Source of the DNA: Anaerolineae bacterium
Lineage (GTDB): Bacteria > Chloroflexota > Anaerolineae > Anaerolineales > Villigracilaceae
Assembly: GCA_037440905.1 (NCBI GenBank)
Contig: JBBITE010000011.1
Location: forward strand, 10,037-74,036
Length of the DNA: 64,000 nt
Reading direction: 5' to 3'
Part shown: in pieces, positions 1 to 64,000 of the stretch
Layout of the letters: each line of letters begins with the position of its first letter
Position numbering within the stretch: position 1 is the first letter of the stretch
Program-made: the position numbers and the translations under genes
Notes under the pieces: model-generated
Seen by the model: the letters and a program-made list of their open reading frames with translations, nothing else
What the model was told of the DNA's origin: nothing
Database searches by the model: none

Positions 1-291
1 CAGGAAGGGCGCGAGCGCCGCGAGAGTCTCGTTTCGGGAACCGGGCGCAAAGTCGAAGCGCGAGCCGAATGTTTTCATCATTTTCATTTTTCTCCTCTCC
101 CGCAGGTGTTCGTGAAGGATCGCTTTCGGCAGGCCCATCAATTCACGCAAGATAACGCCTGCGAGTTCCATCCATCCCGTTTTCCTCGCATCATCGAGCG
201 ACAGGCTGAAAACGGCCTGCAATTCGTCGCCGTACTCTTCGCGATACGCTTTCGGAAACAGGCCCAAAAGCAAAGCGTACAAATTTTTCAC
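1..291 (-). CDS. PadR-associated membrane protein, N-terminal part (runs off window start)
   Basis: Not in ORF track. GTG start overlaps the PadR stop (GTGA) and the frame is open to position 1: MKNLYALLLGLFPKAYREEYGDELQAVF..., the 'LxPxxYRxxYGxE' N-terminus typical of proteins encoded after PadR genes. Confidence 0.75.
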   Translation of the reverse strand, partial: MKNLYALLLGLFPKAYREEYGDELQAVFSLSLDDARKTGWMELAGVILRELMGLPKAILHEHLRERRKMKMMKTFGSRFDFAPGSRNETLAALAPFL

Positions 292-638
292 ACCCCATCC
301 TCCCGCAAGCGCAGGCGCGCCTCCCTGACCATGCCCTCCAAACGGATCGTTTCCGCTTCGAGCACGCGCCTCCCCAGATCGGTGAGTGCATAGAACTTGC
401 GCGGCAAGCCCGGACCCGCATCCTGCTTCTCGTCCGAGAGGCGTTCGATCAACTCCTGGTCCAGCAGGCGGCCAATCGCCGTGTACAACGTGCTGGTACT
501 TAAGTGGACGCGTTCCCCGCTCAACTCTCTCACGTCCTTCATAATAGCGTAGCCGTGTTTTTTGCCGGGCGCGAGACTCAATAAAATGTAAAACGTCGGT
601 TCGGTAAGAGGCAGGTAAGAGATGGGATCTGTCGACAT
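288..638 (-). CDS. PadR-family transcriptional regulator
   Basis: 116 aa; LTEPTFYILLSLA..KHGYAIMK..TLYTAIGRL..RKFYALTDLGRRVL wHTH signature. Confidence 0.95.
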   Translation of the reverse strand: MSTDPISYLPLTEPTFYILLSLAPGKKHGYAIMKDVRELSGERVHLSTSTLYTAIGRLLDQELIERLSDEKQDAGPGLPRKFYALTDLGRRVLEAETIRLEGMVREARLRLREDGV

Positions 639-659
639 GGTTTATCTTGTCAGTCTTTG

Positions 660-707
660 ATATGTCGTTACATGATATATAGTACTCCCGTCACTCTTTT
701 CTGTCAA
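660..707 (-). promoter_or_regulatory. sigma70-type promoter of padR with putative autoregulatory inverted repeat
   Basis: Minus strand TTGACA (707-702), 17-bp spacer, TACTAT (684-679); imperfect inverted repeat ATATGTCGT-TAC-ATGATATAT at 660-680 covering the likely start site. Confidence 0.6.
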
Positions 708-825
708 TGATCGGATTACCGGTGATTACACCCTGGTCGTAGAGCGCATGCGCGGCGTCGAATGCGCCCCGCCGGTTTAAAGAACGTTGCCCTGCGCATT
801 GTGGGCAATCACCAGCAGCACCTCA

Positions 826-853
826 TTGACACTTCTCCCCCTTCGGGTATAAT
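826..853 (+). promoter_or_regulatory. consensus sigma70 promoter upstream of tRNA-Lys
   Basis: TTGACA (826-831), 16-bp spacer, TATAAT (848-853). Confidence 0.8.
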
Positions 854-913
854 ACCGTGCGCATACAGGCTGGCTGAAAGATGTATGGGATTCTGTCAGC
901 ACGCCGCTCTTAC

Positions 914-985
914 GGGTCCGTAGCTCAATGGCAGAGCAAGCGCCTCTTAAGCGTTAGGTTCTCGGTTCGACCCCGAGCGGACTCA
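914..985 (+). tRNA. tRNA-Lys (anticodon CTT), CCA not encoded
   Basis: Cloverleaf: acceptor GGGTCCG/CGGACTC, D-arm GCTC..GAGC, anticodon loop CT-CTT-AA (CTT 946-948), T-arm CTCGG-TTCGACC-CCGAG. Confidence 0.95.
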
Positions 986-990
986 TCCCC

Positions 991-1048
991 TCAGGGTCCA
1001 ACACCTGCAATTCCTGCCCGCTTCAGGTGTTGGACCCTGACGTTTTAT
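991..1048 (+). terminator. 17-bp perfect hairpin after tRNA (terminator or REP-like element)
   Basis: TCAGGGTCCAACACCTG (991-1007) / CAGGTGTTGGACCCTGA (1024-1040), followed by CGTTTTAT. Confidence 0.6.
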
Positions 1049-1065
1049 CATGTACCCCAACGCTT

Positions 1066-1851
1066 ATGAATCAACAAACGCTGTTTACACGCCTGCTGCC
1101 CGCTCTGCCTGAAGGAAGGATTGTTGATATTGCCGTTGGTATCCATTGGACAGCGGTGCTTGCCGAAGTCAATGGCAGCCTGCATTGCGGCTTATCTGCC
1201 ACGCTCGACGGAGATGCGCAGCGCGCCTCCACCATTCCAGACCTGCCTCTCGCTAACCGCCTTTCCGAACTTTCCATCCGCGAAGCGACCGAACTCGTCT
1301 TTTCCCCTCACCCTGCCGAAGTCTCCGTAGGGATGGCAGCGGTCAACGCGCTCCTGCCGCCTCATCCCGAACTGTGGATTGACCTGCATTCAAAAGATGT
1401 GCTTGCCCGCCTTGGCCGCGGCAAGACCGTCGTCATGGTTGGGCATTTCCCATTCGCCGACGAACTGCGCTCGCAGGTGGGACGCCTGTTCGTGCTGGAA
1501 CAAAACCCGCGCGCCGAAGACGACCTGCCCGCCGAAGCCGCGCCGCACGTCATACCGCAGGCTGACCTCCTCGCAATTACCGCCATGACGCTGCTCAACC
1601 GCACCTTCGATGAACTGGCTGCCCTGTGCCGTCCCGCTGTGCCGATGGTCATCATCGGCCCCAGCACCCCCCTTTCTCCTCTGCTCTTCGAGGCAGGCGC
1701 AGCGGTTCTTTCCGGCGCTGTGGTGGAAGATCATCAGGCGGTTCTGCGCGGAGTTAAAGAAGGCGCCAATTTCCGTCAGTTGCGTAAAATGGGGGTGAGG
1801 CTGGTTTCCATGACAGCCGATCCCGCTTTGCGAAGCCGCCTGCGTGACTAA
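1066..1851 (+). CDS. DUF364-family (Rossmann-like, putative metal-chelation) protein
   Basis: VAVGIHWTAV, MAAVNALL, VVMVGHFPF, VLEQNP, AITAMTLLNRTFDEL, IIGPSTPLSP pattern; ATG 1066 preferred over the TTG at 1027 inside the hairpin. Confidence 0.8.
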   Translation: MNQQTLFTRLLPALPEGRIVDIAVGIHWTAVLAEVNGSLHCGLSATLDGDAQRASTIPDLPLANRLSELSIREATELVFSPHPAEVSVGMAAVNALLPPHPELWIDLHSKDVLARLGRGKTVVMVGHFPFADELRSQVGRLFVLEQNPRAEDDLPAEAAPHVIPQADLLAITAMTLLNRTFDELAALCRPAVPMVIIGPSTPLSPLLFEAGAAVLSGAVVEDHQAVLRGVKEGANFRQLRKMGVRLVSMTADPALRSRLRD

Positions 1852-1884
1852 GCGGCTTCGACAAGACGACTTCAGGTGTGCAGC

Positions 1885-2397
1885 ATGACTGTTTCCTGGT
1901 ACGCGATGCGCAGCAAGCCCAACAAGGAAGAATTCCTCGCCGGTCAACTTCAGGCATACGGTGTAGAAGTCTTTCTGCCGCTTTTGCATGTCAAGCCGGT
2001 CAATCCGCGCGCGCGGCGCTTTCGTCCTTATTTCCCCAACTATCTATTCGTACACGTGGATTTGGAGCAGGTCAACATTTCCGACTTGAACTGGATGCCG
2101 GGCGCCTCGGGGCTGGTCAGTTTTGGAGGAGAACCCGCTTCTGTGCCAGACCTGCTGATTGCCGCCCTCAAAAAACAGATCGAACACTACAACGCTTCTC
2201 TGCGCGATGAACACAGCGGCTTTCAGCGCGGCGATGTTATTCTCATCGAAGACGGTCCTTTTGCGGGGTATGAAGCGGTCTTCGATGTATACACCTCCGG
2301 GCAGGAGCGCGTGCGCGTGCTGCTCAGTCTGCTTCAGCGTAGGCAAATGCCGGTTGAAATTCCGACCAGGCATGTTCGTCGTGTGAAGCGTTCTTGA
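1885..2397 (+). CDS. NusG-paralog transcription antiterminator (RfaH/UpxY/LoaP-like; NGN+KOW)
   Basis: WYAMRSKPNKE..VEVFLP..PYFPNYLFVH..PGASGLVSFG NGN domain; GDVILIEDGPFAGYEA KOW; RVRVLLSLL. Confidence 0.9.
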   Translation: MTVSWYAMRSKPNKEEFLAGQLQAYGVEVFLPLLHVKPVNPRARRFRPYFPNYLFVHVDLEQVNISDLNWMPGASGLVSFGGEPASVPDLLIAALKKQIEHYNASLRDEHSGFQRGDVILIEDGPFAGYEAVFDVYTSGQERVRVLLSLLQRRQMPVEIPTRHVRRVKRS

Positions 2398-2550
2398 AGA
2401 TGATCTAATAACCCAAAAGTCATGGGGAGGCTGCGTCCTTGAAAGCCGTGTAACTTTTATTTTTTCGAGGCGTCATGGGAATGCTCGACGATATTTAATT
2501 CTTTATTTTTGACCAGTTGTTTCTCTGCATAAGCGGAGGGAGATGAACGC

Positions 2551-4065
2551 ATGAGCATTCGTACTGAAGTGGAAAAATTTCACTTGGTTGCTGTCTCGAA
2601 GAAAATCAAAAAAGCAAACGAATTGATCCCCCGCCACATGCAATGGCTTGTGTATGTGATGGTGCTGATCCTTTCGGATGCTTTGATGACGTTCTTTGCG
2701 TTTTTGCTGGCGTATTATCTGCGTTTCAACGCTGAATTCCTTGCCTGGCTTTTCAACCAGGATGCGCAGGTTTCCTTCAAAACCTACAGCATTTTGCTCT
2801 ACTCCATGCCTTTTCTCTGGCTGGTGATCTTTGCCATGAATGGGCTGTATGCCAGAGATAACCTGCTGGGCGGCACGCAGGAATATGCGCGTGTGTTTCG
2901 CTCGATTGTGACCGGCTTCCTGCTGATCATCTTTGCCGGCTTTGTGGATACGACATTGTTCATCGCGCGCGGCTGGCTGTTCATGGCGTGGGGCTTGAAC
3001 TTCCTTTTTGTTGCCAGCGCCCGCTTTTGGCTGAGGCGCGTGGTGTATGCGCTCCGCAAATATGGGTTTTTCCTCACCCCGGCGGTTATCGTGGGCGCCA
3101 ATCAGGAAGGACGCTGGCTTGCCGAGCAGCTGCTGAAATGGGAGACCTCCGGCTTGCATCTGGTCGGCTTTGTGGATAAGAAGACGCCCGCCACCTTCCC
3201 TCTTTTCCACGACCTTGTATCGCTGGGAACCGTGGAGCAGCTGGGCGAAATCATCGAGCGGTATAACATTGGCGAGGTCATTCTGGCCTCCAGCGCCATT
3301 TCCACGCGCGATTATCTGCTGGAGATTTTCCGCAAATACGGCGTTTCGGATAAAGTCAACATCCGCATGTCCTCCGGCTTGTACGAAATTCTCACCACCG
3401 GCTTGACGGTCAATGAATTTGCTTACGTGCCTCTTGTGTACGTGAATAAAGTGCGCCTGACCGGTTCTGATACAATCCTGAAGTTTCTGCTGGACTATGT
3501 GCTGACGCTCGGCTTGTTGCTCCTCCTTTTGCCGCTGCTGCTGGTGCTGGCGATCCTGGTAAAAGTAAGTTCACCAGGACCCATCATTCACAAACGGCGG
3601 GTGATGGGGTTGAACGGCAAACAATTCTATGCCTACAAGTTCCGCACCATGGTCATCAACGGCGACGAGGTGCTGGCGCAGCATCCTGAATTGCAGGAAG
3701 AACTGGCGCGCAACCACAAGTTGAAGAACGACCCGCGCGTTACCCGTATTGGCGCCTTTTTGAGAAAGTACAGCCTGGATGAACTGCCGCAACTGTTCAA
3801 CGTCCTCAAACGGGAAATGTCGCTGGTTGGGCCGCGTATGATCTCACCCGAAGAAGTTGCCATGTACAAACAGTTCGATATGAACCTGCTCACAGTGCTG
3901 CCGGGCATCACCGGCGTCTGGCAGGTGAGCGGGCGCTCAGATATTTCCTACGAAGAGCGCGTGCGGCTGGATATGTATTACATCCGCAATTGGAGCATCT
4001 GGCTCGACCTCCAACTTCTCTTTCAAACCATCCCTGCAGTTCTCAAGAGCCGTGGGGCATACTAA
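2551..4065 (+). CDS. polyprenyl-phosphate sugar-1-phosphate transferase (WcaJ/WbaP-like initiating enzyme)
   Basis: N-terminal TMs, CoA-binding-like IVGANQEG domain, C-terminal KFRTM, DPRVTRIGAFLRKYSLDELPQLFNVL, SLVGPR, PGITGVWQVSGR. Confidence 0.95.
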   Translation: MSIRTEVEKFHLVAVSKKIKKANELIPRHMQWLVYVMVLILSDALMTFFAFLLAYYLRFNAEFLAWLFNQDAQVSFKTYSILLYSMPFLWLVIFAMNGLYARDNLLGGTQEYARVFRSIVTGFLLIIFAGFVDTTLFIARGWLFMAWGLNFLFVASARFWLRRVVYALRKYGFFLTPAVIVGANQEGRWLAEQLLKWETSGLHLVGFVDKKTPATFPLFHDLVSLGTVEQLGEIIERYNIGEVILASSAISTRDYLLEIFRKYGVSDKVNIRMSSGLYEILTTGLTVNEFAYVPLVYVNKVRLTGSDTILKFLLDYVLTLGLLLLLLPLLLVLAILVKVSSPGPIIHKRRVMGLNGKQFYAYKFRTMVINGDEVLAQHPELQEELARNHKLKNDPRVTRIGAFLRKYSLDELPQLFNVLKREMSLVGPRMISPEEVAMYKQFDMNLLTVLPGITGVWQVSGRSDISYEERVRLDMYYIRNWSIWLDLQLLFQTIPAVLKSRGAY

Positions 4066-4096
4066 AATTCACTGAACAAAAGGAAACACAAAAAAT

Positions 4097-5032
4097 ATGG
4101 CAAAAATTCTCGTCACCGGCGGCGCCGGCTTCATTGGTTCGCATGTAGTGGATTTGTTCCTCGAAAAGGGATATGAAGTTGTCATCCTCGACGACCTTTC
4201 CACTGGGCGCGAATCCAACCTCAACCCGCGGGCCAAGTTCTACAAAATGGACATTCGCAGCCCGCAAGTGCGCAGCGTCTTCGAAGCGGAAAGGCCGGAT
4301 TACATCAGCCACCATGCCGCGCAAATGGACGTGCGTCGTTCGGTTGCCCAGCCCTTGTTCGATGCCGATGTCAACATTTTGGGTTCCATCAACCTGATCG
4401 AATGCGCCAAGGAATTTGGCGTCAAGCACTTCGTCTACATCTCCACCGGCGGAGCCGTCTACGGCGAACCGGAATACGTCCCCTGCGACGAAGCGCACCC
4501 CATCAACCCCATCTGCCAGTATGGCGCCAGCAAACATACCGTCGAGCATTACCTGTTCATGTACCACGTCAATTACGGGTTGAACTACACCGTGCTGCGT
4601 TATCCCAATGTGTACGGTCCGCGGCAGGACCCGCACGGCGAAGCGGGCGTGGTAGCCATTTTCACCGGCAAAATGCTGGCGGGCGAACCCGTCACCATCA
4701 ACGGCGACGGCGAACAAACGCGCGATTTCGTCTATGTGGGCGATTGCGCCTACGCCAATTACCTCGCCGTCACCGTTGAGCATCAGCCGGGCATCTACAA
4801 CATTGGCTGGGGACGCCCCACCTCCGTCAACGACATCTTCCGCACCCTGGCAAAAGTGACCGGCTATCCCTTGCAGCCTAACTACGGTCCAGCCAAAGTC
4901 GGCGAGACGCGTCACATCTACCTCGAAGCCGGCAAAGCCAAACGCGAACTGGGCTGGACCCCCACCCTCTCCCTGGAAGAAGGCCTCGAAAAGACCGTAG
5001 CCTACTTCCGCGAATCGGAGCGAATCGCTTGA
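4097..5032 (+). CDS. NAD-dependent epimerase/dehydratase (GalE-like extended SDR)
   Basis: [44 protein letters not shown]. Confidence 0.92.
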
Positions 5033-6009
5033 TCATCGTTCAGACTCCACTCCGCATCAGTTTCTTTGGCGGCGGCACCGACTTCCCCTCCTACTTTATG
5101 GAAGAGGGCGGCTGTGTGTTAAGCTCCGCCATTGATAAATACATCTTCCTCAGCATCAAGCAGCGCTTCGATGCCAAACTGCGCATCGGCTACACCCGCA
5201 CTGAAATGGTGGATGAGGTTGACCAGATTCAACACGAACTGATTCGGGAAGCCCTGCGCGTGACCGGCATCAAAAGCGGAGTGGAGATCACCACCATGGG
5301 CGACATTCCCTCCGAAGGTTCGGGGCTGGGCTCCTCCAGCACCGTCACCGTCGGCGCCCTGCATGCCATGTACGCCTACCTCGGCGAAATCGTCTCTGCC
5401 GAACGTCTGGCGCGAGAAGCCTGCACCATCGAAATCGTCACCCTCAAAAAACCCATCGGCGTTCAGGATCAATACATCGCTGCCTATGGCGGGCTGCGCT
5501 TCATGGAATTCATGCCGGATGGCGAAGTGCGGGTGGAAAAAATAAACATCTCCACCGACGCGCGGCGCGCCCTGAACGACAACTTCCTGCTCTTCTTTAC
5601 CGGCGTCAGCCGCAAGGCAGATAACATCCTCAGCGAACAAAAGAGCAACATCAAAGACCGCCTGACCGAACTGCGCGAAATCAAACACATGGCGCATCAG
5701 GCGCGCGCCTACCTCGAAGCCGAAAACTTCGACGCTCTGGGCGAACTCTTGCACCAATCCTGGGAACTGAAAAAACGACTGGCTGGCACCATCAGCAACG
5801 GACAGATCAACGAAATGTACGAAGCGGCGCGCCGCGCCGGCGCCATTGGCGGCAAAATCGCCGGTGCGGGAGGCGGGGGGTTTCTTTTGTTGTACGTACC
5901 TTACGAACGTCAGAACAAAGTCCGCGCCGCCTTAAGCGGCCTCCAGGAACTCCCCTTCCGCCTCGAAGCAGATGGGACCAAAATCATTTTCAATTACCGT
6001 CGTTCATGA
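5029..6009 (+). CDS. hddA: GHMP kinase, D-glycero-alpha-D-manno-heptose-7-phosphate kinase-like
   Basis: [48 protein letters not shown]; adjacent to gmhA/gmhB. Confidence 0.8.
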
Positions 6010-6023
6010 AAGGATGGTCAGTT

Positions 6024-6635
6024 ATGGAACCCCTCCAGCGTTATCTTTCTGCCTTACAGCACACCATGCAAAAACTGCCGCAGCCCCTTATCGCCGAAGT
6101 CATCTACACCCTTCAGCGCGCCCGCATGCAGGGGAATCAGGTCTTCATCATGGGCAATGGCGGCTCCGCCTCCACCGCCTCTCACTTCGTCTGCGACCTT
6201 GCCAAAAACACCCGCCACACCGGCCTGCCTCACTTCCGCGCCATCGGCCTGGCAGACAACATGGAAATCTTCTCCGCCTACGCCAATGACGAAGGCTACG
6301 AAAATGTCTTCTCGCAGCAGTTACTCAACCTCGTCAAACCCGGCGACATCGTCATTGCCATCTCCGCCAGCGGCAACTCCAAAAACGTCGTCAATGCTGT
6401 GGAAGAAGCCCGTAAATGCGGCGCCTTCACCATCGGCTTCACCGGCTTCAGCGGCGGGCGCCTCGGTCAAATCGTGGACCTGCACATCCACGTCGAAAGC
6501 GACATCATCGAACACGTCGAAGATATCCACCTCATGCTCGAACACATGATCGTCCGCACCATCAAAGACCAGCCCTATATTGGCATCAACCTGCAGGCAG
6601 AAGCAAAACTCCCTGCCGAAGTGCTGGGAGATTAA
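6024..6635 (+). CDS. gmhA: phosphoheptose isomerase (SIS domain)
   Basis: [52 protein letters not shown] 6024 follows AAAGGA RBS. Confidence 0.88.
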
Positions 6636-7186
6636 CCCTCCTCCCTCAGCACAACCTCCATCGCCTGCGCCAGATCGTTACAAACCACATACCCGCTCAC
6701 CCCCGGCGGCTGAGGCAAAGCCAGTTGTTCTGCGCCCCGCCCCGTCCGCAACAGAATCGTTCCGCGCACACCCGCCGCCTGCCCCGCCTGCACATCGCTC
6801 CACGCATCGCCGATCATCCATGAACGTTTCAAATCCAACGATAACTCCCTTGCCGCCTGCAGCAATAACCCCGGCTTCGGCTTGCGGCATTCGCATTCCT
6901 CCTGCGGGCTGTGCGGGCAAAGATACACACCATCCACCCTGCCCCCCTCCGCGCGGATCAAACGCACCAGGCGGTCATTGATCTCCTCCGCCTGCTTCAG
7001 CGAAATGATCCCGCGCCCCACCGCCGACTGATTGGTCACAATCACCACCTTGTATCCATCCAGCCGCGCCAGCCTCAGCGCATCCAGCGCCTGCGGAAAC
7101 ACACTCACCTGTGACCACTCCCGCACATAGTCGGGCCGATTTTCAATCAACACGCCGTCACGATCAAGAAAAATAGCAGGAAACAT
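6632..7186 (-). CDS. gmhB: D,D-heptose-1,7-bisphosphate phosphatase (HAD)
   Basis: [29 protein letters not shown]; convergent with gmhA, stop codons overlap (TTAA). Confidence 0.9.
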
Positions 7187-7192
7187 GGCGAC

Positions 7193-7198
7193 ATTATA
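7193..7198 (-). promoter_or_regulatory. -10 box implying a leaderless gmhB transcript
   Basis: TATAAT on the minus strand ends 6 nt before the gmhB ATG; no Shine-Dalgarno; no clear -35. Confidence 0.5.
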
Positions 7199-7401
7199 CT
7201 CTTCGGAATTTTCACCCAGGCGAACTTTCTCCCCTCACAAGGCTTGACCCGCCCTGGATGCCACATGACAACACGGGACGCTCCGCCTCACCCTTACCCG
7301 CAGCCTGCTCCTGCTTCACTGGCTGGAGACGCCCTGCAGCATATCTGCCCGCCCGCTCAACCGCACCCTGTCGGAATGGCGGAGCACGCCTAAAACACAA
7401 C

Positions 7402-8148
7402 ATGCTCGAAAAACTACACCTCTACATCCGCCGTCAGGCATCCTCCATTCCGCGCTACATGTACGAACAGACCATCCTGTTCCTCTTCGGCTGGATACCC
7501 ACCCTGCTCGGCATCGGTCTGCGTGCGCTGGCGTACCGTCTCATCCTGCGCATGGACGGTCTCGCCGCCATTGAAAAAAACGTCCGCCTGCGCTTCGCCA
7601 ATTACATCAAACTTGGTCGCGGCGTTTACATAGATGAAGGCGCCTACCTGCATGCCTGCCCGCAAGGCATCGAAATTGGCGACAACACCATCGTCATGCA
7701 CGGCGCCGTGCTGCATGTGTACAACTTTCGTAATATGCCGCACTCCCGCATCACAATCGGAAAAGACAGCCTCATCGGTGAATACTCCGTCATTCGCGGG
7801 CAGGGCGGCGTGACCATCGGCGACCGCGTGTACACCTCCCCTTTCACCCAAATCATCGCCGTCAACCACGTTTTCGACGACCCCAGCCGCCCCTTCGTCG
7901 AGCAGGGAATCACGGCCGAGGGCATCGTCATCGAAGATGACGTCTGGCTGGGAGCCGGCGCGGTGATTACCGATGGTGTCCGCGTGGGCAAGGGAGCGGT
8001 AGTGGCGGCGGGCGCGGTTGTCACCAAAGACGTTCCCCCGCACACGGTGGTGGGCGGCGTGCCAGCCAAACCAATCAAAAACATGGACGGGAGCATCAGC
8101 AACCCTGAGAGAAAAATTTTTCATACAACGAAGGATGGAGGCTTATGA
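7402..8148 (+). CDS. left-handed beta-helix O-acyltransferase (WcaF/LacA-like)
   Basis: Hexapeptide repeats ([28 protein letters not shown]), [30 protein letters not shown] 7402 preferred over 7258. Confidence 0.9.
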
Positions 8149-9341
8149 CGATCTTATCTGTGGTCATTCCCGCATACAACGAAGAAAACGGCATCAAACA
8201 AATTGCCGAACGCGTGCTTGCCGTCGAACCGGCGCTCAAAGCGGTGGGCATCGAACGCCTGGAACTGCTCGTCGTGGACGACGGCTCGAAAGACAAAACG
8301 GCTGAAGTCGCGGCGGGCATCCCCGGCGTCACCCTGATTCGCCACCCCAAAAATCGAGGTTATGGCGCGGCGCTGAAGACCGGCTTCTCTAAAGCCAGCG
8401 GCGAATTGATTGGCTTTCTGGATGCCGATGGCACCTACCCGCCGGAATACTTCCCCCAACTATGCCAATCGGCCCTCAACGGCTCGGAACTGGTCATCGG
8501 CTCGCGCATGGCAGGCGCCGACAGCAAAATGCCCCTCACGCGCCGCATCGGTAACTTCTTTTTTGCCAACCTGCTCTCGCTTCTTGGCCGCCAAAAAGTG
8601 ACCGACAGCGCCAGCGGCATGCGCGTTTTCAAACGTGAAATCCTCGAACAAATCTACCCCCTGCCCGATGGCTTGAACCTGACCCCGGTCATGAGCACGC
8701 GCGCCCTGCACGAAGGCATTCGCGTTGTCGAGGTCCCCATCCCCTACAGCGAACGTGTCGGGCGCTCCAAACTCAGCGTCATCCGCGATGGTCAAATCTT
8801 CCTGCAAAGCATGTTGTGGACTGCCATGTCCTACAACCCGGTGCGCATCCTCGGCCTGGTGGGCTTGGCGGGCTTTGGCATTGCCGGGTTGATCTTTTTG
8901 TGGCTGCTTACCCTCCGCCTCAACGGCGTGACCACCCTCGGACCCGGCGGGGTGCTCGCCCTGTTCACTGCCATGGTTGCCTCCATCGCCGGGCTGAATA
9001 TCTTTGCCCTGGGCGTCACCTTCAATTACCTGGTTTCGTTGTTCTACAAGCGCCCCATCCGCCAGGGATTGTTCGGCAAACCCATCTTCAAAACGCCCCT
9101 CGACCGGCAGTTCGGCTGGATGGGCATCGCCTCCATGCTGCTTGGGTTGATTGTGGCGGTGACATCCTTTTTGTTGAGCATGAACGGCTGGGCAATTGAC
9201 CGCTTGTGGTTCTACCTGCTGGGGAGCGCCATGCTCTTTCTGGCAGGCATTCAACTGTTCATCTACTGGCTGTTGCTGCGCATTCTCGAAGAACTTAGCC
9301 AGCGTGAAGTCCGCACCAGGCATGATATGGGCCTGGCGTAA
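8145..9341 (+). CDS. GT2 glycosyltransferase, polyprenol-phosphate glycosyltransferase (DPM1-like) with C-terminal TMs
   Basis: [54 protein letters not shown]; about 4 C-terminal TM helices. Confidence 0.9.
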
Positions 9342-9407
9342 TTGTTTCAATCAATCGGTAATTCAGAGAAGATATTTCGTTTAGAGAGTATAGAAGGAGA
9401 GAATACA

Positions 9408-11072
9408 ATGACTATGAACGACCCCCAATCTGTCAACATGGGAAGCCGTCTGACCCCAAAACTGCGCATGGTGGATTTCCCCAATGCCGATACCATCGTC
9501 CGCAATGGATTGCTCGCCGCGCCGCGCTCGGAAGAAGCAGTGGATATCATGCTCGTCAACCCTCCCACCCCCGATGGCGGGCTGTGGATTCGCACCCAAC
9601 ACCGCGTCGGGCGGCGCACGCGCGAAAACATGGTTTGGCCCCAGGTCTCACTGGCGCAAATGGCGGCGTTGCTCCACCCCGTGTACAAAGTCAAAGTGGT
9701 GGATTGCAACGCCGAACGCATGGGCTGGCCCGAATTCACCCAACTGTTGGATAAATACCAGCCCAAATACTACCTCACCCAACTGACCGCTCCCACCCTC
9801 GAAAACGACATGTACGGGTGTTTCCTGGCACACGCCCGCGGCGCGAAGACCATCGCCTTTGGCACGCACATCACCCCCATCCCTGTCGAGACCATGCGCC
9901 CCTACCCCAGCCTCGACTTTGGCCTGGTCGGTGAACCGGACCTGACCATCCGCGACCTGCTCGACCACCTCGAAGGCAAATTCGACCAGCGTTCTCCGCA
10001 CATTCAGAAGATGTTCGAAAAGCAGGACCCCTCCTACAAGCCCTCTCTCAACCCGGATGGGTCGGTCAACATGCACGGCATCAAAGGCATTGCCTGGCGC
10101 AAGGGCGATCAAATCATCCTCAATCCCCCGCGTCCCTTTGTCGCTGATTTGGACGATATGCCCATCCCCATGCACGAACTGCTGCCGCTGCAGAAATACC
10201 GCATGCCCTACATCAAGGGTCCCTTCACCTTTATCGTCACCAGCCGCGGCTGCCCGGCGGGATGCACCTACTGCATTAAACACGTCAGTTACCAGTATTC
10301 CACCCGCATCCGCTCGCCCAAACTCATCATGGAAGAGTTGTGGCGGTTGAAAAAACTCGGCATCAACAACATCCACATGTACGCCGACTTGTTCACCGTC
10401 AACCGCGACCAGGTCGTCGAACTGTGCAAACTCATGATTGAGCAAAACATCAAAATCAAGTGGACCTGCAACAGCCGCGTGGACTTCGTGGACGAAGAAA
10501 TGCTCACCCTCATGGGCAAAGCCGGCTGCCGCCTGATTTCCTGGGGCATCGAAAGCGGCAACGAACAAATCCTCAAACATGCCCGCAAAGGCGCCTACCC
10601 CGATAAAGCCGAGCGCGCCCTGCGCTGGGCAAAGAAAGCCGGCATCATGAACTGGGGCTACTTTATCATCGGCTTGCCCGGCGAGACGGAAGAAACCATC
10701 CGTCAGACGATTGACTTTGCCAAGAAACTGCCGCTCGATATTGCGCTCTTCCATGTCGCCGCGCCCTACCCCGGCACGCCCTTCTTCTTCGAAGTGGTCG
10801 AAAACAAATGGTTCCGCCCTGGCACCCGCTGGGAACAGGTGGACATGGACAAAGGCACCGTGTTGGATTACCCCAACCTGCCCGCCGAAAAACTGCTCTA
10901 CTGGCAAAAACGCGCCTTCCGCGAATGGGCGTTCCGCCCCGGGCCCATGCTGACCTACCTCAAAATGTTGACCTACGACTGGGCGACAACGAAAACCGCC
11001 ATCAACGTCGGCTTGCAGCACCTGTTCTGGGCGACCTCCGATTCCGGCGCGCCGGTGGGCGGAGCCAGTTAA
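9408..11072 (+). CDS. cobalamin-binding radical SAM protein (HpnJ-like/class B)
   Basis: LVNPP N-terminus, B12-binding domain (FGTHIT), SRGCPAGCTYC (CxxxCxxC), WGIESG, FIIGLPGET, AAPYPGT; AAGGAG RBS before ATG 9408. Confidence 0.88.
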   Translation: MTMNDPQSVNMGSRLTPKLRMVDFPNADTIVRNGLLAAPRSEEAVDIMLVNPPTPDGGLWIRTQHRVGRRTRENMVWPQVSLAQMAALLHPVYKVKVVDCNAERMGWPEFTQLLDKYQPKYYLTQLTAPTLENDMYGCFLAHARGAKTIAFGTHITPIPVETMRPYPSLDFGLVGEPDLTIRDLLDHLEGKFDQRSPHIQKMFEKQDPSYKPSLNPDGSVNMHGIKGIAWRKGDQIILNPPRPFVADLDDMPIPMHELLPLQKYRMPYIKGPFTFIVTSRGCPAGCTYCIKHVSYQYSTRIRSPKLIMEELWRLKKLGINNIHMYADLFTVNRDQVVELCKLMIEQNIKIKWTCNSRVDFVDEEMLTLMGKAGCRLISWGIESGNEQILKHARKGAYPDKAERALRWAKKAGIMNWGYFIIGLPGETEETIRQTIDFAKKLPLDIALFHVAAPYPGTPFFFEVVENKWFRPGTRWEQVDMDKGTVLDYPNLPAEKLLYWQKRAFREWAFRPGPMLTYLKMLTYDWATTKTAINVGLQHLFWATSDSGAPVGGAS

Positions 11073-11147
11073 TCGGCGCTTGATCATGGCCTGACGCTGC
11101 CCATCCGGGCGGCGCACCATGTTGTCATCGTACAGGAGAAACACTCC

Positions 11148-12947
11148 TTGCGGAATTTCCTCCAAGATCATCGCTTCGCCCTCCTGGAACTGATACTTGT
11201 GTTGCTCTGTGGAGCGGTCTGGGTGATCGAACCAGCCTGGGGACTCTGGTTCATCCCGGCCGCTCTACTTCCATTCGCGTTACGCCTTCTCTTTTCCGGT
11301 GTCTCATTCGATGGGCGCGATGGACTCGTCCTGCTCTTTGGCGTCACTGCCTGGGTGGGGTATTGGGCGGCGTATGATCAGGCGGTTGCCTGGAACAAAG
11401 TCTGGCTGTTGATGACCGCCATCCTGCTTTATGTTGCGCTCAAGGCACAGCCGCAGGAAAACCTGCCTCACCTCTCCTTCCTTTTGTTTGGCATTGGCGT
11501 TGGCGTTGCACTGTACTTTTTTCTCACTCACGATTTTCTGGCGTTGCCGCGCAAACTTGAAATCGTCAACCGCCTGGGACGCTGGCTCATGAGCCTCCAC
11601 CCGCCAACCGGCTGGACGCCCATTCATCCCAATTATGTCGCGGGAATGATTGCCATCACTGTTCCTTTTGTGGCTTTCCCTCTTCAATCGCTGCTGCGCA
11701 AGCATACGTCAGCCGCGCGCATAAGCATTGTGCTTATCATGGCCGGGCTGGCGCTTTCGGCGCTGGCGCTGCTCATGGCAACCTCGCGCGGAGTGATCCT
11801 AGCCGTGCTGAGCGGGGCAGGGGGCTGCCTGTTGTGGTGGTTGATTCATTCGGGCAGAATCAAGCGTCAGATTAAGAGTGAAGCGGTTTTTCCCGTCCTG
11901 TTGTTGATGTATCTGGGTGTGGTCATCGCGTTTTTGTGGATCGGTCCTGCACGGTCGGGCAGTCTTTTTAGCGGCCATTATTATTATGGCAACAGCAGCC
12001 GCAGCGAATTGTTTGCCAGAAGCCTGTATCTGCTGCAGGATTATTTGTTTACTGGCGGCGGGCTGGGCGCGTTCCCCGGCTTGTATTCGCAATATCTGCT
12101 CGATATTCCCTTTTACAACGTGCCAAACAGCCACAACCTGTTTTTGGATGTTGGCATCGAACAGGGGTTGGCGGGCGGGCTCGCTTTTTTGAGTTTGTAT
12201 CTTTTGAGCATTTGGACGCTGGCAAAGGCGCTCGCCAGGCGCGGCGCGGCGCAGACCTTTACACTGCTGGTGTTGTTCGCGCTGATGGTTGCCTGCATTC
12301 ACGGCATGGTGGATGATTATTTGTATAATGGAGACGGTAGCGTATTCTCTCTGTTGCTGATAGGGCTGGCGGAAAATCTCCGCCGCCGCGAGGAACCGCC
12401 CGTTGTGCGCCGCAGCGAACCCCGCCGGGTGGCTGCCATTGTCCTCCTGTGGCTGGTGATTGCCCTGGCAAACGGCAGGCAGATTGCGGCAGCATGGCAG
12501 GCGAACCTCGGCGCGGTTCAACTGGCAAAAGTGGAATTGGCGGACTTTCCCGAAAGCGGCTGGGCAGGAGAGGCGATTGTCCTCCGCCTGAACGCGGCAG
12601 ACGCTTCGCTTCGTACCGCCCTGCGGCTTGACCCTGCCAATCGGACGGCGAATCACCGCCTGGGCTTGATCTCCCTCTACCGCAGAGATTTTGGCTCCGC
12701 CGCCCGTTTTCTCGAGACTGCCCTTGTCCGCGCCCCCTCACACCGTGGCATTGTCAAAGCGCTTGCATATTGCTATGTTTGGCTGGGTGAAATGGAACGA
12801 GCGCAGAGTCTCTTGCAGCACATCCCCGAAGCGGCAGAAGAACTGGATGTGTATATCTGGTGGTGGACGACGCAAAACCGCAGCGATTTATCTGCCAATG
12901 CTAGGCTGGCGCTCGAGGGGCTGCAAGCCGCCCCGCTTCACCCTTGA
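11148..12947 (+). CDS. O-antigen ligase/Wzy_C-family membrane protein with C-terminal TPR-like helices
   Basis: About 12 TMs, TSRG motif, SHNLFLDVGIEQG Wzy_C motif, C-terminal 'ALRLDPANRTANHRLG' TPR-like segment. Confidence 0.85.
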   Translation: MRNFLQDHRFALLELILVLLCGAVWVIEPAWGLWFIPAALLPFALRLLFSGVSFDGRDGLVLLFGVTAWVGYWAAYDQAVAWNKVWLLMTAILLYVALKAQPQENLPHLSFLLFGIGVGVALYFFLTHDFLALPRKLEIVNRLGRWLMSLHPPTGWTPIHPNYVAGMIAITVPFVAFPLQSLLRKHTSAARISIVLIMAGLALSALALLMATSRGVILAVLSGAGGCLLWWLIHSGRIKRQIKSEAVFPVLLLMYLGVVIAFLWIGPARSGSLFSGHYYYGNSSRSELFARSLYLLQDYLFTGGGLGAFPGLYSQYLLDIPFYNVPNSHNLFLDVGIEQGLAGGLAFLSLYLLSIWTLAKALARRGAAQTFTLLVLFALMVACIHGMVDDYLYNGDGSVFSLLLIGLAENLRRREEPPVVRRSEPRRVAAIVLLWLVIALANGRQIAAAWQANLGAVQLAKVELADFPESGWAGEAIVLRLNAADASLRTALRLDPANRTANHRLGLISLYRRDFGSAARFLETALVRAPSHRGIVKALAYCYVWLGEMERAQSLLQHIPEAAEELDVYIWWWTTQNRSDLSANARLALEGLQAAPLHP

Positions 12948-12962
12948 ACAGACGAAGGAACC

Positions 12963-15611
12963 ATGAAACGACATCGCCTGATAACGATCTTATTGACCCT
13001 GCTGTTAACAGCCGCCCTTTTCCTTGCCTCGGCTCCGATTAGCCGCGCCCAAACGGGACTCGATTGGTCTCAACCAGCCAACCTTTCCTTCTCCGGCGCA
13101 GCAACTAACCCGGTGGTGACGGTGGACGACCGCGGCTTTATTCACGTCATCTGGCTGGATGCAGTGGATGGCTATAAATATGCCGAAAGCCGCGATGGCA
13201 AAACCTGGTCGCCGGCGCAGACGGTGAAGTTCCCATTCGGACCGAAAGACCCGCCGCCAATTTTGATCCCCGGCCGCGGCGGCGTCATCCATGTCTTCTG
13301 GGTTACAGGCAGCGAGCAGCGCTTGTTTTACGGGCAAGCCACAGCCGGAGATTTTCCTTACCCGCAAAATTGGATTCTGGTCAGCCGCATTCAAAACTCC
13401 GTTGCAAGTTTCGATGCGATGGTGGATGCGCAGGGCGTACTGCATGTCGCTTTTATTCAAAGCAGCCTGGTGGACGATAAGCCGGCAGGGGTGTATTACA
13501 CCCAGTCTCCTTCGGGCGGCGGCTTTTGGGTGGAGCCGCGCCTGTTGTACGCCTCCGAATACTTCCGTTCCGCCCTTCAGAGCGATTTGTACGTCCGCCT
13601 CAGCACCTCGAACACCTCCAGCGGTCAGCGCGTCTATGTGACCTGGGATAACCGCGCTCAGAAACGTGTTTTCCTTGCTATCTCTCAAAACAATGGCGCC
13701 ACCTGGGGCGAGGCAAAGTCCATGAAGGGACCCGAAGATACCGGCGGCTTCGAAACGCCCTTCAATCTCACAGTCTCCGCCTTTGGCAGAAACGTATTGT
13801 TGATCTGGCAGGTGGGCGAACCGGGCTCATCCAAATGCACCGTGTACAGCCAATGGTCCCAGGATAGCGGGCAGACGTGGGATGACCCCGTCGCCGTCCT
13901 GGGCGGGCGCACCGAATGCCCCGTCAGCACCAAAATCGTCGAGAGAAACGCCAAATTCACAACTGTCATTTTCGTCGGTCAGGTCAGCCCCTTCATGGTG
14001 GCCTGGGATGGTTCGCAGTGGAGCGACATTCAAACCCAAACTCAACTGCCCTCCATCGTCAACCCCCTCACCTTCGATGCTATTCTGCTCGGCTGCCGCT
14101 TCGACCTCGTGTACAAAAACCGCTTGTATGTCACCGGCTGCGATCAGGGGCGCGGCGGAGATGTGTGGTTCCTCTCCCGCGAGTTAACGCCCGTCGAAGA
14201 CTGGTTTGCCCCCTCTGTCGTTTGGGATGAACCGACCGTCTTCTCCATCCGTTCCGAAAACCCCGAACGCATCTCTCACTTCACCACCTCCCACGACGAC
14301 GCGGGAACGATTCACGCCGTCTGGCTTCAATCGCCCTTGCAGGGAGGCGGCGCTTCCATCGAATATGCCCGCTGGAATGGCGAAGAATGGGCGCCTGCTG
14401 AAGCCATCATCCCCTCGGTGGATGGCGTCCCGACCCGCCTGCTGGTCACCGCCGACCCTCTCAAGCGCCTGCTCCTCAATTGGGTGGACGGCTACAACGG
14501 CGACATCGTCTTCAGTTGGGCAAACATCGAGAAAGCCAACCTCTCTTCCGAGTGGGTGGACATCATCGGCTTGCCTACCCCCTCCCGCCTGGTGGATGAC
14601 GTGGATGTAGCCGTGGATGGTTCCGGCCGCATTGTGGCTGCCTACGTTGTGCCGGTCAACGAAGAGCGCGGCGTTTACATCGTGCAATCCACCGACAATG
14701 GACGAACCTGGAGCGCGCCTCTGTGCGCCTTCGATGCCGTTGCCGCCGGCTGGGAACGTGTGAAAAACGCCCGCCTTGCCCTGAGCGGCGATGGCGTGTT
14801 GCATCTCATCTTCATCAAGGACGCCGTCCGTGTGGGGCAGCCGGTTGGGTTGTATTATGCCCGTTCGGTGGACGGCGGACAAACCTGGAGCGACCCGCAA
14901 ATTTTCAGCGAAGGACAAATCCAATGGGCGGATATCGTCACCTACGACAAAGCCGCCGTTCATATCGTCTGGCAGGAATATGACGGACTCATCTTTGCCA
15001 ACGTCTCACAACTCTCCCAGGATGGCGGGATTAATTGGAGCAAACAGCATAACGTCACCGGCGTGAATGAAGAACAAACCCCCGTCTCGCTTGCCTTCAC
15101 CAGCGGCGGTTTGCTGCATTTCATTCAACTGGCGGGGAAACCCAACAACGACGCCTACAACCAAAAAGGCCTCGTCCTTCAGGATTGGAAGTGGGATGGA
15201 ACCTCCTGGCAGCTCGACCTCACCAAAGACCTGCTCCTCAAAGGGACCGAAATTCAATACAGCCTTTCCGCCGACCTGACCTCCACCGGCTACCTCGGTG
15301 TATTTATCCCGGTCGAATACATTGACCTGGACGGAAAATTCAAAAGCGAAATCCTCACCTTTACCCGCTTCATCGAAGACGCTGAAACGGCTGCCTTCAC
15401 CCAAGCCCCGGTTCTCCCTGCTCTCCCCACCGCCAGCGGAGATGCGCCCGTTTCCATCATCGAATCTACCCCCACGCCCGATTTCTCCGTCCTTTATGAC
15501 GACAACATCTCCACCTCCCCGCTTCAGCAAAACCTGGTGGGGTTGATCTTGCTGGGCATTGGGGTGGTGGTCACCTTCCTCCTTCTCGTATGGCGCCGAC
15601 CCGCAAAGTGA
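12963..15611 (+). CDS. secreted, C-terminally anchored Asp-box (BNR) beta-propeller protein
   Basis: Signal peptide; six Asp-box-like motifs (SRDGKTW, SQNNGATW, SQDSGQTW, STDNGRTW, SVDGGQTW, SQDGGINW); Pro/Thr-rich linker; TM plus WRRPAK tail. Confidence 0.85.
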   Translation: MKRHRLITILLTLLLTAALFLASAPISRAQTGLDWSQPANLSFSGAATNPVVTVDDRGFIHVIWLDAVDGYKYAESRDGKTWSPAQTVKFPFGPKDPPPILIPGRGGVIHVFWVTGSEQRLFYGQATAGDFPYPQNWILVSRIQNSVASFDAMVDAQGVLHVAFIQSSLVDDKPAGVYYTQSPSGGGFWVEPRLLYASEYFRSALQSDLYVRLSTSNTSSGQRVYVTWDNRAQKRVFLAISQNNGATWGEAKSMKGPEDTGGFETPFNLTVSAFGRNVLLIWQVGEPGSSKCTVYSQWSQDSGQTWDDPVAVLGGRTECPVSTKIVERNAKFTTVIFVGQVSPFMVAWDGSQWSDIQTQTQLPSIVNPLTFDAILLGCRFDLVYKNRLYVTGCDQGRGGDVWFLSRELTPVEDWFAPSVVWDEPTVFSIRSENPERISHFTTSHDDAGTIHAVWLQSPLQGGGASIEYARWNGEEWAPAEAIIPSVDGVPTRLLVTADPLKRLLLNWVDGYNGDIVFSWANIEKANLSSEWVDIIGLPTPSRLVDDVDVAVDGSGRIVAAYVVPVNEERGVYIVQSTDNGRTWSAPLCAFDAVAAGWERVKNARLALSGDGVLHLIFIKDAVRVGQPVGLYYARSVDGGQTWSDPQIFSEGQIQWADIVTYDKAAVHIVWQEYDGLIFANVSQLSQDGGINWSKQHNVTGVNEEQTPVSLAFTSGGLLHFIQLAGKPNNDAYNQKGLVLQDWKWDGTSWQLDLTKDLLLKGTEIQYSLSADLTSTGYLGVFIPVEYIDLDGKFKSEILTFTRFIEDAETAAFTQAPVLPALPTASGDAPVSIIESTPTPDFSVLYDDNISTSPLQQNLVGLILLGIGVVVTFLLLVWRRPAK

Positions 15612-17146
15612 TGAAAACCGTCCCCCGGCTGTTTCTGATCATAGTCACTGCCTGCCTGCTGCTCTCGGCTGGCTTGACATTTCAGCCTGCCGCTGCCAGC
15701 CCCGCTTACACCTGGTCCCCGGATGAAAAAGTGCCCGGCTACCTCGATGATACCTATCCTCCCTTCCTCATCGCTGACCGCAATCGCACGGTGCACGCCT
15801 TCACCAGCCAGTGGGTCTATGCCGACGGGCGAAAACTTGCCATCGTGTACCGCCAGTGGACTCTCAACGGCGGCTGGACGCGCCCGGTAGACATCATCCT
15901 TTCCCCCATCGGTGGAAACGCCAATTTCATGGGCGCCTTCCTGGATGCCTCCGATACCTTCCATGTTGTCTTCACCGCCACCGAAAACATCTCCCGCCGC
16001 ACCTTTGTCTTTTACTCGCATGCCCCCGCCTCCCTCGCCGACCTGGCGGCTGCCTGGTCGCCGCCGGTCCTGGTGGGCGATGGCGCGCTTGGGCTGAACT
16101 CCGGCGCCATCGCCGGAGATGAGCAGGGCTACCTTGTCGTTATCTACAGTGGCAACCGCGATGGCAGCGGTGTCTATTATGTTCACTCCAAGAATGGCGG
16201 CAAAGAATGGAGCGATCCCGCGCCTCTTTTCCTGACCTTCAACGCCGACCTGAGCGCCTTCAGCGTGCGTCTCACCCCCGGCGCCGGGCAAACGCTGCGG
16301 GCAGCCTGGAATGTGGTCACAAACCTCGGCGTGGACGAATCCCTCTATTTCGCCAGTTTCGACACGCAGACCTCTGTCTGGAGTACTCCCGTCGAACTGG
16401 ACGAACGCATTAACCTGCCGGATTACTTCGGTCCATCCTTCCCGGTCATCACCGATAATGGACGCGAAATCGTGGTTTTCTACAATGGCGGCAATCCCGT
16501 CCCTGGCCGCCCCGTCGCCGCTGGCCGTCCCATTCAGCGCGCCAGAGTGTCCCTCGATGGCGGCATCAACTGGAGCGAACCGCTCGACCCCTTCCCCTTC
16601 CATGTAGGGCGCAGCGGTGAACACGCCATGGTTCTGGATGGCAGCGGTGTTCCTCACGTCCTGTTCGTCCAACGTATCGAAAGTCTCGACGAAAGAGGCA
16701 ACTACTCCATCGTCGGCGGTATTTGGCACAGCGTCTTTCAAAACAACGTCTGGAGCAACCCCGACCGCTTCGTCACCACCCTCTCCCCGCACGATGTCCA
16801 TGCGGTGGTTGTGCAGGGCAACATCCTGCTGGCGGTCTGGCGGCAAGATCCGGGCGAAGGCGTCAGCGGAATCTGGTACTCCTACAACGTCCTCGACCTT
16901 CCCGAACTTCCCGTCACCCCTCTTGCCCCTGCTACGCTCCAGGTTTCCATCCAAGAAACTCCCACTTCGCCGCCGTCCACTGTTGCTTCCACCCCTACTC
17001 CCCTTCCCCCTTTTCTGGAAGATGCGCCTCCTTCAGACCTCGGCAGCAACCCTGCCCTTCCCATCATCATCGCCCTCGCGCCGGTGATGTTGATTCTCAT
17101 CGGCGTCATTGTTGGGTATCGTTTCCTCAACAGCCGCCGCGAATAG
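15611..17146 (+). CDS. secreted, C-terminally anchored Asp-box beta-propeller protein (paralog)
   Basis: ATG overlaps previous TGA; signal peptide; SKNGGKEW, SLDGGINW; ETPTSPPSTVASTPTP linker; TM plus NSRRE tail. Confidence 0.85.
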   Translation: MKTVPRLFLIIVTACLLLSAGLTFQPAAASPAYTWSPDEKVPGYLDDTYPPFLIADRNRTVHAFTSQWVYADGRKLAIVYRQWTLNGGWTRPVDIILSPIGGNANFMGAFLDASDTFHVVFTATENISRRTFVFYSHAPASLADLAAAWSPPVLVGDGALGLNSGAIAGDEQGYLVVIYSGNRDGSGVYYVHSKNGGKEWSDPAPLFLTFNADLSAFSVRLTPGAGQTLRAAWNVVTNLGVDESLYFASFDTQTSVWSTPVELDERINLPDYFGPSFPVITDNGREIVVFYNGGNPVPGRPVAAGRPIQRARVSLDGGINWSEPLDPFPFHVGRSGEHAMVLDGSGVPHVLFVQRIESLDERGNYSIVGGIWHSVFQNNVWSNPDRFVTTLSPHDVHAVVVQGNILLAVWRQDPGEGVSGIWYSYNVLDLPELPVTPLAPATLQVSIQETPTSPPSTVASTPTPLPPFLEDAPPSDLGSNPALPIIIALAPVMLILIGVIVGYRFLNSRRE

Positions 17147-17154
17147 GAAACCTG

Positions 17155-18915
17155 ATGGATTCGATTATCGGCTTTACCCTCCACAGCCCGCTGGAAGAAA
17201 CCTCTGCCAGACGTTTGTTTGCTGCGCAGGAGCAGGCGCTTTCCCATTTTCCGCACCTGGAACGGAAAACCATCTCACTGGGCTTTTCCAGCCTTCATCT
17301 GTGGGGGCGAAGCGGCATGGAAAAGCGGCTTCACACGCTGCCGGATGGTTCGCTGGCGGCGCTCATCGGTTCGCCGCACGCGGCAGAGATCAACCTGGCA
17401 GACGTGCAGGATGCCTTGCTTGCCGATACCTTCGAAATTCCCTGGGATGGGCGTGTCATCCTGCTGCACATCAGCGCCGACGGCAAACGCTGGCGGATGT
17501 GGAACGACTGGCTGGGGAGCATCCCGGTCTTCCATGCCGAAGCGGGGGGCGGACGCATCGCTTCGACACTCGAGCCTGTGGTGGTCGCCTCCGCTGGCTA
17601 CACCCCCGACGACTTTTTCCTGCCGGGGCTGGTCTCGCTGCTGATCAATGGGCATTTCATTTCGGATTGGACACTGTACAAAGGCATGAAGGTCATTCCG
17701 CCTGACAGCCGCATCGAGTGGGACGAAAAAGGCTTCCGCGCGGAAACGCTTTGGTCTGTGGAGCCAAGCCAGAGCCGTTGGGAAGCGGGCTGGGATGATC
17801 TGGTGGATGAGATGTACGAACTATCGCGCAAAGCGATTGCCGATGTGCTGAAGACTCATCCCACCTGGATCTTGCCGTTATCTTCCGGTATGGATTCCCG
17901 CCTGATTGCCGGCGTCGCTGCAGAGGTAGGGGCAGAAGCCTATGCCTATACCTGGGGCGCGCACAACACCACCGATGCCGTCTATTCGCAAAAAATCGCC
18001 CGCGCGCTTGGCATCCCCTGGAAACGCATTGACCTGCCCCGCGATTTTATGGTGACCTACACTCCCACATGGGCAGATTTGTTCGGCAGTTCCATGCACT
18101 TTCATGGCATGTACCAGATGGCATTTCTTGATCAAATCCAATCCGAAAGACCTGCCCCGATTATTTCCGGTTTTCTTGGCGATGTTTTGGCTGGCGATGC
18201 GGTCAAGGATTTTCATATCGTGCATAAAGATCGAAGAAGTTATCAACTTGAAAGCGATTGGTACTCTCATTGGACGGTGGATGAGGTGCGAACACGCATC
18301 CCAATCCCTATTGCCGATGCGTTGGAAACCAACGCCGAGGAATATCAACGGCAGATTGCTTCACTGCCGGGCGCGTTTTTTCAGAAAACCCAATTTCTCG
18401 AACTTCACAACCGCCAGCGCGGTTTTACCAGTTTCCATTCCATCCTTGCGGATTACTGGCGCGGCGTGGCTGTACCTTTTCTCAACCGCGCCTATGCCCG
18501 TTTTTGCCTCTCCCTTCCGCGCCTGGCGCTCGATGACCGCAGGCTGCTTGCGGAGGTCTTTCGCCGTTATTACGGCAAACTGGCGGTCATCCCCGGCACC
18601 TACGCGCCCGACCCTCTCATCATCAGCGGTAAATACCTCCTTCTGCGCCGACTGGCAGCCATGCTGGTCCCGGCCTTGCATCTCGGACCGCTCCAAGGCT
18701 TTGGCAACGTACAACTCCGCATGGATATTGAATCGGTGCAGCACAGCGGACGCAAGGCGCTCTGGCCACTCTTTGATGTCTGCCAGCGTCTCTCTGAATG
18801 GCTGGATTTCAGCCAACTGGAACGCGACTTTCAGACCGTGATGATCTCAAAGGAAGATATTCGTCCATTGCGGCGGCTGCAATCGGCGCAAACCCTGGCT
18901 TACCGCCTGCTCTAG
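17155..18915 (+). CDS. asparagine-synthase-related ATP-dependent amide ligase 1
   Basis: Ntn-like N-terminal domain (NDWLGSIPVFH) and PP-loop LPLSSGMDSR; N-terminal catalytic Cys absent (MDSIIGF). Confidence 0.8.
   Translation: MDSIIGFTLHSPLEETSARRLFAAQEQALSHFPHLERKTISLGFSSLHLWGRSGMEKRLHTLPDGSLAALIGSPHAAEINLADVQDALLADTFEIPWDGRVILLHISADGKRWRMWNDWLGSIPVFHAEAGGGRIASTLEPVVVASAGYTPDDFFLPGLVSLLINGHFISDWTLYKGMKVIPPDSRIEWDEKGFRAETLWSVEPSQSRWEAGWDDLVDEMYELSRKAIADVLKTHPTWILPLSSGMDSRLIAGVAAEVGAEAYAYTWGAHNTTDAVYSQKIARALGIPWKRIDLPRDFMVTYTPTWADLFGSSMHFHGMYQMAFLDQIQSERPAPIISGFLGDVLAGDAVKDFHIVHKDRRSYQLESDWYSHWTVDEVRTRIPIPIADALETNAEEYQRQIASLPGAFFQKTQFLELHNRQRGFTSFHSILADYWRGVAVPFLNRAYARFCLSLPRLALDDRRLLAEVFRRYYGKLAVIPGTYAPDPLIISGKYLLLRRLAAMLVPALHLGPLQGFGNVQLRMDIESVQHSGRKALWPLFDVCQRLSEWLDFSQLERDFQTVMISKEDIRPLRRLQSAQTLAYRLL
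17311..17567 (+). repeat. 257-bp block identical to 19085-19341 (copy 1)
   Basis: Read base by base: AGCGGCATGG...ATCGCTTCGAC identical in both paralogs at offset 1774. Confidence 0.9.
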
Positions 18916-18928
18916 TGGGAGGAAACCC

Positions 18929-20698
18929 ATGCAATCTATTGTTGGCTTCACTGTCTACTCGAATCTTGCCCCTGAAAGCCTTCATGCCGTGAAGGCTGTC
19001 CACAGCCGCGCGCTCGGACATTTTTCCGGCTTGCAGCATACCGTCCTCACCCTTGGCGAAACCTGCCTGGAAGTGTGGGGGCGCAGCGGCATGGAAAAGC
19101 GGCTTCACACGCTGCCGGATGGTTCGCTGGCGGCGCTCATCGGTTCGCCGCACGCGGCAGAGATCAACCTGGCAGACGTGCAGGATGCCTTGCTTGCCGA
19201 TACCTTCGAAATTCCCTGGGATGGGCGTGTCATCCTGCTGCACATCAGCGCCGACGGCAAACGCTGGCGGATGTGGAACGACTGGCTGGGGAGCATCCCG
19301 GTCTTCCATGCCGAAGCGGGGGGCGGACGCATCGCTTCGACGCTGGAACCTGTCACCGTTGCCGCAGCCGGCTACACCCCCGACGACTTTTTCCTGCCGG
19401 GGCTGGTCTCGCTGCTGATCAACGGGCATTTCATCTCGGATTGGACGCTATACAAAGGCATGAAGGTCATTCCGCCCGATAGCCGCATGGAATGGGGGGA
19501 AAACGGTTTTCGGGCGCAGCGGCTGTGGACGGTGGAACCAAGCCAAAGCCGCTGGGAAGCGGGTTGGGATGATCTGGTGGATGAAATGCACGAGTTGGCG
19601 CGCAAGGCCATTAGCCAGACGTTGAAGTTATATCCTGCCTGGGTGCTGCCTCTCTCGGCCGGGTTGGATTCGCGCCTCATCGCCGGAGTCGGCGCGGAAA
19701 TGGGCGCCGAGATGCACGCCTACGCCTGGGGCGAGCCGGCCTCCACCGATGTCGTTTACTCCCGTGAGATTGCCAGAGTGTTAGGGCTTCCGTGGAAACG
19801 CATCGAATTACATGAAGATTTCCTGCTGTGTTACACGCCGGTCTGGGCTCATCTGTTTGGCAGTTCCATGCACTTTCATGGCATGTACCAGATGGATTTT
19901 TTGGACTCCCTGCCCGAAGAAAACCTCGCCGTCATCTCCGGCTTTTTGGGCGATGTGCTTTCCGGCAGCAGTCTGATGGAACAAAAAGAGGGACCTGTCT
20001 TTTATCGAAAAGACTGGTATCTGCACTGGTCGGTGAATGAATTGAGGGAGTTGCTGCCCTCCTTCCCGCTGGACGATGCTCTACAAGCGCTCACGGAGGA
20101 AATCAGAGCCCAGTTTGAGCAAATTCCAGGAACACGTTTTACCAAAGCGCTGCTGTTCGAAATGTGGAGCCGCCAGCGCCTGTTCACTTCCTTTCAATCT
20201 TCGCTGACACCTTATTGGATTGGCATTGCCACGCCCTATCTTAACCGCGCGTATGCGCGCTTCAACCTGTCGCTGCCAAGGGCAGTGCTCGAAAACCGAA
20301 GGCTGCTGGGAGATATCTTCCGCCGTTATTATGGCAAACTGGCAGTCATCCCCGGCACCTATGGCAGCGAGCCGTTCATCCGCACGGGGCGTTACATCCT
20401 CAGGCGCCGCATTGCCGAGCACCTTCCGCCTGTCCTGCATCATGGTCCCTTTGCCGGCTTCGACGATGTGCCTCTGCGCATGGATATTGACTGCATTCAA
20501 TCCATCGGGAAAAAGGCGCTCTGGCCGCTTTTCGACACTTTGAACGAACTCGCTTCGTGGATGAACACCAGCCTGCTGGAGCGCGAATACCAGACACTGA
20601 TGAATTCCAATCAAGACATCCGCCCGCTGCGGCGGCTGCAATCGGTACAAACGCTCGCGTACCGCCTGCGCACCGAAGAAAGAATTCCCCGCCCATGA
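18929..20698 (+). CDS. asparagine-synthase-related ATP-dependent amide ligase 2 (tandem paralog)
   Basis: Same architecture, LPLSAGLDSR; MQSIVGF N-terminus without Cys. Confidence 0.8.
   Translation: MQSIVGFTVYSNLAPESLHAVKAVHSRALGHFSGLQHTVLTLGETCLEVWGRSGMEKRLHTLPDGSLAALIGSPHAAEINLADVQDALLADTFEIPWDGRVILLHISADGKRWRMWNDWLGSIPVFHAEAGGGRIASTLEPVTVAAAGYTPDDFFLPGLVSLLINGHFISDWTLYKGMKVIPPDSRMEWGENGFRAQRLWTVEPSQSRWEAGWDDLVDEMHELARKAISQTLKLYPAWVLPLSAGLDSRLIAGVGAEMGAEMHAYAWGEPASTDVVYSREIARVLGLPWKRIELHEDFLLCYTPVWAHLFGSSMHFHGMYQMDFLDSLPEENLAVISGFLGDVLSGSSLMEQKEGPVFYRKDWYLHWSVNELRELLPSFPLDDALQALTEEIRAQFEQIPGTRFTKALLFEMWSRQRLFTSFQSSLTPYWIGIATPYLNRAYARFNLSLPRAVLENRRLLGDIFRRYYGKLAVIPGTYGSEPFIRTGRYILRRRIAEHLPPVLHHGPFAGFDDVPLRMDIDCIQSIGKKALWPLFDTLNELASWMNTSLLEREYQTLMNSNQDIRPLRRLQSVQTLAYRLRTEERIPRP
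19085..19341 (+). repeat. 257-bp block identical to 17311-17567 (copy 2)
   Basis: As above. Confidence 0.9.
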
Positions 20699-22101
20699 GC
20701 CATCCCAAAGTCAGTGTCGTGATTCCCACCTATGGCGGCGCGGCGCATTTGGGCGAAGCCATCCAAAGCGTCCTCCATCAAACCTGGCAGAACTTTGAAC
20801 TCATCGTCGTCAACGACGCCTCGCCCGACAACACCGACGAGGTGATGGCTCGATTTCGGGATGCGCGCATCCGCTACCTGCGTCACGAAACGAATCGCGG
20901 TGTGGCATTGGCGCGTAAGACCGGCATCCTGGCTTCCCGCGGCGAGATCATTGCCCATCTCGATCAGGACGACCTCTATCACCCCGATAAACTTCGCCTG
21001 CACGTGGAATTTCTGGATCGGCATCCGCAAATCGGCTTCACCTACAACTCACGCTTCGAACTCTACCCGTCTTCCGGCGCCATCCGCGAAATTTTGCGCC
21101 CCTCCCCCAACCTGACCCTCGAAGACTTTGCCCTTGCCTTTCCGCTTGCGCCCAGCGTTTGGGTGCAGCGGCGCGAATGGGCAACGCGTGAGGAAATCTG
21201 GCAGGAGCCTTTCTATCGCGGGCGCGAGATTGTTATCTGCGGGCGGCTGTACATGGCGGGCTGTAAATTTGCCATGATAGACCGCGCTCTCAACTACCGC
21301 CGTTATCACAAAAACCGCAGCGTAAAAAACCTTGCCCGCCAGTGCGAAGCAGAACGCGCCTGCCAGCAAATCATCTTCGACGACCCGCGCTGCCCTCCCG
21401 AAGTGCGGGCATTGCGCGACATCGCCGCTTCCAACATCTACGCTATGTGGATGTACGTCGCCTACCTGCAGGGAGAATACGAAACCGCACAGGAATTTCT
21501 GCTGCAAGCCGTCCGCCTCAACCCCTCGCTGCTGGAGGGAACGCCGCCGCATCTCCTCAATGACCTGGTGATTGACGGCATAGACGACGAAGGCGAGAGC
21601 CTGGAAGACCTTCTGCGGCGCATGTTCGAAAACCTGCCCCCTGAACTCAATTCACTCCAGCGCTGGTACGGCTGGGCGGTGACGCGCGGTTACCTGATGC
21701 AGGGCATCCGCGCCGAGATATGGAACCGCCCCGCCGAAGCCGATATGTACTTTTCTCATGTGTCCTCTGCCGCCTTGCAATTGGATGAAGCCTTTATGCA
21801 ATGGCTTGCTTGCCACCTGCTGGCTTACGAAGCCGAATACGGCTTGCAGGCCGCCCTGCAGGTGCTGCGCCGTATTGTCTCCCGCCTGGAGAAGTTGGGC
21901 GCAGCCTCCATGCACCGCGCCTTGCGCCTGGAATTTTTCACTGCGCGCGCCTTCGACGCTCAGCAATGGAAGCAAAAACACAGGATTTTATCGAGCGTGA
22001 TGCACATTATAGCAAGCCAACCGTCTCGGTTGTGGCGCAACCGCGGGCTGCTTGCCGCTGTTGCCCATGTTGTTCCGTTTTTGGATGTTTTCACCCATTG
22101 A
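20695..22101 (+). CDS. GT2 glycosyltransferase with helical C-terminal extension
   Basis: VSVVIPTY, VVNDASPD, NRGVALARKTG, HLDQDDLYHP; ATG overlaps previous stop. Confidence 0.9.
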   Translation: MSHPKVSVVIPTYGGAAHLGEAIQSVLHQTWQNFELIVVNDASPDNTDEVMARFRDARIRYLRHETNRGVALARKTGILASRGEIIAHLDQDDLYHPDKLRLHVEFLDRHPQIGFTYNSRFELYPSSGAIREILRPSPNLTLEDFALAFPLAPSVWVQRREWATREEIWQEPFYRGREIVICGRLYMAGCKFAMIDRALNYRRYHKNRSVKNLARQCEAERACQQIIFDDPRCPPEVRALRDIAASNIYAMWMYVAYLQGEYETAQEFLLQAVRLNPSLLEGTPPHLLNDLVIDGIDDEGESLEDLLRRMFENLPPELNSLQRWYGWAVTRGYLMQGIRAEIWNRPAEADMYFSHVSSAALQLDEAFMQWLACHLLAYEAEYGLQAALQVLRRIVSRLEKLGAASMHRALRLEFFTARAFDAQQWKQKHRILSSVMHIIASQPSRLWRNRGLLAAVAHVVPFLDVFTH

Positions 22102-22113
22102 AAGGGAGGAAAA

Positions 22114-23229
22114 ATGAAAAAAGCAATTGTGTTAGGCGTAGGCAATGCCCAGGTGGACCTCATCCACTACCTCAAGTCACAAGGCTGGTGGGTGATTGGG
22201 TGCAGTTACCGCCGCGAGGGCAGAGGGCTGGAGGATATTGACCAGTTTGCGCTGCTCAATGTGATTGATGCAGATGGCATCGAGCAGCTCGCCCGCGCCG
22301 AAAAGGTGGACCTGGTCTATTCGATTGGCTCCGACCTTGCCATACCGGCGGCGGCGGACGTCGCCTCGCGCCTGGGGCTGCCCTTTCTCGTCCCTGCGGA
22401 GACGGCGGGACTGGTGCAGAATAAACTCTTGCTGCGCGGCTTTCTGACCGAACATGCCATCAGCCCCATCCGCTTTAAGGGCATCCGCTCCCAAAGCGAC
22501 CTGGACGACTGGCGCATCTTTCCAGCCATCCTCAAGCCGGTGGATAATCAGGGGCAGCGCGGCGTCTTTGTGGCTGCCAGCCTCGAGCAGGCGCGAAGCG
22601 GGCTGGAAAATTCCCTGCGCTTTTCCCGCAGCCGCACGGTGATTATCGAAGAGTTTCTCGAAGGCCCCGAAATTTCCGTCAACACCTTTGTCGTCAACGG
22701 CGAGACCGTTTTCAAAGAAGTCTCCGACCGCCTTGTTGTGGAGGAATTTCCCGGCGGCATCCCGCGCGGGCATATCTACCCTGCCGTGCATTGCCCGCCA
22801 GCCGCCCGCCGTGAAGCGCAAAGTCTCACTGAGCGCTGCAACCGCGCGCTGGGGATTCAAAACGGCCCTGTCTATTACCAAATGATCATCACCGCCAGCG
22901 GACCGCGCATCGTGGAAGTGACCCCCCGCCTGGATGGCTGCCACATGTGGCGGCTGATTAAGATGACTAGCGGGGTGGACTTGCTGGAAGCCAGCATGAA
23001 ATGTTTGTTGGGAGAAGCGCCGCCGGAGTTATGTGTGGGCAGCGGCCTGCAGAGCCGTTACCTGGGGTTTTACTACTCGCCGCCGCGCAGTCCATTTTTG
23101 CAGGCAAATTATCCTCCGCCTCCTGCCGCGGAACATCTCGAATATTATTATGCCGATGGAGAGACCGTCCGTCCGATTAATGGGTATTGGGAAAAGGTGG
23201 GATACTATATCGAGCCGTATGTTCAATAG
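22114..23229 (+). CDS. ATP-grasp carboxylate-amine ligase
   Basis: VLGVGNAQ, NKLLLRGFL, ILKPVDNQGQRGV, IIEEFLEGPEISV, IVEVTPRLDG. Confidence 0.85.
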   Translation: MKKAIVLGVGNAQVDLIHYLKSQGWWVIGCSYRREGRGLEDIDQFALLNVIDADGIEQLARAEKVDLVYSIGSDLAIPAAADVASRLGLPFLVPAETAGLVQNKLLLRGFLTEHAISPIRFKGIRSQSDLDDWRIFPAILKPVDNQGQRGVFVAASLEQARSGLENSLRFSRSRTVIIEEFLEGPEISVNTFVVNGETVFKEVSDRLVVEEFPGGIPRGHIYPAVHCPPAARREAQSLTERCNRALGIQNGPVYYQMIITASGPRIVEVTPRLDGCHMWRLIKMTSGVDLLEASMKCLLGEAPPELCVGSGLQSRYLGFYYSPPRSPFLQANYPPPPAAEHLEYYYADGETVRPINGYWEKVGYYIEPYVQ

Positions 23230-23251
23230 ACCTTATTTTTGGAGAGAATGA

Positions 23252-24508
23252 ATGCCGCCCGTCATCCGTTTCATTGATGTATCCAAACGCTACAACCTGG
23301 GGCTGACGCGCACCAGCCTGCCCTCCGTCATTTCCCAATGGGCAAAACAAGTCCTGCGGGGCGGCAACGCCTCGGCCCGTAAATATCACTGGGCGCTGCG
23401 AAACGTCAGTTTTGATCTGGAAAAAGGAGAATCGCTGGCGCTGGTCGGTCCGAACGGCGCGGGCAAATCCACCATCCTCAAACTGCTGGCGAAGATCACC
23501 AACCCCACTTCGGGGAAGGTGGAGGTGCATGGGCAGTTATCTGCCCTGATCGAGTTGGGAGCGGGGTTTCATCCCGACCTGACCGGGCGCGAGAATATCT
23601 ACCTCAACGGCACTATTCTGGGACTGTCATACAAGGATGTGCAAAAACGCTTCGATGAAATCGTGGCGTTTTCCGAAATCGAAGAGTTCATTGATACGCC
23701 TGTCAAACGCTACTCCTCCGGCATGACTGTGAGGCTGGGGTTCGCCGTCGCCTCCTGCATCGAACCGGATATTCTGCTCGTGGACGAAGTGCTGGCGGTG
23801 GGCGACGCCTCCTTCCGTCAGAAGTGCATCGAACGCATCAAGACGCTCCTCAACAACGGCACCAGCCTGATCTTCGTCTCGCACGATATGGGGCTGGTTC
23901 GGTCGGTCTGCGAACGCGCCATCTACATCGAACACGGGCAGGTGCAGCAGAGCGGCACCAGCGGCGAAATCATAGACCTTTACAACCAGGTGCTCGACCG
24001 GCGGCGCATCGAAAAAATGAACCGCGCCGAGGGAGCGATGGAGGACGTGGAAGGCGGCGTGGAGGTCATCAAGGTCGAAGCGCTCGATGCCAACGGCAAC
24101 CCCGTCCGCGAAACCTATGGCGACCAGCCTCTGGAAATCCGCGTCAAATATGCCGCGTATAAAGACATCGGCAAAGCCAATGCCATCATCCTCATCTACC
24201 GCTCCGATGGGCTGATGTGCGCCAACATGCGCTCGCACCTCGATGGCTACCCCCTGCACATCACCAAAGGCGAGGGCGAATACTCCGTGCGCCTCGAACC
24301 GCTGCAACTGTTTGGCGGCACCTACTACGCCATCACCTGGATCATGAACGCAGATGACTCCGATGGCATCGCCTACGGCGCATCAGAGTGGTTCGAAGTA
24401 CGCAACCGCGTTCCGGGGCGCGAGGCGCACATTGCCGTCTATGAACCGAACCGGCGGTGGAGTCAAAATCTCCGCACCGCCGTCACCGAAACCGCGAGGC
24501 AGGCATGA
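23252..24508 (+). CDS. wzt: polysaccharide ABC exporter ATPase with Wzt_C domain
   Basis: WALRNVSF, GPNGAGKST, YSSGMTVRLGF, LLVDEVLAVGD, VSHD; about 170-aa C-terminal carbohydrate-binding-type domain. Confidence 0.93.
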   Translation: MPPVIRFIDVSKRYNLGLTRTSLPSVISQWAKQVLRGGNASARKYHWALRNVSFDLEKGESLALVGPNGAGKSTILKLLAKITNPTSGKVEVHGQLSALIELGAGFHPDLTGRENIYLNGTILGLSYKDVQKRFDEIVAFSEIEEFIDTPVKRYSSGMTVRLGFAVASCIEPDILLVDEVLAVGDASFRQKCIERIKTLLNNGTSLIFVSHDMGLVRSVCERAIYIEHGQVQQSGTSGEIIDLYNQVLDRRRIEKMNRAEGAMEDVEGGVEVIKVEALDANGNPVRETYGDQPLEIRVKYAAYKDIGKANAIILIYRSDGLMCANMRSHLDGYPLHITKGEGEYSVRLEPLQLFGGTYYAITWIMNADDSDGIAYGASEWFEVRNRVPGREAHIAVYEPNRRWSQNLRTAVTETARQA

Positions 24509-25287
24509 TCGCACAAACCAACCCGCTCCTCAAACTGCGCGACCTCATCTGGGCGTGGACGCTGCGCACCCTGCGCGGGCGTTATCAGCAGTCTGCTCTT
24601 GGCTGGCTGTGGGCAATCGTCCAGCCGGTGGCCACCGTCGCCATCTTTGCGGTGGTCTTCACCCGCATCGTCCCGGTGGATACGGGCGGCGTGCCGTACA
24701 TTCTCTTTTCCTACACGGCGGTCGTCCCCTGGACGCTGCTGGCGACATCGCTACCCGATATGGCGATGTCGCTCGTTCAAAACATGAACCTGGTGGGCAA
24801 AATTTACTTCCCGCGCGAGGCGCTGCCCATCGCCGCCCTGCTTGCCCGCATCGCCGACTTTGGCATCTCATTCATCCTGCTGGTGATTCTCGTTGTCATC
24901 TATGGGATTCCCGTCTCGCTGCCGGCTTTGCTCTACCTGCCCCTCATTTTCCTCATCCAAATCGCGCTTCTGCTCGGACTGGGAATTGGCACCGCCGCCC
25001 TGAACGTGTTCTACCGCGACGTGGACCCCCTGCTCAAACTTATCATCCAGGTCTGGTTCTATGCCTCGCCCATCCTCTACCCTGTGACTCTCGTCCCGCA
25101 GCAGTGGCAGTGGCTGTACTTCCTCAACCCCATGGCGGGCATCATCGCCGCCTACCGCGACGTGCTCATTTACGACCGCCTGCCGGGTGAATACCTGCTG
25201 CCTGCCGCCCTGGTTTCGCTGGTCATCTTTGCCCTGGGCTACTGGTTCTTCAAACGCGTCGAATTTCAGTTTGCAGATATTATCTGA
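24505..25287 (+). CDS. wzm: polysaccharide ABC exporter permease
   Basis: RYQQSALGWLWAIVQP, KIYFPRE, FYASPILYP, LNPMAGII. Confidence 0.93.
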   Translation: MIAQTNPLLKLRDLIWAWTLRTLRGRYQQSALGWLWAIVQPVATVAIFAVVFTRIVPVDTGGVPYILFSYTAVVPWTLLATSLPDMAMSLVQNMNLVGKIYFPREALPIAALLARIADFGISFILLVILVVIYGIPVSLPALLYLPLIFLIQIALLLGLGIGTAALNVFYRDVDPLLKLIIQVWFYASPILYPVTLVPQQWQWLYFLNPMAGIIAAYRDVLIYDRLPGEYLLPAALVSLVIFALGYWFFKRVEFQFADII

Positions 25288-25290
25288 CCT

Positions 25291-26679
25291 ATGCACTCAC
25301 CTCTCGTCAGCGTCATCGTCCCCGCCTATAACCAGGCAGACTTTCTGCCCGAGACCATTCAGAGCGTCCTCAACCAAACCTACCCAAACTTCGAACTTAT
25401 CATCGTCAACGACGCCTCCACCGACCACACCGACCAGGTGATGGCAGGCTTCACAGACCCGCGCATCCGCTACATCGTTCACGAAAGCAACCAGCGTCTT
25501 TCTGCTGCACGCAATACCGGCATCAATGCCTCGAAAGGGGAGATCCTCTTCCTGCTCGATGCCGATGACCTCTTTCACCCCCAAAAACTCGAAGCGCATG
25601 TGCGCTTCCTCGCCGAACATCCCGAAATCGGTGTTTCGTACAACGCCCGCTTCGAGTTGAACCACTCATCCAACACCATCCGCGAAATGTGGCGCCCGCC
25701 GCTCTCCGTCGGCCTGCGGGATTTACTCCTTGCCTTCCCCTTTGCCCCCAGCGACACCGTCATCCGCCGCGAATGGGCATTCAAAGTGGGGCTCTTTGAC
25801 CCCGCCGTTGGCACCGCCGAAGATACCGACTTCCCCTGTCGCCTTGCCCTGGCAGGATGCCAGTTCGCCGGCATAGACCGCGCCCTCAACTACCGCCGCT
25901 ACCACTCCGGGCGCGGACGCAAGAACCTGCCCGGCCGCATCAGCGACGTGGAGCGCGTGCAGGAAGCAATCTTCGCCGACCCGCGCTGCCCGCAGGAAGT
26001 GCGCGCCCTCGGGCGCATGGCAATCAAACATCACCTCATGGTCATCGTTTCCCTGGCGTTGATTCAAAACGAGACCGAACTTGCGCACAAATACACCCGC
26101 GAACTGGTTGCCCTCGACCCCTCCGTCATCAAAGGCGCGCCCTGTGAACTGGTGGATTTCCTCCTCTCTGAATGCATCGCCGATGAAAACGAAGACCACG
26201 AAGCCCTGCTGCGGCAGGTCTTTGCCCAACTGCCGCAGGAACTCGCCTGGCTTTCCGCTCAATACGATTGGGCGGTGAGGCGCGGCTGGCTGTGGAAGGG
26301 CATTCGCGCCGCGATGTGGGGCAGAGACCGGGATGCCATGCGTCACCTTGACTGCGCCCTTGCCCTGGGCGCCAAAACCGACGAACGCCTGATGCAACTC
26401 ATCACCTACCACCTGCTTGGCTACGAAACCGAATTCCGCTCAGAAGCCGTGCGCCGCATCCTCCACAAACTCACCCCTTTGCTCAACCGCATCGAACAGC
26501 GCGCCGGCGACAAACTGCAAGGCTCCTACCTCATCAACCGCGCCTTCCAGTTGTACCGCGCCCGTGACTACCGCAAAGTTCCCTCGCTCGTCCTGCACGC
26601 CTGCCGCAGCGACCTCTCGTACCTTTCCAACCGCGGCGTGCTTTCCATCTTCGTCCGCTCCCTGCTCAAACGGCGCTGA
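25291..26679 (+). CDS. GT2 glycosyltransferase with helical C-terminal extension (paralog of 20695)
   Basis: VSVIVPAYN, NDASTD, LDADD; shares IDRALNYRRYH and DPRCPxEVRAL with 20695. Confidence 0.9.
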   Translation: MHSPLVSVIVPAYNQADFLPETIQSVLNQTYPNFELIIVNDASTDHTDQVMAGFTDPRIRYIVHESNQRLSAARNTGINASKGEILFLLDADDLFHPQKLEAHVRFLAEHPEIGVSYNARFELNHSSNTIREMWRPPLSVGLRDLLLAFPFAPSDTVIRREWAFKVGLFDPAVGTAEDTDFPCRLALAGCQFAGIDRALNYRRYHSGRGRKNLPGRISDVERVQEAIFADPRCPQEVRALGRMAIKHHLMVIVSLALIQNETELAHKYTRELVALDPSVIKGAPCELVDFLLSECIADENEDHEALLRQVFAQLPQELAWLSAQYDWAVRRGWLWKGIRAAMWGRDRDAMRHLDCALALGAKTDERLMQLITYHLLGYETEFRSEAVRRILHKLTPLLNRIEQRAGDKLQGSYLINRAFQLYRARDYRKVPSLVLHACRSDLSYLSNRGVLSIFVRSLLKRR

Positions 26680-26699
26680 CATCACAAGCGCACAGTTCG

Positions 26700-26812
26700 G
26701 CGGATGCTGTTGAGCATTCCGCATAAAGGCTTGGATTGGGCAATCCAAGCCAGCGCTTCTGGCTCGTGCGGATTGCCGGCCTGTCTGCTCGTGTGGATTG
26801 CCAAATCCGCAC
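26700..26812. repeat. cluster of GGATT..AATCC palindromes (REP-like)
   Basis: Hairpins at 26700-26722, 26728-26751 (GGCTTGGATTG-GG-CAATCCAAGCC) and 26791-26812 (GTGTGGATT-GCCA-AATCCGCAC). Confidence 0.65.
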
Positions 26813-26875
26813 AAGGTGCCCTGAAAGCACGGCAAAGCCTGAAAATTTTCCAAACATCGGACTCAAACAAACTGC

Positions 26876-28198
26876 ATGAAAATCCTCATGGTCTCCAACG
26901 ACATGCAAGACTTCGGCGGGCTGGAAGAATACGCCGTCAGCCTTGCCGTCAGCCTGCAGCAGCAGGGGCATCAGGTTTCCTGGCTTTCTGCCGCATGGGT
27001 GGCGCCTCAAAACCAATATGCCCGCCGTCTTGCCGAAGCGGGCATTCCCCTCGTGCAGCCTCCCGCGTGGATTTCCAAACCCGCCTCCGACTGGGAGACA
27101 AAAGAACGCATCCTCCTTGCGACCATGCGCCTGCTCAGCCCCTTCACCCTGCTCCTCGCCCTGGGCTTGGTTTTCCTCAAACGCCGCCCCTTGCGGCAAG
27201 CCCGCACCAGCGCCTACAACTTCCTCAAAGGCCGGCTGATGGACCGTTTCATCGGTCACGACTACCGCAAAGTCCTCGCCCGCCTCCTGCTGCCCTGGTG
27301 GAAGTGGCGCTGGCGCCCGCAAGTGCTTCACATTCAGGGATACACCACCAGCCTGCTGTTCGTCATTGACTGGGCGCACGCCAACCGTATCCCTGTCCTC
27401 TACGAAGAACATCAAACCCCCGACCCGCAGTTCAACTGGTGGAAAGGCTTCGAAACCACCATTAACAAAGCCGACCGCGTCATTGCCGTCTCCGAAAAAA
27501 GCGCACAGGGACTGCGCGAAGTCTGCAAAGTGACGCGCCCCATCGTCGTGCGCGCCCCGCTGCTCTCCGACCCGTTTCAAGGCAACTGGCACAAAGACTA
27601 CGCCCAGCCCGCGGCGCGCCCGTTCACCGTCACCACCATTGCGCGGCTGTACGTCACCAAAGGTCTGACGTACCTGCTCGAAGCCGCCGCGCTCGTCAAA
27701 CAGACTCACCCGCACATCCGCTTCATGGTTTATGGCGAGGGGGAATTGCGCGGCGAACTGCTCGAACAAGCGCAGCGCCTTGGCTTGAACGGCGCCGAGA
27801 TTTTCCCCGGCGCCTTCGCCGGCCGCGAAGAACTGACCCGCATCATGCATCACACCGACCTCTTCCTGCTCTCTTCCATCCTCGAGGGGCAGCCGCTCGT
27901 CATCGTCGAAGCCATGGCATACGGCTGTCCCATCGTTTCCACCAGCGTCGGCGGCATCCCCGAACTCATCACCGACGGCGTCAACGGCTTGCTCTGCCCT
28001 CCCGCCAAGCCTCAATGCCTGGCGGAAAAAATCAAACTGCTGGCAGACGACCCCGCCCTGCGCGAACGCCTGGGGCGCAATGCGCGCGCCTTTTACGAAA
28101 ACAGTCCCTTCGAGGCGAAGGCGGCGGCGCGCTTCTTTGCCGCCGTTTACGAAGAGACGCTGTCAGAGAGAAAAAGGCTGGATGGGAGGCGCCGGTGA
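26876..28198 (+). CDS. GT4 glycosyltransferase
   Basis: GGLEEY, TIARLYVTKG, SSILEGQPLVIVEAMAYGCPIVSTSVGGIPE. Confidence 0.92.
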   Translation: MKILMVSNDMQDFGGLEEYAVSLAVSLQQQGHQVSWLSAAWVAPQNQYARRLAEAGIPLVQPPAWISKPASDWETKERILLATMRLLSPFTLLLALGLVFLKRRPLRQARTSAYNFLKGRLMDRFIGHDYRKVLARLLLPWWKWRWRPQVLHIQGYTTSLLFVIDWAHANRIPVLYEEHQTPDPQFNWWKGFETTINKADRVIAVSEKSAQGLREVCKVTRPIVVRAPLLSDPFQGNWHKDYAQPAARPFTVTTIARLYVTKGLTYLLEAAALVKQTHPHIRFMVYGEGELRGELLEQAQRLGLNGAEIFPGAFAGREELTRIMHHTDLFLLSSILEGQPLVIVEAMAYGCPIVSTSVGGIPELITDGVNGLLCPPAKPQCLAEKIKLLADDPALRERLGRNARAFYENSPFEAKAAARFFAAVYEETLSERKRLDGRRR

Positions 28199-29496
28199 AC
28201 GGTCCAGAAAAAGCAGCGGCGGTTCGTCCCCTGAAAATCGCCCACTACCTCCCCGATCAAGGCTGGGTGGACGAAATGCGCGGGCAAAATCCGCATGACG
28301 CCGCGCACATCCAGCAAAAATACATTGCCGAGGGACTGCGCGCCCGCGGGCATACCGTCACCTGGTTCGCGCCGCACGGCTTGGAGGAACTCTGCCGCAG
28401 CGACCTGACCGAAACGCACATCGTTCCGCGCACCTGGACGGCGCGCCGCTGGTTCGACCTGCTGGCAAAAGCCGCCTGGAAAGTTCAACAACTGCTCGGC
28501 GTGCCATACCTCAACTTCTTTTCCAACCTGCGCCGGTACGATGCCTGCCTTCAGGCGCTGCCCGGCTGTGAGGTGGTCTTTGAGCGCAACAGCCTGTATA
28601 ACGCCGGCGCGGCGATGGCTTGCCGCGCGCTGCGCCTGCCTTATGTGATGTTCTTCGATGCCGACCAGATTGCCGAACTCGATTTCATGGGCAAGCCCCT
28701 CAGCGGCTGGCTGCGCTGGCGCGCCGCGCAACTGCTGCGCTACAACCTGAACACCGCCCGCCGTGTGATCTGCGTCTCTGAGATCGCCCGCCGCCGCCTG
28801 ATGCAGACCTGGAAGACGCCGGCCGAGAAACTCATCGTCCTGCCCAATGCGGTGGACGTTCACCGCTTCCAACCGGACCCGAACCTGGGCGCCCAAACCC
28901 GAGCCTTCCTCTCGCTGACGGCGGATCAGCCGCTGCTCGTCTTTGTCGGCAGTTTTTACCAATGGCATGATGTGGCCACCCTGCTGCGCGCCTTTGCGCT
29001 CGTGCGCGGGCATCATCCCGCCGCGCGCCTGATTTTGGTGGGCGAGGGCGCTGAACGCGCGCGGATGATGTCGCTAGCGCAGCAACTGGGGCTGGGCGAG
29101 GCGGCGCACTTCACGGGGTTCGTCTCTCATGCCGACGTGGTGCGTTACATCAACTCCGCCGATGTTGCTCTCGTCCCGGTGCCGAAAATGGAAAATGAAA
29201 TGTGGCTCTCGCCCATGAAACTTTTCGAGTACATGGCGGCGGGCAAGGCAGTGGTTGCCTCTGCCCTGGGGCAGATTGTGGATGTGCTGCGCGACGGCGA
29301 AAACGGTTTGCTCGTTCCGCCGGGCGACGACTCGGCGCTGGCGCAGGCAATCGAACGGCTGATTACCGATGCGCCTCTGCGCGAACGGCTGGGCTGGCAG
29401 GCGCGGGAGGATGCGGTGCGCTATCACTCGTGGGAGCAGTACCTTTCGCGCCTCGAAGCCGTCTTTGTAGAAGCCGCCGCAGAGGTTCTTCCATAG
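28195..29496 (+). CDS. GT4 glycosyltransferase
   Basis: GTG start overlapping previous TGA; PNAVD, FVGSFYQWH, SPMKLFEYMAAGKAVV. Confidence 0.9.
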   Translation: MNGPEKAAAVRPLKIAHYLPDQGWVDEMRGQNPHDAAHIQQKYIAEGLRARGHTVTWFAPHGLEELCRSDLTETHIVPRTWTARRWFDLLAKAAWKVQQLLGVPYLNFFSNLRRYDACLQALPGCEVVFERNSLYNAGAAMACRALRLPYVMFFDADQIAELDFMGKPLSGWLRWRAAQLLRYNLNTARRVICVSEIARRRLMQTWKTPAEKLIVLPNAVDVHRFQPDPNLGAQTRAFLSLTADQPLLVFVGSFYQWHDVATLLRAFALVRGHHPAARLILVGEGAERARMMSLAQQLGLGEAAHFTGFVSHADVVRYINSADVALVPVPKMENEMWLSPMKLFEYMAAGKAVVASALGQIVDVLRDGENGLLVPPGDDSALAQAIERLITDAPLRERLGWQAREDAVRYHSWEQYLSRLEAVFVEAAAEVLP

Positions 29497-29540
29497 CGCG
29501 GGCGTGCGCCGCAGACATCTTTTGAAATGGACTCTTGCTC

Positions 29541-30785
29541 ATGAACGTCTTGTTTCTTTCCAACATGTACCCTCCGCACGTCATCGGCGGGTATGAAGCC
29601 CTGTGTCAGGAAGCGGTGGAAGGATTCGCCCGGCGCGGGCATCGGGTCTCTGTGCTGACCAGCACCTATGGCTACGAGCGCGAGTTCTCCGAAGGCAATA
29701 TCCACCGCCTGCTCTCGCTGGAAGGCGACCTGCAGTTTTACAAAATGCGCCATGCCTGGTCCTACCCGCAGCGCCGCGAGCGGAATCTTTCTCACCTGCG
29801 GCGGCTGATTGCCGAAGAACAACCGCAGATTGTCTTTATCTGGGGCATGTGGAACTTATCGAAGAGCCTGGCATACGAAGCCGAACGGCTGATGGGTTCG
29901 CGCGTGGTGTATTACCTTGCCAACCCCTGGCCTATCGAAGCGAACATGCACCAGCAATTTTGGGATTCCCCCGCCACCTCGCCGCTCAAAACTTTTGCCA
30001 AGCGCCTGCTGCGCGTTCCCGCCCGCATCATCCTGCGCGAAGAATGGAAGAAGGTCCCGCTGCGCTTCGAACATGCGCCGTGCTGTTCCGCCGCCCAGCG
30101 CGATCAGTTGCTGCAGGCCGGCGTGCCGCTCAAAGATGCGCCGGTCATCTACGAAGGAGTGGACCTGACGAACTACCTCGCACAGGCGCATCAGCGAACT
30201 TTCTCCTCCGATGGCACGCTTGCGCTGGTCTTCGTTGGCATTTTGGCGGAGCATAAGGGCGTGCATACCATTCTCGAGGCGTTGAGTCAGGTATCGGCGG
30301 AGGAGCGGAAGCGTCTGCGCCTCACCATCCTGGGCAAGGGACATCCGCAATACGAGGCGCGTTTGCACGCTTTGGTGCGCGAGCATCAACTTGCAGAGGT
30401 GGTGGAGTTTCACGCGCCCATTCCCCGCGCCGAACTGCCTGAGTTTTTGGGCGGCTATGATGCGCTGCTCCTGCCTTCGGTCTGGGCGGAACCGCTGGCG
30501 CGCATCATGCAGGAAGGATTGGCGTGCGGCATGGCGGTCATCGGCTCGGCAAACGGCGGCACCGCCGAGACCATCATCCACGGCGAAAACGGCTTGCTCT
30601 TTCAGCCCGGGGACGCCGCAGATTTGGCGCGTCAGATTCGCCGTTTGCTCGAAGAACCGTCTCTGCTGCGCAAACTGGCAGAAGCGGGCAGAAAGACCGC
30701 CGAAGAACGATTCGACATTCACAAGATGGTTGACAACCTCGAAGCCTATCTCCTGCGCGTCATCGCTGAACACGAACCGCGTTGA
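29541..30785 (+). CDS. GT4 glycosyltransferase
   Basis: YPPHVIGGYE, FVGILAEHKG, PSVWAEPLARIMQEGLACG. Confidence 0.92.
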   Translation: MNVLFLSNMYPPHVIGGYEALCQEAVEGFARRGHRVSVLTSTYGYEREFSEGNIHRLLSLEGDLQFYKMRHAWSYPQRRERNLSHLRRLIAEEQPQIVFIWGMWNLSKSLAYEAERLMGSRVVYYLANPWPIEANMHQQFWDSPATSPLKTFAKRLLRVPARIILREEWKKVPLRFEHAPCCSAAQRDQLLQAGVPLKDAPVIYEGVDLTNYLAQAHQRTFSSDGTLALVFVGILAEHKGVHTILEALSQVSAEERKRLRLTILGKGHPQYEARLHALVREHQLAEVVEFHAPIPRAELPEFLGGYDALLLPSVWAEPLARIMQEGLACGMAVIGSANGGTAETIIHGENGLLFQPGDAADLARQIRRLLEEPSLLRKLAEAGRKTAEERFDIHKMVDNLEAYLLRVIAEHEPR

Positions 30786-30865
30786 TGCAAACCTGCATAC
30801 CCATCGTCCCATTCTCCTCCCGGCAGAGCGTACCCTGGGATTAAGTGGTGTGAAAGCCAATTTAC

Positions 30866-30931
30866 CACAGAGCGCACGGAGAACGCAGAGATTTTTCTTT
30901 GGGGTTTCTCTGTAGACTCCGTGATCTCTGT
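30866..30931. repeat. imperfect inverted repeat built of ~9-bp CACAGAG/CACGGAG units
   Basis: ACAGAGCGCACGGAGAACGCAGAGA pairs with TCTCTGTAGACTCCGTGATCTCTGT. Confidence 0.7.
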
Positions 30932-30972
30932 CACCCCGCCAAATCCCAGAGAGCCGAAAATCCTCAAACCCA

Positions 30973-32208
30973 ATGGAAGCAGCCGTGTCTCCTGAAAACC
31001 CTCTCGTCAGCGTCATCATCCCCAATTACAACCATGCCCGCTTTTTGGGCGACGCCATCCGCAGTGTGCTGGCGCAAACCTACCGCCCTGTAGAAATCAT
31101 CGTGGTGGACGACGGCTCGACCGACAACAGCGGCGAAGTGGCGGCGGGGTTTGGCGATCAAATCCGCTACATTTACCAGACCAACGCCGGTCTCTCCGCC
31201 GCGCGCAACACCGGGCTGCGCGCCGCAAAAGGTTCGCTCATCGGCGTGCTGGATGCCGATGACATGTACGAACCGAACTTCCTCGAAACGCTGGTGGCGG
31301 CATTGCAGGCAGACCCCCAAGCCGACGGCGTGTACTGCGGCTATCGCTTCGTGGATGAAGCGAACAACCCTCTGCCCCAAATCGAAAACCGCCCGCTTCC
31401 CAGCACAGACCTGTACCCCGCCCTGCTCGACGGCAACTTCTTCGTCCCCGAATCCGTCTTCCTGCGGCGGCGCGTCTATGACGAAGTCGGCTTCTTCGAT
31501 GAATCCCTGCGCGCCTGCGAAGACTGGGATGTCTGGCTGAGAGCCGCCAGGAAATTTCGTCTCATTCACGCGCCTCACATCCTCACCCGTCACCGTGTTC
31601 TGGCAGGCAGCATGTCCACCGATCCGCTGCGCATGCTCACCGCCCGCCTCGCCGTGCTGAAGAAACACGTCGGCGAGGAGCCAGCCTCGGCGGGCAATTC
31701 CACCGCGCATCGCGCCTACGGACGCGCCTACCTCGGTTCGTGCGTTGAATACCTGCAATACGGTCATCCCGAACGCGCTTACGAATGCTTCCAAAAGATG
31801 GCGGGCATTTGCCCTTCCCTGCTGCTCGAGGTGGATACCTACTATCAACTCGGCTGCGGCGACCAGCCCAAAGGGCGCATGGGCGACCTGGCCTCCCTCA
31901 ACGTGAAGCGCAGCAGCCTGCCCCTGCTCGGCATGATGGACCGCTTGTTTAGCGACCCTTCCACAGATGACGAAATCAAACGCCTGCAGCGCGCCGCCCG
32001 CGCCCGCATGTTCCATGCCCTGGGCTTGCTTGCCTATGGCACACGCGAATTCGAGTTGGCGCGCCGCTTCTTCCGCCGCGCCGTGCAGCACAACTCCCGC
32101 CTGCTCTTTGACCTTGCGCTCCTCTCCCGCTGGCTCAAATCCATGCTCGGAGCGCGCCTGCTCGACCAACTCAAACACCTGCTGCGCCGTCCTCCCTCCC
32201 CCGCATGA
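30973..32208 (+). CDS. GT2 glycosyltransferase
   Basis: VSVIIPNYN, VDDGSTD, NAGLSAARNTG, LDADD, EDWDVW. Confidence 0.92.
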   Translation: MEAAVSPENPLVSVIIPNYNHARFLGDAIRSVLAQTYRPVEIIVVDDGSTDNSGEVAAGFGDQIRYIYQTNAGLSAARNTGLRAAKGSLIGVLDADDMYEPNFLETLVAALQADPQADGVYCGYRFVDEANNPLPQIENRPLPSTDLYPALLDGNFFVPESVFLRRRVYDEVGFFDESLRACEDWDVWLRAARKFRLIHAPHILTRHRVLAGSMSTDPLRMLTARLAVLKKHVGEEPASAGNSTAHRAYGRAYLGSCVEYLQYGHPERAYECFQKMAGICPSLLLEVDTYYQLGCGDQPKGRMGDLASLNVKRSSLPLLGMMDRLFSDPSTDDEIKRLQRAARARMFHALGLLAYGTREFELARRFFRRAVQHNSRLLFDLALLSRWLKSMLGARLLDQLKHLLRRPPSPA

Positions 32209-33437
32209 AACTGCTCTTTCTCACCAACTTCTATCCACCTGCCAGCCGCGGCGGTTACGAACAATGGTGTCAGGAAACCGCCGAGGGCTTGCGCGCCCGC
32301 GGTCACGAAGTGCTGGTGCTTACCAGCCGTCACGGGCTTGGCTCGCTGCCGCAGCCAGATCCCGCCTGGGTGCGGCGCGGCCTGCACCTCGAAATGGAAT
32401 TTGCCTCGCTGCGCAACGCCGTTCAATTCTTCACCAGCCGCCGCCGGCGCGAACACGAAAACCTGAGCCTCCTGCGGCAAACCATCGAAGAACACCAGCC
32501 TCAAGCCATCCTGCTTTGGGGCATGTGGAACCTGCCGCGCTCCCTGCCTGCCCTCGCCGAAGAACTGCTGCCGGGCAGGGTTGCCTGCTATGTGGGCGAT
32601 TACTGGCTCACCCTCCCCAGCCAATTCGAAAATTACTGGAACGCCCCCGCCCGCAACCCGCTTACCGGCCTTCCAAAACTCTTCCTGCGTCCCTTTGCCC
32701 GCCGCATCCTGGCGCGCGAACCCCGTCCCACCCTTAAAGTGGAACATGCTCTCTTCCCTTCCGCTTTTATGCAGGCGGAACTCCAGCGCAAAGGCATCAC
32801 CCCCCGCCATTCCAAAATCATTTACGGCGCTATTGACACCCATCCCTACCTCAACGCCCCGCGCCGCGCCCCGCAGGGAACCTTCTCCCTGCTTTACATC
32901 GGGCGGCTTACGCGCGAAAAGGGCGTCCATACTGCCATCGAAGGCGTCGGGCATCTCGTCCGTCACTACGGCCTGGAAAACGTAAAACTGACCGTCATCG
33001 GCAATGGAGATGCGGACTACGTGCAGACTCTTCGTCAATTCGTTGCGCGCGCCCGCCTCGCTTCTTTCGTGGACTTTGTGCCTGCTCAGCCCAAAGAGGC
33101 TTTACCTTCCCTCTATCCTCAATTCGACATCCTCATCTTCCCTTCCATCTGGGCGGAGCCGTTCGGGCGCGTCCTTGTAGAGGCAATGGCTTCCGGGTTG
33201 GCGGTGGTCGGCACGGCGGTGGGCGGCGCGGCGGAAATTCTTGCCGATGGAGAAAACGCCCTGACCTTCCCGCCTAACGACCCCGAAGCATTGAGCCGCC
33301 AACTGAAACGGCTGATTAAATCTCCCGCGCTGCGCGAACGCCTGGCGGCAGCCGGGCGCGAAACGGCTGTCACCCGCTTCGACATCCGCCGCATGACCGA
33401 CGGCATCGAGGCGTATTTGCAAGGCATTGCCGCATGA
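32205..33437 (+). CDS. GT4 glycosyltransferase (paralog of 29541)
   Basis: YPPASRGGYE, LWGMWNL shared with 29541, PSIWAEPFGRVLVEAMASG. Confidence 0.92.
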   Translation: MKLLFLTNFYPPASRGGYEQWCQETAEGLRARGHEVLVLTSRHGLGSLPQPDPAWVRRGLHLEMEFASLRNAVQFFTSRRRREHENLSLLRQTIEEHQPQAILLWGMWNLPRSLPALAEELLPGRVACYVGDYWLTLPSQFENYWNAPARNPLTGLPKLFLRPFARRILAREPRPTLKVEHALFPSAFMQAELQRKGITPRHSKIIYGAIDTHPYLNAPRRAPQGTFSLLYIGRLTREKGVHTAIEGVGHLVRHYGLENVKLTVIGNGDADYVQTLRQFVARARLASFVDFVPAQPKEALPSLYPQFDILIFPSIWAEPFGRVLVEAMASGLAVVGTAVGGAAEILADGENALTFPPNDPEALSRQLKRLIKSPALRERLAAAGRETAVTRFDIRRMTDGIEAYLQGIAA

Positions 33438-34609
33438 AAATCCTGTTCCTTTCGCGCTGGTTTCCGCACCCGCTGAACAACGGCTCGAAGATTCGCATTT
33501 ACAACCTGCTGCGCGGGCTGAGCCGTCATCATGAAGTGACGCTGCTCAGTTTTGCAGACGAGGCGGAGGCGAATCCCGAAGCGCCTGAAATCCGCGCCCT
33601 TTGTGCAAGAGTGCAGGTCATCCCCTGGCGCGAGTTCGATCCACATTCACGGCGCGCGCGCCTTGCCGCGTTCAGCCTCAAGCCGCGTTCCATTGTGGAT
33701 ACCTTCTCACCCGAAATGGCGCGAGCCATCACCGAAAGGCTGCGCGAAGAACGATACGACCTCCTCATCGCCTCGCAATTGCAAACGGCGGCGTATGCCC
33801 CCTATTTTCAACAGGTGCCGGCGGTTTTTGAAGAATTTGAAATCGGGCTTTTTCATGACCGGGCTTTTTCTCCTCAGGGGCGCATCCGTCCCCGCGAAGC
33901 GCTTACCTGGTTCAAACTGCGCTGGTACCTTTGGCGCCTGCTGAACCGTTTTCAGGCGCTGACGGTGGTCTCTGCACGGGAACAAGACCTGCTGGCGCAA
34001 AACTTTCCCCGCTATCGCGGCAAAGTGGAGATTATTCCCAACTGCCTGAACCTGGACGAATATGAGCAGGTGCGCGCCGAAAAACGGCAGAATACGCTCA
34101 TTTTTAGCGGTCCGTTCAAATACCGTGTCAACTATGAAGCGATGGTGTGGTTTGTGGGGGATGTCTTTCCGCGGGTGTTGGAGCGCGTTCCCGAAGCGCA
34201 TTTGATTATCACCGGCGGACATGAAAACCTGCCGCTGCCCTCAGCGCGGAACGTCACCCTGGCGGGCTACGTGGAGGACATCAAATCGCTGATTGCCTCC
34301 TGCGCCGTGAGCATTGCCCCGCTCCTCAGCGGAGGCGGCACGCGCCTGAAGATTTTAGAGGCGATGGCGCTGCGAACGCCGGTGGTGGCCACCTCGAAAG
34401 GGGCGGAAGGACTGGAAGCGGATGGCGGGGAGCACCTCTTCATAGCCGATTCTCCTGCGAAGTTCGCGGAATGTGTTATAAAGATATTGCAGGATGAAAC
34501 GCTGCGCCTGCGGCTGGCGGAAAACGCCCACCGCCTGGTGCGCGAAAAGTACAATTGGGGGAGCGTTCTGCCCGCGTATTTGAGATTGCTGGAGGCAGTG
34601 CGTTGGTGA
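33434..34609 (+). CDS. GT4 glycosyltransferase
   Basis: FPHPLNNGSKIR, NYEAMVWF, SGGGTRLKILEAMA. Confidence 0.9.
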   Translation: MKILFLSRWFPHPLNNGSKIRIYNLLRGLSRHHEVTLLSFADEAEANPEAPEIRALCARVQVIPWREFDPHSRRARLAAFSLKPRSIVDTFSPEMARAITERLREERYDLLIASQLQTAAYAPYFQQVPAVFEEFEIGLFHDRAFSPQGRIRPREALTWFKLRWYLWRLLNRFQALTVVSAREQDLLAQNFPRYRGKVEIIPNCLNLDEYEQVRAEKRQNTLIFSGPFKYRVNYEAMVWFVGDVFPRVLERVPEAHLIITGGHENLPLPSARNVTLAGYVEDIKSLIASCAVSIAPLLSGGGTRLKILEAMALRTPVVATSKGAEGLEADGGEHLFIADSPAKFAECVIKILQDETLRLRLAENAHRLVREKYNWGSVLPAYLRLLEAVRW

Positions 34610-34678
34610 TATATTGACTGTACTGACGCACACCCTTCTGTGTGACACATCCTTTCAACCCGCTGATGATTTGCAACG

Positions 34679-36115
34679 ATGAACCTTGATTTTCGCTTGA
34701 AATTTTTATTCATAGACCGCCGAATCTCCATTCACATTCGCTGGGTGCAATATGCCATCATTGCGCTGGCGGCGGTGACGGCGGTAGCGGCGGCATATTG
34801 GGGTTCGATGATGATTATGCTGGCGCTGGCGGGCGCGGTCATTGGCGTTGCCGGGCTGCTCATCCTGCTGCGCTACCCGAACGTGGGATTTCTGCTGTTG
34901 TTTGCAGCGGGGATGTTCGTACCCTTTGCAGGACCGGGCGGTTTCAACGCTTCGATTCTGACCCTGATCTTGATGATTGGTCTGTGGTTCATGGATATGT
35001 TTGTGGTGAAGCGGCGCTTTTCGTTCGTTCATTCGGCGCCGCTGCGCCCGGCGTTTTACATGCTGATTGTGTGTGTCATCGCCTTTGCCATGGGGCAAAT
35101 TCCCTGGTTCGTCTTTGCCAACCAAGCGCCCCTCGACGCACAGATCGGCGGCTTTGCCATCTATTTCTTCCTGGTGCTTGCCATGATTATGACGGCAAAC
35201 GTGATTCGGCAGGTGCGGTGGCTCAAAATCATCGTGTGGACGTTCATCGGGCTGGGGTTTATCTATGTGCTGGGGCGCACCCTGCAGTTGGAAGTCGTTG
35301 ACCGCATTTACGCGCACGGTGTGTATGCCAACAGTATGTTCTGGATGTGGATGGTCACCCTGCCGTTGAGCCAGGCAATTTACAACAATCATCTATCTCT
35401 GCGCTCGAAGGCGGTCTTGTATGGGATTGTCGCCCTCACCTTTTACGTGGCGTTGGTGCAGCAGAACGACTGGAAATCGGGCTGGGTGCCGGCCGGGCTG
35501 GTGGCGGCGGTGCTGGTGGGTTGGAAGTTCCGCAAAGTGGTGCCGTTTACCATTCCCTTTGTGCTGATGGTGGCGATCTATCTGGCGCAGGATTTGATTT
35601 CTACTGATGAGTATAGTTGGGGTACGCGCGTGGATGCCTGGCTGGTGGTTTTGGATATCAGCCGCGTCAGTCCAATCATCGGGCTGGGGTTTTCCAATTA
35701 TTACTGGTACGCTCAGATTTTTACGATTCGCGGTTACCGTATCCGCTTCAATTCGCACAGTCAGTTCGTTGACATCATTGCCCAAACCGGCATTTTAGGG
35801 TTGATCTGCTTCCTGTGGATTCTGTTTGAGATTGGGCGCCTGGCCTATCGGCTGATGAATCAATTGCCCGAAGGGTTTGCCAAGGCGTATGCCTATGGCA
35901 TTTTCGCCTCGGTATTTGGGGCGTTGATGGCGTCCTTCCTGGTGGATTGGCTGTTACCTTTTGCCTACAATATCGGTCTTGATGGTGTACGGGCAAGCGT
36001 CCTGCCGTGGATCTTTTTCGGCGGGTTGATCAGCCTCGAGCAAATCTACCTGGCAAATCAAAAAACGGATCCCGCCAGTGTGAGGGAGCGCAGGCTGAAT
36101 CCTGCCCAATCGTAA
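34679..36115 (+). CDS. O-antigen ligase/polymerase (Wzy_C) family membrane protein
   Basis: About 12 TMs; GTRVDAW, GLGFSNY, SHSQFVDIIAQTGILG. Confidence 0.85.
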   Translation: MNLDFRLKFLFIDRRISIHIRWVQYAIIALAAVTAVAAAYWGSMMIMLALAGAVIGVAGLLILLRYPNVGFLLLFAAGMFVPFAGPGGFNASILTLILMIGLWFMDMFVVKRRFSFVHSAPLRPAFYMLIVCVIAFAMGQIPWFVFANQAPLDAQIGGFAIYFFLVLAMIMTANVIRQVRWLKIIVWTFIGLGFIYVLGRTLQLEVVDRIYAHGVYANSMFWMWMVTLPLSQAIYNNHLSLRSKAVLYGIVALTFYVALVQQNDWKSGWVPAGLVAAVLVGWKFRKVVPFTIPFVLMVAIYLAQDLISTDEYSWGTRVDAWLVVLDISRVSPIIGLGFSNYYWYAQIFTIRGYRIRFNSHSQFVDIIAQTGILGLICFLWILFEIGRLAYRLMNQLPEGFAKAYAYGIFASVFGALMASFLVDWLLPFAYNIGLDGVRASVLPWIFFGGLISLEQIYLANQKTDPASVRERRLNPAQS

Positions 36116-36134
36116 ATCATTTAGAAGCGAGGTC

Positions 36135-36890
36135 ATGATGGAGGAGTTGATCGGTTTGATCCCCGCCGCGGGGAAGGGTGTTCGGCTTGGTTTGCCGTAT
36201 CCGAAGGAATTGTATCCCGTCATTCGCAACAACCATTACAAGCCCATTTCGCAATTTGTGGTGGATAACCTGGTCAATGCGGGGTTGAAGCATATTGTCT
36301 TTGTCATCAACGAGACCAAACATCAGTTGATTGGCTATTTTGGCAACGGCATGCGCTTTGGCTGCGACTTCAGTTACGTGGTGCAGGAAGTGGTGGAAGG
36401 GAAGACCAAGTCCACCTCGCCGGGGCTGGCGCACGCGCTGGATTCAGCCTATCACCTCATCCGCGGGAAGACGGTCTTCTTTGGCATGGCGGATACGCTG
36501 ATGAAGCCCAACGATGTCTTCAAGCGGGTTTATCAAGCCGCCGCGCCCGAAGACGACGTGCTGCTGGGCATGTTCACCACCGAGCGCCCCGAAAAATTTG
36601 GCATGGTGCGCATGGACGGCAACAGCCGCGTGCTGGAGATTGTGGACAAGCCCAAACAAACCGATCTGACGCAGATGTGGGGCTGCATTGTGTGGCGTCC
36701 CAGGTTCACCGAGTATTTGCACAGGTGTGTTTTTGAAGAAGGCATTTCCGATTTTGCGAAGATCATGAACGATGCCATTGCGATGGGGATGAAGTTCAAA
36801 GGCGTGCATATGGAAGACGGCACGTACATTGACCTCGGCACGTATGACGAGATTGCAGACCTTGACCGTAAATACCGAGGGGAGGAATAG
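36135..36890 (+). CDS. sugar-1-phosphate nucleotidyltransferase (RmlA/HddC-like)
   Basis: GLIPAAGKGVRLG..PKELYP, GLAHA, FGMV, IVDKP, YIDLGT. Confidence 0.85.
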   Translation: MMEELIGLIPAAGKGVRLGLPYPKELYPVIRNNHYKPISQFVVDNLVNAGLKHIVFVINETKHQLIGYFGNGMRFGCDFSYVVQEVVEGKTKSTSPGLAHALDSAYHLIRGKTVFFGMADTLMKPNDVFKRVYQAAAPEDDVLLGMFTTERPEKFGMVRMDGNSRVLEIVDKPKQTDLTQMWGCIVWRPRFTEYLHRCVFEEGISDFAKIMNDAIAMGMKFKGVHMEDGTYIDLGTYDEIADLDRKYRGEE

Positions 36891-37847
36891 ATGACTGAAA
36901 CGGCGACCGGGCTGAAGGTCCAGGAGAGAAGCGGCGAAGCCGTGGTGGATATGTCGGTGGTGCTGGTGTGCTGGAACAACAAGGCATATCTCGATCCGTG
37001 TCTGAAATCCCTCTATGAAGGCGGGTTGAAGTGTTCGTTCGATGTGGTGGTGGTGGATAACGGCTCGACCGATGGCAGTCAGCAGATGCTGGCGGAGAAG
37101 TATCCGCAGGTGAAGTTGATTCAGAACGCGGGCAATGTGGGGCTGGGCAAGGCGAGTAATCAGGGGATTGATGCCACTCACGGGCGTTATGTGCTGTTGT
37201 TGAACAACGATACGATTGTGAACGGACCCGCGCTGGATGTGCTGGTGGAATATCTGGATGCGCACCCTGAAGCGGGCGCGGCGGCAGGAAAATTGCTGAA
37301 CCCGGATGGTTCGTTTCAATCGGGGTATGCGCCGTTTTCCACGCTGCTGGAGGAATTTCTGATTGTGACGCACATCGGCGAGTTGCTCTGGCCTGGCTAT
37401 CCTTCACACGGCGATTCGAACGAGATCAAAGAGACAGGCTGGATGAGTTCGGCGTGCCTGTTGCTGCGCCGCGCCGCGCTGGATCAGGTGGGCTTGCTCG
37501 ACGAAAGTTATTTCATCTATGGCGATGAGGCCGATTTGCAATACCGCCTGAATCGGGCGGGCTGGAAGGTGGTCTTTTTGCCCAATTCGTCCATCATTCA
37601 CTTTGGCGGGCGCAGCATGGACCGCTGGAAGCGCCGCAAGATGGTCTATCGCGGCAAGATGATGTTCTACAAAAAGAATTACGGCTTCTTCAAAACGCTT
37701 TTGCTGCGGTTGATGTTTTTTGTGATGAGCCTGCTGAAACTGCTGGTGTGGTGTGTGCTGTTCTTCATCCCCAGCCGCAATGAACAGGCAAAAAAGGAAT
37801 TGCGTTCGAATCTCGACGTAATGGGGTTGTGCCTGAACTTGAAGTAG
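36891..37847 (+). CDS. GT2 glycosyltransferase (WbbL-like)
   Basis: VVLVCWN, VDNGSTD, LLLNNDT, VGLLDESYFIYGDEADL. Confidence 0.9.
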   Translation: MTETATGLKVQERSGEAVVDMSVVLVCWNNKAYLDPCLKSLYEGGLKCSFDVVVVDNGSTDGSQQMLAEKYPQVKLIQNAGNVGLGKASNQGIDATHGRYVLLLNNDTIVNGPALDVLVEYLDAHPEAGAAAGKLLNPDGSFQSGYAPFSTLLEEFLIVTHIGELLWPGYPSHGDSNEIKETGWMSSACLLLRRAALDQVGLLDESYFIYGDEADLQYRLNRAGWKVVFLPNSSIIHFGGRSMDRWKRRKMVYRGKMMFYKKNYGFFKTLLLRLMFFVMSLLKLLVWCVLFFIPSRNEQAKKELRSNLDVMGLCLNLK

Positions 37848-37855
37848 ATTTCTCA

Positions 37856-37920
37856 GCCACGGATGACACGGATTTTCATGGATGCTGTTCCATCCGCGCG
37901 AATCCGTGAAAATCTGTGGC
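37856..37920. repeat. imperfect inverted repeat built of ~9-bp CACGGAT units
   Basis: GCCACGGATGACACGGATTTTCATGGATG - CTGTTC - CATCCGCGCGAATCCGTGAAAATCTGTGGC. Confidence 0.7.
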
Positions 37921-37934
37921 TCAATATTTAAACC

Positions 37935-39167
37935 ATGAACATTCTCTTTCTCACGCAAATCGTTCCCTTCCCGCCCGATGCGGGACCCAAGGTGAAGACG
38001 TATCATGTCATCCGCGCTCTGGTGGGGCAGGGACATTCTGTAACTCTCGTCTCGTTTGTTCGTCCAGAAGAAGTACGATACCTGCCTGCTTTGCAGCAAA
38101 TCTGCAGCGAGGTGCATGCCGTGCCCATTCGCCGCTCGCGGTTGGCAGACGCCTTTTACATGCTGAAGAGTTATCTCAGCGGGCGTCCGTTTCTCATCGA
38201 GCGCGATGACCTGCGCCCAATGCAGGAGATGGTCAACCGCCTGGTGCGGGAGAAAGAGTTCCACTTCCTTCACGCCGACCAGTTGACGATGGTGCAGTTT
38301 GCGCTGCGCGGCGCGGCGGCGGCTGGCGGGCAGAAGCCCAAGGTCATCTTCGACGCGCACAATGCCGTGTGGACGATTGTGGAGCGGATGAAGGACAACG
38401 CCCGCTGGTTCCTCAAGCCCGTGCTTTCCGTCGAGGCGAGGCGCGTCAAACGCTATGAGGGCAGTCTGCTGCAAAAGGTGGATCACGTCCTGGCGGTGAC
38501 CGAGATTGACCGCTCGCTTCTCGAAGAAGCGCTGCACGCTTCTTCCAACGGGCGAAGCGGGCGTACTGCCCCCATCACCGTCATCCCGATTGCGGTGGAT
38601 ACGCAAAAACTTCAGCCTGTGCGCCGCAAGCCCGGCTCGCGGAACATCGTCACCCTTGGCACGCTGCATTACCCGCCCAATGCCGACGGCATCCGCTGGT
38701 TCTTCAACGAAGTCTTCCCGCTGGTGCGCGAGCGCGTGACGGATGCCACGCTGACCATCATCGGCAAGAACCCGCCGGCGGATTTCCTCGAACTGGCGCA
38801 GCGCAACGCGGAGGCCGTGCGCGTGACGGGATACGTGGAAGACCTCCGCCCGTATCTCGAAGAAAGCGCGCTGATGGTCGTGCCGGTGCGGGCGGGCGGG
38901 GGGATGCGCGTCCGCATTCTCGAAGCGTTTGCGTATGCCATGCCTGTCGTCACTACCACCGTTGGGTTGGAGGGCATCCGCGCCGCGCCCGGTCATCACG
39001 TCCTTGTGGCAGATACGCCCGGCGAGTTTGCCGCGCGCACCGCAGAACTGCTGCAAAGCCCCGCGCTGCAGGAAAAACTGGCAGCAAACGGCAGAGAACT
39101 GGCGGTTGCCGCCTACGACTGGCAGGCAGTGCTTTCTGCCATGAGACCGATTTATGAGCAAGCGTAG
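37935..39167 (+). CDS. GT4 glycosyltransferase (related to 33434)
   Basis: PFPPDAGPKVK, PNADGIRWF, AGGGMRVRILEAF. Confidence 0.9.
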   Translation: MNILFLTQIVPFPPDAGPKVKTYHVIRALVGQGHSVTLVSFVRPEEVRYLPALQQICSEVHAVPIRRSRLADAFYMLKSYLSGRPFLIERDDLRPMQEMVNRLVREKEFHFLHADQLTMVQFALRGAAAAGGQKPKVIFDAHNAVWTIVERMKDNARWFLKPVLSVEARRVKRYEGSLLQKVDHVLAVTEIDRSLLEEALHASSNGRSGRTAPITVIPIAVDTQKLQPVRRKPGSRNIVTLGTLHYPPNADGIRWFFNEVFPLVRERVTDATLTIIGKNPPADFLELAQRNAEAVRVTGYVEDLRPYLEESALMVVPVRAGGGMRVRILEAFAYAMPVVTTTVGLEGIRAAPGHHVLVADTPGEFAARTAELLQSPALQEKLAANGRELAVAAYDWQAVLSAMRPIYEQA

Positions 39168-39182
39168 AGGACGTTCTCTAAC
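39162..39182 (+). repeat. GTAG-foot REP-like element, copy 1
   Basis: GCGTAGAGGACGTTCTCTAAC; 20/21 identical to 42905-42925. Confidence 0.6.
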
Positions 39183-39225
39183 CTCTCCTGCAGCATGAAA
39201 GCATCGAATACGCATAAAAGGATTT

Positions 39226-40575
39226 ATGAGTAGAGAGAGTCACCCCCCCCTATTCGCCATGCTTCTGAAGCGCATCAAAACCCAGCCTTTGGCATTCATC
39301 CTGTTCGTCTCTGTCGGGCTGCGGCTGGGGGTGGCGTTTCTGATGGGCAATCAGGTGGTGGAACTGCCCGGCATCTTCGACCAGATTTCGTATCACAACC
39401 TTGCCCTGCGCGTTGTGGGAGGTCACGGCTTCACCTTCGGCGAGATGTGGTGGCCCATCACCCGCGCCGGCGAGCCGACGGCGCACTGGTCATTCCCTTA
39501 TACGCTTTATCTTGCCGGCGTGTATGCGCTTTTCGGCGTTTATCCGCTGGCGGGGCGCATTTTTCAAGCCATCATCGTCGGTATCTTTCATCCACTCATC
39601 ACCTACCGTCTCGGCGAAAAACTTTTCGGCAGGAACATTGGTCTCATCGCCGCTGCCATCGTTTCGATTTATATCTATTACGTCTATTACGGCGCGGCGC
39701 TGATGACTGAACCGTTCTACATTACCGCCATTCTTTTCAGCCTGTACTTTACCGTGCAACTGGCGGAAAGCAGCGACCGCAAGCAGGACTTCAAACTCGC
39801 TCTGGCATTGGGAATTTCGCTCGGGCTGACCGTCACCCTGCGGCAGGTGTTTCTGCTCTTCCTCCCCTTCCTGTTCCTCTGGCTGTGGGCGGTTCGCTTC
39901 AAACGGACCCGCCGCCTGCCTCTGCTTTCCTCAGCCTTATCTTTCGCCCTGCTGTTTTCCTTCATCCTGCCCATTACGGCTTTCAACTACGCCCGTTTTC
40001 ACCGCTTCGTGCTGCTCAACACCAATTCGGGGTATGCTTTCTTTTGGGGCAACCACCCTGTATATGGGACGAAATTCATCCCCATCCTCTCCACGCCCGA
40101 ATACCAGGCGCTCATTCCCGAAGAAGTCCGTCATTTGGACGAAGCGGCTCTCGATAGTGAACTGCTGAAGAGGGGCATCCAGTTTGTTGTCCAGGACCCG
40201 AAGCGTTATTTCCTCTTGTCGTTGAGCCGCATCCCGCCGTATTTCATGTTCTGGTATTCGTCCGAGTCCACCACTTTGAGCAACATCTCGCGCATGGGCA
40301 GTTTTGGGCTTTTCCTGCCGTTCATGCTCTACGGACTGGTTTTGAGTGTTCGCCGCAAGCCGTTTGGGGCGCTGGCGCTTTCGCCACAGGGATTGTTGAT
40401 CCTGTTTGCGCTGGTCTATTCGGGCGTGCACATCCTCACGTGGACGTTGATCCGCTACCGCCTGCCGGTGGATGCGGTGCTGATTCCCTTCGCTGCGCTG
40501 GCGCTGCATGACCTGGCGCGGCGGCTCTCCGTGAAATTTCCGGTTGTACAGAGATTGATCAAGGCAGGAGAATAA
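39226..40575 (+). CDS. GT-C membrane glycosyltransferase (ArnT/PMT-like)
   Basis: Multi-TM; FDQISYH in first loop, PYTLYLA, MTEP, C-terminal RYRLP. Confidence 0.8.
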   Translation: MSRESHPPLFAMLLKRIKTQPLAFILFVSVGLRLGVAFLMGNQVVELPGIFDQISYHNLALRVVGGHGFTFGEMWWPITRAGEPTAHWSFPYTLYLAGVYALFGVYPLAGRIFQAIIVGIFHPLITYRLGEKLFGRNIGLIAAAIVSIYIYYVYYGAALMTEPFYITAILFSLYFTVQLAESSDRKQDFKLALALGISLGLTVTLRQVFLLFLPFLFLWLWAVRFKRTRRLPLLSSALSFALLFSFILPITAFNYARFHRFVLLNTNSGYAFFWGNHPVYGTKFIPILSTPEYQALIPEEVRHLDEAALDSELLKRGIQFVVQDPKRYFLLSLSRIPPYFMFWYSSESTTLSNISRMGSFGLFLPFMLYGLVLSVRRKPFGALALSPQGLLILFALVYSGVHILTWTLIRYRLPVDAVLIPFAALALHDLARRLSVKFPVVQRLIKAGE

Positions 40576-40576
40576 G

Positions 40577-41752
40577 ATGCAACTTAACCGCATGATTGTG
40601 ATTGTGCTGGATGGTGTCGGCGCGGGCGAAGCGCCCGATGCGGCGGCGTATGGCGATGCGGGCAGCAACTCGCTCGGCAACGTGGCGCGCGCCATCGGCG
40701 GCTTGAACGCCCCAAACATGTATCAACTTGGCTTGGGCAACATCACCTCCATTGAGGGCGTGCCGCAAAACCCAAACGCTCAAGGCGCTTTTGGCAGGTT
40801 TCAGCCCCGCTCGGCTGGCAAGGATACGGTCATCGGTCACTGGGAGATGATGGGCATCTACCTGCCGGTTGCCTTCCCCACTTATCCCAACGGCTTCCCG
40901 CCCGCCGTGCTGGACCCGTTCCGCAAGGCAATCGGGCGCGATGTGCTGGGCAATAAGCCCGCTTCCGGCACCGAAATCCTCAAAGAACTGGGCGTCGAAC
41001 ACATGCAGAGCGGCAAGCCCATCGTGTATACCTCCGCCGACAGCGTCTTTCAGATTGCTGCGCATGAGGAAGTGATTCCGCTGGAGGAGTTGTACAAGAT
41101 GTGCGAGATTGCCCGCGGCATTTTGCAAGGCGAACACGGCGTGGGGCGCGTCATCGCCCGCCCGTTTGTGGGCGATTCCCCCGAGACCTTCAAACGCACC
41201 ACCCACCGCCGCGACTATCCGCGCAGCCCCGAATACCCCACCATGATGCAAAAACTCGTGGCGGCGGGCAAAGACGTGTACTCCGTCGGCAAAATTGACG
41301 ACATCTTCAACCATCAGGGCATCACCAAAAAGAACCACGTGCTGACCAACAAGGAAAGCCTGGATGTGACCCTGACGCTGCTCGAAGAAGACTTCGAAGG
41401 TTTGCTGTTTGTCAACCTGATCGAGTTCGACATGATTTACGGTCACCGTAACGACCCGCGCGGCTATGCCGATGCGCTTGAGCAGTTCGACTCCTACCTC
41501 CCCGAAATCCAGAAGCGCCTCAAACCCGCCGACCTGGTGATCGTCACCGGCGACCACGGTGTGGACCCCACCACCCCCGGCACCGACCACTCACGCGAAT
41601 ATGTGCCTCTCCTTGCCTTTGGACCCAACATCAAACACGGCGTCAACCTCGGCGACCGCGACACCCTGGCCGACATCGCCGGCACGCTGGCAGAGATGTT
41701 TGCGCTCGAACCGCAGCCGATTGGCAAAAGTTTCTTGAAAGAAATTGTGTAG
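40577..41752 (+). CDS. deoB: phosphopentomutase
   Basis: IVLDGVGAG, SAGKDT, YTSADSVFQIAAHE, RVIARPF, NLIEFD..YGHRND, TGDHGVDPT. Confidence 0.92.
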   Translation: MQLNRMIVIVLDGVGAGEAPDAAAYGDAGSNSLGNVARAIGGLNAPNMYQLGLGNITSIEGVPQNPNAQGAFGRFQPRSAGKDTVIGHWEMMGIYLPVAFPTYPNGFPPAVLDPFRKAIGRDVLGNKPASGTEILKELGVEHMQSGKPIVYTSADSVFQIAAHEEVIPLEELYKMCEIARGILQGEHGVGRVIARPFVGDSPETFKRTTHRRDYPRSPEYPTMMQKLVAAGKDVYSVGKIDDIFNHQGITKKNHVLTNKESLDVTLTLLEEDFEGLLFVNLIEFDMIYGHRNDPRGYADALEQFDSYLPEIQKRLKPADLVIVTGDHGVDPTTPGTDHSREYVPLLAFGPNIKHGVNLGDRDTLADIAGTLAEMFALEPQPIGKSFLKEIV

Positions 41753-41804
41753 GTGGTGTACTCAACCGCCGCATAGCCCCGCACTTTTCGAGGTTTGATA
41801 GACC

Positions 41805-42872
41805 ATGAAATTCATCTCTGTTGTGGGCGCGCGCCCGGAATTTATTCAGGCTGCTCCGGTCAGCCGCGCCCTGCGCAAAAATCATCACGAAGTCCTCGTC
41901 CACACCGGGCAGCACTACGACTACCTCATGTCGCAGACCTTCTTCGACGAACTCGGCATTCCCGCGCCCGATTACAACCTCGAAGTCGGCTCCGGCTCCC
42001 ATGCGGCGCAAACCGCCGAAATCCTCGTCCGCTTCGAGGAAGTCCTCCTCAAAGAAAAACCGCACTGCGTCATCGTGCGCGGCGATACCAACTCCACCCT
42101 GGCAGGCGCGCTGGCGGCGAGCAAACTGCACATTCCCACCGTCCACATCGAAGCCGGCGAGCGCAGTTTCGACCGCCGCATGCCGGAAGAAATCAACCGC
42201 CTGGTTGCCGACCGCCTCGCCTCCGCCTTTTTCTGCGTCAGTCAGACCGCCGTGCGTCACCTCGCCGCCGAAGGCATCGCCCGCGATGTGTACTGGGTGG
42301 GCGATGTGATGCTGGATGCCAACCTCGCTAACCGTCCCCTCGCGCGGCGGAAATCCTCGGTTCTGACCACGCTCGGGCTTGCTCCTGCTTCCTATGGGCT
42401 TGTCACCGTCCACCGCGCCGCCAACACCGACGACCCTGCGCGCCTGACGAACATCATCACCGCCCTCAGCCAGGTGGGGGAGACGGTGATCTTCCCCGTC
42501 CACCCGCGCACGCGCGGCGCGTTGAACAAACTCGATGTGCGCTTTGGCAGCAACCTGCGCCTCATCGAACCGGTCGGTTACTTCGATATGATGGTGCTGG
42601 AAGAGAACGCGCGCATCATCGCCACCGATTCGGGCGGCGTGCAGCGCGAGGCGTACTTCATGCAAAAACCCTGCCTCACCCTGCGCGACGAAACCGAATG
42701 GACCGAAACGGTCGAAGCCGGCTGGAACAAATTGGTCGGGGTGGAAGTGGAGAGGATCATCCACGAGTGGAAGACCTTCACACCGCCTGCCGAACAGCCG
42801 CCCATCTTCGGTGATGGGCGCGCCGGCGAGAAGATTGCCGAGATTCTGGAAAAGATTCAATTATCGCTCTAA
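41805..42872 (+). CDS. wecB: UDP-N-acetylglucosamine 2-epimerase (non-hydrolysing; WecB/WbpI-like)
   Basis: VGARPEFI, HTGQHYD, RGDTNST, HIEAG.RS, PEEINR, TDSGGVQREA, LRDETEW. Confidence 0.93.
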   Translation: MKFISVVGARPEFIQAAPVSRALRKNHHEVLVHTGQHYDYLMSQTFFDELGIPAPDYNLEVGSGSHAAQTAEILVRFEEVLLKEKPHCVIVRGDTNSTLAGALAASKLHIPTVHIEAGERSFDRRMPEEINRLVADRLASAFFCVSQTAVRHLAAEGIARDVYWVGDVMLDANLANRPLARRKSSVLTTLGLAPASYGLVTVHRAANTDDPARLTNIITALSQVGETVIFPVHPRTRGALNKLDVRFGSNLRLIEPVGYFDMMVLEENARIIATDSGGVQREAYFMQKPCLTLRDETEWTETVEAGWNKLVGVEVERIIHEWKTFTPPAEQPPIFGDGRAGEKIAEILEKIQLSL

Positions 42873-42904
42873 CCGATCCCTCGACGCGCATAGCCCCTCC
42901 GCTC

Positions 42905-42930
42905 GCGTAGCGGACGTTCTCTAACGTTCG
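42905..42930 (+). repeat. GTAG-foot REP-like element, copy 2
   Basis: GTAG followed by CGGACGTT-CTCT-AACGTTCG hairpin. Confidence 0.65.
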
Positions 42931-42971
42931 AGGGTGGATGAGAGCAATGCTCCTCTCCGAAAAGGAATTCC

Positions 42972-44294
42972 ATGCAAAACACCTCAAGACCCAAAATCGG
43001 CATCATCGGCGGCGGCATCATGGGCATCAGCCTGGGCTACTTCCTCTCCAAACAGGGAGCCGCTGTCACCATCTACGAAGCCTCCCCCGTCCTCGGCGGG
43101 CTGGCGGGACCCATCACCCTGGAAGACGGCACACAGGTAGACCGCTTCTACCACGCCATCCTCTCCAGCGACCGTCATCTGAGCGACCTGTGCAAAGAAT
43201 TGGGCATTCACGATCAGTTGCGCTTCAAGGAGACCAAAACTGGTTTCTATTACAAGGGCGCGATCTACCCAATGAACAACATCATCGAGTTTCTCAAATT
43301 CCCGCCCCTCGGCTGGATTGACCGCTTCCGCCTCGGGCTGACGGTGCTTGCCGCACAATTCATCAAAGACTGGCGCACGCTCGAATCGGTCAGCGTGCAG
43401 GATTGGTTGTTGAAATGGAGCGGCGGGAACACCTTCCAAAACATCTGGCGCCCGATGCTCAAAGCCAAATTCGACGGCGGCTTCGATGATGTCCCTGCCA
43501 CGTGGATCTGGTCGCGCCTGGTACGCATGAAGTCCACGCGCGAGGGCGCCAACCAAAAAGAAATGGCGGGTCACCTCATCGGCGGCTACATTACCCTCAT
43601 CCAGGCAATGACCGAAAAAATCAAAGCCAGCGGCGGGCAGGTGCTGCTGCAAACCCCGGTCAAAGAGATTCTCATCGAAAACGGCAAAACGAGCGGCATC
43701 CGCCTGGCGAACGGCGAAACGGTGAACTTCGACAAGGTGGTTTGCACCATGCAGGCGCCGGTCTTTCAGCGTTTGCTCCCCAACGCCGACCCTGCCTACC
43801 AGGCGCTTCTCACCCAAACCGAATACCTGGGCATCATCGCCCCGCTGCTCGTCCTCACCCGCCCTCTTACCGGCAACTGGACCATCAATATCACCGATGA
43901 CCGCTTCCCTTTCACCGGCATTATCGAAACCACCGCGTACATTGACCCGCAATATGTCGGCGGCTATCACCTCGTCTATCTGCCCAAATACACCGCCCCC
44001 GGCAGCGACTGGCAAAAGAAAAGCGACGACGAGATCAGGCACATTTGGCTCGAAAACCTGCAAGCCATGTTCCCCAACTTCGATCCATCCACCATCAAAT
44101 ATTTCCTCATCCACCGTGAGCGTTACGTCGAGCCGCTGCATGGGCTGAACAAAACGGACTCCATGCCAGAGGTCAAAACGCCTGTCGAAAACCTGTATCT
44201 CGCTACCACCGCTCAAATCTACCCGGCGCTTACGAACGGCGAGTCGGTCAGCCGCCATGCGCGCGAAGCGGCGGGAATCATCTTGGGCGCATAA
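42972..44294 (+). CDS. FAD-dependent oxidoreductase (amine oxidase/protoporphyrinogen-oxidase-like fold)
   Basis: IGIIGGGIMG, YEASPVLGG, DRFYH, QIYP. Confidence 0.85.
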   Translation: MQNTSRPKIGIIGGGIMGISLGYFLSKQGAAVTIYEASPVLGGLAGPITLEDGTQVDRFYHAILSSDRHLSDLCKELGIHDQLRFKETKTGFYYKGAIYPMNNIIEFLKFPPLGWIDRFRLGLTVLAAQFIKDWRTLESVSVQDWLLKWSGGNTFQNIWRPMLKAKFDGGFDDVPATWIWSRLVRMKSTREGANQKEMAGHLIGGYITLIQAMTEKIKASGGQVLLQTPVKEILIENGKTSGIRLANGETVNFDKVVCTMQAPVFQRLLPNADPAYQALLTQTEYLGIIAPLLVLTRPLTGNWTINITDDRFPFTGIIETTAYIDPQYVGGYHLVYLPKYTAPGSDWQKKSDDEIRHIWLENLQAMFPNFDPSTIKYFLIHRERYVEPLHGLNKTDSMPEVKTPVENLYLATTAQIYPALTNGESVSRHAREAAGIILGA

Positions 44295-44344
44295 TACCGT
44301 CATGGATTATGGACGCCCTCCAGTGTCCGCTTTGGAGAAAAGCA

Positions 44345-44923
44345 ATGGAAAATAAAAACTATATTATCGTCGTTTCGGGGCTGCCGCGCTCCGGCACATC
44401 CATGATGATGAAAATGCTCGAAGCCGGCGGCTTGCCCATCCTGACCGACAACCTGCGCACGCCCGATGCCAACAACCCCAACGGCTATTATGAATTTGAG
44501 CGCGTCAAACAACTGCCGCAGGGTGATTACGGCTGGCTGCCAACGGCGGGCGGAAAGGTCGTCAAGATTGTGACCGGGCTGATCATGTACCTGCCGCCGG
44601 GGTATCACTACAAGGTCATCTTTATGCAGAGGGCAATGAAAGAAGTGTTATCATCCCAGAAGAAAATGCTCGGTCGCCTGGGCAGGGAGGATGACAAGGT
44701 CGAAGATGAAAAGATGCGCAAGATTTACCAAGAACACCTCAAACAGGTGAATGCCTGGCTGGCAAAACAGCCCAACTTCGAGGTGCTTTATGTCAATTAC
44801 AATACCATGCTCAGCGATCCGCTCGATTCGCTCGAAAAGGTCAACGAGTTTTTAGGCGGCGGCATGGATGTAAACCTCATGGCGGGGGTGATCAACACAG
44901 AGTTGTACCGGGAGAGAAGGTAA
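44345..44923 (+). CDS. sulfotransferase-family P-loop protein
   Basis: SGLPRSGTSMMMKML 5'-PSB loop, NPNGYYE, IFMQR, YNTML. Confidence 0.8.
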   Translation: MENKNYIIVVSGLPRSGTSMMMKMLEAGGLPILTDNLRTPDANNPNGYYEFERVKQLPQGDYGWLPTAGGKVVKIVTGLIMYLPPGYHYKVIFMQRAMKEVLSSQKKMLGRLGREDDKVEDEKMRKIYQEHLKQVNAWLAKQPNFEVLYVNYNTMLSDPLDSLEKVNEFLGGGMDVNLMAGVINTELYRERR

Positions 44924-44931
44924 GGGGGGAA

Positions 44932-44971
44932 AGTAGAGAGTAGAAAGTAGAAAGTAGAAAAAGTAGAAAGT
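44932..44971 (+). repeat. heptamer tandem repeat (AGTAGAA)~5
   Basis: AGTAGAG AGTAGAA AGTAGAA AGTAGAA AA AGTAGAA AGT. Confidence 0.85.
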
Positions 44972-45003
44972 GACAACCAGAGAAAAAGGAAAGGAGTAGG
45001 AAC

Positions 45004-45234
45004 ATGCTGTTTGTTTTATTCAACCTGGTCGGACCGCTGCGCCCGCCCGAATACCTGGGACCTGAAACCCTCATGCCGCTGGCTTCCATTCTGGCGGCAA
45101 TTGCCGGCTTTTTCCTCTTGTTTTGGCGGCTCATCGTGAAGTTCTTCAAAACCTTATATCGCAAGGTTCGCGGACTGCCGGATGAAGTCCCGCCGGAGGT
45201 AGAAGACCCCGCGGAAGAAGAGCCGGAGAAATAA
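45004..45234 (+). CDS. small single-pass membrane protein
   Basis: 76 aa; RBS before ATG; EYLGP, TM (LASILAAIAGFFLLFW), basic stretch, acidic Pro/Glu tail. Confidence 0.75.
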   Translation: MLFVLFNLVGPLRPPEYLGPETLMPLASILAAIAGFFLLFWRLIVKFFKTLYRKVRGLPDEVPPEVEDPAEEEPEK

Positions 45235-45394
45235 GCCGGTCTAACAGTCAGGCGCATCGCCGGCGTTTTGCCACGCTGCTTGCGCCGAAACCAACCTCTC
45301 TCGAGATGCTGATTACAAAATGACTGTAGATTCGCCTTTTTATGATTTATACGAAAGATGGCGCTTAACAAGGATTCTAATCCCTCACGAGAAA

Positions 45395-45470
45395 GCGTAT
45401 TGGGCGTTCTCTAACGCCGAATTTGCGCAAGAGAGCGCAAAGTACGCAGGGTTTTCGTGATCCACGAAAA
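45395..45470. repeat. REP-like copy 3 plus CGCAAAG-type periodic units and an 8-bp hairpin
   Basis: GGCGTT-CTCT-AACGCC (45403-45418); GCGCAAGAGAGCGCAAAGTACGCAGG; TTTTCGTG-ATC-CACGAAAA (45452-45470). Confidence 0.55.
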
Positions 45471-45488
45471 TTGGTGAAAGTACAGAAA

Positions 45489-47330
45489 ATGAACAAAGTG
45501 ATTGTCATTGGGCTAGATGGCTTCGAGCCGAAGATTGCCGAGGCGATGATGGCGCGCGGCGAACTGCCCAACCTGCAAAAAGTACGCGAGCAGGGCGGTT
45601 ACGCGCGCCTCGGCACCACCTATTCCGCGCAGACGCCGGTTGCCTGGTCCACTTATTCCACCGGCACCAACCCCGGCGGGCACGGCATCTTCGATTTTCT
45701 CAGCCGCGACCCCAAAACCTACCTGCCCGTCATGGCGCTCAGCCGTTACGAGCAAAAAAACGCGTTTGTGCTGCCCAAAGTGGTGAACATGCGGCGCGGC
45801 ACGCCCTTTTGGGACCTGCTCTCCGCCAGAGACGTGCCTTCTACCATCCTGCGCGTACCGTGTGCCTACCCGCCGGATCAGGTAAAGGGACGCATGCTCT
45901 CCGGCGTCGGCGTGCCTGACTTGCGCGGCGGCTTTGGCACGCCCACCTTTTATTCCACCCGCAAAGACCTGCATGCCGACCAGAGCGAGAAGGTGATTGC
46001 CGTCCGCGTGGAAGGGGAGCGGGTGGCGACGCAGGTCATCGGTCCGCGTGACCCGAAGACCAAGTCCGATCACAAGTTCGATATCCAAATCCAAATCCTG
46101 CGCGCCGAAAATAAAATCATCATCTCTTCCCAGGGGCAGCCCGATAAATTGGAAGTGCAATTGGGCAAGTGGAGCAAGTGGCTCAAGGTGCGCTTCAAGG
46201 TGGGGATGATGCAAAGCGTGGCGGGCATTGTGCGCTTCAACCTGCGGCAGATCGAACCGGAGTTCGAACTGTATGCCTCGCCGGTCAACTTTGAGACCGA
46301 AGAGCCGCTCTTTCCCATTAGCCACCCAAAGGAATATGCCCATGAACTGGCGATGAAGATCGGGCGTTATTACACGGCCGGCATGGCGGAAGATCACGAC
46401 GGCTTGAACCTGAACCGCTTTGACGAGGCGGCATATCTCGATCAATGCCACATTGTGATGCGCGAACGCCGCCGCATGATGGAATATGAATTGGGCAGGT
46501 TCGAGCGCGGTTATTTCTATTGCCTGTACGATACGCCCGACCGCCTGGCGCACATGTTCTGGCGCTTCCGTGAAGCCGACCATCCCTCCAACCGCCCTCA
46601 CGGCTACAACGTCGAGTTTGCCAACGCCATCGAAGAACATTACCGCGAATGCGATGCCATCGTGGGCGAGGCGCTAAAGGCGGTGGATGACGAAACGCTC
46701 TTCATCGTCCTCAGCGATCACGGCATGAATTCGTTCCGCCGCGGTTTGAACCTGAACACCTGGCTGTACGAAAACGGTTTCCTCGCGCTCAAGCCCGGCG
46801 TGCAGCCCGGCGAAAGCGGCGACTTTTTCCAAAACGTGGATTGGGATAACACCAAAGCCTTTGCCCTCGGCTTGGGCTGCATCTTCCTCAACCTCAAGGG
46901 ACGCGAAGCCAACGGCATTCTGAACGCAGAAGCAGCCGAACAAACCCGCGAGCAAATCGTGCGCGGGCTGAGCGGGCTGGTGGATGCCGAACGCGGCGCG
47001 GTGGCAGTGCGCAGCGTGGTGCGCCGCGAGCAAGTCTATAGCGGACCCTACCTCGAGGAAGCGCCCGACCTGCTCGTCAATTTCTCTGAAGGCTATCGCG
47101 TCTCGTGGGATACGCCCCTCGGCGGCGTGCCGCAGGGCTTGTTTGCCGATAATCACAAACGCTGGGGCGGTGACCACGTTATTGACCCGGCGCTCGTGCC
47201 GGGCGTGTTGTTCATGAACCGAAAGTTCCGCGCCGATTCGCCAAACCTGGTTGACCTTGCACCGACAATTTTGAACGTCTTCGGCGTGCCGAAAAATGCC
47301 GAAATGGAAGGGAGCGATTTGCTGTCATGA
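45489..47330 (+). CDS. alkaline-phosphatase-superfamily (NPP/phosphodiesterase-type) protein, no signal peptide
   Basis: IGLDG, AQTPVAWSTYSTGTNPGGHGIFDF (Thr nucleophile), DRLAH, LSDHG, GDH, DLAPT. Confidence 0.88.
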   Translation: MNKVIVIGLDGFEPKIAEAMMARGELPNLQKVREQGGYARLGTTYSAQTPVAWSTYSTGTNPGGHGIFDFLSRDPKTYLPVMALSRYEQKNAFVLPKVVNMRRGTPFWDLLSARDVPSTILRVPCAYPPDQVKGRMLSGVGVPDLRGGFGTPTFYSTRKDLHADQSEKVIAVRVEGERVATQVIGPRDPKTKSDHKFDIQIQILRAENKIIISSQGQPDKLEVQLGKWSKWLKVRFKVGMMQSVAGIVRFNLRQIEPEFELYASPVNFETEEPLFPISHPKEYAHELAMKIGRYYTAGMAEDHDGLNLNRFDEAAYLDQCHIVMRERRRMMEYELGRFERGYFYCLYDTPDRLAHMFWRFREADHPSNRPHGYNVEFANAIEEHYRECDAIVGEALKAVDDETLFIVLSDHGMNSFRRGLNLNTWLYENGFLALKPGVQPGESGDFFQNVDWDNTKAFALGLGCIFLNLKGREANGILNAEAAEQTREQIVRGLSGLVDAERGAVAVRSVVRREQVYSGPYLEEAPDLLVNFSEGYRVSWDTPLGGVPQGLFADNHKRWGGDHVIDPALVPGVLFMNRKFRADSPNLVDLAPTILNVFGVPKNAEMEGSDLLS

Positions 47331-47944
47331 ATGTTTTGGTCTTGAATTTTCCCGGCGCCGAACGCGCCGCCCTCTTCACCGATGAACGCCTTGAAAACCT
47401 GCGCCGCCTGATGGATATGGGCTGCTTCGGCGCCTTGAATGCCGCCGGCGAGTGGAACGTGCTTGCCCGGCAGGAGAACCACACACTGACGCTCATGGAA
47501 TACTTCCAACAGGCGGATAAACTCTGCGTGGAGACGACTGACCCCGTGACCCTGCGTGAAAAACTCTCAGTGGGCGATTGGGACTACCTGCAATACACCG
47601 CCGCTTCTTACCCCGCCGAAGCCTGGTCTGCCGACGACTACCGGCGCCTCGACCGTGACCTGGGTGAAGTGCTCCAGGAACTGAGCGACGATACCCTCAT
47701 CACCATCCTCGGGCGGGATTGCTTTGTGCTGGTCTCTGCCGTCAACCCCCTCAGCGGCGAATACAGCGGCGGCTCCGCCTGCGATATTGCCCCCACCCTG
47801 GTGCAACTGGCGGGCTTTCCGCTTCCCTCCGTGACCGAAGGAAAATCGTGGGTGGAAGGCATGGAGTTGAACAACGCTGCGGGCCTCACCGCCGATGAGC
47901 AGCAAATCCTGCGCGACCGCCTGAGCGGACTGGGATACATCTAG
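47327..47944 (+). CDS. miniature, apparently inactive alkaline-phosphatase-fold protein
   Basis: Keeps NLRRLM..G..G, DIAPTL..AG..P..EGKS and the terminal RLSGLGYI, but lacks DG, nucleophile and SDHG motifs; ATG overlaps previous stop. Confidence 0.7.
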   Translation: MNVLVLNFPGAERAALFTDERLENLRRLMDMGCFGALNAAGEWNVLARQENHTLTLMEYFQQADKLCVETTDPVTLREKLSVGDWDYLQYTAASYPAEAWSADDYRRLDRDLGEVLQELSDDTLITILGRDCFVLVSAVNPLSGEYSGGSACDIAPTLVQLAGFPLPSVTEGKSWVEGMELNNAAGLTADEQQILRDRLSGLGYI

Positions 47945-47952
47945 AATAGAAA

Positions 47953-49800
47953 ATGAAACACTTCGACAAAAAGATTACAGCGGAAATTTTCCTCCAAGCC
48001 GCCTGGTTTGCCCTGTTGACCGGGCTGGTGGAAGGCATGCTGCTCTACATTTTCAGAACCTTCGAACTGCTGAAGGGACAAATCACCTACCTCGGCTCCG
48101 GCTGGCAGGTGCTGTGGATTGCGCCGCTCTTCGACCTGCTGCTCTTTCTGGTCGTGGGAGCGGGCCTGGCGCTCGCCGCGTACTTCCTCCCGCCGCCCTG
48201 GGCGAAACGGCTGGCGCTGTTTGCCTTTGCCTTCCTGATGACCTTCGCCTGGCTGGGGACGTATCTCTCCGGGCGGCTCTCGCCGGTGGCCACGCTTATC
48301 CTTTCAGCAGGGATTGGCTATCAGGTATCGCTGAGTCTCTTCGAGCGTGAGAAACGATTCGTTCCTTTTGTCCGCAAAACCGTCCGATGGCTGGGTGTCG
48401 TTGTCCTGGGACTGCTGGTGGTAATCCAAATCGGCTATTGGCTCAGCGAGCAGATTGCCGTGCGCAGCCTGCCGCCGGCCAAAGCCTCCACCCCCAACGT
48501 TTTGTGGATTGTCATAGACACCCTGCGCGCCGACCACATGTCGCTGCACGGCTACGAGCGCCAGACCGACCCCTACCTCGCCAGCCTCGCCGAACAAAGC
48601 GTCGTCTTTGATAACGCCTACGCCACCTCCTCCTGGACTCTCACCTCTCACGCTTCGCTCTTCACCGGGCGCTGGCCTTACGAACATAAAGCCGACGGCG
48701 GACGCCACCTCGACGATACCTACCCCACCATTGCCGAAGCCCTTGCAGCGCGCGGTTATCGCACCGGCGCCTTCAACGGCAACTTCGAAACCGTCACCAG
48801 CCGCTGGGGCTTTGCGCGCGGTTTCCACCACTTCGAAGATTATTACCAAACCCTGCCCCAACTGGCGGTCAGTTCCTTCTACGGCAGATTCCTGGAATAC
48901 TATGTGCTGCACAAAGTCTTTGGCATGCAATTTTCCATTGACCGCCGCTGGGCGCCCAGCGTCAACCAATCGGCGCTGGATTGGATCGCGCAGGATGCCA
49001 CCAAACCTTTCTTCGTCTTCATCAACTATTACGACGTTCACGCTCCTTACATCTCGCCCGAACGCGCGCGCTTCTCGCAATACGAAAACCCCGGCGGCCT
49101 CGTCAACACCGATTGGACAACCGCCGACATCTACAACCCCAAAACCCCCGAACAAATCCAGGGCGAAATAGATGCCTACGACGGCGGCATCTACTACACC
49201 GACCAGCAAATCAAACTCCTCATGGAAGAAATGCAGCGGCGCGGCTGGCTCGAAAACACCATTGTGGTGATCACCTCCGATCACGGGGAACTCTTCGGCG
49301 AGCATGGCTTATGGGAACATCACAACTCGCTCTACCGCCCGGTCATCTACGTGCCGCTTATCCTCTGGTATCCGCAAGCGGTGCCTCAGAACCTGCGCAT
49401 CGAGACACCCGTCTCTAACGCCGCCCTGCCCGCTACCATGCTGGACCTGCTTGGCGAACCCGCGCAAGACCTCTTCCCCGGCCCTTCCCTCGCGGAACTC
49501 TGGCGCGATCCCTCCTCTGCCGCTCGCTTTCCAGACCCGATTGCGGAGATGGCCGAATCGCCCTGGGTCAACCCCAATCATCTCTCCATCAAAGGCGATA
49601 TGGTCACCGTCCTTTCCGAAGACTGGCAGTACATCGAGCATGAGTACAACGGCGTCGAACTCTACAACCTGCGCAATGACCCCGACCAATTGAACAACCT
49701 CGCCGCCGAACAGCCCTCGGTGCTCAACCAACTCAAACAGTATTACCTCGATGCCATCGCCAAACTCGGCCTCACCTGGCCCTATGACATCGAAAAATGA
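47953..49800 (+). CDS. membrane-anchored sulfatase-fold hydrolase/transferase 1
   Basis: About 5 N-terminal TMs; IDTLRADH, SSWTLTSHASLFTG, YYDVHAPY, YDGGI..D, TSDHGE. Confidence 0.88.
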   Translation: MKHFDKKITAEIFLQAAWFALLTGLVEGMLLYIFRTFELLKGQITYLGSGWQVLWIAPLFDLLLFLVVGAGLALAAYFLPPPWAKRLALFAFAFLMTFAWLGTYLSGRLSPVATLILSAGIGYQVSLSLFEREKRFVPFVRKTVRWLGVVVLGLLVVIQIGYWLSEQIAVRSLPPAKASTPNVLWIVIDTLRADHMSLHGYERQTDPYLASLAEQSVVFDNAYATSSWTLTSHASLFTGRWPYEHKADGGRHLDDTYPTIAEALAARGYRTGAFNGNFETVTSRWGFARGFHHFEDYYQTLPQLAVSSFYGRFLEYYVLHKVFGMQFSIDRRWAPSVNQSALDWIAQDATKPFFVFINYYDVHAPYISPERARFSQYENPGGLVNTDWTTADIYNPKTPEQIQGEIDAYDGGIYYTDQQIKLLMEEMQRRGWLENTIVVITSDHGELFGEHGLWEHHNSLYRPVIYVPLILWYPQAVPQNLRIETPVSNAALPATMLDLLGEPAQDLFPGPSLAELWRDPSSAARFPDPIAEMAESPWVNPNHLSIKGDMVTVLSEDWQYIEHEYNGVELYNLRNDPDQLNNLAAEQPSVLNQLKQYYLDAIAKLGLTWPYDIEK

Positions 49801-49807
49801 GCCGCCC

Positions 49808-51646
49808 ATGACCGCAAAGCAAACCCCTCGTTTCTTTGCCGCCGGCGAGACCCTTGCGCTCTCTGCCGCCATTGGTCTCCTCACCGGTTTGGTGGAAGGA
49901 CTGCTGCTCTTTGGTCTGGCGCGCGCTGCCTGGCTTACCTGGCGCCTGCAAAACCGCGCCTACTGGTATGAAACCCTGTGGATTGCCCCGCTGGTAGACC
50001 TCGTCCTATTTACGCTGGCGGGAGCGGTCTTTGCGGTGGGGGGGCGTCTCTTGCCGCGCCTGCCGCTGCGCAGGGTTTTCTGGTTTGCCTTTGTCTTCCT
50101 TACTGTCTTCGACTGGTTCTTCATCCTGCTGTTTGGCAAAATCTCTCTCTTTGCCATCCTGCTCCTCGCCACAGGGACGGCGTATCAAGTCTTCAGTTTC
50201 ATTGCCAGGCGCGAAGCGGCGGCTGCCTCACGCTTACGGCGCTGGCTTCCCTGGCTGGCGGGCGCGGTGGCGCTGCTTTTCATCGCCATTCAGGGCGGGG
50301 GCTGGCTCACCGAAAAAATCCAAGCCGCCCGTCTGCCGGCTGCCGCTCCGGCTGCGCCCAATGTCGTGGTCATCATCGTGGATACCCTGCGCGCCGACCA
50401 TCTCTCCTCCTACGGCTACGAACGCCAGACCAGCCCCTTCATAGACAGCCTCGCCGCGCAGGGCGTCCGTTTCGAAACCGCGATTGCTCCTTCCTCCTGG
50501 ACTCAACCCTCCCACGCCTCCATGTTGACGGGACGCTACACCTACGAAACCCAGGCTGAGACCCAGCCCTTGGATGATACCTATCCCACCATCGCTGAGG
50601 TCATGCAAGCCAACGGCTACCGCACCGGCGCTTTCTCGGCGAATACGCTCTTCTTTACCCGCCGCCAGGGGCATGGACGCGGCTTTTTGCACTTTGAAGA
50701 CAACTACCAGTCGCTGCCCGATGCGTTCCTCAACTCCTCCCTCTACGGATTCCTCTTCGACTTCTACGGCTTGCGCCGGGCGCTGGGCTATGAGGGAGTC
50801 CCCACGCGCCGCCTCGCCTCCGACATCAACCGCGCCGCCCTGAATTGGATTGACGGCGGGAGCCAGCCCTTCTTCGTCTTTATGAACTACTTCGACGTGC
50901 ACGATCCCTACACCCCGCCGCAGCCGTATCGCAGCAAGTTTGCCTCCGTGCCAAATCCCGGCGGCCTGATCAACGGCTTCGTCGAACGCTATTCTCCCTC
51001 CCTCACGCCGGAACAACTGCAATCTGAAATTGACGCCTACGATGGCTCGATTGCCTACGTGGACGATCAAATCAAAGACTTGTTCGGCGAACTGGAAAAA
51101 CGCGGCTTGCTCGAAAACACCATCGTCATCATCGCTTCGGATCACGGCGAATCGCTGGGTGAACACGGACTGCTTCAACACAGCGCCTCGCTCTACCTGC
51201 CGGAAATCCATGTACCACTCATCCTCTGGGCGCCAGGACGGGTGCCCGCCGGCAGGAGCATCGAAACCCCCGTCAGCCTCACCTCTCTGCCGTCCACCAT
51301 CCTGGCGCTGATTGGAGCCACCCCGCAGCCCTTCCCGGCGCAGCCTCTCACGCTGCTCCTCAACGCCGAAACCCCGCCCGCCGATTGGCGCGACCCCATC
51401 GCGGAACTGGCAAAGATGGAAGGCGCGGCAGAGATCAACCCATCCACGCATGGCGCCATGAAATCGGTCGTCGGCGCCGAAATGCAGTATATTACGCACG
51501 AAACCTTTGGCGAGGAACTTTACAACTGGCGGCAGGATCCACAGGAAACCAACAACCTCGTCCACGACCCCGCCGCCAAAGACGCGTTGAACGGCTTTCG
51601 CCTGTACCTGAAAACCATGCTCGGTCAACTCTTTCAACTGCCATGA
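49808..51646 (+). CDS. membrane-anchored sulfatase-fold hydrolase/transferase 2 (tandem paralog)
   Basis: VDTLRADH, SSWTQPSHASMLTG, YFDVHDPY, ASDHGE. Confidence 0.88.
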   Translation: MTAKQTPRFFAAGETLALSAAIGLLTGLVEGLLLFGLARAAWLTWRLQNRAYWYETLWIAPLVDLVLFTLAGAVFAVGGRLLPRLPLRRVFWFAFVFLTVFDWFFILLFGKISLFAILLLATGTAYQVFSFIARREAAAASRLRRWLPWLAGAVALLFIAIQGGGWLTEKIQAARLPAAAPAAPNVVVIIVDTLRADHLSSYGYERQTSPFIDSLAAQGVRFETAIAPSSWTQPSHASMLTGRYTYETQAETQPLDDTYPTIAEVMQANGYRTGAFSANTLFFTRRQGHGRGFLHFEDNYQSLPDAFLNSSLYGFLFDFYGLRRALGYEGVPTRRLASDINRAALNWIDGGSQPFFVFMNYFDVHDPYTPPQPYRSKFASVPNPGGLINGFVERYSPSLTPEQLQSEIDAYDGSIAYVDDQIKDLFGELEKRGLLENTIVIIASDHGESLGEHGLLQHSASLYLPEIHVPLILWAPGRVPAGRSIETPVSLTSLPSTILALIGATPQPFPAQPLTLLLNAETPPADWRDPIAELAKMEGAAEINPSTHGAMKSVVGAEMQYITHETFGEELYNWRQDPQETNNLVHDPAAKDALNGFRLYLKTMLGQLFQLP

Positions 51647-53658
51647 AGCGAAAACTCACTCGCAGAGAGTTCCTCAAACTGGCTGGCGCCGGCGCGGCGG
51701 TTGTGGCGCCGGCGGCGTTGAGTGTCAGGTTGTATTCCGAGGCGCTGGGCGAAGTGCCGCCTGAGCGTTCGCCCTACGCCGAAATGGCCTACACTGCCCG
51801 CCTCGATGGTTCTGTCCCGCTCCTGCTCATCGTCAACAAAGACGCCGCCAATCCGTTTGGGATGTACTTTACCGAAATCCTGCGCGCGGAGGGGGTGAAC
51901 TGCTTCCACACCGCCGATCTTTCCACGCTCCAGCCTGCTTCGCTCGAACAGTACGAGGTTGCCATCCTGGCAGAGACTCCGCTGAACACGCAACAAGCGG
52001 AAATGTTCACCGCTTACGTGGCGCGCGGCGGACGCCTCGTCGGGATGAGGCCGGCTGAGGGTCTGGACTCCGTTTTCGGCGTGGAAAGAAGCGCGGGAGT
52101 CTTCCTGGAGGGGTATCTCAAAACCGAGGCGGCGCACCCGGCTGCGGCGGGCATCCAATCCTCTTCCATGCAAATTCACGGGGAATCGCACCTGTTTTCG
52201 CTGGCGGGAGCGCAGCCGGTGGCCTGGTTGTATGCCGACCGCAATACCGCCGCGGAAAATCCCGCCATCACCCTCCATGCCTTTGGCGAAGGGCTGGCGG
52301 CGGCGTATGCCTTCGACCTGGCAAAAAGCATTGCCCTTATGCGGCAGGGCAATCCGAAACTGATTGACCAGGATAACGACGGCTTGCCGGGCGTGCGCAC
52401 GGTGGATAAATTCGCCGGCTGGATTGACCTCGAGCGCATCCACATCCCGCAGGCAGATGAGCAGCAGCGGCTGTTCATCTGCCTGCTGATGTTCATGAGC
52501 CGCCGCCCGCTGCCGCGTTTGTGGTATTTCCCCGAAGATAAAAAGAGTGTGCTCATCGCCACCGGCGATTCGCACATGAACCCCGCCAACTTCATCGAAG
52601 ATGTGCTTTCGCGTGTGGAGGCGCGCGGCGGACACTTCACCGTGTATTACGCGCCGCAAATCGTCGGCGATGTGGGGCGCGCCGAACGCCTGGCGCGCTT
52701 CTGGCTGACGGATCACATCCCGCTCGTTTTGGACCTGTTGGGCAAAGAGTTCGGCTCGCCCACGCCGCTCATGGTGGAAGGCTGGCGCGCGCGCGGACAT
52801 GAGATTGCCCTGCATCCCTACGTGGATACCGAACTCGAAGGCGGCTGGCTCGAATATTGGAAGGAATTTACCGGGCGGGGGTATGCCCCCGTTTCGCACA
52901 CCGTCCGCACACACCGCGTCTTATGGAGCGGCTGGACGGAAACCGCGCGCTGGCAAGCCTCTCTCGGCATCCGCATGAACCTCGATTACTACCACGTCGG
53001 TCCCTCGCTGCAAAAGAAGAACGGCGAATGGCCCAACGGTCACCTCACCGGCAGCGGACGCCCGATGAAGTTTGTGGATGAACACGGGCGCATCCTCGAC
53101 ATCTACCAGCAACTGACACAGTTCGCCGATGAACACCTCATCCCCATGGATGTGCCCGGCTGGGGCGGCTGGCCCGGGTTGACCGCACAGCAGGCGGTCA
53201 ACGTCGCCAAAGACCTGCTCGACCGCTCCCTCAACGGCGACTACTGCGCCATCTGCGGGCAATTCCATGTGGACCCCTTCCAACTTGGCGGCGACCCGGC
53301 GGAGAAAAGCGGCATCTTCCTCGATGGCGTGCTCGATTACGCCAAAGAACGCGGCATTCCCATCCTTTCTGCGCAGGAATGGCTCGCCTTTACCGACATG
53401 AGGCACGACGCCGACCTCGTCAACGTCACCTGGGACTCAACCGCTTCTACCCTGACCTTCAACCTGCTCCCGCCCAACCAGCCTGATTCCACGCTGACGC
53501 TGCTGCTCCCCGCCCGCCACCAGGACAAGACGCTCGCCTCCGTCAGCCTGAACGATGTAACAATGCCCTCCACCTCCCGTCTCGTACTTGGCGGTGTGGA
53601 ATACGCGCTGTTCGTTGTCAGCGCGCAGGAACATTCCGTGCGGGCGTCGTACTCCTGA
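51643..53658 (+). CDS. Tat-exported protein with a class-I-GATase-like domain and a polysaccharide-deacetylase-like (NodB/CE4-type) domain
   Basis: MKRKLTRREFLK Tat signal; ATGDSH, GHEIALHPY, RTHRVLW, GQFH motifs; ATG 51643 overlaps previous TGA. Confidence 0.65.
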   Translation: MKRKLTRREFLKLAGAGAAVVAPAALSVRLYSEALGEVPPERSPYAEMAYTARLDGSVPLLLIVNKDAANPFGMYFTEILRAEGVNCFHTADLSTLQPASLEQYEVAILAETPLNTQQAEMFTAYVARGGRLVGMRPAEGLDSVFGVERSAGVFLEGYLKTEAAHPAAAGIQSSSMQIHGESHLFSLAGAQPVAWLYADRNTAAENPAITLHAFGEGLAAAYAFDLAKSIALMRQGNPKLIDQDNDGLPGVRTVDKFAGWIDLERIHIPQADEQQRLFICLLMFMSRRPLPRLWYFPEDKKSVLIATGDSHMNPANFIEDVLSRVEARGGHFTVYYAPQIVGDVGRAERLARFWLTDHIPLVLDLLGKEFGSPTPLMVEGWRARGHEIALHPYVDTELEGGWLEYWKEFTGRGYAPVSHTVRTHRVLWSGWTETARWQASLGIRMNLDYYHVGPSLQKKNGEWPNGHLTGSGRPMKFVDEHGRILDIYQQLTQFADEHLIPMDVPGWGGWPGLTAQQAVNVAKDLLDRSLNGDYCAICGQFHVDPFQLGGDPAEKSGIFLDGVLDYAKERGIPILSAQEWLAFTDMRHDADLVNVTWDSTASTLTFNLLPPNQPDSTLTLLLPARHQDKTLASVSLNDVTMPSTSRLVLGGVEYALFVVSAQEHSVRASYS

Positions 53659-53695
53659 TGGAGCGCTTCCAGCGCAAGGTCTTTTGTTGGTGTAA

Positions 53696-53738
53696 ATTGT
53701 CAAATCCGCACCCCCGCCTGGCGGATTTGACAATCCGC
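53696..53738. repeat. inverted REP doublet (GCGGATT-TGAC-AATCCGC family)
   Basis: ATTGTCAAATCCGC (53696-53709) / GCGGATTTGACAAT (53721-53734) perfect 14-bp inverted repeat. Confidence 0.75.
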
Positions 53739-53802
53739 AGGAGCCAAACCATTTGAGAGCGTCCGCCTGGTGTTGTGTTGGGTGGTATTTTGGAGTAACA
53801 CT

Positions 53803-54351
53803 ATGAAAATTAAGAATTGGCTTATTATCGTCTTCATTTCAGTTATGACTCCATCCTGCGCCATAACTTCAACACTTCCAAACACTACTGTGCCAATCTT
53901 AATTCCTACAGAAACTGCTCTACCCTCCCGTACGCCAATGCCATCACCAACCTTTACCCCAACGTCAACCCTAACTCCCACATCCACACCGATTCCTTGC
54001 GTTGCTTCGACAGAATCTGAGTACATTATTTCTGGAGGCATCCATTCGGATGATGGCATCTTTGTAGACGACATTCTTAGAGTTTTTATCAACGAAACGC
54101 TCATTACTGAAATTAGCCAAGGAGGTCGTTGTTGCCAGCCAGCAACACCTATTCACTTTATTGCTAATAGTGGAGATACGTTGCGAGTTCAAGCACAAGA
54201 TGCAAACGCTTGTTATAGCGTCGAGACACTTTGGCTTCAAAAGAGCGATGGCAGTTGTTTGACCCTACTCACCAATGAAATTTTCGGGCCAAACTGCGAT
54301 TCTGAGATTCCAAGACAAATATTCTTTGATCAGACCTTTGTCTTGCCTTAG
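53803..54351 (+). CDS. low-GC predicted lipoprotein with Thr/Pro linker and Cys-rich domain
   Basis: GGAG RBS; MKIKNWLIIVFISVMTPSC lipobox-like; TPMPSPTFTPTSTLTPTSTP; sampled lines 33-53% GC versus about 60-70% in flanks. Confidence 0.75.
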   Translation: MKIKNWLIIVFISVMTPSCAITSTLPNTTVPILIPTETALPSRTPMPSPTFTPTSTLTPTSTPIPCVASTESEYIISGGIHSDDGIFVDDILRVFINETLITEISQGGRCCQPATPIHFIANSGDTLRVQAQDANACYSVETLWLQKSDGSCLTLLTNEIFGPNCDSEIPRQIFFDQTFVLP

Positions 54352-54525
54352 GGTCAAGAAATGCTTCAGGCTAATTGCCGTCCAATACCGCCCGCAGCGG
54401 ACAGGCGGATATGCTCCCTGCCTGAAGGGAATCTACCTCTGTTTTCTACGCTCGGCGTTTTTCCTGCCGCACCCTTCACCCGCTAGTAACGTAAGCCGTT
54501 GATATTGGTATCGGAGAAAAAACAC

Positions 54526-56067
54526 ATGTCCAATCTGCCGGGGAAGTTTACGCTCAAGCCTCAACAGACCCTTTTGACAGCCCTCGGGCTGCTGCTGCTC
54601 TATTTTCTCGTCTTCCACAACCTCACGCGCTTCCCCGAACCCTGGTTCGATGAAGGCTCGCACCTGCACGTCCCCAAGACGCTGGTGCGATACGGCGTCT
54701 ATGCCGACATCAGCAGCGAGGGATTCCGCTATTACGGACCCACCATCGGCGTCGGCCCGACCGTCATGCTTCCCATCGCGGCGGCGTTCAAACTCTTCGG
54801 CGTTGGCTTATTGCAGGCGCGGCTGGTCATGGCGCTGTATCTGCTGGCTGCCATCTACGTGTTTTATCGTCTGGTCGAACACTTGGCGGGGAAATGGGTA
54901 GCCTGGATCGCCCTTGCCCTGCTGCTCTCTTCGCGCAGCGTGCTGTTTTTGGAATACGGGCGTCAGCTGCTCGGCGAGGTGCCGGGCTTCTTCTTCCTCC
55001 TGCTGGCGCTGTATCTTTGGTTCTCCCGCTGGAACGAGAACGACTGGAAGCGTCTCTCGCTCATCGGCCTGCTCTTCGGGCTGGCGATGATCACCAAGTA
55101 CCAATACCTGCTCTTCCTCGCCCCAACGCTGATCCTTGCCTGGTTGTTGGATATTTTCTATTACAAGACCTCCTCACACCGCAACTTCCTCGTGCCGGGC
55201 ATCATCGCGGCAGGAAGTTTCGGCGTCTGGCAGCTGCTCACGCTCCAGTATCTCGGTCCCTCCACGGCGATGGAGAATCTGGCGCTCCTGCGCGCCTCCG
55301 CCGAAGGGGCAGCCTTCAACTTCAACCTCGCCCAACTCAACGCCAACTTCGGCGAACTGACCGCCCGCGCCGCCTACCTCGGCGCATTGATCCTCGCCCT
55401 GCTCTATGGCTTTTTCCTCTCCCTTCCGCGCACCCGCGAAGGGCAGCAGTGGAGCGTGCTCTTCCTGCTCGCGGCGTTGAACCTGATCTGGTACGTGGTT
55501 GCCTCCATCGGCTGGATTCGCTATGCCTTTCTCGGTCTCAGCCTTTCCAGCATTTTGATTGCCCGCCTGTTTTTCGAAATCACCGAAGGCTTCAAGTTCG
55601 AGTGGAGCGCAGGCTGGTTCCGCTCTCTGTTCGAAGTTCGGAATGCCGCTAAATTTGCGGTTTCCCTCTGGTTGCTGGCGATCATTCTGATTCCCACGGC
55701 AAAGAATGTGCTGGATATTGCCGCCCCGCCCCCGCCGTATGCGATGCAAATGGCGGAATACCTCAATCAAAATGTTCCCCTCGATGCCGTCATCGAAACC
55801 TGGGACCCTGAAATGGGCTTTCTGACCGACCACAACTATCACTACCCGCCCAATGCCCTTTTGGCGGTGGCGGTGGAACAGGTCTATTACGGCGGCGAAC
55901 CAGTGCGGGAACGCTATGACTTTGTCCAAACCGAACAGCCCGATTACTTGCTGGCGGGCGAATTTTCAAAATGGACGGAGATTTATCCTCTCGAAGAACT
56001 CACCGATCAATATGAACTGATCGCCACCTTCGGGAACTACGACCTGTACCGAAAGATTGACCAATAA
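54526..56067 (+). CDS. GT-C membrane glycosyltransferase (ArnT/GT39-like)
   Basis: PWFDEGSH acidic motif in first loop, GPTVMLP, LLGEVP, TKYQ; soluble C-terminal domain. Confidence 0.82.
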   Translation: MSNLPGKFTLKPQQTLLTALGLLLLYFLVFHNLTRFPEPWFDEGSHLHVPKTLVRYGVYADISSEGFRYYGPTIGVGPTVMLPIAAAFKLFGVGLLQARLVMALYLLAAIYVFYRLVEHLAGKWVAWIALALLLSSRSVLFLEYGRQLLGEVPGFFFLLLALYLWFSRWNENDWKRLSLIGLLFGLAMITKYQYLLFLAPTLILAWLLDIFYYKTSSHRNFLVPGIIAAGSFGVWQLLTLQYLGPSTAMENLALLRASAEGAAFNFNLAQLNANFGELTARAAYLGALILALLYGFFLSLPRTREGQQWSVLFLLAALNLIWYVVASIGWIRYAFLGLSLSSILIARLFFEITEGFKFEWSAGWFRSLFEVRNAAKFAVSLWLLAIILIPTAKNVLDIAAPPPPYAMQMAEYLNQNVPLDAVIETWDPEMGFLTDHNYHYPPNALLAVAVEQVYYGGEPVRERYDFVQTEQPDYLLAGEFSKWTEIYPLEELTDQYELIATFGNYDLYRKIDQ

Positions 56068-57644
56068 TGGGAGGCCTCATGGCAGGAAAATTGCTGGTTC
56101 TGGCGGGAACGATCCTCAGCGTACTGTTGTCCGTTTGGGGAACGCGCCGCGCCTCTGCAAAAGTCCATGCGCTGATTCTCAATCTCTTTGCCGCTTATGC
56201 GCTGGTGTGGATTGGCTTTACCGTTTACCTGTGGTTCAATCACATCCATTTTCCTTTGAACCTCGAGGCGATGGAACTGCTCATGCTTCAGCACCTGCGC
56301 CGGCTGATGGCTGGGCTTCCAATTTACGTCGAACCCTCTCCCGATTTTGTTCCCCTTGTTTACGCGCCGCTCTATTATTATCTTTCGGTGCCTTTTGCCT
56401 GGTTGTTTGGCGCCAACCTGTTCAGCATGCGGCTGGTTGCCATTCTGGGAATGCTGGGGGCGGGCGTGGTTCTCTTCCTGGCGGTGAAAAAGCGCACCGC
56501 CTCCACGTGGTGGGCGCTCATTGCGGCGGGCCTCTTTGCCGCATCCTACCGCGCCATGGATACCTACCTCGATAACGCGCATTCCGACTCATGGTTGTTA
56601 TTCACCGTTTTGCTGAGCTGTTATCTGATTGACCTGAACCGCTCGCGCACCACCAACCTGCTGGGAGTGTTTTTTCTGGTCGTTTCCTTTTGGTTCAAAC
56701 AGCACGGCGCCCTGTTTGCCGTGGGCGGAGTGTTGTACCTCACCTGGCGGGAGGGCATCAAACACTCGTGGGCTTATTGGGCGCTGGCGGCGCTGCTCGG
56801 CCCGCTGCTGTATGCCCTGGCGCCCTCGCTGATGTTTGGACCTCAGTTTCATTACTACACCCTCATTGTTCCCAGCCAGTGGAGCGCGGTCAATTTGGCC
56901 GGCATCAAACGTTACATCGGGTATGCCGTCAAGAACTATTTTGTGCTTGCCTCCGCAGGCACAACGGCTGCGCTCGTTTCCCTGTTGCGCAAGTGGAAGG
57001 AAGCGGGCATTTGGTATTTCATGTTTCCCTTTGCGGCGCTGAGCGGCTTTCTTGGAGCAATGGATGACGGCTCCAACAACAACATTTTCATCCCCGTTGC
57101 CACCTGGTTCATCCTCGCGGGCGTTTTGGGGCTGCAATATGCCGCTGAACATTTTCCCTGGGTCAAAAGGTGGGCGCTGCATCTTCTGGCTGTGGGAGCC
57201 TCATTTGCCCTGCTTTTCTATAACCCTGCCACCGTCCTTGTCTCCCCCAGAGCGCCGCAAGCCTATCAGGACTTTCTTCAATACCTGAATTCTTTGAACG
57301 GACAAGTCTATGCTCCCTGGATCGGCCCTCTGCAGGATGGATACGATTTCCAGCCTGCCGTCCATTGGGTGCCAATGGAAGACCTGATTCGCGGTCCTGG
57401 TGTGGATGAATACAATCATCCCACCACACGCAAACTGCTCGAAGCCGTCCTTCATCCCGCTGGCCCCGCTTATATTTTGATGAACTACCCCCTCGAAAAC
57501 GATGCGCTCTTGAGTTTTCTTCTGGAAGACTATCGCCTCAAAGAAGACCTGGGGGAACGCTTCGCGCCTCTTTCCACGCTGCCGAGACGCTTCGACTTGC
57601 AATACCCCCGCTACCTCTATGAATACGTTCCCCCTCAACCCTAA
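56067..57644 (+). CDS. GT-C-like multi-pass membrane protein
   Basis: About 12 TMs; LEAME, YAPLYY, AHSDSW, FKQHG; alternative start 56079. Confidence 0.7.
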   Translation: MGGLMAGKLLVLAGTILSVLLSVWGTRRASAKVHALILNLFAAYALVWIGFTVYLWFNHIHFPLNLEAMELLMLQHLRRLMAGLPIYVEPSPDFVPLVYAPLYYYLSVPFAWLFGANLFSMRLVAILGMLGAGVVLFLAVKKRTASTWWALIAAGLFAASYRAMDTYLDNAHSDSWLLFTVLLSCYLIDLNRSRTTNLLGVFFLVVSFWFKQHGALFAVGGVLYLTWREGIKHSWAYWALAALLGPLLYALAPSLMFGPQFHYYTLIVPSQWSAVNLAGIKRYIGYAVKNYFVLASAGTTAALVSLLRKWKEAGIWYFMFPFAALSGFLGAMDDGSNNNIFIPVATWFILAGVLGLQYAAEHFPWVKRWALHLLAVGASFALLFYNPATVLVSPRAPQAYQDFLQYLNSLNGQVYAPWIGPLQDGYDFQPAVHWVPMEDLIRGPGVDEYNHPTTRKLLEAVLHPAGPAYILMNYPLENDALLSFLLEDYRLKEDLGERFAPLSTLPRRFDLQYPRYLYEYVPPQP

Positions 57645-57659
57645 CCGCATCGAGCTTAC

Positions 57660-60524
57660 ATGACCCGCCACCATTCCCACCTCACCCTCAACAGCGAATA
57701 CGGCAGGAACCGCGCCGGCGATGGGCGCAACCTCTCCCTCACCCGCCGCGAATTCCTGCAAACCGGCATGGTCCTCCTCAGCGGCGCCGTCTTGCCGCGT
57801 TTCCTTGCCGACCTGAGCGCCGGCGGTTTGGCGCAGGAATTCAGCGGCAAACGCATTTACATCGCCCCCGATGATCACACCGACCTCTTCTGGTCTGCCG
57901 ACCTGCCCGCCTACGAGCAGGCTTTCCTCGACATGCTCGACTACTACCTCGACCTGGCAGACCGCACACAAAACGAACCGCCCGAATTCCAAAGCCGCTG
58001 GAACTGTGATGGCAGTTTTTGGGTGTGGGTGTACGAGAAGAAAAAATCACCGGCAGCGTTCAACCGCCTCATCGAACGCATCCGCAGCGGACACATCAGC
58101 ATGCCCCTCAACGCCCTGTGCATCTGCCTGGGCGGTGCGCCTGCCGAGGCGGTTCTGCGCGGCATGTATTACCCCGGCAAACTGGAGCGGCGCTACAACC
58201 TGCGCTTCCCCATCGCCTACTCCATGGAAAACCAGACCCTGCCCTTCGGCTTGGGCGCACTGTGGGCGGGCGCCGGCGCAACCTTTAGTTGGAAGGGCAT
58301 TTGCGATTGCGCCACCAAAGTCCCCGATGCCTGGGACCGCGAACACGACATCTACTGGTGGGCGGGCGCCGATGGCAGCCGCCTGCTTATGAAATGGAAC
58401 TCCATGCTCACCGGCAACCAGGGCATGGGCGGTTACGCCGAGGCGCGCTATCCCGACCAGGTGGTCAACTACGTAGATTCCGACGAGGCGTTCAAAGCCC
58501 GTTACCCCTACCAGGTCATTGGCGCTTTTGGTCATGGCTGGGACGACCTGCAAACCCAAACCGACGAATTTGTCACCACAGCCAAGAACCTCTCCAATCA
58601 AAACTTCAAAGTCATCGTCTCCAACGAAATAGACTTTGCCCACGACTTCGAAAAAACCTACGGAAGCGACATCCCCTCCCTCTCCGCCAGTTTCGGCAAC
58701 GAATGGGACCTCGACTGCGCCAGCCTGGCGGAAGTCTCGGCGCGCATCAAACGCGCGGTGGAAAAACTGCGCACCGCCGAAAGCCTGGCAGCGCTGGTCT
58801 CGCTCAAACAAAACGACTTCATGCGCGGCCGTGAAGAAGCGCGCGACCAGGCATGGATGAACCTGGGGCTGTATTGGGAACACAACTTTCAAGGCGCCCC
58901 CTGGGAAAACCACGTTCAAAACAGCATCGCATGGCATCGCCGCATCACGGGCGAAGTCGAAGCCTACGTCAACACCCTGCACGACGACGCCCTGCGCGTC
59001 CTCGGCGGCATGATTCACAAAAGCGGCGCGAACGAGCGCTTCTTCGTCTTCAACCCGCTGGGCTGGGCGCGCACCGATTATGCCGATTACCCCTACGACG
59101 GCGCCGAACCCGTCCACGTTGTCAGCGTGGATGAGGAACGGGAAACGCCGAGCCAGGTCATCGTCAAAGACGGGAAGCGTTGGCTGCGCATCCTGGCGGA
59201 GAACATCCCCTCGGTCGGGTATAAAGTCTTCGAGATTCGCCCCGGCGCCGGTCAGCCGTTCTCCAGCGAGATGAACGTCCGCGCGGGCGTGATCGAAAAC
59301 CGCTTCTACAAAGTGACGGTGGATGGACGCGGCGCGGTGACCAGCCTGATTGACAAGACGCGCGGCCGCCGCGAACTGGCGGCGGAAATCAACGGACGCT
59401 TCATCAATGACCTGGGGCCGGGCGCCGGCAATTTGACCTTGGAAAACGCTGGCAGCGTCTCTGCCACCCTGCTCGCCTCAGCCGAGTCTCCGCTCGCCCA
59501 TGAGACGCGCATCACTCTGTTTCGGGATATAGACCGCATCGAAATCCGCAACGACATCATCCAGAATTTCAATGCCACCAGCACCTGGGGCTTTGGCTTT
59601 GCAGTGCAGAACCCGGTGGTGCATCACGAAGAGGTGGGCGCGATTCTGCGGGCGCGGCTCACCACCGAAGGCGGACATTACTCGCCGCGCAACGCCCGCT
59701 ACGACTGGCTCACCCTCAACCATTTTGCCGATCTCAGCGGCGAAGCGGGCGGAGTGACCCTTTCCAACGCCGATTGCTATTTCATGAAAGTGGGGAACAG
59801 CACGGTGGGCGAATTGGATACCTCCACGCCGCAACTCTCCGTGCTGATTGGCGGCAACGACCTGAACGGCGGCGGCGTGCTGGGCGACCAGGGCGGAGAC
59901 GAGCGTTTCCTGCAGCGCTTTGCCCTGCGCGCCCACGAAGCCTATAGCCCTGTGGCGGCGATGAAGTTCGCCCTCGAACATCAAAACCCGCTTGCAACGG
60001 GAAACGTGCAAGGCGGAAGTGAGTATCCCGAAGGCGCATATTCGCTGCTGACAGTGGATAACCCCAACGTTCTTCTCTGGGCATTGAAGCCCGCAGAAGA
60101 GGGGCTCGAAGCCGGGCTGGTTGTTCGGGTGTGGAAGGTTTCCGAAGGCGCCGAAAGCCTGTCGGTATCGCTCGAGGGCGGAATCGCCGAAGCGCTGGCG
60201 CTGACGCACATCGAAACTCCCGCGGCGATTGCTGCTGTGGAGGAGGGCAGGCTGGTGGATGTCATCCAACCGCAGCAAATGAAGACGTATGCCGTCTTCC
60301 CGTCTGCCCTGCCGTTTCGTCCCGATACCAGCGGGCTGGAGCGCGTCACCGCCACGCCGCCGGCGGCCACCTCCCTCCCGCCTGCCGATACCACAACTCC
60401 TCCCCCTGCCTCTGTAACGAACACCCCGCCACCCCCGTCATTTACACAGACGGCAGAACCCGCCGAACCAGGCGGCAAAGGATGTTTGTTTGGATTGTTG
60501 TCCATATTGGGCTTGCTGAAATAA
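57660..60524 (+). CDS. Tat-exported GH38 (alpha-mannosidase)-like glycoside hydrolase with Pro/Thr linker and Cys-containing hydrophobic tail
   Basis: LTRREFLQ Tat motif; DDHTDLFW and RWNCDGSF N-terminal metal/catalytic-type motifs; VFNPLGWAR, IENRFYKV, GAVTSLIDK GH38 C-terminal-like motifs; ends GGKGCLFGLLSILGLLK. Confidence 0.75.
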   Translation: MTRHHSHLTLNSEYGRNRAGDGRNLSLTRREFLQTGMVLLSGAVLPRFLADLSAGGLAQEFSGKRIYIAPDDHTDLFWSADLPAYEQAFLDMLDYYLDLADRTQNEPPEFQSRWNCDGSFWVWVYEKKKSPAAFNRLIERIRSGHISMPLNALCICLGGAPAEAVLRGMYYPGKLERRYNLRFPIAYSMENQTLPFGLGALWAGAGATFSWKGICDCATKVPDAWDREHDIYWWAGADGSRLLMKWNSMLTGNQGMGGYAEARYPDQVVNYVDSDEAFKARYPYQVIGAFGHGWDDLQTQTDEFVTTAKNLSNQNFKVIVSNEIDFAHDFEKTYGSDIPSLSASFGNEWDLDCASLAEVSARIKRAVEKLRTAESLAALVSLKQNDFMRGREEARDQAWMNLGLYWEHNFQGAPWENHVQNSIAWHRRITGEVEAYVNTLHDDALRVLGGMIHKSGANERFFVFNPLGWARTDYADYPYDGAEPVHVVSVDEERETPSQVIVKDGKRWLRILAENIPSVGYKVFEIRPGAGQPFSSEMNVRAGVIENRFYKVTVDGRGAVTSLIDKTRGRRELAAEINGRFINDLGPGAGNLTLENAGSVSATLLASAESPLAHETRITLFRDIDRIEIRNDIIQNFNATSTWGFGFAVQNPVVHHEEVGAILRARLTTEGGHYSPRNARYDWLTLNHFADLSGEAGGVTLSNADCYFMKVGNSTVGELDTSTPQLSVLIGGNDLNGGGVLGDQGGDERFLQRFALRAHEAYSPVAAMKFALEHQNPLATGNVQGGSEYPEGAYSLLTVDNPNVLLWALKPAEEGLEAGLVVRVWKVSEGAESLSVSLEGGIAEALALTHIETPAAIAAVEEGRLVDVIQPQQMKTYAVFPSALPFRPDTSGLERVTATPPAATSLPPADTTTPPPASVTNTPPPPSFTQTAEPAEPGGKGCLFGLLSILGLLK

Positions 60525-60702
60525 CGGCTGTAACGGATGGTATTCCGCAAAAAGTGACTTTAGCCACTTGAAGCGGGTACTTATAGCCGCTACGATAATC
60601 ACAGTACAGCGTGCTACGGCGCTTCGATTGTTGCAGGGAATTCAAAGAACGTTTCAAACGCTCCCACACCGTTTACGCAGGGAAACAGAAAGGAAGATAC
60701 TC

Positions 60703-61686
60703 ATGGATCAGGTCAGAATTGGAGTCATCGGTACCGGCAGGATGGGTCAGAGCCACTGCCGCGTGTATTCGAATTTGAGGCACGCGAAATTCATCGGAAT
60801 TTGCGATTCCAACCCAGAAGTGGGCAAGGAGATGGCGCGCCGTCACGAGGTCTCGTTTTTCAGAGAGGTGGACGCCCTGCTCGAAAACGTGGACGCCGTC
60901 AGCGTTTGCACCCCCACGCCCTATCACTATGAAATCGTCAAGCGCTGCCTCGATGCGGGAGTCCATGTGTTGGTGGAGAAGCCGTTCACCGAAACGCTGG
61001 AGCAGGCTGAGGCGTTGAAAGACGCGGCATCCAAAGGCGGGGCAATCGTGCAGGTGGGGCATATCGAAAAATTCAACCCCGCCTTCATCGAATTGCGGAA
61101 AGTGCTGGAAGGCATGGACGTGCTGGCGATGAACTTCAACCGCCTGAGTCCCTTCCAGGGCAGCAACGTGGACGTGGACGTGGTCCTCGACCTGATGATC
61201 CACGACATCGGTCTGGTGGTGGACCTGTTCGAGAACGAGCCGCTCTCGGTGGATGCGCACGGCTTTGCCGTCTTCACCGACAGCATTGACTACGGCATGG
61301 CGGTCTTGAAATATGCGCCCGAAATTTTGCTCACCCTCACCGCCTCGCGCGTGACCGAACAAAAGATTCGCGCCATTTCCGTCACCACGCGCGAGGCTTA
61401 CATCGAGGCAGACTTGCTGCACAAGACCATCGAAGTGCACCGCCGCACTCTGGGCGATTACGTCAACTATAAGAATAGTCACAAATACCGCCAGGAAAGC
61501 CTGATCGAGCGCATTGTCGTCCCCACGATGGAACCGCTGTTCCTCGAACTGCAGGATTTCGTCACCTGCGTTGCCGAAGGCAAGACCCCCCAGGTCACCG
61601 CGGCAGATGGCTACAACGCCCTGCGCTTCGTCCTGCTCCTGCGCGACAAAATTTTAGAATCCCGAAGGATGCAAAGTCAAGCATGA
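60703..61686 (+). CDS. Gfo/Idh/MocA oxidoreductase (WbpB/WlbA-like)
   Basis: GVIGTGRMG, CTPTPYH, VLVEKP, VGHIEKFNP, DLMIHDI; AAGGA RBS before ATG 60703. Confidence 0.85.
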   Translation: MDQVRIGVIGTGRMGQSHCRVYSNLRHAKFIGICDSNPEVGKEMARRHEVSFFREVDALLENVDAVSVCTPTPYHYEIVKRCLDAGVHVLVEKPFTETLEQAEALKDAASKGGAIVQVGHIEKFNPAFIELRKVLEGMDVLAMNFNRLSPFQGSNVDVDVVLDLMIHDIGLVVDLFENEPLSVDAHGFAVFTDSIDYGMAVLKYAPEILLTLTASRVTEQKIRAISVTTREAYIEADLLHKTIEVHRRTLGDYVNYKNSHKYRQESLIERIVVPTMEPLFLELQDFVTCVAEGKTPQVTAADGYNALRFVLLLRDKILESRRMQSQA

Positions 61687-62447
61687 AACTTTCGATTGTC
61701 GTACCCTGCTTTAATGAAGAGGATAATATCGAGAAACTGAAGAACGAATTCTTTCCGGTGGTCGAAAGCCTGCTGGGAAGAGCGGTGGACGGCAAAGCCA
61801 TTGACGCCATCGAAATCATCTTCGTAGATGATGGCAGCCGTGACGGCACCTACAACGCCCTCAAGCAAGCCTTTGGCGCGTATGCGCATCCGTCCATCGA
61901 GGTCAAGTTCGAAAAGCACGAAGTCAATCGCGGGCTGGGCGCAGCCATCCGCACCGGCTTCAAAGCGGTAAGCGGCGACGTTATCGTCACCACCGACAGC
62001 GACGGCACGTATCACTTCTCCACCATCCCCGCCATGCTCGAACACCTCAAAGGCGATGTCGCCATCGTCACCGCCTCGCCCTACCACCCCAAAGGGGAGG
62101 TGGTGGGCGTGCCGGGCTACCGCATCTTTCTCAGCCGCGGCTCGTCTCTGCTCTACCGCATTTTGCTCAGTTGGAAGGTGCACACCTACACCGCCCTCTA
62201 CCGCGCCTACCGCCGCGAAGTGATCGAGCGCATCTCTTTCTCCGCCGATGACTTCCTGGGCGGTACGGAACTCATGGTCAAAGCCATGCTCAAAGGCTAC
62301 CGTGTGGACGAATTTCCCGCCGCGCTGCACCGCCGCATGTTCGGCGTTTCCAAAGCCAAACTGCTCAAAACCATCAAATCGCATCTTGGCTTTCAGCTGC
62401 GGCTGATTTTGCACCGCCTGCGCCTCCGCTCCATGTTTGCAGACTGA
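61683..62447 (+). CDS. GT2 polyprenol-phosphate glycosyltransferase (DPM1-like, soluble)
   Basis: VVPCFNEE, VDDGSRD, NRGLGAAIRTG, TDSDGTY, RMFGVSK. Confidence 0.88.
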   Translation: MKLSIVVPCFNEEDNIEKLKNEFFPVVESLLGRAVDGKAIDAIEIIFVDDGSRDGTYNALKQAFGAYAHPSIEVKFEKHEVNRGLGAAIRTGFKAVSGDVIVTTDSDGTYHFSTIPAMLEHLKGDVAIVTASPYHPKGEVVGVPGYRIFLSRGSSLLYRILLSWKVHTYTALYRAYRREVIERISFSADDFLGGTELMVKAMLKGYRVDEFPAALHRRMFGVSKAKLLKTIKSHLGFQLRLILHRLRLRSMFAD

Positions 62448-62457
62448 CCGAACTCAC

Positions 62458-62481
62458 GCAGGACACCGTTCCTGCTTTTTT
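62458..62481 (+). terminator. intrinsic terminator inside the operon
   Basis: GCAGGA-CACCGT-TCCTGC hairpin followed by TTTTTT, 17 nt before the next ATG. Confidence 0.65.
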
Positions 62482-62498
62482 ATGAAAGGAAATCTACT

Positions 62499-63104
62499 AT
62501 GGGTGTAAGAATTCATCCTACTGCCGAAGTGTCAGACAAGGCAAAAATCGGGGAGGGCTCGAGCATCTGGCATCATGCCCAGGTGCGCGAAAATGCCGTC
62601 ATCGGCGAAAACTGCATCATCGGCAAAGGCGTCTATGTAGATGCGGGGGTTGTCATCGGCAACAACGTCAAAATCCAAAACTACGTTTCCGTCTATCACG
62701 GGCTGACCATCGAAGACGGCGTCTTTGTCGGACCTCACGTCTGTTTCACCAACGACATGCGTCCCCGCGCCGTCAACCCCGACGGTTCGCTCAAAGCCGC
62801 CGACGACTGGGTGCTGAGCGAAACACGCATCAAGCGCGGCGCGGCGCTGGGCGCCAACTCCACCATCCGCTGCGGCATCACCATCGGCGAGTGGGCCATG
62901 GTTGGCTCCGGCAGCGTCGTCACCAAAGACGTGCCCGCCTATGGCCTGGTGTATGGCAACCCGGCGCGCCTGCATGGGTTTGTCTGTGCCTGCGGCGAAA
63001 TCACCGCAAAGGTTTCGCAAAACGAACAGGCAGTCACCGTCCAATGCCCAAAGTGCAAACGTACAATGGACATTTCCATTCAAGATTGGGAGAAACTACA
63101 ATGA
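62499..63104 (+). CDS. N-acetyltransferase, left-handed beta-helix (WbpD/WlbB-like)
   Basis: [37 protein letters not shown]-terminal CxC..CxxC. Confidence 0.88.
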
Positions 63105-64000
63105 TTCACATGGCAAAACCCCAAATTGGGGCAGAAGAAAAACAAGCCGTTTTGGAAGTGTTGGAGTCCGGCATCATTGCCCAGGGTCCGCGCGTCAAAG
63201 CCTTCGAGGAAGGCTTCGCCCAAATGTGCGGCGTCAACCATGCCGTTGCCACCTCGTCCGGCACCACGGCGCTGCATGTGGCGCTGCTGGCGCACGGCAT
63301 CGGCAACGGAGACGAAGTCATCACCTCCGCCTTCACCTTCATCGCCTCTGCCAACAGCGTTTTATACGCCGGCGCCAAACCGGTCTTTGTGGATATTGAC
63401 CCGCGCACCTTCAACCTGGACCCCAGCCAGATCGAAGCCGCCATCACGCCTCGGACCAAAGCCATTCTCCCGGTTCATCTCTACGGCTTAGCCTGCGATA
63501 TGGACCCGATCCTCAGCCTCGCCGAAAAATACGGGCTGATCGTCATTGAAGACGCCTGCCAGAGCCATGGCGCAACCTACAAAGGGAAAAAGGTCGGCTC
63601 TTTTGGCACCGGCACCTTTTCGCTGTACCCCACCAAAAACATGACCTCCGGCGAGGGCGGCATGATCACCACGAACGATGCGGCGATTGACGAAAAGTGC
63701 CGTGTGATTCGCCAGCATGGTATGCGCGTCCGCTACTATCACGATGAACTCGGCTTCAACTTCCGCATGACCGACATCCACGCCGCCATTGGTCTGGCGC
63801 AGCTGCACAAACTGGAACAGTTCAACGCCAAGCGCCAGGCAAACGCCCAATTCCTGAGCGAAAACCTCAAAGGCGTGGTGACGCCGTTCGTGCCGGAGGG
63901 GCAGACCCATGTCTTTCACCAGTACACCATCCGCGTCCCCGATGGGAAGCGTGACGCGTTGAGGAATCACTTGCAGGAAAGAGGCGTCGGCTCCGAAGTG
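63101..64000 (+). CDS. DegT/DnrJ/EryC1/StrS sugar aminotransferase (WbpE/WlbC-like), runs off window end
   Basis: Not in ORF track. [38 protein letters not shown] (PLP Lys)..GEGG..GFNFRM; ATG overlaps previous TGA. Confidence 0.92.

Follow-up and report, generated by a model that had tools for sequence, protein, structure and literature searches.

What does this locus build, and to what is the product attached? The window, by which we mean the whole stretch of 64,000 nucleotides analysed, was described in an earlier note as a surface glycosylation system, and the gene content proposed there was matched when all long ORFs of the window were scanned with Pfam and NCBIfam. The locus starts at 1876 and overruns the window end by 1.4 kb (about 63.5 kb in all), adding a seventh GT4 gene there (C11:74227-75450), and contains about 48-49 genes, nearly all in one direction. 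The described co-orientation, with frequent 1-4 nt overlaps, holds for 47 plus-strand genes (overlaps at 13 of 47 junctions) but not for a GmhB-like gene, the sole minus-strand gene, whose orientation is kept in all 13 related loci that were retrieved far enough to include it. The locus is headed, in relatives as well, by a NusG paralog that scored 98.9 bits against the NCBIfam RfaH model, under its cut-off of 144.5. This gene and those for priming and precursor synthesis are:

1876-2397, plus strand: NusG paralog, RfaH/UpxY-like (Pfam NusG)
2551-4065, plus strand: initiating polyprenyl-phosphate hexose-1-phosphate transferase, WbaP/WsaP type, 4-5 TM (Bac_transf, CoA_binding_3)
4097-5032, plus strand: NAD-dependent sugar epimerase/dehydratase, GalE-like (Pfam Epimerase; GalE 201.9 bits, below cut-off)
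5029-6009, plus strand: HddA-like GHMP kinase (under NCBIfam equivalog cut-off)
6006-6635, plus strand: GmhA-like SIS isomerase (under NCBIfam equivalog cut-off)
6632-7186, minus strand: GmhB-like HAD heptose-bisphosphate phosphatase (NF006506 176.4 bits, cut-off 178)
36135-36890, plus strand: sugar-1-phosphate nucleotidyltransferase
40577-41752, plus strand: phosphopentomutase (above NCBIfam cut-off)
41805-42872, plus strand: WecB UDP-GlcNAc 2-epimerase (above NCBIfam cut-off)
42972-44294, plus strand: FAD amine-oxidase-fold oxidoreductase (above NCBIfam cut-off)
60568-61686, plus strand: UDP-GlcNAc 3-dehydrogenase-like protein
62499-63104, plus strand: NeuD/PglB-type N-acetyltransferase
63101 to beyond 64000, plus strand: DegT aminotransferase

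The initiating transferase was clearly recovered (TIGR03025, 403.9 bits over a cut-off of 295.6), as were nucleotide-sugar synthesis genes of the heptose, UDP-ManNAc and 2,3-diacetamido-sugar types. Two of the sugars had been named too precisely. Heptose-type genes are there, but the enzymes score under the NCBIfam equivalog cut-offs, and the precursor is better called an NDP-heptose than GDP-heptose; likewise, the 3-dehydrogenase, aminotransferase and N-acetyltransferase set fits a diacetamido sugar, but its designation as a uronate is locally unsupported because the window contains no UDP-sugar 6-dehydrogenase (the rest of the genome has three).

Chain extension and export are represented by the following genes:

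20695-22101, plus strand: GT2
23252-25287, plus strand: Wzt (ABC ATPase with Wzt_C carbohydrate-binding domain) and Wzm permease
25291-34609, plus strand: glycosyltransferase block, a GT2 and six further genes
from 25291, plus strand: GT2
from 26876, plus strand: GT4
from about 28200, plus strand: GT4
from 29535, plus strand: GT4
from 30973, plus strand: GT2-TPR
from 32205, plus strand: GT4
from 33434, plus strand: GT4
36891-37847, plus strand: GT2
37935-39167, plus strand: GT4

The proposed Wzt/Wzm pair matched ABC_tran with Wzt_C and ABC2_membrane, respectively, in a region that also gave TagH-, Wzt- and KpsM-like matches; the Wzt_C domain (42.3 bits, cut-off 30.4) implies that a terminal cap is recognised. 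Among the glycosyltransferases of the window are 6 GT2 and 6 GT4 enzymes. As had been claimed, the window yielded no match to Wzx, Wzz/Wzc, lipid A or outer-membrane families.

At the level of the host, neither LpxC nor Omp85/BamA was found in the 98%-complete genome, and the relatives are Anaerolineales/Chloroflexota MAGs, which excludes LPS as the product and agrees with the monoderm host that had been presumed; the diderm with lipid A genes considered by the earlier note does not apply. In the same genome, SLH-domain proteins are lacking and no S-layer gene could be recognised. It does have two LCP ligases away from the locus, which makes a peptidoglycan-anchored polymer equally feasible.

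Candidates for the transfer step and for the surface components are as follows:

11148-12947, plus strand: Wzy_C-TPR membrane protein, candidate ligase/oligosaccharyltransferase
12963-15611, plus strand: BNR1, secreted tandem beta-propeller with disordered stalk and C-terminal TM anchor (BNR_2)
15590-17146, plus strand: BNR2, secreted propeller with Pro/Thr/Ser stalk and C-terminal TM anchor
34679-36115, plus strand: second Wzy_C protein, no TPR
51643-53658, plus strand: Tat-signal secreted protein
53770-54351, plus strand: small Thr/Pro-rich lipoprotein-like protein
57660-60524, plus strand: Tat-signal secreted protein of 954 aa, Thr/Pro-rich tail and short hydrophobic C-terminus

Wzy_C domains are found in polymerases and lipid-directed ligases too. 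Both proteins that had been assigned to this family matched the Pfam model. The AF2 model of Wzy_C-TPR (pLDDT 82.5) has 13 TM helices and a C-terminal TPR, and the Lys/Arg-rich loops 364-368 and 413-427 place the Wzy_C loop and the TPR domain, by prediction, outside. Within this loop Arg285, Arg291 and His329 are invariant among 39 homologues; the protein has at least 411 uncharacterised homologues. No PglL_A domain was detected in the family scan, and searches of the TM domain with Foldseek and with a sequence profile gave no link to a solved ligase. The second protein shares only the catalytic motif with the first and has a very different evolutionary rate, being better conserved (53-93% identity, sharing a contig with the first in 10 of 10 genomes tested).

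Every orthologue of BNR1 and BNR2 has kept the same plan, running from a signal peptide through propeller(s) and a disordered Pro/Ser/Thr stalk to a C-terminal TM helix with a basic tail, and the architecture of BNR1 (AF2 pLDDT 84) is kept in 12 orthologues. Foldseek matched BNR1 to lectins, sialidases and lyases; this likeness to carbohydrate-binding or -cleaving propellers suggests that the BNR proteins may belong to the machinery instead of being its substrates. The stalks are chiefly enriched in Pro (0.12-0.19 vs 0.05), with Ser+Thr raised about 1.4-fold (0.19-0.23 vs 0.15). Secreted proteins with Pro/Thr/Ser-rich stalks are present as described, but they are not special to the locus, since similar linkers turn up across the genome, in about 95 of some 2600 ORFs. 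The 954-aa Tat protein showed faint C-terminal similarity to GH38, with every family match sub-threshold and no PDB sequence match.

The remaining genes encode tailoring enzymes and membrane glycosyltransferases:

7258-8148, plus strand: hexapeptide acetyltransferase, first of a deeply conserved trio
8145-9341, plus strand: Und-P-sugar-synthase-like (DPM/ArnC/AglJ-like) GT2 with C-terminal TM helices, second of the trio
9342-11072, plus strand: B12-binding radical SAM enzyme, third of the trio
17143-18915, plus strand: AsnB-like adenylating amidotransferase homologue (Asn_synthase)
18929-20698, plus strand: AsnB-like adenylating amidotransferase homologue (Asn_synthase)
22114-23229, plus strand: ATP-grasp ligase
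39226-40575, plus strand: PMT/PMT_2-type GT-C (PF02366 41.5 bits, cut-off 22.7)
44309-44923, plus strand: cytoplasmic sulfotransferase
45423-47330, plus strand: NPP-type phosphodiesterase (Phosphodiest domain)
47327-47944, plus strand: small AP-fold protein
47953-51646, plus strand: two membrane-anchored (4 TM) sulfatase-fold proteins (Pfam Sulfatase)
54499-56067, plus strand: PMT_2 GT-C
56067-57644, plus strand: polytopic membrane protein, possible GT-C
61683-62447, plus strand: DPM-like GT2

The two DPM-like GT2s of the earlier description were found at 8145-9341 and 61683-62447. Of its three GT-Cs, two are PMT-like, but the third (56067-57644) has no Pfam or NCBIfam family match and is linked to the class by a single weak hhalign profile match to the adjoining GT-C (E=0.01). 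Both sulfatase-fold proteins, like the NPP-type phosphodiesterase, fall in the alkaline phosphatase superfamily. In the sulfatase-fold pair, which gave EptA/MCR-like partial matches, Thr replaces the formylglycine Cys (T-L-T-S-H and T-Q-P-S-H vs C-x-P-x-R). The window holds two hexapeptide acyltransferases, and a 257-bp tract is identical between the two AsnB-like genes. An APS kinase is encoded elsewhere in the genome.

Synteny in Anaerolineae genomes, which had been suggested as a check, showed the locus to be conserved: it is entirely collinear in two relatives, and a core of NusG, B12 radical SAM, Wzy_C-TPR, two anchored beta-propellers and Wzt/Wzm, in this order, is present in 14 genomes. 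BNR1 and BNR2 lie directly 3' of Wzy_C-TPR in all 12 loci that extend past it (14 found). Wzy_C-TPR, BNR1 and BNR2 (33-82% identity) have diverged far more quickly than the enzymes (radical SAM 85-97% across the 13 related loci holding it and 60-79% in other Chloroflexota families), as expected of exposed, interacting surface components. The distribution is patchy: among 121 genomes of the order Wzy_C-TPR occurs in 21, and the locus is missing from other genera of the same family. In distant Chloroflexota (40 kb examined in each genome), genes from both window ends come together in about 25 kb, namely acetyltransferase, GT2, radical SAM (the trio thus persisting), initiating transferase, 3-dehydrogenase, WecB, GT2, acetyltransferase, FAD oxidoreductase, DegT, GT4, second Wzy_C (28-31% identity) and GT2; 3 of these 5 clusters lack Wzy_C-TPR, and 2 of those 3 also lack Wzm/Wzt.

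The analogy to S-layer glycosylation (slg) loci proved accurate. In the slg clusters of Bacillus relatives, a WbaP-like primer (WsaP/WsfP) stands beside Wzm/Wzt and a transferase with Wzy_C; WsfB has a C-terminal TPR, P. alvei has the Asn-synthase homologue WsfA, and one system carries a heptose-containing glycan (PMC2943079). Our locus resembles them in its primer, ABC exporter, Wzy_C-TPR with predicted outward TPR and Asn-synthase homologues. Streptococcal rhamnopolysaccharide systems are an equally good match, through the Und-P-sugar/GT-C side-chain genes, LtaS-like transferase and unlinked LCP ligase. In L. lactis, lcp genes lie away from the cwps cluster, whose pathway joins an ABC exporter to GT-A/GT-C side-chain systems and the LtaS-family GacH (PMC9574508).

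We consider it highly probable that the locus makes a complex heteroglycan by an ABC-transporter-dependent pathway completed on the outer face of the cytoplasmic membrane. Read from domain content, dedicated enzymes would supply NDP-heptose, UDP-ManNAc and a 2,3-diacetamido sugar, the WbaP-type transferase would prime polyprenyl phosphate, and about 12 cytoplasmic GT2/GT4 enzymes would extend the chain. Sulfotransferase, AsnB-like and ATP-grasp ligases, acetyltransferases and the B12 radical SAM enzyme may modify it before the finished lipid-linked chain leaves through Wzm/Wzt. Outside the membrane, a Wzy_C-family enzyme would move the glycan to a non-lipid-A acceptor, DPM-like GT2s and PMT-like GT-Cs could add side-chain sugars from polyprenyl-P-sugars, the two anchored Thr-nucleophile sulfatase-fold enzymes could add phospho- or sulfo-substituents, and secreted hydrolase-like and propeller proteins may trim or organise the product.

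Our tentative choice of the single most likely acceptor is a protein, and protein glycosylation is plausible. The 13-TM Wzy_C-TPR, with its TPR outward, would act like WsfB/WsaB in O-glycosylation of surface proteins, the most plausible substrates being the anchored propellers BNR1 and BNR2 encoded directly downstream. The phylum does O-glycosylate proteins, through unknown machinery: Litorilinea archaellin is modified at Thr66 and Thr145 (PMC12488501). With this precedent we counted in favour the gene content, missing LpxC/Omp85, Wzm/Wzt with Wzt_C, missing Wzx/Wzz, Wzy_C-TPR topology, invariant Arg/His, adjacency and architecture of BNR1/BNR2, slg likeness and the fast evolution of these three proteins. 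Against it we counted the missing SLH domains, two LCP ligases, Pro-dominated stalks, about 95 linker ORFs, accessory distribution, missing PglL_A, missing link to solved ligases, Wzy_C domains in other enzyme classes, the carbohydrate-active-like BNR1 fold and a second Wzy_C without explained role.

Possible, if doubtful, is a wall- or lipid-anchored secondary cell-wall polysaccharide like the rhamnose-rich polymers of streptococci and lactococci. Here an Und-PP chain exported by Wzm/Wzt would be decorated outside by Und-P-sugar synthase/GT-C pairs and LtaS/GacH-like transferases, then attached to peptidoglycan by an unlinked LCP enzyme or to a membrane glycolipid by a Wzy_C ligase, with the propellers as processing or assembly factors. 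The two LCP genes, unlinked as in L. lactis with its comparable ABC/GT-C/GacH pathway (PMC9574508), fit this reading, as do the two DPM-like GT2s, two or three GT-Cs, two 4-TM Thr-nucleophile proteins and lectin/sialidase/lyase-like BNR1 fold. However, such loci need no Wzy_C, whereas two are conserved across the relatives examined here; rml genes are absent, the primer is of the WbaP type that slg clusters have, and the sulfatase-fold proteins were hit by sulfatase and EptA models but not by those for LtaS. We regard it as improbable that the product is an exopolysaccharide or sheath polymer secreted without covalent attachment. In that case the Wzy_C proteins would polymerise or release the chain, and the anchored propellers and beta-helix proteins would depolymerise it or control its length, in the manner of many EPS operons. 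ABC-exported polymers stay lipid-linked until a transferase acts, the conserved Arg/His of the Wzy_C loop fit transfer onto an acceptor, and Wzx, PCP/Wzc and synthase-type exporters are all missing; on the other side stand the patchy distribution, the match of the initiating transferase to the EPS_sugtrans model, the hydrolase-, lyase- and lectin-like folds encoded within and beside the locus, and the shared outer layers, of unknown composition, of filamentous Chloroflexota (PMC13319060).

Compatible with any of these acceptors, yet doubtful, is the fusion of two pathways in one operon: an older compact cluster that makes a short diacetamido-sugar/ManNAc glycan for the second Wzy_C to act on, and an Anaerolineales-specific module (Wzy_C-TPR, BNR1/2, Wzm/Wzt and extra glycosyltransferases) that makes or attaches another. 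The compact clusters without Wzy_C-TPR or Wzm/Wzt and the divergence of the two Wzy_C proteins suggest such an origin, but the window has a single priming transferase, no flippase is visible for a second lipid-linked oligosaccharide, and the distant comparison covers only 40 kb per genome.

Together, these results indicate an accessory, operon-like locus in a monoderm Anaerolineales bacterium, not a trait of the Anaerolineae envelope in general.

We scanned all long plus-strand ORFs of the window against Pfam and most of them against NCBIfam. Across 1876-64000 these scans gave 47 genes on the plus strand and one on the minus strand, so that the single orientation described in the earlier note held for the 47 but not for a GmhB-like phosphatase gene (6632-7186). 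Neighbouring genes overlap by 1-4 nt at 13 of 47 junctions, with gaps of more than 90 nt at just seven. Since the contig (C11, JBBITE010000011.1) carries just one further GT4 gene past the window before the locus ends, and unrelated housekeeping genes lie upstream, the locus spans ~63.5 kb. Its GC content (58.3%, against 57.1% for the genome) lies inside the genome's own spread, and a foreign origin on the basis of base composition was rejected.

Genes of the locus in their order along the window, with strand and family evidence
Locus head, plus strand: NusG paralog with a NusG NGN domain
Second gene, plus strand: WbaP/EPS-type phosphoglycosyl transferase (PGT; TIGR03025, 403.9 bits, above the cut-off of 295.6; Bac_transf; 4-5 TM helices)
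After the PGT, plus strand: GalE-like SDR
After the SDR: HddA-, GmhA- and GmhB-like heptose genes, the GmhB-like one (6632-7186) on the minus strand; all below equivalog cut-offs
7258-11072, plus strand: hexapeptide acetyltransferase, TM-anchored AglJ/DPM/ArnC-like GT2 and B12 radical SAM enzyme (rSAM)
After the rSAM gene, plus strand: Wzy_C-TPR (11148-12947), then two secreted BNR/Asp-box propeller proteins, BNR1 (12963-15611) and BNR2 (15590-17146)
After BNR2, plus strand: two AsnB-like proteins, a GT2, an ATP-grasp ligase
After the ATP-grasp ligase, plus strand: Wzt (ABC_tran and Wzt_C) and Wzm (ABC2_membrane), all above Pfam cut-offs
From Wzm to the second Wzy_C, plus strand: seven GT2/GT4 genes
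34679-36115, after the GT2/GT4 block, plus strand: second Wzy_C
After the second Wzy_C, plus strand: nucleotidyltransferase (36135-36890), GT2, GT4, PMT-type GT-C (PF02366, above cut-off)
40577-44294, plus strand: phosphopentomutase, WecB and PRK07233-type FAD oxidoreductase (each scores above its cut-off)
After the FAD oxidoreductase, plus strand: sulfotransferase, NPP-type phosphodiesterase, small AP-fold protein
47953-51646, plus strand: two 4-TM sulfatase-fold proteins
After the sulfatase-fold pair, plus strand: Tat-signal protein and small Thr/Pro-rich protein
Next, plus strand: PMT_2 GT-C, then an unassigned polytopic membrane protein (56067-57644) without family match
After the polytopic membrane protein, plus strand: 954-aa Tat-signal protein
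3' part of the locus, plus strand: UDP-GlcNAc-3-dehydrogenase-like protein, DPM-like GT2, NeuD/PglB-type acetyltransferase, DegT aminotransferase

The NusG paralog scored 98.9 bits against TIGR01955 (RfaH; cut-off 144.5) and 67.7 against UpxY (cut-off 100); because it missed the RfaH equivalog score and has the NGN domain, it is called a NusG paralog with no subfamily assigned. No match to the Polysacc_synt/MVIN (MOP-family Wzx) or Wzz/PCP families was found among 49 ORFs, and the ORF scans gave zero family matches to Wzx, Wzz/Wzc, lipid A or outer-membrane genes in the window, in agreement with the absences reported earlier. A Wzx/Wzy-dependent pathway was rejected because the locus lacks Wzx and Wzz. 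The largest intergenic gap (44924-45423, 499 nt) starts with a purine-rich imperfect repeat of GAAAGTAGA-like units and holds a small ORF for a hydrophobic peptide; it may also contain an internal promoter.

The host assembly (3.25 Mb in 115 contigs, 98% complete) has no 16S rRNA gene. Searches of this genome for LpxC, Omp85/BamA and SLH domains found none, and each time the control genomes gave the expected outcome. A close Wzy_C-TPR homologue occurs in 14 genomes, all of them MAGs labelled Anaerolineales, Anaerolinea or Chloroflexota. Given the lack of LpxC and Omp85/BamA and the identity of these 14 relatives, the proposal of a probable monoderm whose product is not LPS is supported, and an LPS O-antigen was rejected. 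The genome also carries an APS kinase gene, three Wzy_C genes in all, and two LCP (LytR-CpsA-Psr) genes on contigs other than that of the locus. Thr/Pro linkers, which the earlier note recorded in surface proteins of the locus, are not peculiar to it: about 95 of ~2600 crude ORFs of the host contain a stretch of 30 residues of which at least 60% are Thr, Pro or Ser, in most cases directly behind an N-terminal hydrophobic segment. Such linkers are a genome-wide habit of its secreted proteins, and their enrichment was rejected as a locus-specific signal.

The enzymes for precursors and tailoring could be assigned to differing degrees. GDP-heptose is plausible from the GmhA-, HddA- and GmhB-like genes, but their scores all fall below the equivalog cut-offs (115 against 209, 168 against 600 and 176.4 against 178, respectively) and the only NTP-transferase, at 36135-36890, is not assigned to HddC and matches RmlA weakly, at 69 bits (cut-off 320). 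For the diacetamido-uronate, the window has no 6-dehydrogenase; the genome has three, all outside it. The phosphopentomutase (515 bits, cut-off 256) and the FAD oxidoreductase show 81-94% identity in relatives, and their presence may reflect a precursor of pentose or furanose type. The rSAM resembles HpnJ (215 bits, far under the cut-off of 578), and it may act on a lipid-linked or nucleotide sugar. The AsnB-like paralogs share, base by base, a perfectly identical 257-bp tract (17311-17567 and 19085-19341) and an identical 53-bp tract (17596-17648 and 19370-19422) and have diverged outside them, which is consistent with recent gene conversion.

Two presumed sulfatases are not true sulfatases, as T-L-T-S-H and T-Q-P-S-H replace C/S-x-P-x-R. 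Judged by their motifs, both belong to the alkaline-phosphatase superfamily as membrane-anchored members with a Thr nucleophile, and they probably work as transferases in the manner of EptA/LtaS, though nearer to sulfatases in sequence. In each of the pair (47953-51646), Thr takes the formylglycine position and four TM helices lie at the N-terminus. Of three GT-Cs counted initially, the PMT-type and PMT_2 proteins stood, while for the third (56067-57644) pairwise BLASTP was negative, Pfam and NCBIfam gave no match, and hhalign reached only E=0.01. The matches of the 954-aa Tat-signal protein to GH38 were all sub-threshold and did not confirm this assignment.

Wzy_C-TPR contains Wzy_C and TPR domains, which make it a candidate transferase. 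Its AF2 model, built with 39 homologues (pLDDT 82.5, pTM 0.83), has 13 TM helices and a loop at 266-330 in which R285, R291 and H329 are invariant; the C-terminal TPR domain spans 475-594. Since the Lys/Arg-rich loops at 364-368 and 413-427 would mark the cytoplasmic side, the model predicts that the Wzy_C loop and the TPR domain face the outside of the cell. Only Wzy_C and TPR families were reported at E values up to 10 for the two Wzy_C proteins of the locus, and PglL_A was absent from both. A Foldseek search of the model against the PDB and a search of PDB sequences with the 39-sequence profile returned TPR proteins only, and single-sequence searches with either Wzy_C protein gave no matches; all were uninformative for the membrane domain.

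In the AF2 model of BNR1 (pLDDT 84), two beta-propellers are followed by a disordered stalk (823-852) and then a TM helix (853-877). Structurally it comes closest to sugar-binding lectins, sialidases, sortilin and polysaccharide lyases, a generic propeller signal. Every orthologue of BNR1 and BNR2 retains the signal peptide, stalk, C-terminal TM helix and basic tail, and the stalks are enriched two- to three-fold in Pro and only ~1.4-fold in Ser/Thr. At the start of the TM helix (window ~15500-15611 and ~17040-17146), BNR1 proteins keep a short motif, [KQR]-N-[LIV]-x-G, and many BNR2 proteins N-P-[AG]-x-P, despite the divergent stalks; the basic tail comes after. The tripartite C-terminal layout is reminiscent of sortase/exosortase-type sorting signals. 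Past the window, at 75574-78724 of the contig (L041:1538-4687, a fetched stretch), the gene next after the last GT4, on the same strand, runs off the contig and encodes a secreted protein with a length of 1050 aa or more. It carries Chlam_PMP beta-helix repeats and InlB B-repeats, has an 82% orthologue at the same place in the relative G002, and has two paralogs in the locus of another relative, G006, just upstream of the second Wzy_C. This beta-helix protein is a candidate surface glycoprotein or polysaccharide-processing enzyme.

Synteny in Anaerolineae was confirmed. G002 (DYID01000015) and G003 (JACAET010000052) are collinear with the locus over its full length, NusG paralog through DegT and the final GT4, and G006 is largely collinear. 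Each of the 14 loci, within the stretch fetched for it, has a core module; it comprises the NusG paralog, PGT, SDR, HddA-like, GmhA-like and minus-strand GmhB-like genes, the acetyltransferase, GT2, rSAM, Wzy_C-TPR, BNR1 and BNR2, the AsnB-like genes (in some genomes only), Wzt, Wzm and a GT2. Conservation of the enzymes is high: identity of the rSAM reaches 85-97% among relatives, compared to 36-80% for its neighbours, and 60-79% in other Chloroflexota families. Divergence is fast in Wzy_C-TPR (38-74% identity), BNR1 (36-82%) and BNR2 (33-81%); the second Wzy_C was found at 53-93% identity in 10 of 10 genomes tested. No other part of the locus is conserved as deeply as the trio of acetyltransferase, TM-anchored GT2 and rSAM (7258-11072).

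Distribution is patchy. The rSAM has orthologues in all six genomes of the genus, in none of ~18 from the family's other genera, and scattered among other families and classes. Among 121 genomes of the order, 21 (about a fifth of those sampled) carry Wzy_C-TPR, and at least 411 homologues were found in metagenomes. Because it is accessory within its own family, the locus cannot underlie the Chloroflexota envelope in general. In distant Chloroflexota (stretches L031-L040; genomes G186, G204, G236, G252 and G341), genes of both window ends lie within ~25 kb. These compact clusters, often without Wzy_C-TPR, centre on the trio and the second Wzy_C, with PGT, 3-dehydrogenase, WecB, DPM-like GT2, acetyltransferase, FAD oxidoreductase, DegT, GT4 and GT2. 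Since both ends are united there, the window locus would be an expanded, possibly composite, form of an older cluster, and the comparison suggests that the 63-kb locus grew as modules were inserted into it.

From its gene content, the locus is best described as an ABC-dependent glycan assembly line like those of the S-layer glycosylation (slg) clusters, enlarged by tailoring modules and placed in another phylum. Clusters of this type combine, unusually, a WbaP-like primer (WsaP/WsfP) with Wzm/Wzt export of the complete lipid-linked chain. They also have a Wzy_C-domain transferase (WsaB/WsfB, the latter bearing a C-terminal TPR) as well as an Asn-synthase homologue (WsfA), and one species makes a heptose-containing glycan (PMC2943079). 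Compared with the slg clusters of Geobacillus stearothermophilus NRS 2004/3a, Paenibacillus alvei CCM 2051T and Aneurinibacillus thermoaerophilus, the locus shares the monoderm host, the primer, Wzm/Wzt, Wzy_C with TPR, the Asn-synthase homologue, heptose-type genes, and tightly packed, overlapping genes. However, it is some three to four times bigger, belongs to another phylum, has two Wzy_C proteins, and adds GT-C/Und-P-sugar side-chain systems, Thr-nucleophile sulfatase-fold enzymes, the B12 radical SAM enzyme, a sulfotransferase and the NusG paralog. It also has no identifiable S-layer gene and the genome no SLH domain, although S-layer proteins lacking SLH may exist; in place of an S-layer protein, BNR1, BNR2 and the downstream beta-helix protein are the only candidate acceptors. 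In the library searched, we found no paper linking Chloroflexota with an O-antigen ligase or such a cluster.

Two further systems resemble the locus in part. The E. coli O8/O9a-type O-antigen has in common with it Wzm/Wzt with Wzt_C, a Wzy_C-family enzyme with conserved loop Arg and His, and a long operon headed by a NusG paralog; unlike there, the host lacks lipid A (LpxC) and an outer membrane (Omp85), and the candidate ligase differs from WaaL in its 13 TM helices and predicted outward TPR domain. Actinobacterial protein O-mannosylation (Ppm1 and PMT) shares the DPM-like GT2, the PMT-family GT-C (PF02366), the monoderm host and secreted proteins often bearing Pro/Thr/Ser linkers, but here the GT2 and GT-C genes lie inside a polysaccharide operon and have no NCBIfam assignment.

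Read from domain content, the glycan would be assembled in the cytoplasm on a polyprenyl carrier after priming by the WbaP-type enzyme, and the chain exported by Wzm/Wzt without a Wzx/Wzy polymerisation apparatus. In known systems Wzt_C recognises a chain-terminating cap; as speculation, the cytoplasmic sulfotransferase might make such a cap. A Wzy_C enzyme would then move the glycan to an acceptor other than lipid A, pairs of DPM-like GT2 and GT-C would add side-chain sugars on the outer face, the Thr-nucleophile enzymes would perform phospho- or sulfo-transfer, and the secreted proteins may trim or organise the product.

Protein is, tentatively, the single most likely acceptor, because of the features shared with slg clusters and the invariable adjacency of Wzy_C-TPR, BNR1 and BNR2. 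A wall- or lipid-anchored polymer is a somewhat less probable but serious possibility, on account of features shared with the rhamnose-rich cell-wall polysaccharide systems (gac, rgp, cwps) of streptococci and lactococci. These have an ABC-dependent backbone, side chains added outside by a GT-A Und-P-sugar synthase and a GT-C, the membrane-anchored alkaline-phosphatase-superfamily transferase GacH, and an LCP ligase encoded elsewhere (PMC9574508). The locus likewise has an ABC exporter, GT2/GT-C pairs that may form a GT-A/GT-C side-chain system, and membrane-anchored candidate LtaS-like modifiers of that superfamily, and the genome has unlinked LCP genes. In contrast, it has neither rml genes nor a rhamnan (no locus ORF matched RmlC or RmlD), its primer is WbaP-type and not WecA/GacO-type, its two Wzy_C proteins are lacking there, and by sequence its sulfatase-fold proteins fall outside the LtaS family. 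A free EPS or sheath polymer is improbable. That two pathways form a composite, which could be combined with a protein, an anchored-polymer or a free-polymer product, is less likely than not. As for protein as the acceptor, its most specific version is unlikely as a whole: an Anaerolineales clade would have dedicated protein O-glycosylation in which the 13-TM Wzy_C-TPR puts a capped heptose/diacetamido polysaccharide on the adjacent propeller stalks, and the product, remodelled further outside the cell, would form one of the chemically undefined outer envelope layers of filamentous Chloroflexota.

Because the locus is accessory and its exposed parts evolve fast, it probably sets strain-specific surface identity, for instance in phage or grazer interactions or aggregation; a role as a core envelope component is less likely. 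Chloroflexota are abundant monoderms, mostly uncultured. In Litorilinea, cryo-ET resolved inner, outer and proteinaceous envelope layers of undefined composition (PMC13319060), and the archaellin has probable O-glycans at Thr residues made by machinery not yet identified (PMC12488501). Large surface-glycan loci are common; this one is large, conserved, uncharacterised and open to experiment, and places the slg-type layout of WbaP-like primer, ABC exporter and Wzy_C transferase outside Bacillota. If dedicated O-glycosylation were true, it would give Chloroflexota their first defined O-oligosaccharyltransferase system. Together, a ligase with a predicted outward TPR domain, its constant propeller neighbours and an unusually rich tailoring set (rSAM, sulfotransferase and Thr-nucleophile sulfatase-fold transferases) make this locus family a source of concrete candidate genes.

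Follow-up and report, generated by a model that had tools for sequence, protein, structure and literature searches.

HpnJ (TIGR03471), HpnI, and HpnK participate in making bacteriohopanetetrol cyclitol ether, AprD4 (PDB 6fd2) is a radical SAM 1,2-diol dehydratase of apramycin biosynthesis, and GenK, Fom3, and MoeK5 C-methylate unactivated carbons, the substrate of MoeK5 being lipid-linked. To our knowledge, radical SAM enzymes form bonds that no other enzymes can. We know of no characterized cobalamin-dependent class B enzyme linked to a polyprenyl-phosphate GT2 glycosyltransferase, and of no radical SAM enzyme in the Arn, GtrABC, CsbB/YfhO, PgfS, or DprE1/E2 pathways. Wastewater, sediments, and anammox reactors harbor abundant Anaerolineae, whose envelope chemistry has barely been described. 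Action on lipid-linked sugars has been shown or proposed for HpnJ and the calditol synthase Cds (PMC13459092), and similarity networks place MoeK5 together with HpnJ (PMC9204698). Characterized class B enzymes are mostly methylases, and AprD4 has a Rossmann-like N-terminal domain that binds no cobalamin (PMC12931638). Our literature search found no description of a cassette combining a radical SAM enzyme, an acetyltransferase, and a lipid-carrier GT2, and nothing relevant on radical SAM enzymes with polyprenyl/undecaprenyl-phosphate or lipid-linked glycans or on the Anaerolineae envelope.

Here, such a combination was analyzed in a 64-kb window (64,000 nucleotides) of contig JBBITE010000011.1 from Anaerolineae bacterium GCA_037440905.1, whose genome is 98.1% complete. 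ORF calls and Pfam place three co-directional genes on the plus strand at 7402-11072, i.e., a hexapeptide-repeat (LbH) acetyltransferase anchored by one N-terminal transmembrane (TM) helix (7402..8148, 248 aa), a GT2 of the polyisoprenyl-phosphate glycosyltransferase type with four C-terminal TM helices (8145..9341, 398 aa), whose start overlaps the acetyltransferase stop by 4 nt (ATGA), and a radical SAM enzyme of class-B architecture (9408..11072, 554 aa). The last was assigned the start ATG 9408 and not TTG 9342, shortening a 576-aa ORF to 554 aa, because a ribosome-binding site, GAAGGAGAG (GAAGGAG), is read from the sequence at 9394..9402 (plus strand) and because database gene calls and orthologues start at MTMNDPQ. 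A GmhB-like HAD-IIIA phosphatase (6632..7186, minus strand; NF006506, 176.4 bits against a cutoff of 178) is transcribed divergently, and no riboswitch (e.g., for cobalamin or SAM) was found in the 215-nt leader at 7187-7401. A search for evidence of co-transcription found no public RNA run containing this DNA. Downstream, on the plus strand, lies a Wzy_C (O-antigen-ligase family) membrane protein with C-terminal TPR (11148..12947; Pfam Wzy_C 43 bits, TPR_19). An earlier note on this DNA had described the radical SAM, acyltransferase, and lipid-carrier GT2 genes as co-encoded; all three are present, and their adjacency recurs across the Anaerolineae. The radical SAM enzyme probably performs radical chemistry on a surface-glycan sugar and is not HpnJ, and we see an even chance that the three genes form one functional cassette whose product is a tailored sugar carried on polyprenyl phosphate.

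The radical SAM core scored 103 bits for PF04055 against a gathering threshold of 29.5, placing the protein in the superfamily. The CxxxCxxC motif recognized earlier was recovered as CPAGCTYC (10251..10274, plus strand), and its [4Fe-4S] cluster cysteines, 304/308/311 in the 576-aa ORF and C282/C286/C289 in the 554-aa numbering, are invariant in an alignment of 42 family members. The YADLF sequence, which had been thought to depart from the usual DDxF, turned out to be an ordinary variant: related proteins carry A-D-x-F, T-D-x-F, or D-D-x-F, always with the second Asp. In the tree, the family is a distinct clade (SH-aLRT 100), and it differs from HpnJ in an insert of 30-60 residues that separates the two domains and in lacking the N-terminal 'GRC' cysteine borne by most ~470-aa relatives in the alignment. 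P0123 and P0133 are cysteine-less members of the family.

When TIGR03471 was scored against other class B models, as the earlier note had proposed, HpnJ was the best-scoring curated family, below its cutoff, at 214.9 bits against 577.6 (206 bits in the genome search). BchE came second (143 bits against 481), and neither BchE nor HpnP ranked above HpnJ. The HpnJ match was partial, with residues 244-561 aligned to model positions 142-464 of 472, and the resemblance to HpnJ that had been seen at both termini therefore holds for the core and C terminus and not for the N terminus, which the model leaves unmatched. The score itself carries little functional information, because every member of a huge uncharacterized cloud scores 150-300 bits; ten relatives that were scored gave 157-306 bits. 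No squalene-hopene cyclase was found in the window, as had been stated, nor in the 98%-complete genome, where the search suggested earlier reached 20.1 bits for TIGR01507 against a cutoff of 431.1 and returned no hopanoid pathway for the enzyme to serve. Neither of the outcomes that the earlier note named as refuting its reading was thus observed: the family does not cluster with BchE or HpnP above HpnJ, and there is no hopanoid pathway in the genome. Neither an HpnI-type GT2 nor an HpnK partner was found, the GT2 having no HpnI match and only 18.5 bits for HpnB. HpnJ membership with a hopanoid role was rejected on these scores and missing partners, and a BchE-type cyclase on its score and the gene context, which is glycan synthesis throughout. 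Identity as a BchE-type porphyrin cyclase, or as a genuine HpnJ in hopanoid synthesis, would agree with these two models ranking first and with the JGI automatic names of relatives ('anaerobic Mg-protoporphyrin IX monomethyl ester cyclase'), but given the scores, the lack of a squalene-hopene cyclase in the genome, and the context, we regard either identity as almost certainly wrong. The analysis thereby corrects misleading database names (BchE-type cyclase, YgiQ).

The AlphaFold model of the radical SAM protein (pLDDT 85, pTM 0.84) shows an N-terminal Rossmann-like domain, a partial TIM barrel, and C-terminal helices. Its top Foldseek match was AprD4 (TM 0.80, nearly full length), followed by TsrM, QCMT, CysS, OxsB, and TokK. 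AprD4 was also the top solved structure by sequence (1.7e-27; 3.4e-37 with a profile; 21% identity). The N-terminal β/α domain (9540..9977, plus strand) is homologous to, and descended from, the B12-binding domain, with putative cobalamin binding. Pfam gave no PF02310 match at E≤0.01; at E≤10, the N-terminal 150 aa aligned to model positions 11-120 with 13.4 bits (E 0.07; cutoff 32.1), and the basal member P0279 and the sister-clade P0132 reached 30.2 and 45 bits, respectively. The 42-sequence alignment gives the family motif LVNPP...IRxQHRVGRRxRExMxWPQ...D99...TxxND134...G152-T-H-x-T...D170...E176, in which D99, D134, G152, D170, and E176 are conserved across all relatives and retained here. 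No sequence alignment of this domain to solved structures was obtained, even with the 42-sequence profile. The 'B12-binding domain' of the earlier note thus stands as a homologous Rossmann-like fold and not as a PF02310 match above threshold, while 'cobalamin enzyme' is not supported, the best structural match being cobalamin-free (PMC12931638). Domain architecture alone is unsafe ground for the label 'B12-dependent'.

Like the class B enzymes TsrM, QCMT/MgmA, CysS, OxsB, and TokK, and MoeK5, Fom3, and GenK, the protein combines this architecture with CxxxCxxC and an N-terminal domain derived from a B12 domain; unlike the cobalamin-dependent ones, its PF02310 score is subthreshold. It is possible, if doubtful, that it is itself cobalamin-dependent and adds a methyl group to an unactivated carbon, either in the sugar or in its acetyl group. 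Such an activity would agree with the PF02310 homology (30-45 bits in sister clades), the retained D99, TxxxD134, G152xH, D170, and E176, the strong fold matches to TsrM, QCMT, CysS, OxsB, and TokK, the other B12 enzymes encoded in the genome, and the predominance of methylases in class B (PMC12931638), but the domain reaches just 13 bits, the top match by fold and PDB sequence is cobalamin-free, and the nearest HMM, HpnJ, describes a proposed non-methylase (PMC9204698). Cobalamin-independent dehydration, deoxygenation, epimerization, or oxidation of a sugar diol in the manner of AprD4 would instead explain the rank of AprD4 in both searches, its cobalamin-free Rossmann-like domain (PMC12931638), and the divergence of the N-terminal domain from PF02310. 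Both proteins share this type of domain, and AprD4 is likewise sugar-modifying. However, the AprD4 family model NF033070 scored 111.9 bits against a cutoff of 500, over residues 265-492 (the core) only, which falls short of membership; the HpnJ, BchE, ApyD, and PhpK models (NCBIfam) all outscore it; and AprD4, whose substrate is a soluble aminoglycoside, works together with the reductase AprD3, no counterpart of which is conserved beside the radical SAM gene in 80 loci. We consider AprD4-type chemistry somewhat unlikely.

The acetyltransferase (Pfam Hexapep, 65.5 bits), whose TM helix spans residues 73-92 in the numbering of the long ORF, is closest to sugar O-acetyltransferases of the maltose/galactoside/WcaF type. 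It matches the NCBIfam models for maltose O-acetyltransferase and the WcaF family at E values of 1e-18 to 1e-21, none of them reaching its cutoff, and in the PDB it matches 3ect and maltose and galactoside O-acetyltransferases. The GT2 combines a GT-A GT2 domain (PF00535 Glycos_transf_2, 118 bits) with C-terminal TM segments spanning 232-382. Its NCBIfam matches were AglJ, dolichyl-P-hexose transferase, ArnC, PgfS, and PpgS (all equivalogs below cutoffs), and over residues 4-300 its nearest solved structures, Pyrococcus furiosus DPMS 5mlz, ArnC 9hwj/9bhc/8vxh, and GtrB 5ekp, are all polyisoprenyl-phosphate glycosyltransferases. On these similarities, it is assigned to the DPMS/ArnC/GtrB/AglJ type. 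The locus resembles the ArnC-ArnD-ArnEF-ArnT, GtrABC, CsbB/YfhO, PgfS, and DprE1/E2 (decaprenyl-P-ribose) pathways, in which a DPMS/ArnC/GtrB-type GT2 charges polyprenyl phosphate, tailoring enzymes lie beside the GT2, and a downstream multi-pass membrane protein is the likely user. It differs in that the window holds neither a GtrA/ArnE-type flippase nor a canonical GT-C, and in having a Wzy_C/TPR-type protein downstream.

The HpnJ system offers a second comparison. The best curated score (215 bits), the domain order, and the proposed action of HpnJ on a membrane-lipid-attached sugar, beside a GT2 and a sugar-tailoring enzyme, are all alike, whereas the score is below 578, only model positions 142-464 match, no shc or hopanoid pathway is present, the GT2 is DPMS/ArnC-like and not HpnI-like, and an acetyltransferase replaces the HpnK deacetylase. 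Contraction of a lipid-linked hexose ring to a carbocyclic cyclitol, as proposed for HpnJ and Cds on membrane-lipid-attached sugars (PMC13459092), would account for the HpnJ model ranking first and for the echo of HpnI/HpnK/HpnJ in the gene layout. We nevertheless think it rather improbable: the score lies far under the HpnJ cutoff and is shared by uncharacterized relatives, the GT2 is of another type, and a cyclitol phosphate is no glycosyl donor, which is hard to reconcile with a GT2 of the carrier type and a ligase-like downstream gene.

To place the three genes in a wider context, related loci were collected by a genome search with a three-sequence alignment, and 80 Anaerolineae loci were compared. 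The acetyltransferase-GT2-radical SAM order was found in most of them (GT2 in 63/80, acetyltransferase in 54/80, many of the others being cut by contig ends), and it is kept in family members only 48-51% identical (L083, L085). In a phyletic profile of 201 genomes of the class, the radical SAM gene was present in 72, which rules out a core housekeeping role in all Anaerolineae. It occurred together with the acetyltransferase in 70 genomes, with 2 having the radical SAM gene only, 3 the acetyltransferase only, and 126 neither (Fisher 1e-47); for the GT2, the corresponding numbers were 63, 9, 2, and 127 (Fisher 1e-39), and both statistics ignore shared ancestry. The GT2 adjoins the radical SAM gene in 55 of the 63 genomes holding both. 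All three genes were absent from five other sampled genomes (three other genera) of the window's own family. In ~10-15% of genomes, the radical SAM gene is unlinked from the pair and lies beside uvrB/rpoD or mutS/HAD. Among eight genomes searched in which it stands alone among housekeeping genes, six have the acetyltransferase-GT2 pair elsewhere, a seventh showed only the GT2, in a short flank, and neither gene was found in the eighth (G202). Among sister or near-outgroup radical SAM genes, the loci of P0132 and P0136 contain GtrB-sized GT2s together with LPG_synthase_TM proteins, that of P0132 also DegT and PglD-like genes, and P0129 neighbors a small membrane protein of the EamA/ArnE-like kind on a short contig that carries no GT2. 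The deeper relatives P0155, P0162, and P0149 and the cysteine-less P0123 and P0133 lie on short contigs that offer little gene context. The genomic coupling of the three genes is very tight, and this near-perfect co-occurrence and adjacency strengthen the link beyond what the sequence alone had shown.

We favor a single functional cassette because of this synteny and co-occurrence, the persistence of the acetyltransferase-GT2 pair in six of the eight genomes with a lone radical SAM gene, the nearest structures of the GT2, the membrane anchor of the acetyltransferase, and the related genes beside P0132, P0136, and P0129. Against it count the unlinked radical SAM genes, the missing flippase and GT-C in the window, the usual substrates of the Wzy_C family, the neglect of shared ancestry in the phyletic statistics, and the divergence of the N-terminal domain from B12-binding domains. 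In the proposed pathway, the GT2 would use a nucleotide sugar to charge polyprenyl phosphate with a monosaccharide on the cytoplasmic side of the membrane, and the acetyltransferase, tethered by its one helix, would O-acetylate the lipid-carried sugar. The radical SAM enzyme would cleave SAM at its [4Fe-4S] cluster, and the resulting 5'-deoxyadenosyl radical would abstract a hydrogen from the sugar, permitting a modification beyond the reach of ordinary enzymes. The product would then be flipped and used outside the cytoplasm, probably by the neighboring Wzy_C-TPR protein, to decorate surface glycan or glycoproteins encoded nearby. For the cassette as a whole, we infer that the substrate is lipid-linked, in what order the steps run, and what kind of radical chemistry takes place. 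A lipid-linked substrate is suggested by HpnJ and Cds, which act or are proposed to act on lipid-linked sugars, by the grouping of MoeK5 with HpnJ, and by HpnJ being the best curated model; against it counts the lack of a predicted TM segment in the radical SAM protein. With cobalamin bound, the reaction could be C-methylation; without it, AprD4-like dehydration, deoxygenation, or epimerization; a further candidate is ring rearrangement of the HpnJ/Cds kind.

Tentatively, and at somewhat less than even likelihood, this may be the first radical SAM tailoring of a polyprenyl-phosphate-linked monosaccharide directly on its carrier, giving a sugar with no nucleotide-sugar counterpart, for instance a C-branched, deoxygenated, or carbocyclic one, with which surface glycans or glycoproteins of Anaerolineae would be decorated outside the cytoplasm; most boldly, ring contraction of the HpnJ/Cds kind would yield a polyprenyl-phospho-cyclitol. 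A polyprenyl-phosphate sugar as substrate would be a new type of step in bacterial envelope glycan assembly and probably mean a new sugar in Anaerolineae. Very few of the many thousands of HpnJ/BchE-like relatives (about 31,000 representative clusters at E≤1e-10) have an assigned function, and the clear partner set of this family turns a function-less radical SAM enzyme into a testable three-gene reconstitution.

The remaining neighbors bear on the possibility that the radical SAM reaction comes before lipid loading, its substrate being a soluble sugar phosphate or nucleotide sugar that the GT2 would load once modified. The GmhB-like phosphatase gene lies near the radical SAM gene in 48/80 loci and often stays beside it where the acetyltransferase and GT2 have moved away, standing directly upstream in L029, L046, L051, and L066. 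An HddA-like kinase is enriched in genomes with the radical SAM gene (33/72 against 8/129 without). These associations, the lack of a membrane segment, and the soluble pseudodisaccharide substrate of the best structural match, AprD4, all favor a soluble substrate. However, more than half of the carriers (39/72) lack the kinase, which shows that the radical SAM enzyme has no fixed link to the heptose precursor pathway, dependence on which was rejected; the neighboring heptose genes are optional for the cassette. Moreover, the tightest partners are a membrane-bound GT2 and a membrane-tethered acetyltransferase, and sister-clade enzymes accompany flippase-like membrane proteins. We therefore find a soluble substrate somewhat unlikely and continue to prefer the lipid-linked sugar.

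For such a sugar, the Wzy_C-TPR protein, with about 12 TM segments and no match among PDB sequences, is the probable extracytoplasmic user and a candidate transferase, although no canonical GT-C; its gene usually comes next, following the radical SAM gene in 52/80 related loci. The usual substrates of the Wzy_C family are Und-PP-oligosaccharides rather than Und-P-monosaccharides. No ORF of 70-200 aa with at least three TM segments, as sought for a small GtrA/ArnE-type flippase, was found in the 64-kb window. In L085, a weakly EamA-like gene of 123 aa precedes the cassette.

Three co-directional genes occupy positions 7402-11072 of the window, which belongs to an Anaerolineales (Chloroflexota) genome of 3.25 Mb that is 98% complete. 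The first (AT, 7402-8148, +; 248 aa) encodes a hexapeptide-repeat acetyltransferase with a single N-terminal transmembrane helix, whose nearest relatives are sugar O-acetyltransferases of the maltose, galactoside and WcaF type. The second (GT2, 8145-9341, +; 398 aa) starts within the AT stop codon and encodes a glycosyltransferase with four C-terminal transmembrane helices; its nearest solved structures, namely Pyrococcus dolichyl-phosphate mannose synthase, ArnC (three structures) and GtrB, are all polyisoprenyl-phosphate glycosyltransferases. The third (rSAM, 9408-11072, +; 554 aa) encodes a radical SAM enzyme, with an ATG start at 9408 preceded by a GAAGGAG site and a CPAGCTYC motif at 10251-10274.

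Relatives of rSAM were encoded in at least 550 matching stretches of a one-genome-per-species collection. The best 80 of these loci were all from Anaerolineae (76 to 97% identical), the cultured Anaerolinea thermolimosa IMO-1 among them, and kept the AT-GT2-rSAM order, with GT2 in 63/80 and AT in 54/80; many of the loci without one of these genes were truncated by contig ends. Downstream of rSAM, a Wzy_C-TPR protein (11148-12947, +, in the window) was encoded in 52 of the 80 and BNR-propeller proteins in 43. The gene order persisted at only 48 to 51% identity, with different outer neighbors, and in A. thermolimosa the cassette was flanked by other sugar genes, with no heptose, Wzy_C or BNR genes found within the 10-kb flanks. 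Among 201 evenly drawn Anaerolineae genomes, rSAM was present in 72; rSAM and AT occurred together in 70, rSAM alone in 2, AT alone in 3, and neither in 126 (Fisher 1e-47, phylogeny ignored), while the corresponding counts for rSAM and GT2 were 63, 9, 2 and 127 (Fisher 1e-39, phylogeny again ignored). GT2 adjoined rSAM in 55 of the 63 genomes having both, and the co-occurrence was spread over 51 genera. The earlier note had described rSAM as co-encoded with an acyltransferase and a lipid-carrier-type GT2, and this is borne out by the domain matches, the shared direction and the conserved order. The genomic linkage of the three genes is the decisive new evidence.

HpnJ (TIGR03471), the hopanoid radical SAM enzyme to which the earlier note had likened rSAM, was the best curated model for rSAM, but the score of 215 bits fell far below the cut-off of 578, and the match was limited to model positions 142-464. 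No squalene-hopene cyclase was found in the 98%-complete genome, which extends to the whole genome what had been noticed for the window; a search for a second HpnJ-like gene was likewise negative, and GT2 was unlike HpnI when compared with curated models. The low score, the partial match, the absent cyclase and the non-HpnI glycosyltransferase together rule out that rSAM is HpnJ, and ring contraction, the reaction in which HpnJ is implicated, is distinctly improbable for rSAM. Since ten rSAM relatives, from close to 30% identical, all scored 157 to 306 bits, the match marks a vast, uncharacterized HpnJ/BchE-like cloud and not HpnJ function. In a maximum-likelihood tree of 117 relatives, the Anaerolineae proteins formed a single clade (SH-aLRT 100). 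Sister and near-outgroup enzymes (P0132, P0136 and P0129; 38 to 46% identical) had related neighbors: GtrB-sized GT2s and LPG_synthase_TM proteins at the P0132 and P0136 loci, with additional DegT and PglD-like genes at the former, and an EamA/ArnE-like membrane protein adjoining P0129.

The B12-binding domain that had been read at the N terminus of rSAM stood in part. Pfam detected the radical SAM core alone; when the threshold was relaxed, the first 150 residues aligned to B12-binding positions 11-120 (13 bits, E 0.07), and the AlphaFold model (pLDDT 85) combined an N-domain of Rossmann-like fold with a partial TIM barrel and helices at the C terminus. The B12-binding score was 30 bits in a basal family member and 45 bits in a sister clade. 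The N-terminal domain was very strongly conserved among family members, and rSAM retains the residues that all relatives have in common (D99, TxxxD134, G152xH, D170 and E176). The YADLF motif is no oddity, as A/T/D-D-x-F variants were all present among the relatives. Cobalamin-dependent C-methylation is a tentative candidate for the chemistry. The top structural match was AprD4 (TM 0.80), followed by TsrM, QCMT, CysS, OxsB and TokK; AprD4, a sugar 1,2-diol dehydratase, was also the top sequence match among solved structures. It carries such an N-terminal domain yet does not bind cobalamin (2026 review, PMC12931638). An AprD4-like, cobalamin-free dehydration, epimerization or oxidation is a somewhat doubtful reading for rSAM.

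As the most likely mechanism, with our confidence evenly balanced, we propose that a polyprenyl-phosphate sugar is loaded by GT2, tailored by AT and rSAM, and then flipped and used outside. GT2 would transfer a monosaccharide to polyprenyl phosphate, the membrane-tethered AT and rSAM would tailor the sugar at the cytoplasmic face, and the flipped product would be consumed extracellularly, probably by the Wzy_C-TPR protein, to decorate either a surface glycan or the neighboring BNR proteins, which are rich in Ser, Thr and Pro. On-carrier tailoring has precedents in ArnD, NaxD and DprE1/E2, and MoeK5 has a lipid-linked substrate. Action of a radical SAM enzyme on a lipid-linked sugar has been proposed or shown for HpnJ and Cds (PMC13459092), and MoeK5 clusters with HpnJ in similarity networks (PMC9204698). 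Several observations count against the lipid-carrier model: no membrane segment was predicted in rSAM, neither a small flippase nor a canonical GT-C was found in the 64-kb window, and a minority of genomes have rSAM apart from AT and GT2. A further point against it is that the usual substrates of Wzy_C proteins are Und-PP-oligosaccharides. The main rival, in which rSAM would act on a soluble sugar precursor ahead of GT2, appears unlikely to us beside the linkage to a lipid-carrier-type GT2. Our literature search turned up no paper in which a polyprenyl-phosphate GT2 is linked with a radical SAM enzyme; we conclude that rSAM has class B architecture with a new partner set, and its substrate class is probably new.

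In some genomes, rSAM lay among housekeeping genes (uvrB-rpoD-rSAM-CHRD or mutS-DUF3786-HAD|rSAM). Eight of these were searched: GT2 was elsewhere in seven, with AT beside it in six of the seven, and the remaining genome had neither at the threshold used. Displaced copies, 80 to 84% identical (loci L038, L040, L047, L043, L044; L029, L051, L046, L066), lay between uvrB, a DnaJ-like gene, rpoD and a CHRD-domain gene, or beside mutS, DUF3786 and a GmhB-like HAD gene; the AT-GT2 pair was located elsewhere. One genome (G204; loci L098 and L029) apparently has two copies of rSAM, one after GT2 and the other beside HAD and mutS genes. All three genes were missing from five further genomes sampled within the GTDB family of the window, representing three other genera, and copies up to 79% identical occurred in other families; this patchy distribution suggests loss or lateral transfer within Anaerolineae. 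Nested inside the rSAM family, the long-branch proteins P0123, P0133 and P0147 (loci L090, L091) have lost the CxxxCxxC cysteines (e.g., 'NRSCPIDHEDSIKYG') and may be pseudo-enzymes; they turned up only on short, low-coverage contigs, where assembly error is possible.

Next door to the cassette are heptose-type genes (HddA-like, GmhA-like and GmhB-like, the last at 6632-7186, -), which were enriched with rSAM but dispensable, the HddA-like kinase being absent in 39 of the 72 carriers. The sole window candidate for the missing heptose-1-phosphate nucleotidyltransferase is a 251-aa NTP_transferase (36135-36890, +), 29 kb downstream of these heptose-type genes, which scores weakly against the RmlA, GlmU, AglF and mannose-1-P guanylyltransferase models. 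After the Wzy_C-TPR gene come two BNR/Asp-box propeller proteins (12963-17146, +); both combine a signal anchor at the N terminus with a Ser/Thr/Pro-rich linker and a TM helix at the C terminus. BNR-like genes stay beside AT-GT2, often directly after the pair, even with rSAM relocated, and their products may be glycosylation targets or partners.

Further along (20557-33437, +), the locus encodes an ATP-grasp enzyme, a GT2-TPR protein, an ABC exporter made up of Wzm and a Wzt bearing a Wzt_C domain, and no fewer than six further GT2 and GT4 enzymes. These genes make the locus an ABC-transporter-dependent glycan pathway, with a WbaP-like initiating phosphotransferase (2551-4065) besides. At the head of the glycan locus, a NusG paralogue (1876-2397, +) scored 98.9 bits against RfaH (cut-off 144.5) and 67.7 against UpxY (cut-off 100), and was kept at the same position in 22 of the 80 related loci. 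Two tandem asparagine-synthase-like genes (16723-20698, +), for which Pfam gave a weak Asn_synthase hit, have translations sharing an identical stretch of ~120 residues (GRSGMEKRLH... to ...RIASTLEPV).

Follow-up and report, generated by a model that had tools for sequence, protein, structure and literature searches.

An AP-fold gene cassette recurring across phyla and its Anaerolineales form, a candidate surface-glycan sulfation system

What do the tightly packed genes between positions 44345 and 51646 of this DNA do together, and which group would they handle? The window, meaning the whole stretch analysed, comprises 64,000 nt from an Anaerolineae bacterium (GCA_037440905.1 JBBITE010000011.1:10037-74036). 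A sequence-only reading had described a PAPS-type sulfotransferase (A), a 76-aa membrane microprotein (B), a signal-less NPP-type enzyme (C) and a gene coupled to it (D), grouped with two membrane sulfatase-fold proteins (E and F), and our analyses bear out the identities given to A, B, C and D. How bacteria sulfate their glycans is poorly understood, and the task is usually assigned to P-loop PAPS sulfotransferases. Our preferred reading, on which our confidence is evenly balanced, is that 44345-51646 is the Anaerolineales version of a widespread, uncharacterised AP-fold envelope-modification cassette that uses PAPS/APS, most likely for sulfating a surface glycan. Genes A to F all lie on the + strand, surrounded in the window by GT and GT-C genes. 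The features are as follows.

42972..44294, + strand: FAD oxidoreductase (Amino_oxidase; NCBIfam PRK07233, 467 bits against a cut-off of 252)
44345..44923, + strand: A, small canonical PAPS-type sulfotransferase by profile (PF13469, PF00685), 192 aa
44924..45003, + strand: spacer between A and B in which about five AGTAGAA(A) units stand in tandem just 5' of B, read from the sequence
45004..45234, + strand: B, single-pass membrane microprotein, 76 aa, one TM helix
45323..45488, + strand: dispersed, strongly folding repeat of about 165 nt, MITE/REP-like, inserted between B and C (recognised from its genome copies)
45489..47330, + strand: C, predicted cytoplasmic NPP/PhnA-type AP-superfamily enzyme (PF01663), 613 aa
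47327..47944, + strand: D, pseudoenzyme of 205 aa, reduced from the paralog C2 (C2 alignment, AP-fold model, dN/dS)
47891..47941, + strand: C-terminal docking-type tail of D, DEQQILRDRLSGLGYI, reached in the model via a low-confidence linker
47953..49800, + strand: E, membrane-anchored Thr-type sulfatase-fold protein (W-T-L-T-S-H; PF00884, 164 bits)
49751..51646, + strand: F, paralog of E (W-T-Q-P-S-H; PF00884, 196 bits)

The FAD oxidoreductase lies upstream of A in the same gene string, and flavoenzymes like this PRK07233 protein adjoin the cassette in other phyla too (loci L085, L086 and L095). An Rfam scan of 44200-48100 returned no matches, and metagenome matches to the stretch (hot spring, subsurface and sediment) are DNA only.

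We defined the cassette by four components: an NPP enzyme of 613 aa, a TM microprotein with a Y-x-G-P-[ED] motif encoded directly 5' of it, a partner protein bearing the tail, and a membrane sulfatase-fold gene of the Thr type. The window has all four, as do most of the 80 loci, drawn from about ten phyla, that our survey covered. The conserved unit in these loci consists of B, C, a second NPP paralog of about 488 aa (C2) and Thr-type membrane sulfatase-fold proteins. B was found in 71 of the 80 loci, a sulfatase-like gene in 61 and full C2 in 40, while 21 carry a reduced C2/D form, a few of these being contig-end truncations. Carriers include Chloroflexota, Gemmatimonadota, Planctomycetota, Acidobacteriota, KSB1, Verrucomicrobiota and other phyla, and the recurrence of the core over so many of them is far beyond chance; one cultivable carrier is Singulisphaera sp. 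(locus L040). GT-C, UbiA, GT2 and flippase genes occur as neighbours of the cassette; some loci (L093 and L094) are bare cassettes. The functional grouping with the two membrane sulfatase-fold proteins is supported, and in 18 Anaerolineales loci B, C, D and E/F are syntenic.

Gene A exceeds the cut-offs of both sulfotransferase profiles (PF13469, 41.5 bits against 27; PF00685, 34.4 bits against 22). A 5'-PSB loop (GLPRSGTS, residues 12-19) and a 3'-PB R...S motif (QRAMKEVLSS, near residues 96-105) could be read from its sequence, both inside the Pfam-aligned stretches. Its orthologs are 78-97% identical, their named sources being Chloroflexi/Anaerolineales, and it joins the other genes in 17 of the 80 loci, all of them Anaerolineales. 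The proposal that A-B-C-D form one evolutionary unit does not survive this distribution, since the conserved string is B-C-(C2 or D)-E/F; the neighbourhood check suggested for the four families succeeded for B, C and D, which co-occur elsewhere, and failed for A outside Anaerolineales. Judged by its motifs, A appears to be a canonical PAPS sulfotransferase and a lineage-specific companion of the cassette.

Gene B carries the motif Y-x-G-P-[ED]-x3-P-x2-S-x6-G-x2-L-x-F-W-R, has a predicted N-out, C-in topology and was matched by no Pfam or NCBIfam model. A profile search with B returned 1375 cluster representatives, the best 150 of which are 47-117 aa long. C lies directly downstream of B in 71 of the 80 loci, and the spacer between them measures just 48-90 nt in close relatives. 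The repeat inserted there in the window is present in at least 20 genomic copies of 81-96% identity, has a fold z-score of -4.2 and had no match in Rfam.

Gene C is a clear PF01663 protein (112 bits against a cut-off of 23). It begins directly at the first beta strand (MNKVIVIGLDG) and therefore has no signal peptide, which sets it apart from the secreted or ecto location of classical NPPs. Residues D10, T49, D348/D351, H355, D410, H411 and H563 are invariant among 25 homologs, and the two-metal site and Thr49 nucleophile are intact. A beta-rich insertion occupies roughly 110 residues (about 153-265). The structural model of C (pLDDT 70.7) gave ENPP1, PhnA and autotaxin as top Foldseek matches. 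A sequence search of the PDB with C found nothing, and a PDB profile search gave weak N-terminal NPP/PhnA matches only; the NCBIfam PhnA score was 16.5 against a cut-off of 407. Homologs of C across phyla are 50-60% identical, except for two of the most distant loci at 43-45%. A literature search on COG3379 and on AP-superfamily PAPS enzymes yielded nothing relevant.

Gene D, which overlaps the end of C in a translationally coupling ATGA, had been called a dead mini-AP protein. That description holds: its catalytic motifs are gone, and its model (pLDDT 82.5) matches AP-superfamily folds exclusively, YejM/PbgA among them; D matched no Pfam or family model. D does not form a family of its own: it is a decayed copy of the catalytically intact paralog C2 that most lineages have kept. 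Direct BLASTP of C against D gives two weak patches only, and the kinship becomes clear only via C2, to whose N-terminus, middle and C-terminus D aligns with two large deletions between. Relative to C2, the deletions take out GLDC, PPITVPAW, DRxxHGFW, SDHG and CNH, so that every metal and nucleophile motif of the PF01663 family is deleted or replaced and the fold core is left. The dN/dS of D (0.05-0.25) indicates purifying selection. By alignment and model, D is a collapsed, non-catalytic C2 that has kept the fold core and an invariant tail. Two other reduced C2 forms arose independently (L018 and L048), and C2 catalysis is dispensable in three lineages. An A-like sulfotransferase always making up for the lost catalysis was considered and rejected, as no sulfotransferase lies within 20 kb of the reduced forms in L018 and L048.

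The tail of D closes with RLSGLGYI, of which RLSGLGY is invariant across D and the reduced forms and varies little in C2. D is the sole ORF of this genome found to carry the tail; a tail-bearing ORF occurs in 68 of the 80 loci. At three loci without C2 (L028, L036 and L072) C itself ends in the tail. In Gemmatimonadaceae a stand-alone APS kinase beside the cassette bears a 27-aa extension that ends in RRRLAGLGYI and corresponds to the D/C2 tail, and in one clade the tail occurs on the APS kinase alone. That the tail is a GxGI-type peptide binding CysK is unlikely, because many copies have extra residues beyond the Ile/Leu. If an enzyme has become a pure adaptor in D, then the tail, and not catalysis, is the indispensable part.

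These observations bear on one alternative, that A, B-C-D and E/F are separate steps that merely share a glycan locus, the tail serving only general oligomerisation or stability and playing no part in a complex. The absence of a conserved association of A with the others outside Anaerolineales would fit such an arrangement, and promoter and terminator scans of the locus, which stayed at chance level, were uninformative. Nevertheless we consider it very unlikely: the genes keep a tight order and tight ATGA couplings from phylum to phylum, the tail moves among three unrelated scaffolds (C2/D, C and APS kinase) inside the same loci, and the catalytically dead D is kept under purifying selection.

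Genes E and F have a multi-TM N-terminus followed by a PF00884 domain, which in E is predicted by the positive-inside rule to be extracytoplasmic. The first ATG of F overlaps the end of E, and the true start of F may be at 49784 or 49808. In both proteins T-x-[TP]-S-H replaces the formylglycine motif C/S-x-P-x-R, and neither is a sulfatase in the strict sense. Across 70 sequences (68 locus relatives plus E and F) the Cys/Ser position is Thr, with Ser in three, and His stands in place of Arg in all but two. Both fall below every NCBIfam cut-off, with weak matches to EptA, LtaS and YejM, and neither qualifies as LtaS or EptA by the curated criterion.

The link to sulfation that the sequence-only reading had drawn is strengthened by genomic context. 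Divergently beside B-C, Gemmatimonadaceae encode a Na/sulfate symporter, a PHP protein and a PAPS synthase, often together with the separate APS kinase, and this adjacency is kept in both diverged groups of Gemmatimonadaceae loci. The D/C2 tail on APS kinases and the canonical sulfotransferases in or near several loci (L020 and L056 among them) point the same way. APS kinase was present in all 27 cassette genomes tested, but it is a common gene in any case (11 of 14 control genomes). Taken together, the gene content supports a tie between the cassette and sulfation. A PAPS-synthesis gene occurs in 16 of the 80 loci, and the operon adjacency, seen in one phylum only, may represent few independent events. 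No sulfate genes were found within 7-10 kb of most loci (Planctomycetota, Chloroflexia, Acidobacteriota and others). The window itself contains no APS kinase, ATP sulfurylase or CysD, confirming the earlier remark that cysC and cysDN are absent from it; the only PAPS synthase of the genome is a Sat-CysC fusion on another contig (C23:25808-27538), unlinked to the cassette. The proposed fusion analysis added no link, as a concatenated Sat+C2 query for ATP-sulfurylase-NPP fusions returned C2 orthologs only. Long APS-kinase ORFs in cassette genomes, examined as candidate fusions, proved to be ordinary CysN-CysC next to CysD.

Two alternatives have to be weighed against this context. The first is a phospho-group transfer system without sulfate, in which C/C2 would process a nucleotide- or polyprenyl-linked phosphodiester, E/F would add phosphoglycerol, phosphoethanolamine or similar to an exported glycan as LtaS, EptA and OpgB do, and A and the PAPS genes would modify that glycan independently. 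The usual target of NPP chemistry is phosphorus and not sulfur, and the best fold matches of C are indeed phosphodiesterases and PhnA. E and F pair their multi-TM anchor with a Thr nucleophile and weakly match EptA, LtaS and YejM, most loci have no nearby sulfate gene, and the presence of GT-C, UbiA, GT2 and flippase genes as neighbours is consistent with lipid-linked envelope chemistry. The resemblance of E/F to the phospho-group transferases LtaS and EptA is a point against the sulfate reading, and to our knowledge there is no PAPS outside the membrane, the predicted side of the E/F catalytic domains. However, genes for donors such as CDP-glycerol or CDP-ethanolamine do not recur at the loci, the cassette's own docking tail has been grafted onto APS kinases, in one clade as the sole bearer, and the PAPS operon adjoins the cassette in both Gemmatimonadaceae groups. 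We therefore consider phospho-transfer unlikely.

The second alternative is sulfonucleotide housekeeping, where C, with C2, would remove PAP or excess APS, PAPS or pyrophosphate at the site of sulfation and so ease product inhibition of sulfotransferases such as A. C has an NPP-type nucleotide-handling fold with an intact hydrolytic site and is linked to PAPS supply, A is adjacent here, and no CysQ-like gene stood out in the window. We find this improbable, more so than phospho-transfer. A hydrolase would need no membrane microprotein, second paralog or membrane sulfatase-fold partners, and C2 catalysis is dispensable in three lineages. The Gemmatimonadaceae loci already have a candidate pAp phosphatase in their PHP-domain protein, and in four of the 27 cassette genomes a PF13469/PF00685 search found no canonical sulfotransferase to serve.

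Under the preferred sulfation reading, the most likely outcome would be sulfate esters on the surface glycan that the neighbouring GT and GT-C genes build. B would hold C at the cytoplasmic face of the membrane, and A and/or C would carry out cytoplasmic sulfate transfer. Through the tail, D here and APS kinase elsewhere may dock onto one receptor shared within a complex, an arrangement that would bring supply and use of the sulfonucleotide together, with D acting as an adaptor only and E/F acting on the glycan outside the membrane. A stronger form, which we put forward tentatively and regard as rather doubtful, makes B-C-C2/D-E/F a self-contained AP-fold sulfation machine: a tail-docked APS kinase or PAPS synthase would feed C, held at the membrane via B; the sulfuryl group would pass through Thr49 to a lipid-linked glycan or a membrane-bound sulfate carrier, and E/F would finish on the outer face. 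A would have replaced C2 catalysis in Anaerolineales, leaving D as adaptor. If the cassette handles activated sulfate, it might also account for the sulfation of polymers beyond the membrane. The window provides a natural experiment, a lineage where one enzyme appears to have become a pure adaptor, and the tail and its bearers offer concrete interaction targets.

Comparison with known systems shows where each component departs from its relatives. A shares the 5'-PSB and 3'-PB motifs of canonical PAPS sulfotransferases (NodH, Stf0 and SULT type; PF13469, PF00685) and differs in its very small size and lack of an NCBIfam assignment. With the NPP/ENPP phosphodiesterases and PhnA (PF01663; PDB 2gsn, 6weu, 3szy), C has in common the fold, two-metal site and Thr nucleophile, and D the fold core; unlike them, C is predicted to be cytoplasmic and has a beta-rich insertion, a paralog, a membrane microprotein and glycan/sulfate contexts. 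The periplasmic domain of YejM/PbgA, a catalytically degenerate regulator, likewise retains an AP fold for a non-catalytic role, whereas it is a membrane-anchored periplasmic protein of about 340 residues and D would be cytoplasmic, with 205 aa and a docking-type tail. E/F share a polytopic N-terminal anchor, sulfatase-fold domain and Thr nucleophile with the membrane phospho-group transferases LtaS, EptA (MCR) and OpgB, but score far below the cut-offs (EptA 41-53 bits against 561-660; LtaS 22.5 against 970) and form a distinct W-T-x-P-S-H / D-T-[LV]-R-A-D-H motif family.

The claim that no characterised system of this composition exists stands for B, C and C2, families without a characterised member (B also without a Pfam or NCBIfam model) whose cassette has a portable tail in common with APS kinases. 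It no longer stands for sulfatase-fold glycan sulfotransferases, in print since 2025 (PMC11980604). The nearest precedent is Agl30 (VNG1056C) and Agl31 (VNG1057C), genetically proven N-glycan sulfotransferases of Halobacterium salinarum. Glycan sulfation depends on them genetically, and their transfer to Haloferax volcanii is enough to bring it about (PMC11980604). They resemble the cassette proteins in belonging to the AP superfamily, one membrane-associated and one soluble, and in being encoded in a glycan locus. They differ in being annotated as sulfatase/arylsulfatase-type and not PF01663, and their description mentions no microprotein, paralog pair or docking tail (PMC11980604). Should the cassette handle activated sulfate, what is now a single archaeal precedent would widen into a broad and mechanistically distinct system.

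The genes at 42.9-53.7 kb form a single tight run of co-directional genes on the + strand:

42972-44294, +: FAD oxidoreductase, Amino_oxidase-type (NCBIfam PRK07233)
44345-44923, +: A, PAPS-type sulfotransferase, above the Pfam cut-offs of Sulfotransfer_3 and Sulfotransfer_1
45004-45234, +: B, 76-aa membrane microprotein, no Pfam or NCBIfam model matched
45489-47330, +: C, NPP-type enzyme (PF01663, 112 bits)
47327-47944, +: D, 205-aa AP-fold protein, ATGA overlap with C, no Pfam or NCBIfam model matched
47953-49800, +: E, PF00884 (sulfatase-fold) domain after a polytopic N-terminus
49751-51646, +: F, PF00884 (sulfatase-fold) domain after a polytopic N-terminus
after F, +: Tat-signal protein, the last listed in the string

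Gene calls, family assignments and the absence of any sulfate-activation gene from the window together bear out every element of what the sequence-only reading had observed: a PAPS-binding-loop protein (A carries the 5'-PSB loop LPRSGTS), a signal-less NPP-type enzyme with a Thr nucleophile (C lacks a signal peptide, and its T49 is invariant), a truncated AP-fold protein coupled to it (D, with AP-superfamily fold matches), two membrane sulfatase-fold proteins downstream (E and F), and no cysC or cysDN in the window. A reads as a small sulfotransferase of ordinary type. In the genome as a whole, a Sat-CysC fusion is present in single copy on contig C23 and CysD was not found.

The A-B spacer (44924-45003) is mostly about five tandem AGTAGAA(A) units lying directly 5' of the ribosome-binding region of B. 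A dispersed repeat of ~165 nt (45323-45488) is inserted between B and C and abuts the C start codon; it has at least 20 genomic copies (81-96% identity, both orientations), folds strongly (z = -4.2) and is missing between B and C in close relatives. The first ATG of F gives a 50-nt overlap with the end of E, and since F could instead start at the internal Met codon 49784 or 49808 (49751-49808), its N-terminus is uncertain.

C is a PF01663 member outside every characterised subfamily. Its close relatives number in the thousands and are named only "alkaline phosphatase family protein", and our literature search brought up no publication about B, C or C2, the second NPP paralog described below. 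Across 25 aligned homologs there is no variation at D10, T49, D351, H355, D410, H411 and H563; at the level of sequence, the active site of C is intact and that of D is dead. A profile search with B matched 1375 cluster representatives, and since the best 150 were all 47-117 aa, B represents a genuine, widespread microprotein family that none of the Pfam or NCBIfam models searched covers. The positive-inside rule predicts B to be N-out/C-in, which fits one possibly fused ORF of 706 aa in an Isosphaeraceae MAG (L045:6716-8833), where the B TM helix, a ~60-residue linker and C share an open frame; the frame reflects either a true fusion, which would support contact of B with C, or an indel error from long reads. 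B may anchor C at the membrane inner face.

The window's proteins were compared with 80 fetched loci from Anaerolineales, other Chloroflexota, Gemmatimonadota, Planctomycetota, Acidobacteriota, KSB1, Verrucomicrobiota, Rokubacteria, Methylomirabilis and Nitrospiraceae, using mechanical ORF calling; every carrier except Singulisphaera sp. is a MAG. A B homolog lies directly upstream of C in 71/80 loci, and a membrane sulfatase-fold gene lies within ~7 kb in 61. The full ~488-aa PF01663 paralog C2 follows C immediately, usually with an ATGA overlap, in 40 loci, and a reduced C2/D form occurs in 21, including a few contig-end truncations. The proposed four-gene module is not the conserved unit: B-C with C2 or D and sulfatase-fold genes recurs across phyla, while A is confined to Anaerolineales (17/80), and the FAD oxidoreductase, WecB, GT-C gene and Tat protein accompany A again only where a locus is syntenic with the window. 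Pfam-labelled gene calls show the B-C-C2-sulfatase string in other carriers too, sometimes on its own and more frequently within GT2, GT4, GT-C, flippase and epimerase clusters.

An Amino_oxidase-type FAD oxidoreductase (PRK07233) adjoins the cassette in unrelated lineages (window 42972-44294, L085:437-1894, L086:17622-19106, L095:4817-6250), with a faint GLF match in one case, and may be a further accessory member. AMP-binding (acyl-CoA-synthetase-like) genes follow C or lie nearby in L022, L025-L027, L035, L036 and L068 (e.g. L027:8736-10460), mostly in Gemmatimonadota; two loci have them between C and C2, and sometimes an acyl-CoA dehydrogenase lies alongside. Radical SAM genes occur near the cassette, B12-binding in L072 and L083 and SPASM-type in L085.

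D is a maintained pseudoenzyme rather than a decaying gene. It aligns to C2 in four blocks: residues 1-39, a short WDY block, a YxxLDxExG block and the last ~75 residues, which extend to the very C-terminus. C2 is ~70% identical across phyla and has a complete catalytic set (GLDC, PPITVPAW, DRxxHGFW, SDHGA, CNH), all of which two large deletions have removed from D. A Chloroflexia MAG (L018) and a Planctomycetaceae MAG (L048) have independent reduced forms of 267 and 187 aa. Among Anaerolineales orthologs, dN/dS was 0.05-0.25 for D versus 0.05-0.12 for C. Modelling gave D a confident structure (pLDDT 82.5, pTM 0.80) in which a compact alpha/beta core is followed by a low-confidence linker and then a terminal helix; its Foldseek matches at E <= 0.001 were AP-superfamily only (sulfatases, Xac NPP, ENPP6/7), with YejM/PbgA and phosphopentomutase just below threshold. 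One long-read Chloroflexia MAG has C and D joined in an 823-aa frame (L008:6986-9454); as genes next to it carry frameshifts, a misassembly at the ATGA overlap is the probable cause.

Every D and every reduced form has RLSGLGY-[IV] at its C-terminus, and C2 ends in a slight variant, R-L-x-G-L-G-Y-[IL]. When all ORFs of the fetched loci were searched, this tail was found on nearly every C2 and D, on C itself in C2-less loci (L028, L036/38, L072; C is 45-65 residues longer there), and on a stand-alone APS kinase of Gemmatimonadaceae loci; in the window genome, D is the only ORF bearing it. The canonical domain end of the tailed kinase aligns with the end of the window genome's kinase domain, and the 27 residues beyond run through a linker and an acidic stretch to RRRLA[GS]LGY[IL]. 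Among Gemmatimonadaceae loci without C2, those that have the two APS-kinase genes bear the tail on the kinase alone. The tail is portable between proteins. It would serve to dock its bearers (D, C2 or APS kinase) on one shared receptor, candidates being C, B, E/F or the sulfurylase.

The same Gemmatimonadaceae loci carry, divergent against B-C, a sulfate-supply operon with a Na/sulfate symporter, a PHP-domain protein (a candidate pAp phosphatase), a bifunctional APS-kinase/ATP-sulfurylase and often the extra tailed kinase. Seven Gemmatimonadaceae loci (L019, L024, L056, L066, L069, L071, L073) have two APS-kinase genes, one fused to ATP sulfurylase and the other stand-alone with the tail. Canonical sulfotransferases lie within or adjoin the cassette in L020 and L056. 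APS kinase was present in 27/27 cassette genomes tested, against a high background rate. Neither major sulfotransferase family was matched in four cassette genomes, one of which encodes a PAPS synthase within the fetched locus, another apparently just upstream of it. Tailed kinase, supply operon, nearby sulfotransferases, APS-kinase presence and sulfotransferase-less genomes together tie the cassette to activated sulfate and suggest that its members are assembled via a shared docking peptide.

Cassette composition and conservation are demonstrated, as is the genomic link to PAPS supply, which is concentrated in one phylum. We give roughly even odds to a sulfation cassette, in which A and/or the AP-fold enzymes would transfer sulfate to an envelope glycan and E/F, per their predicted topology, would act outside the membrane. 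There are three rivals: a phospho-group transfer system unrelated to sulfate, sulfonucleotide housekeeping (PAP removal included), and mere co-location within a shared glycan locus.

Sulfuryl transfer by an AP fold is credible because the N-glycan sulfotransferases of Halobacterium salinarum are two AP-superfamily proteins, in a study that defines neither donor nor mechanism (PMC11980604). E and F lie far under all curated NCBIfam cut-offs; the cassette-associated sulfatase-fold proteins belong to a single family marked by W-T-x-P-S-H and D-T-[LV]-R-A-D-H motifs and by multi-TM anchors. Unlike formylglycine sulfatases, E and F lack the formylglycine motif, and they score below the LtaS and EptA family cut-offs. 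As a pseudoenzyme, D has a parallel in principle in the YejM domain. On the sulfation reading, the cassette would pair sulfation enzymes of AP fold with canonical PAPS sulfation.
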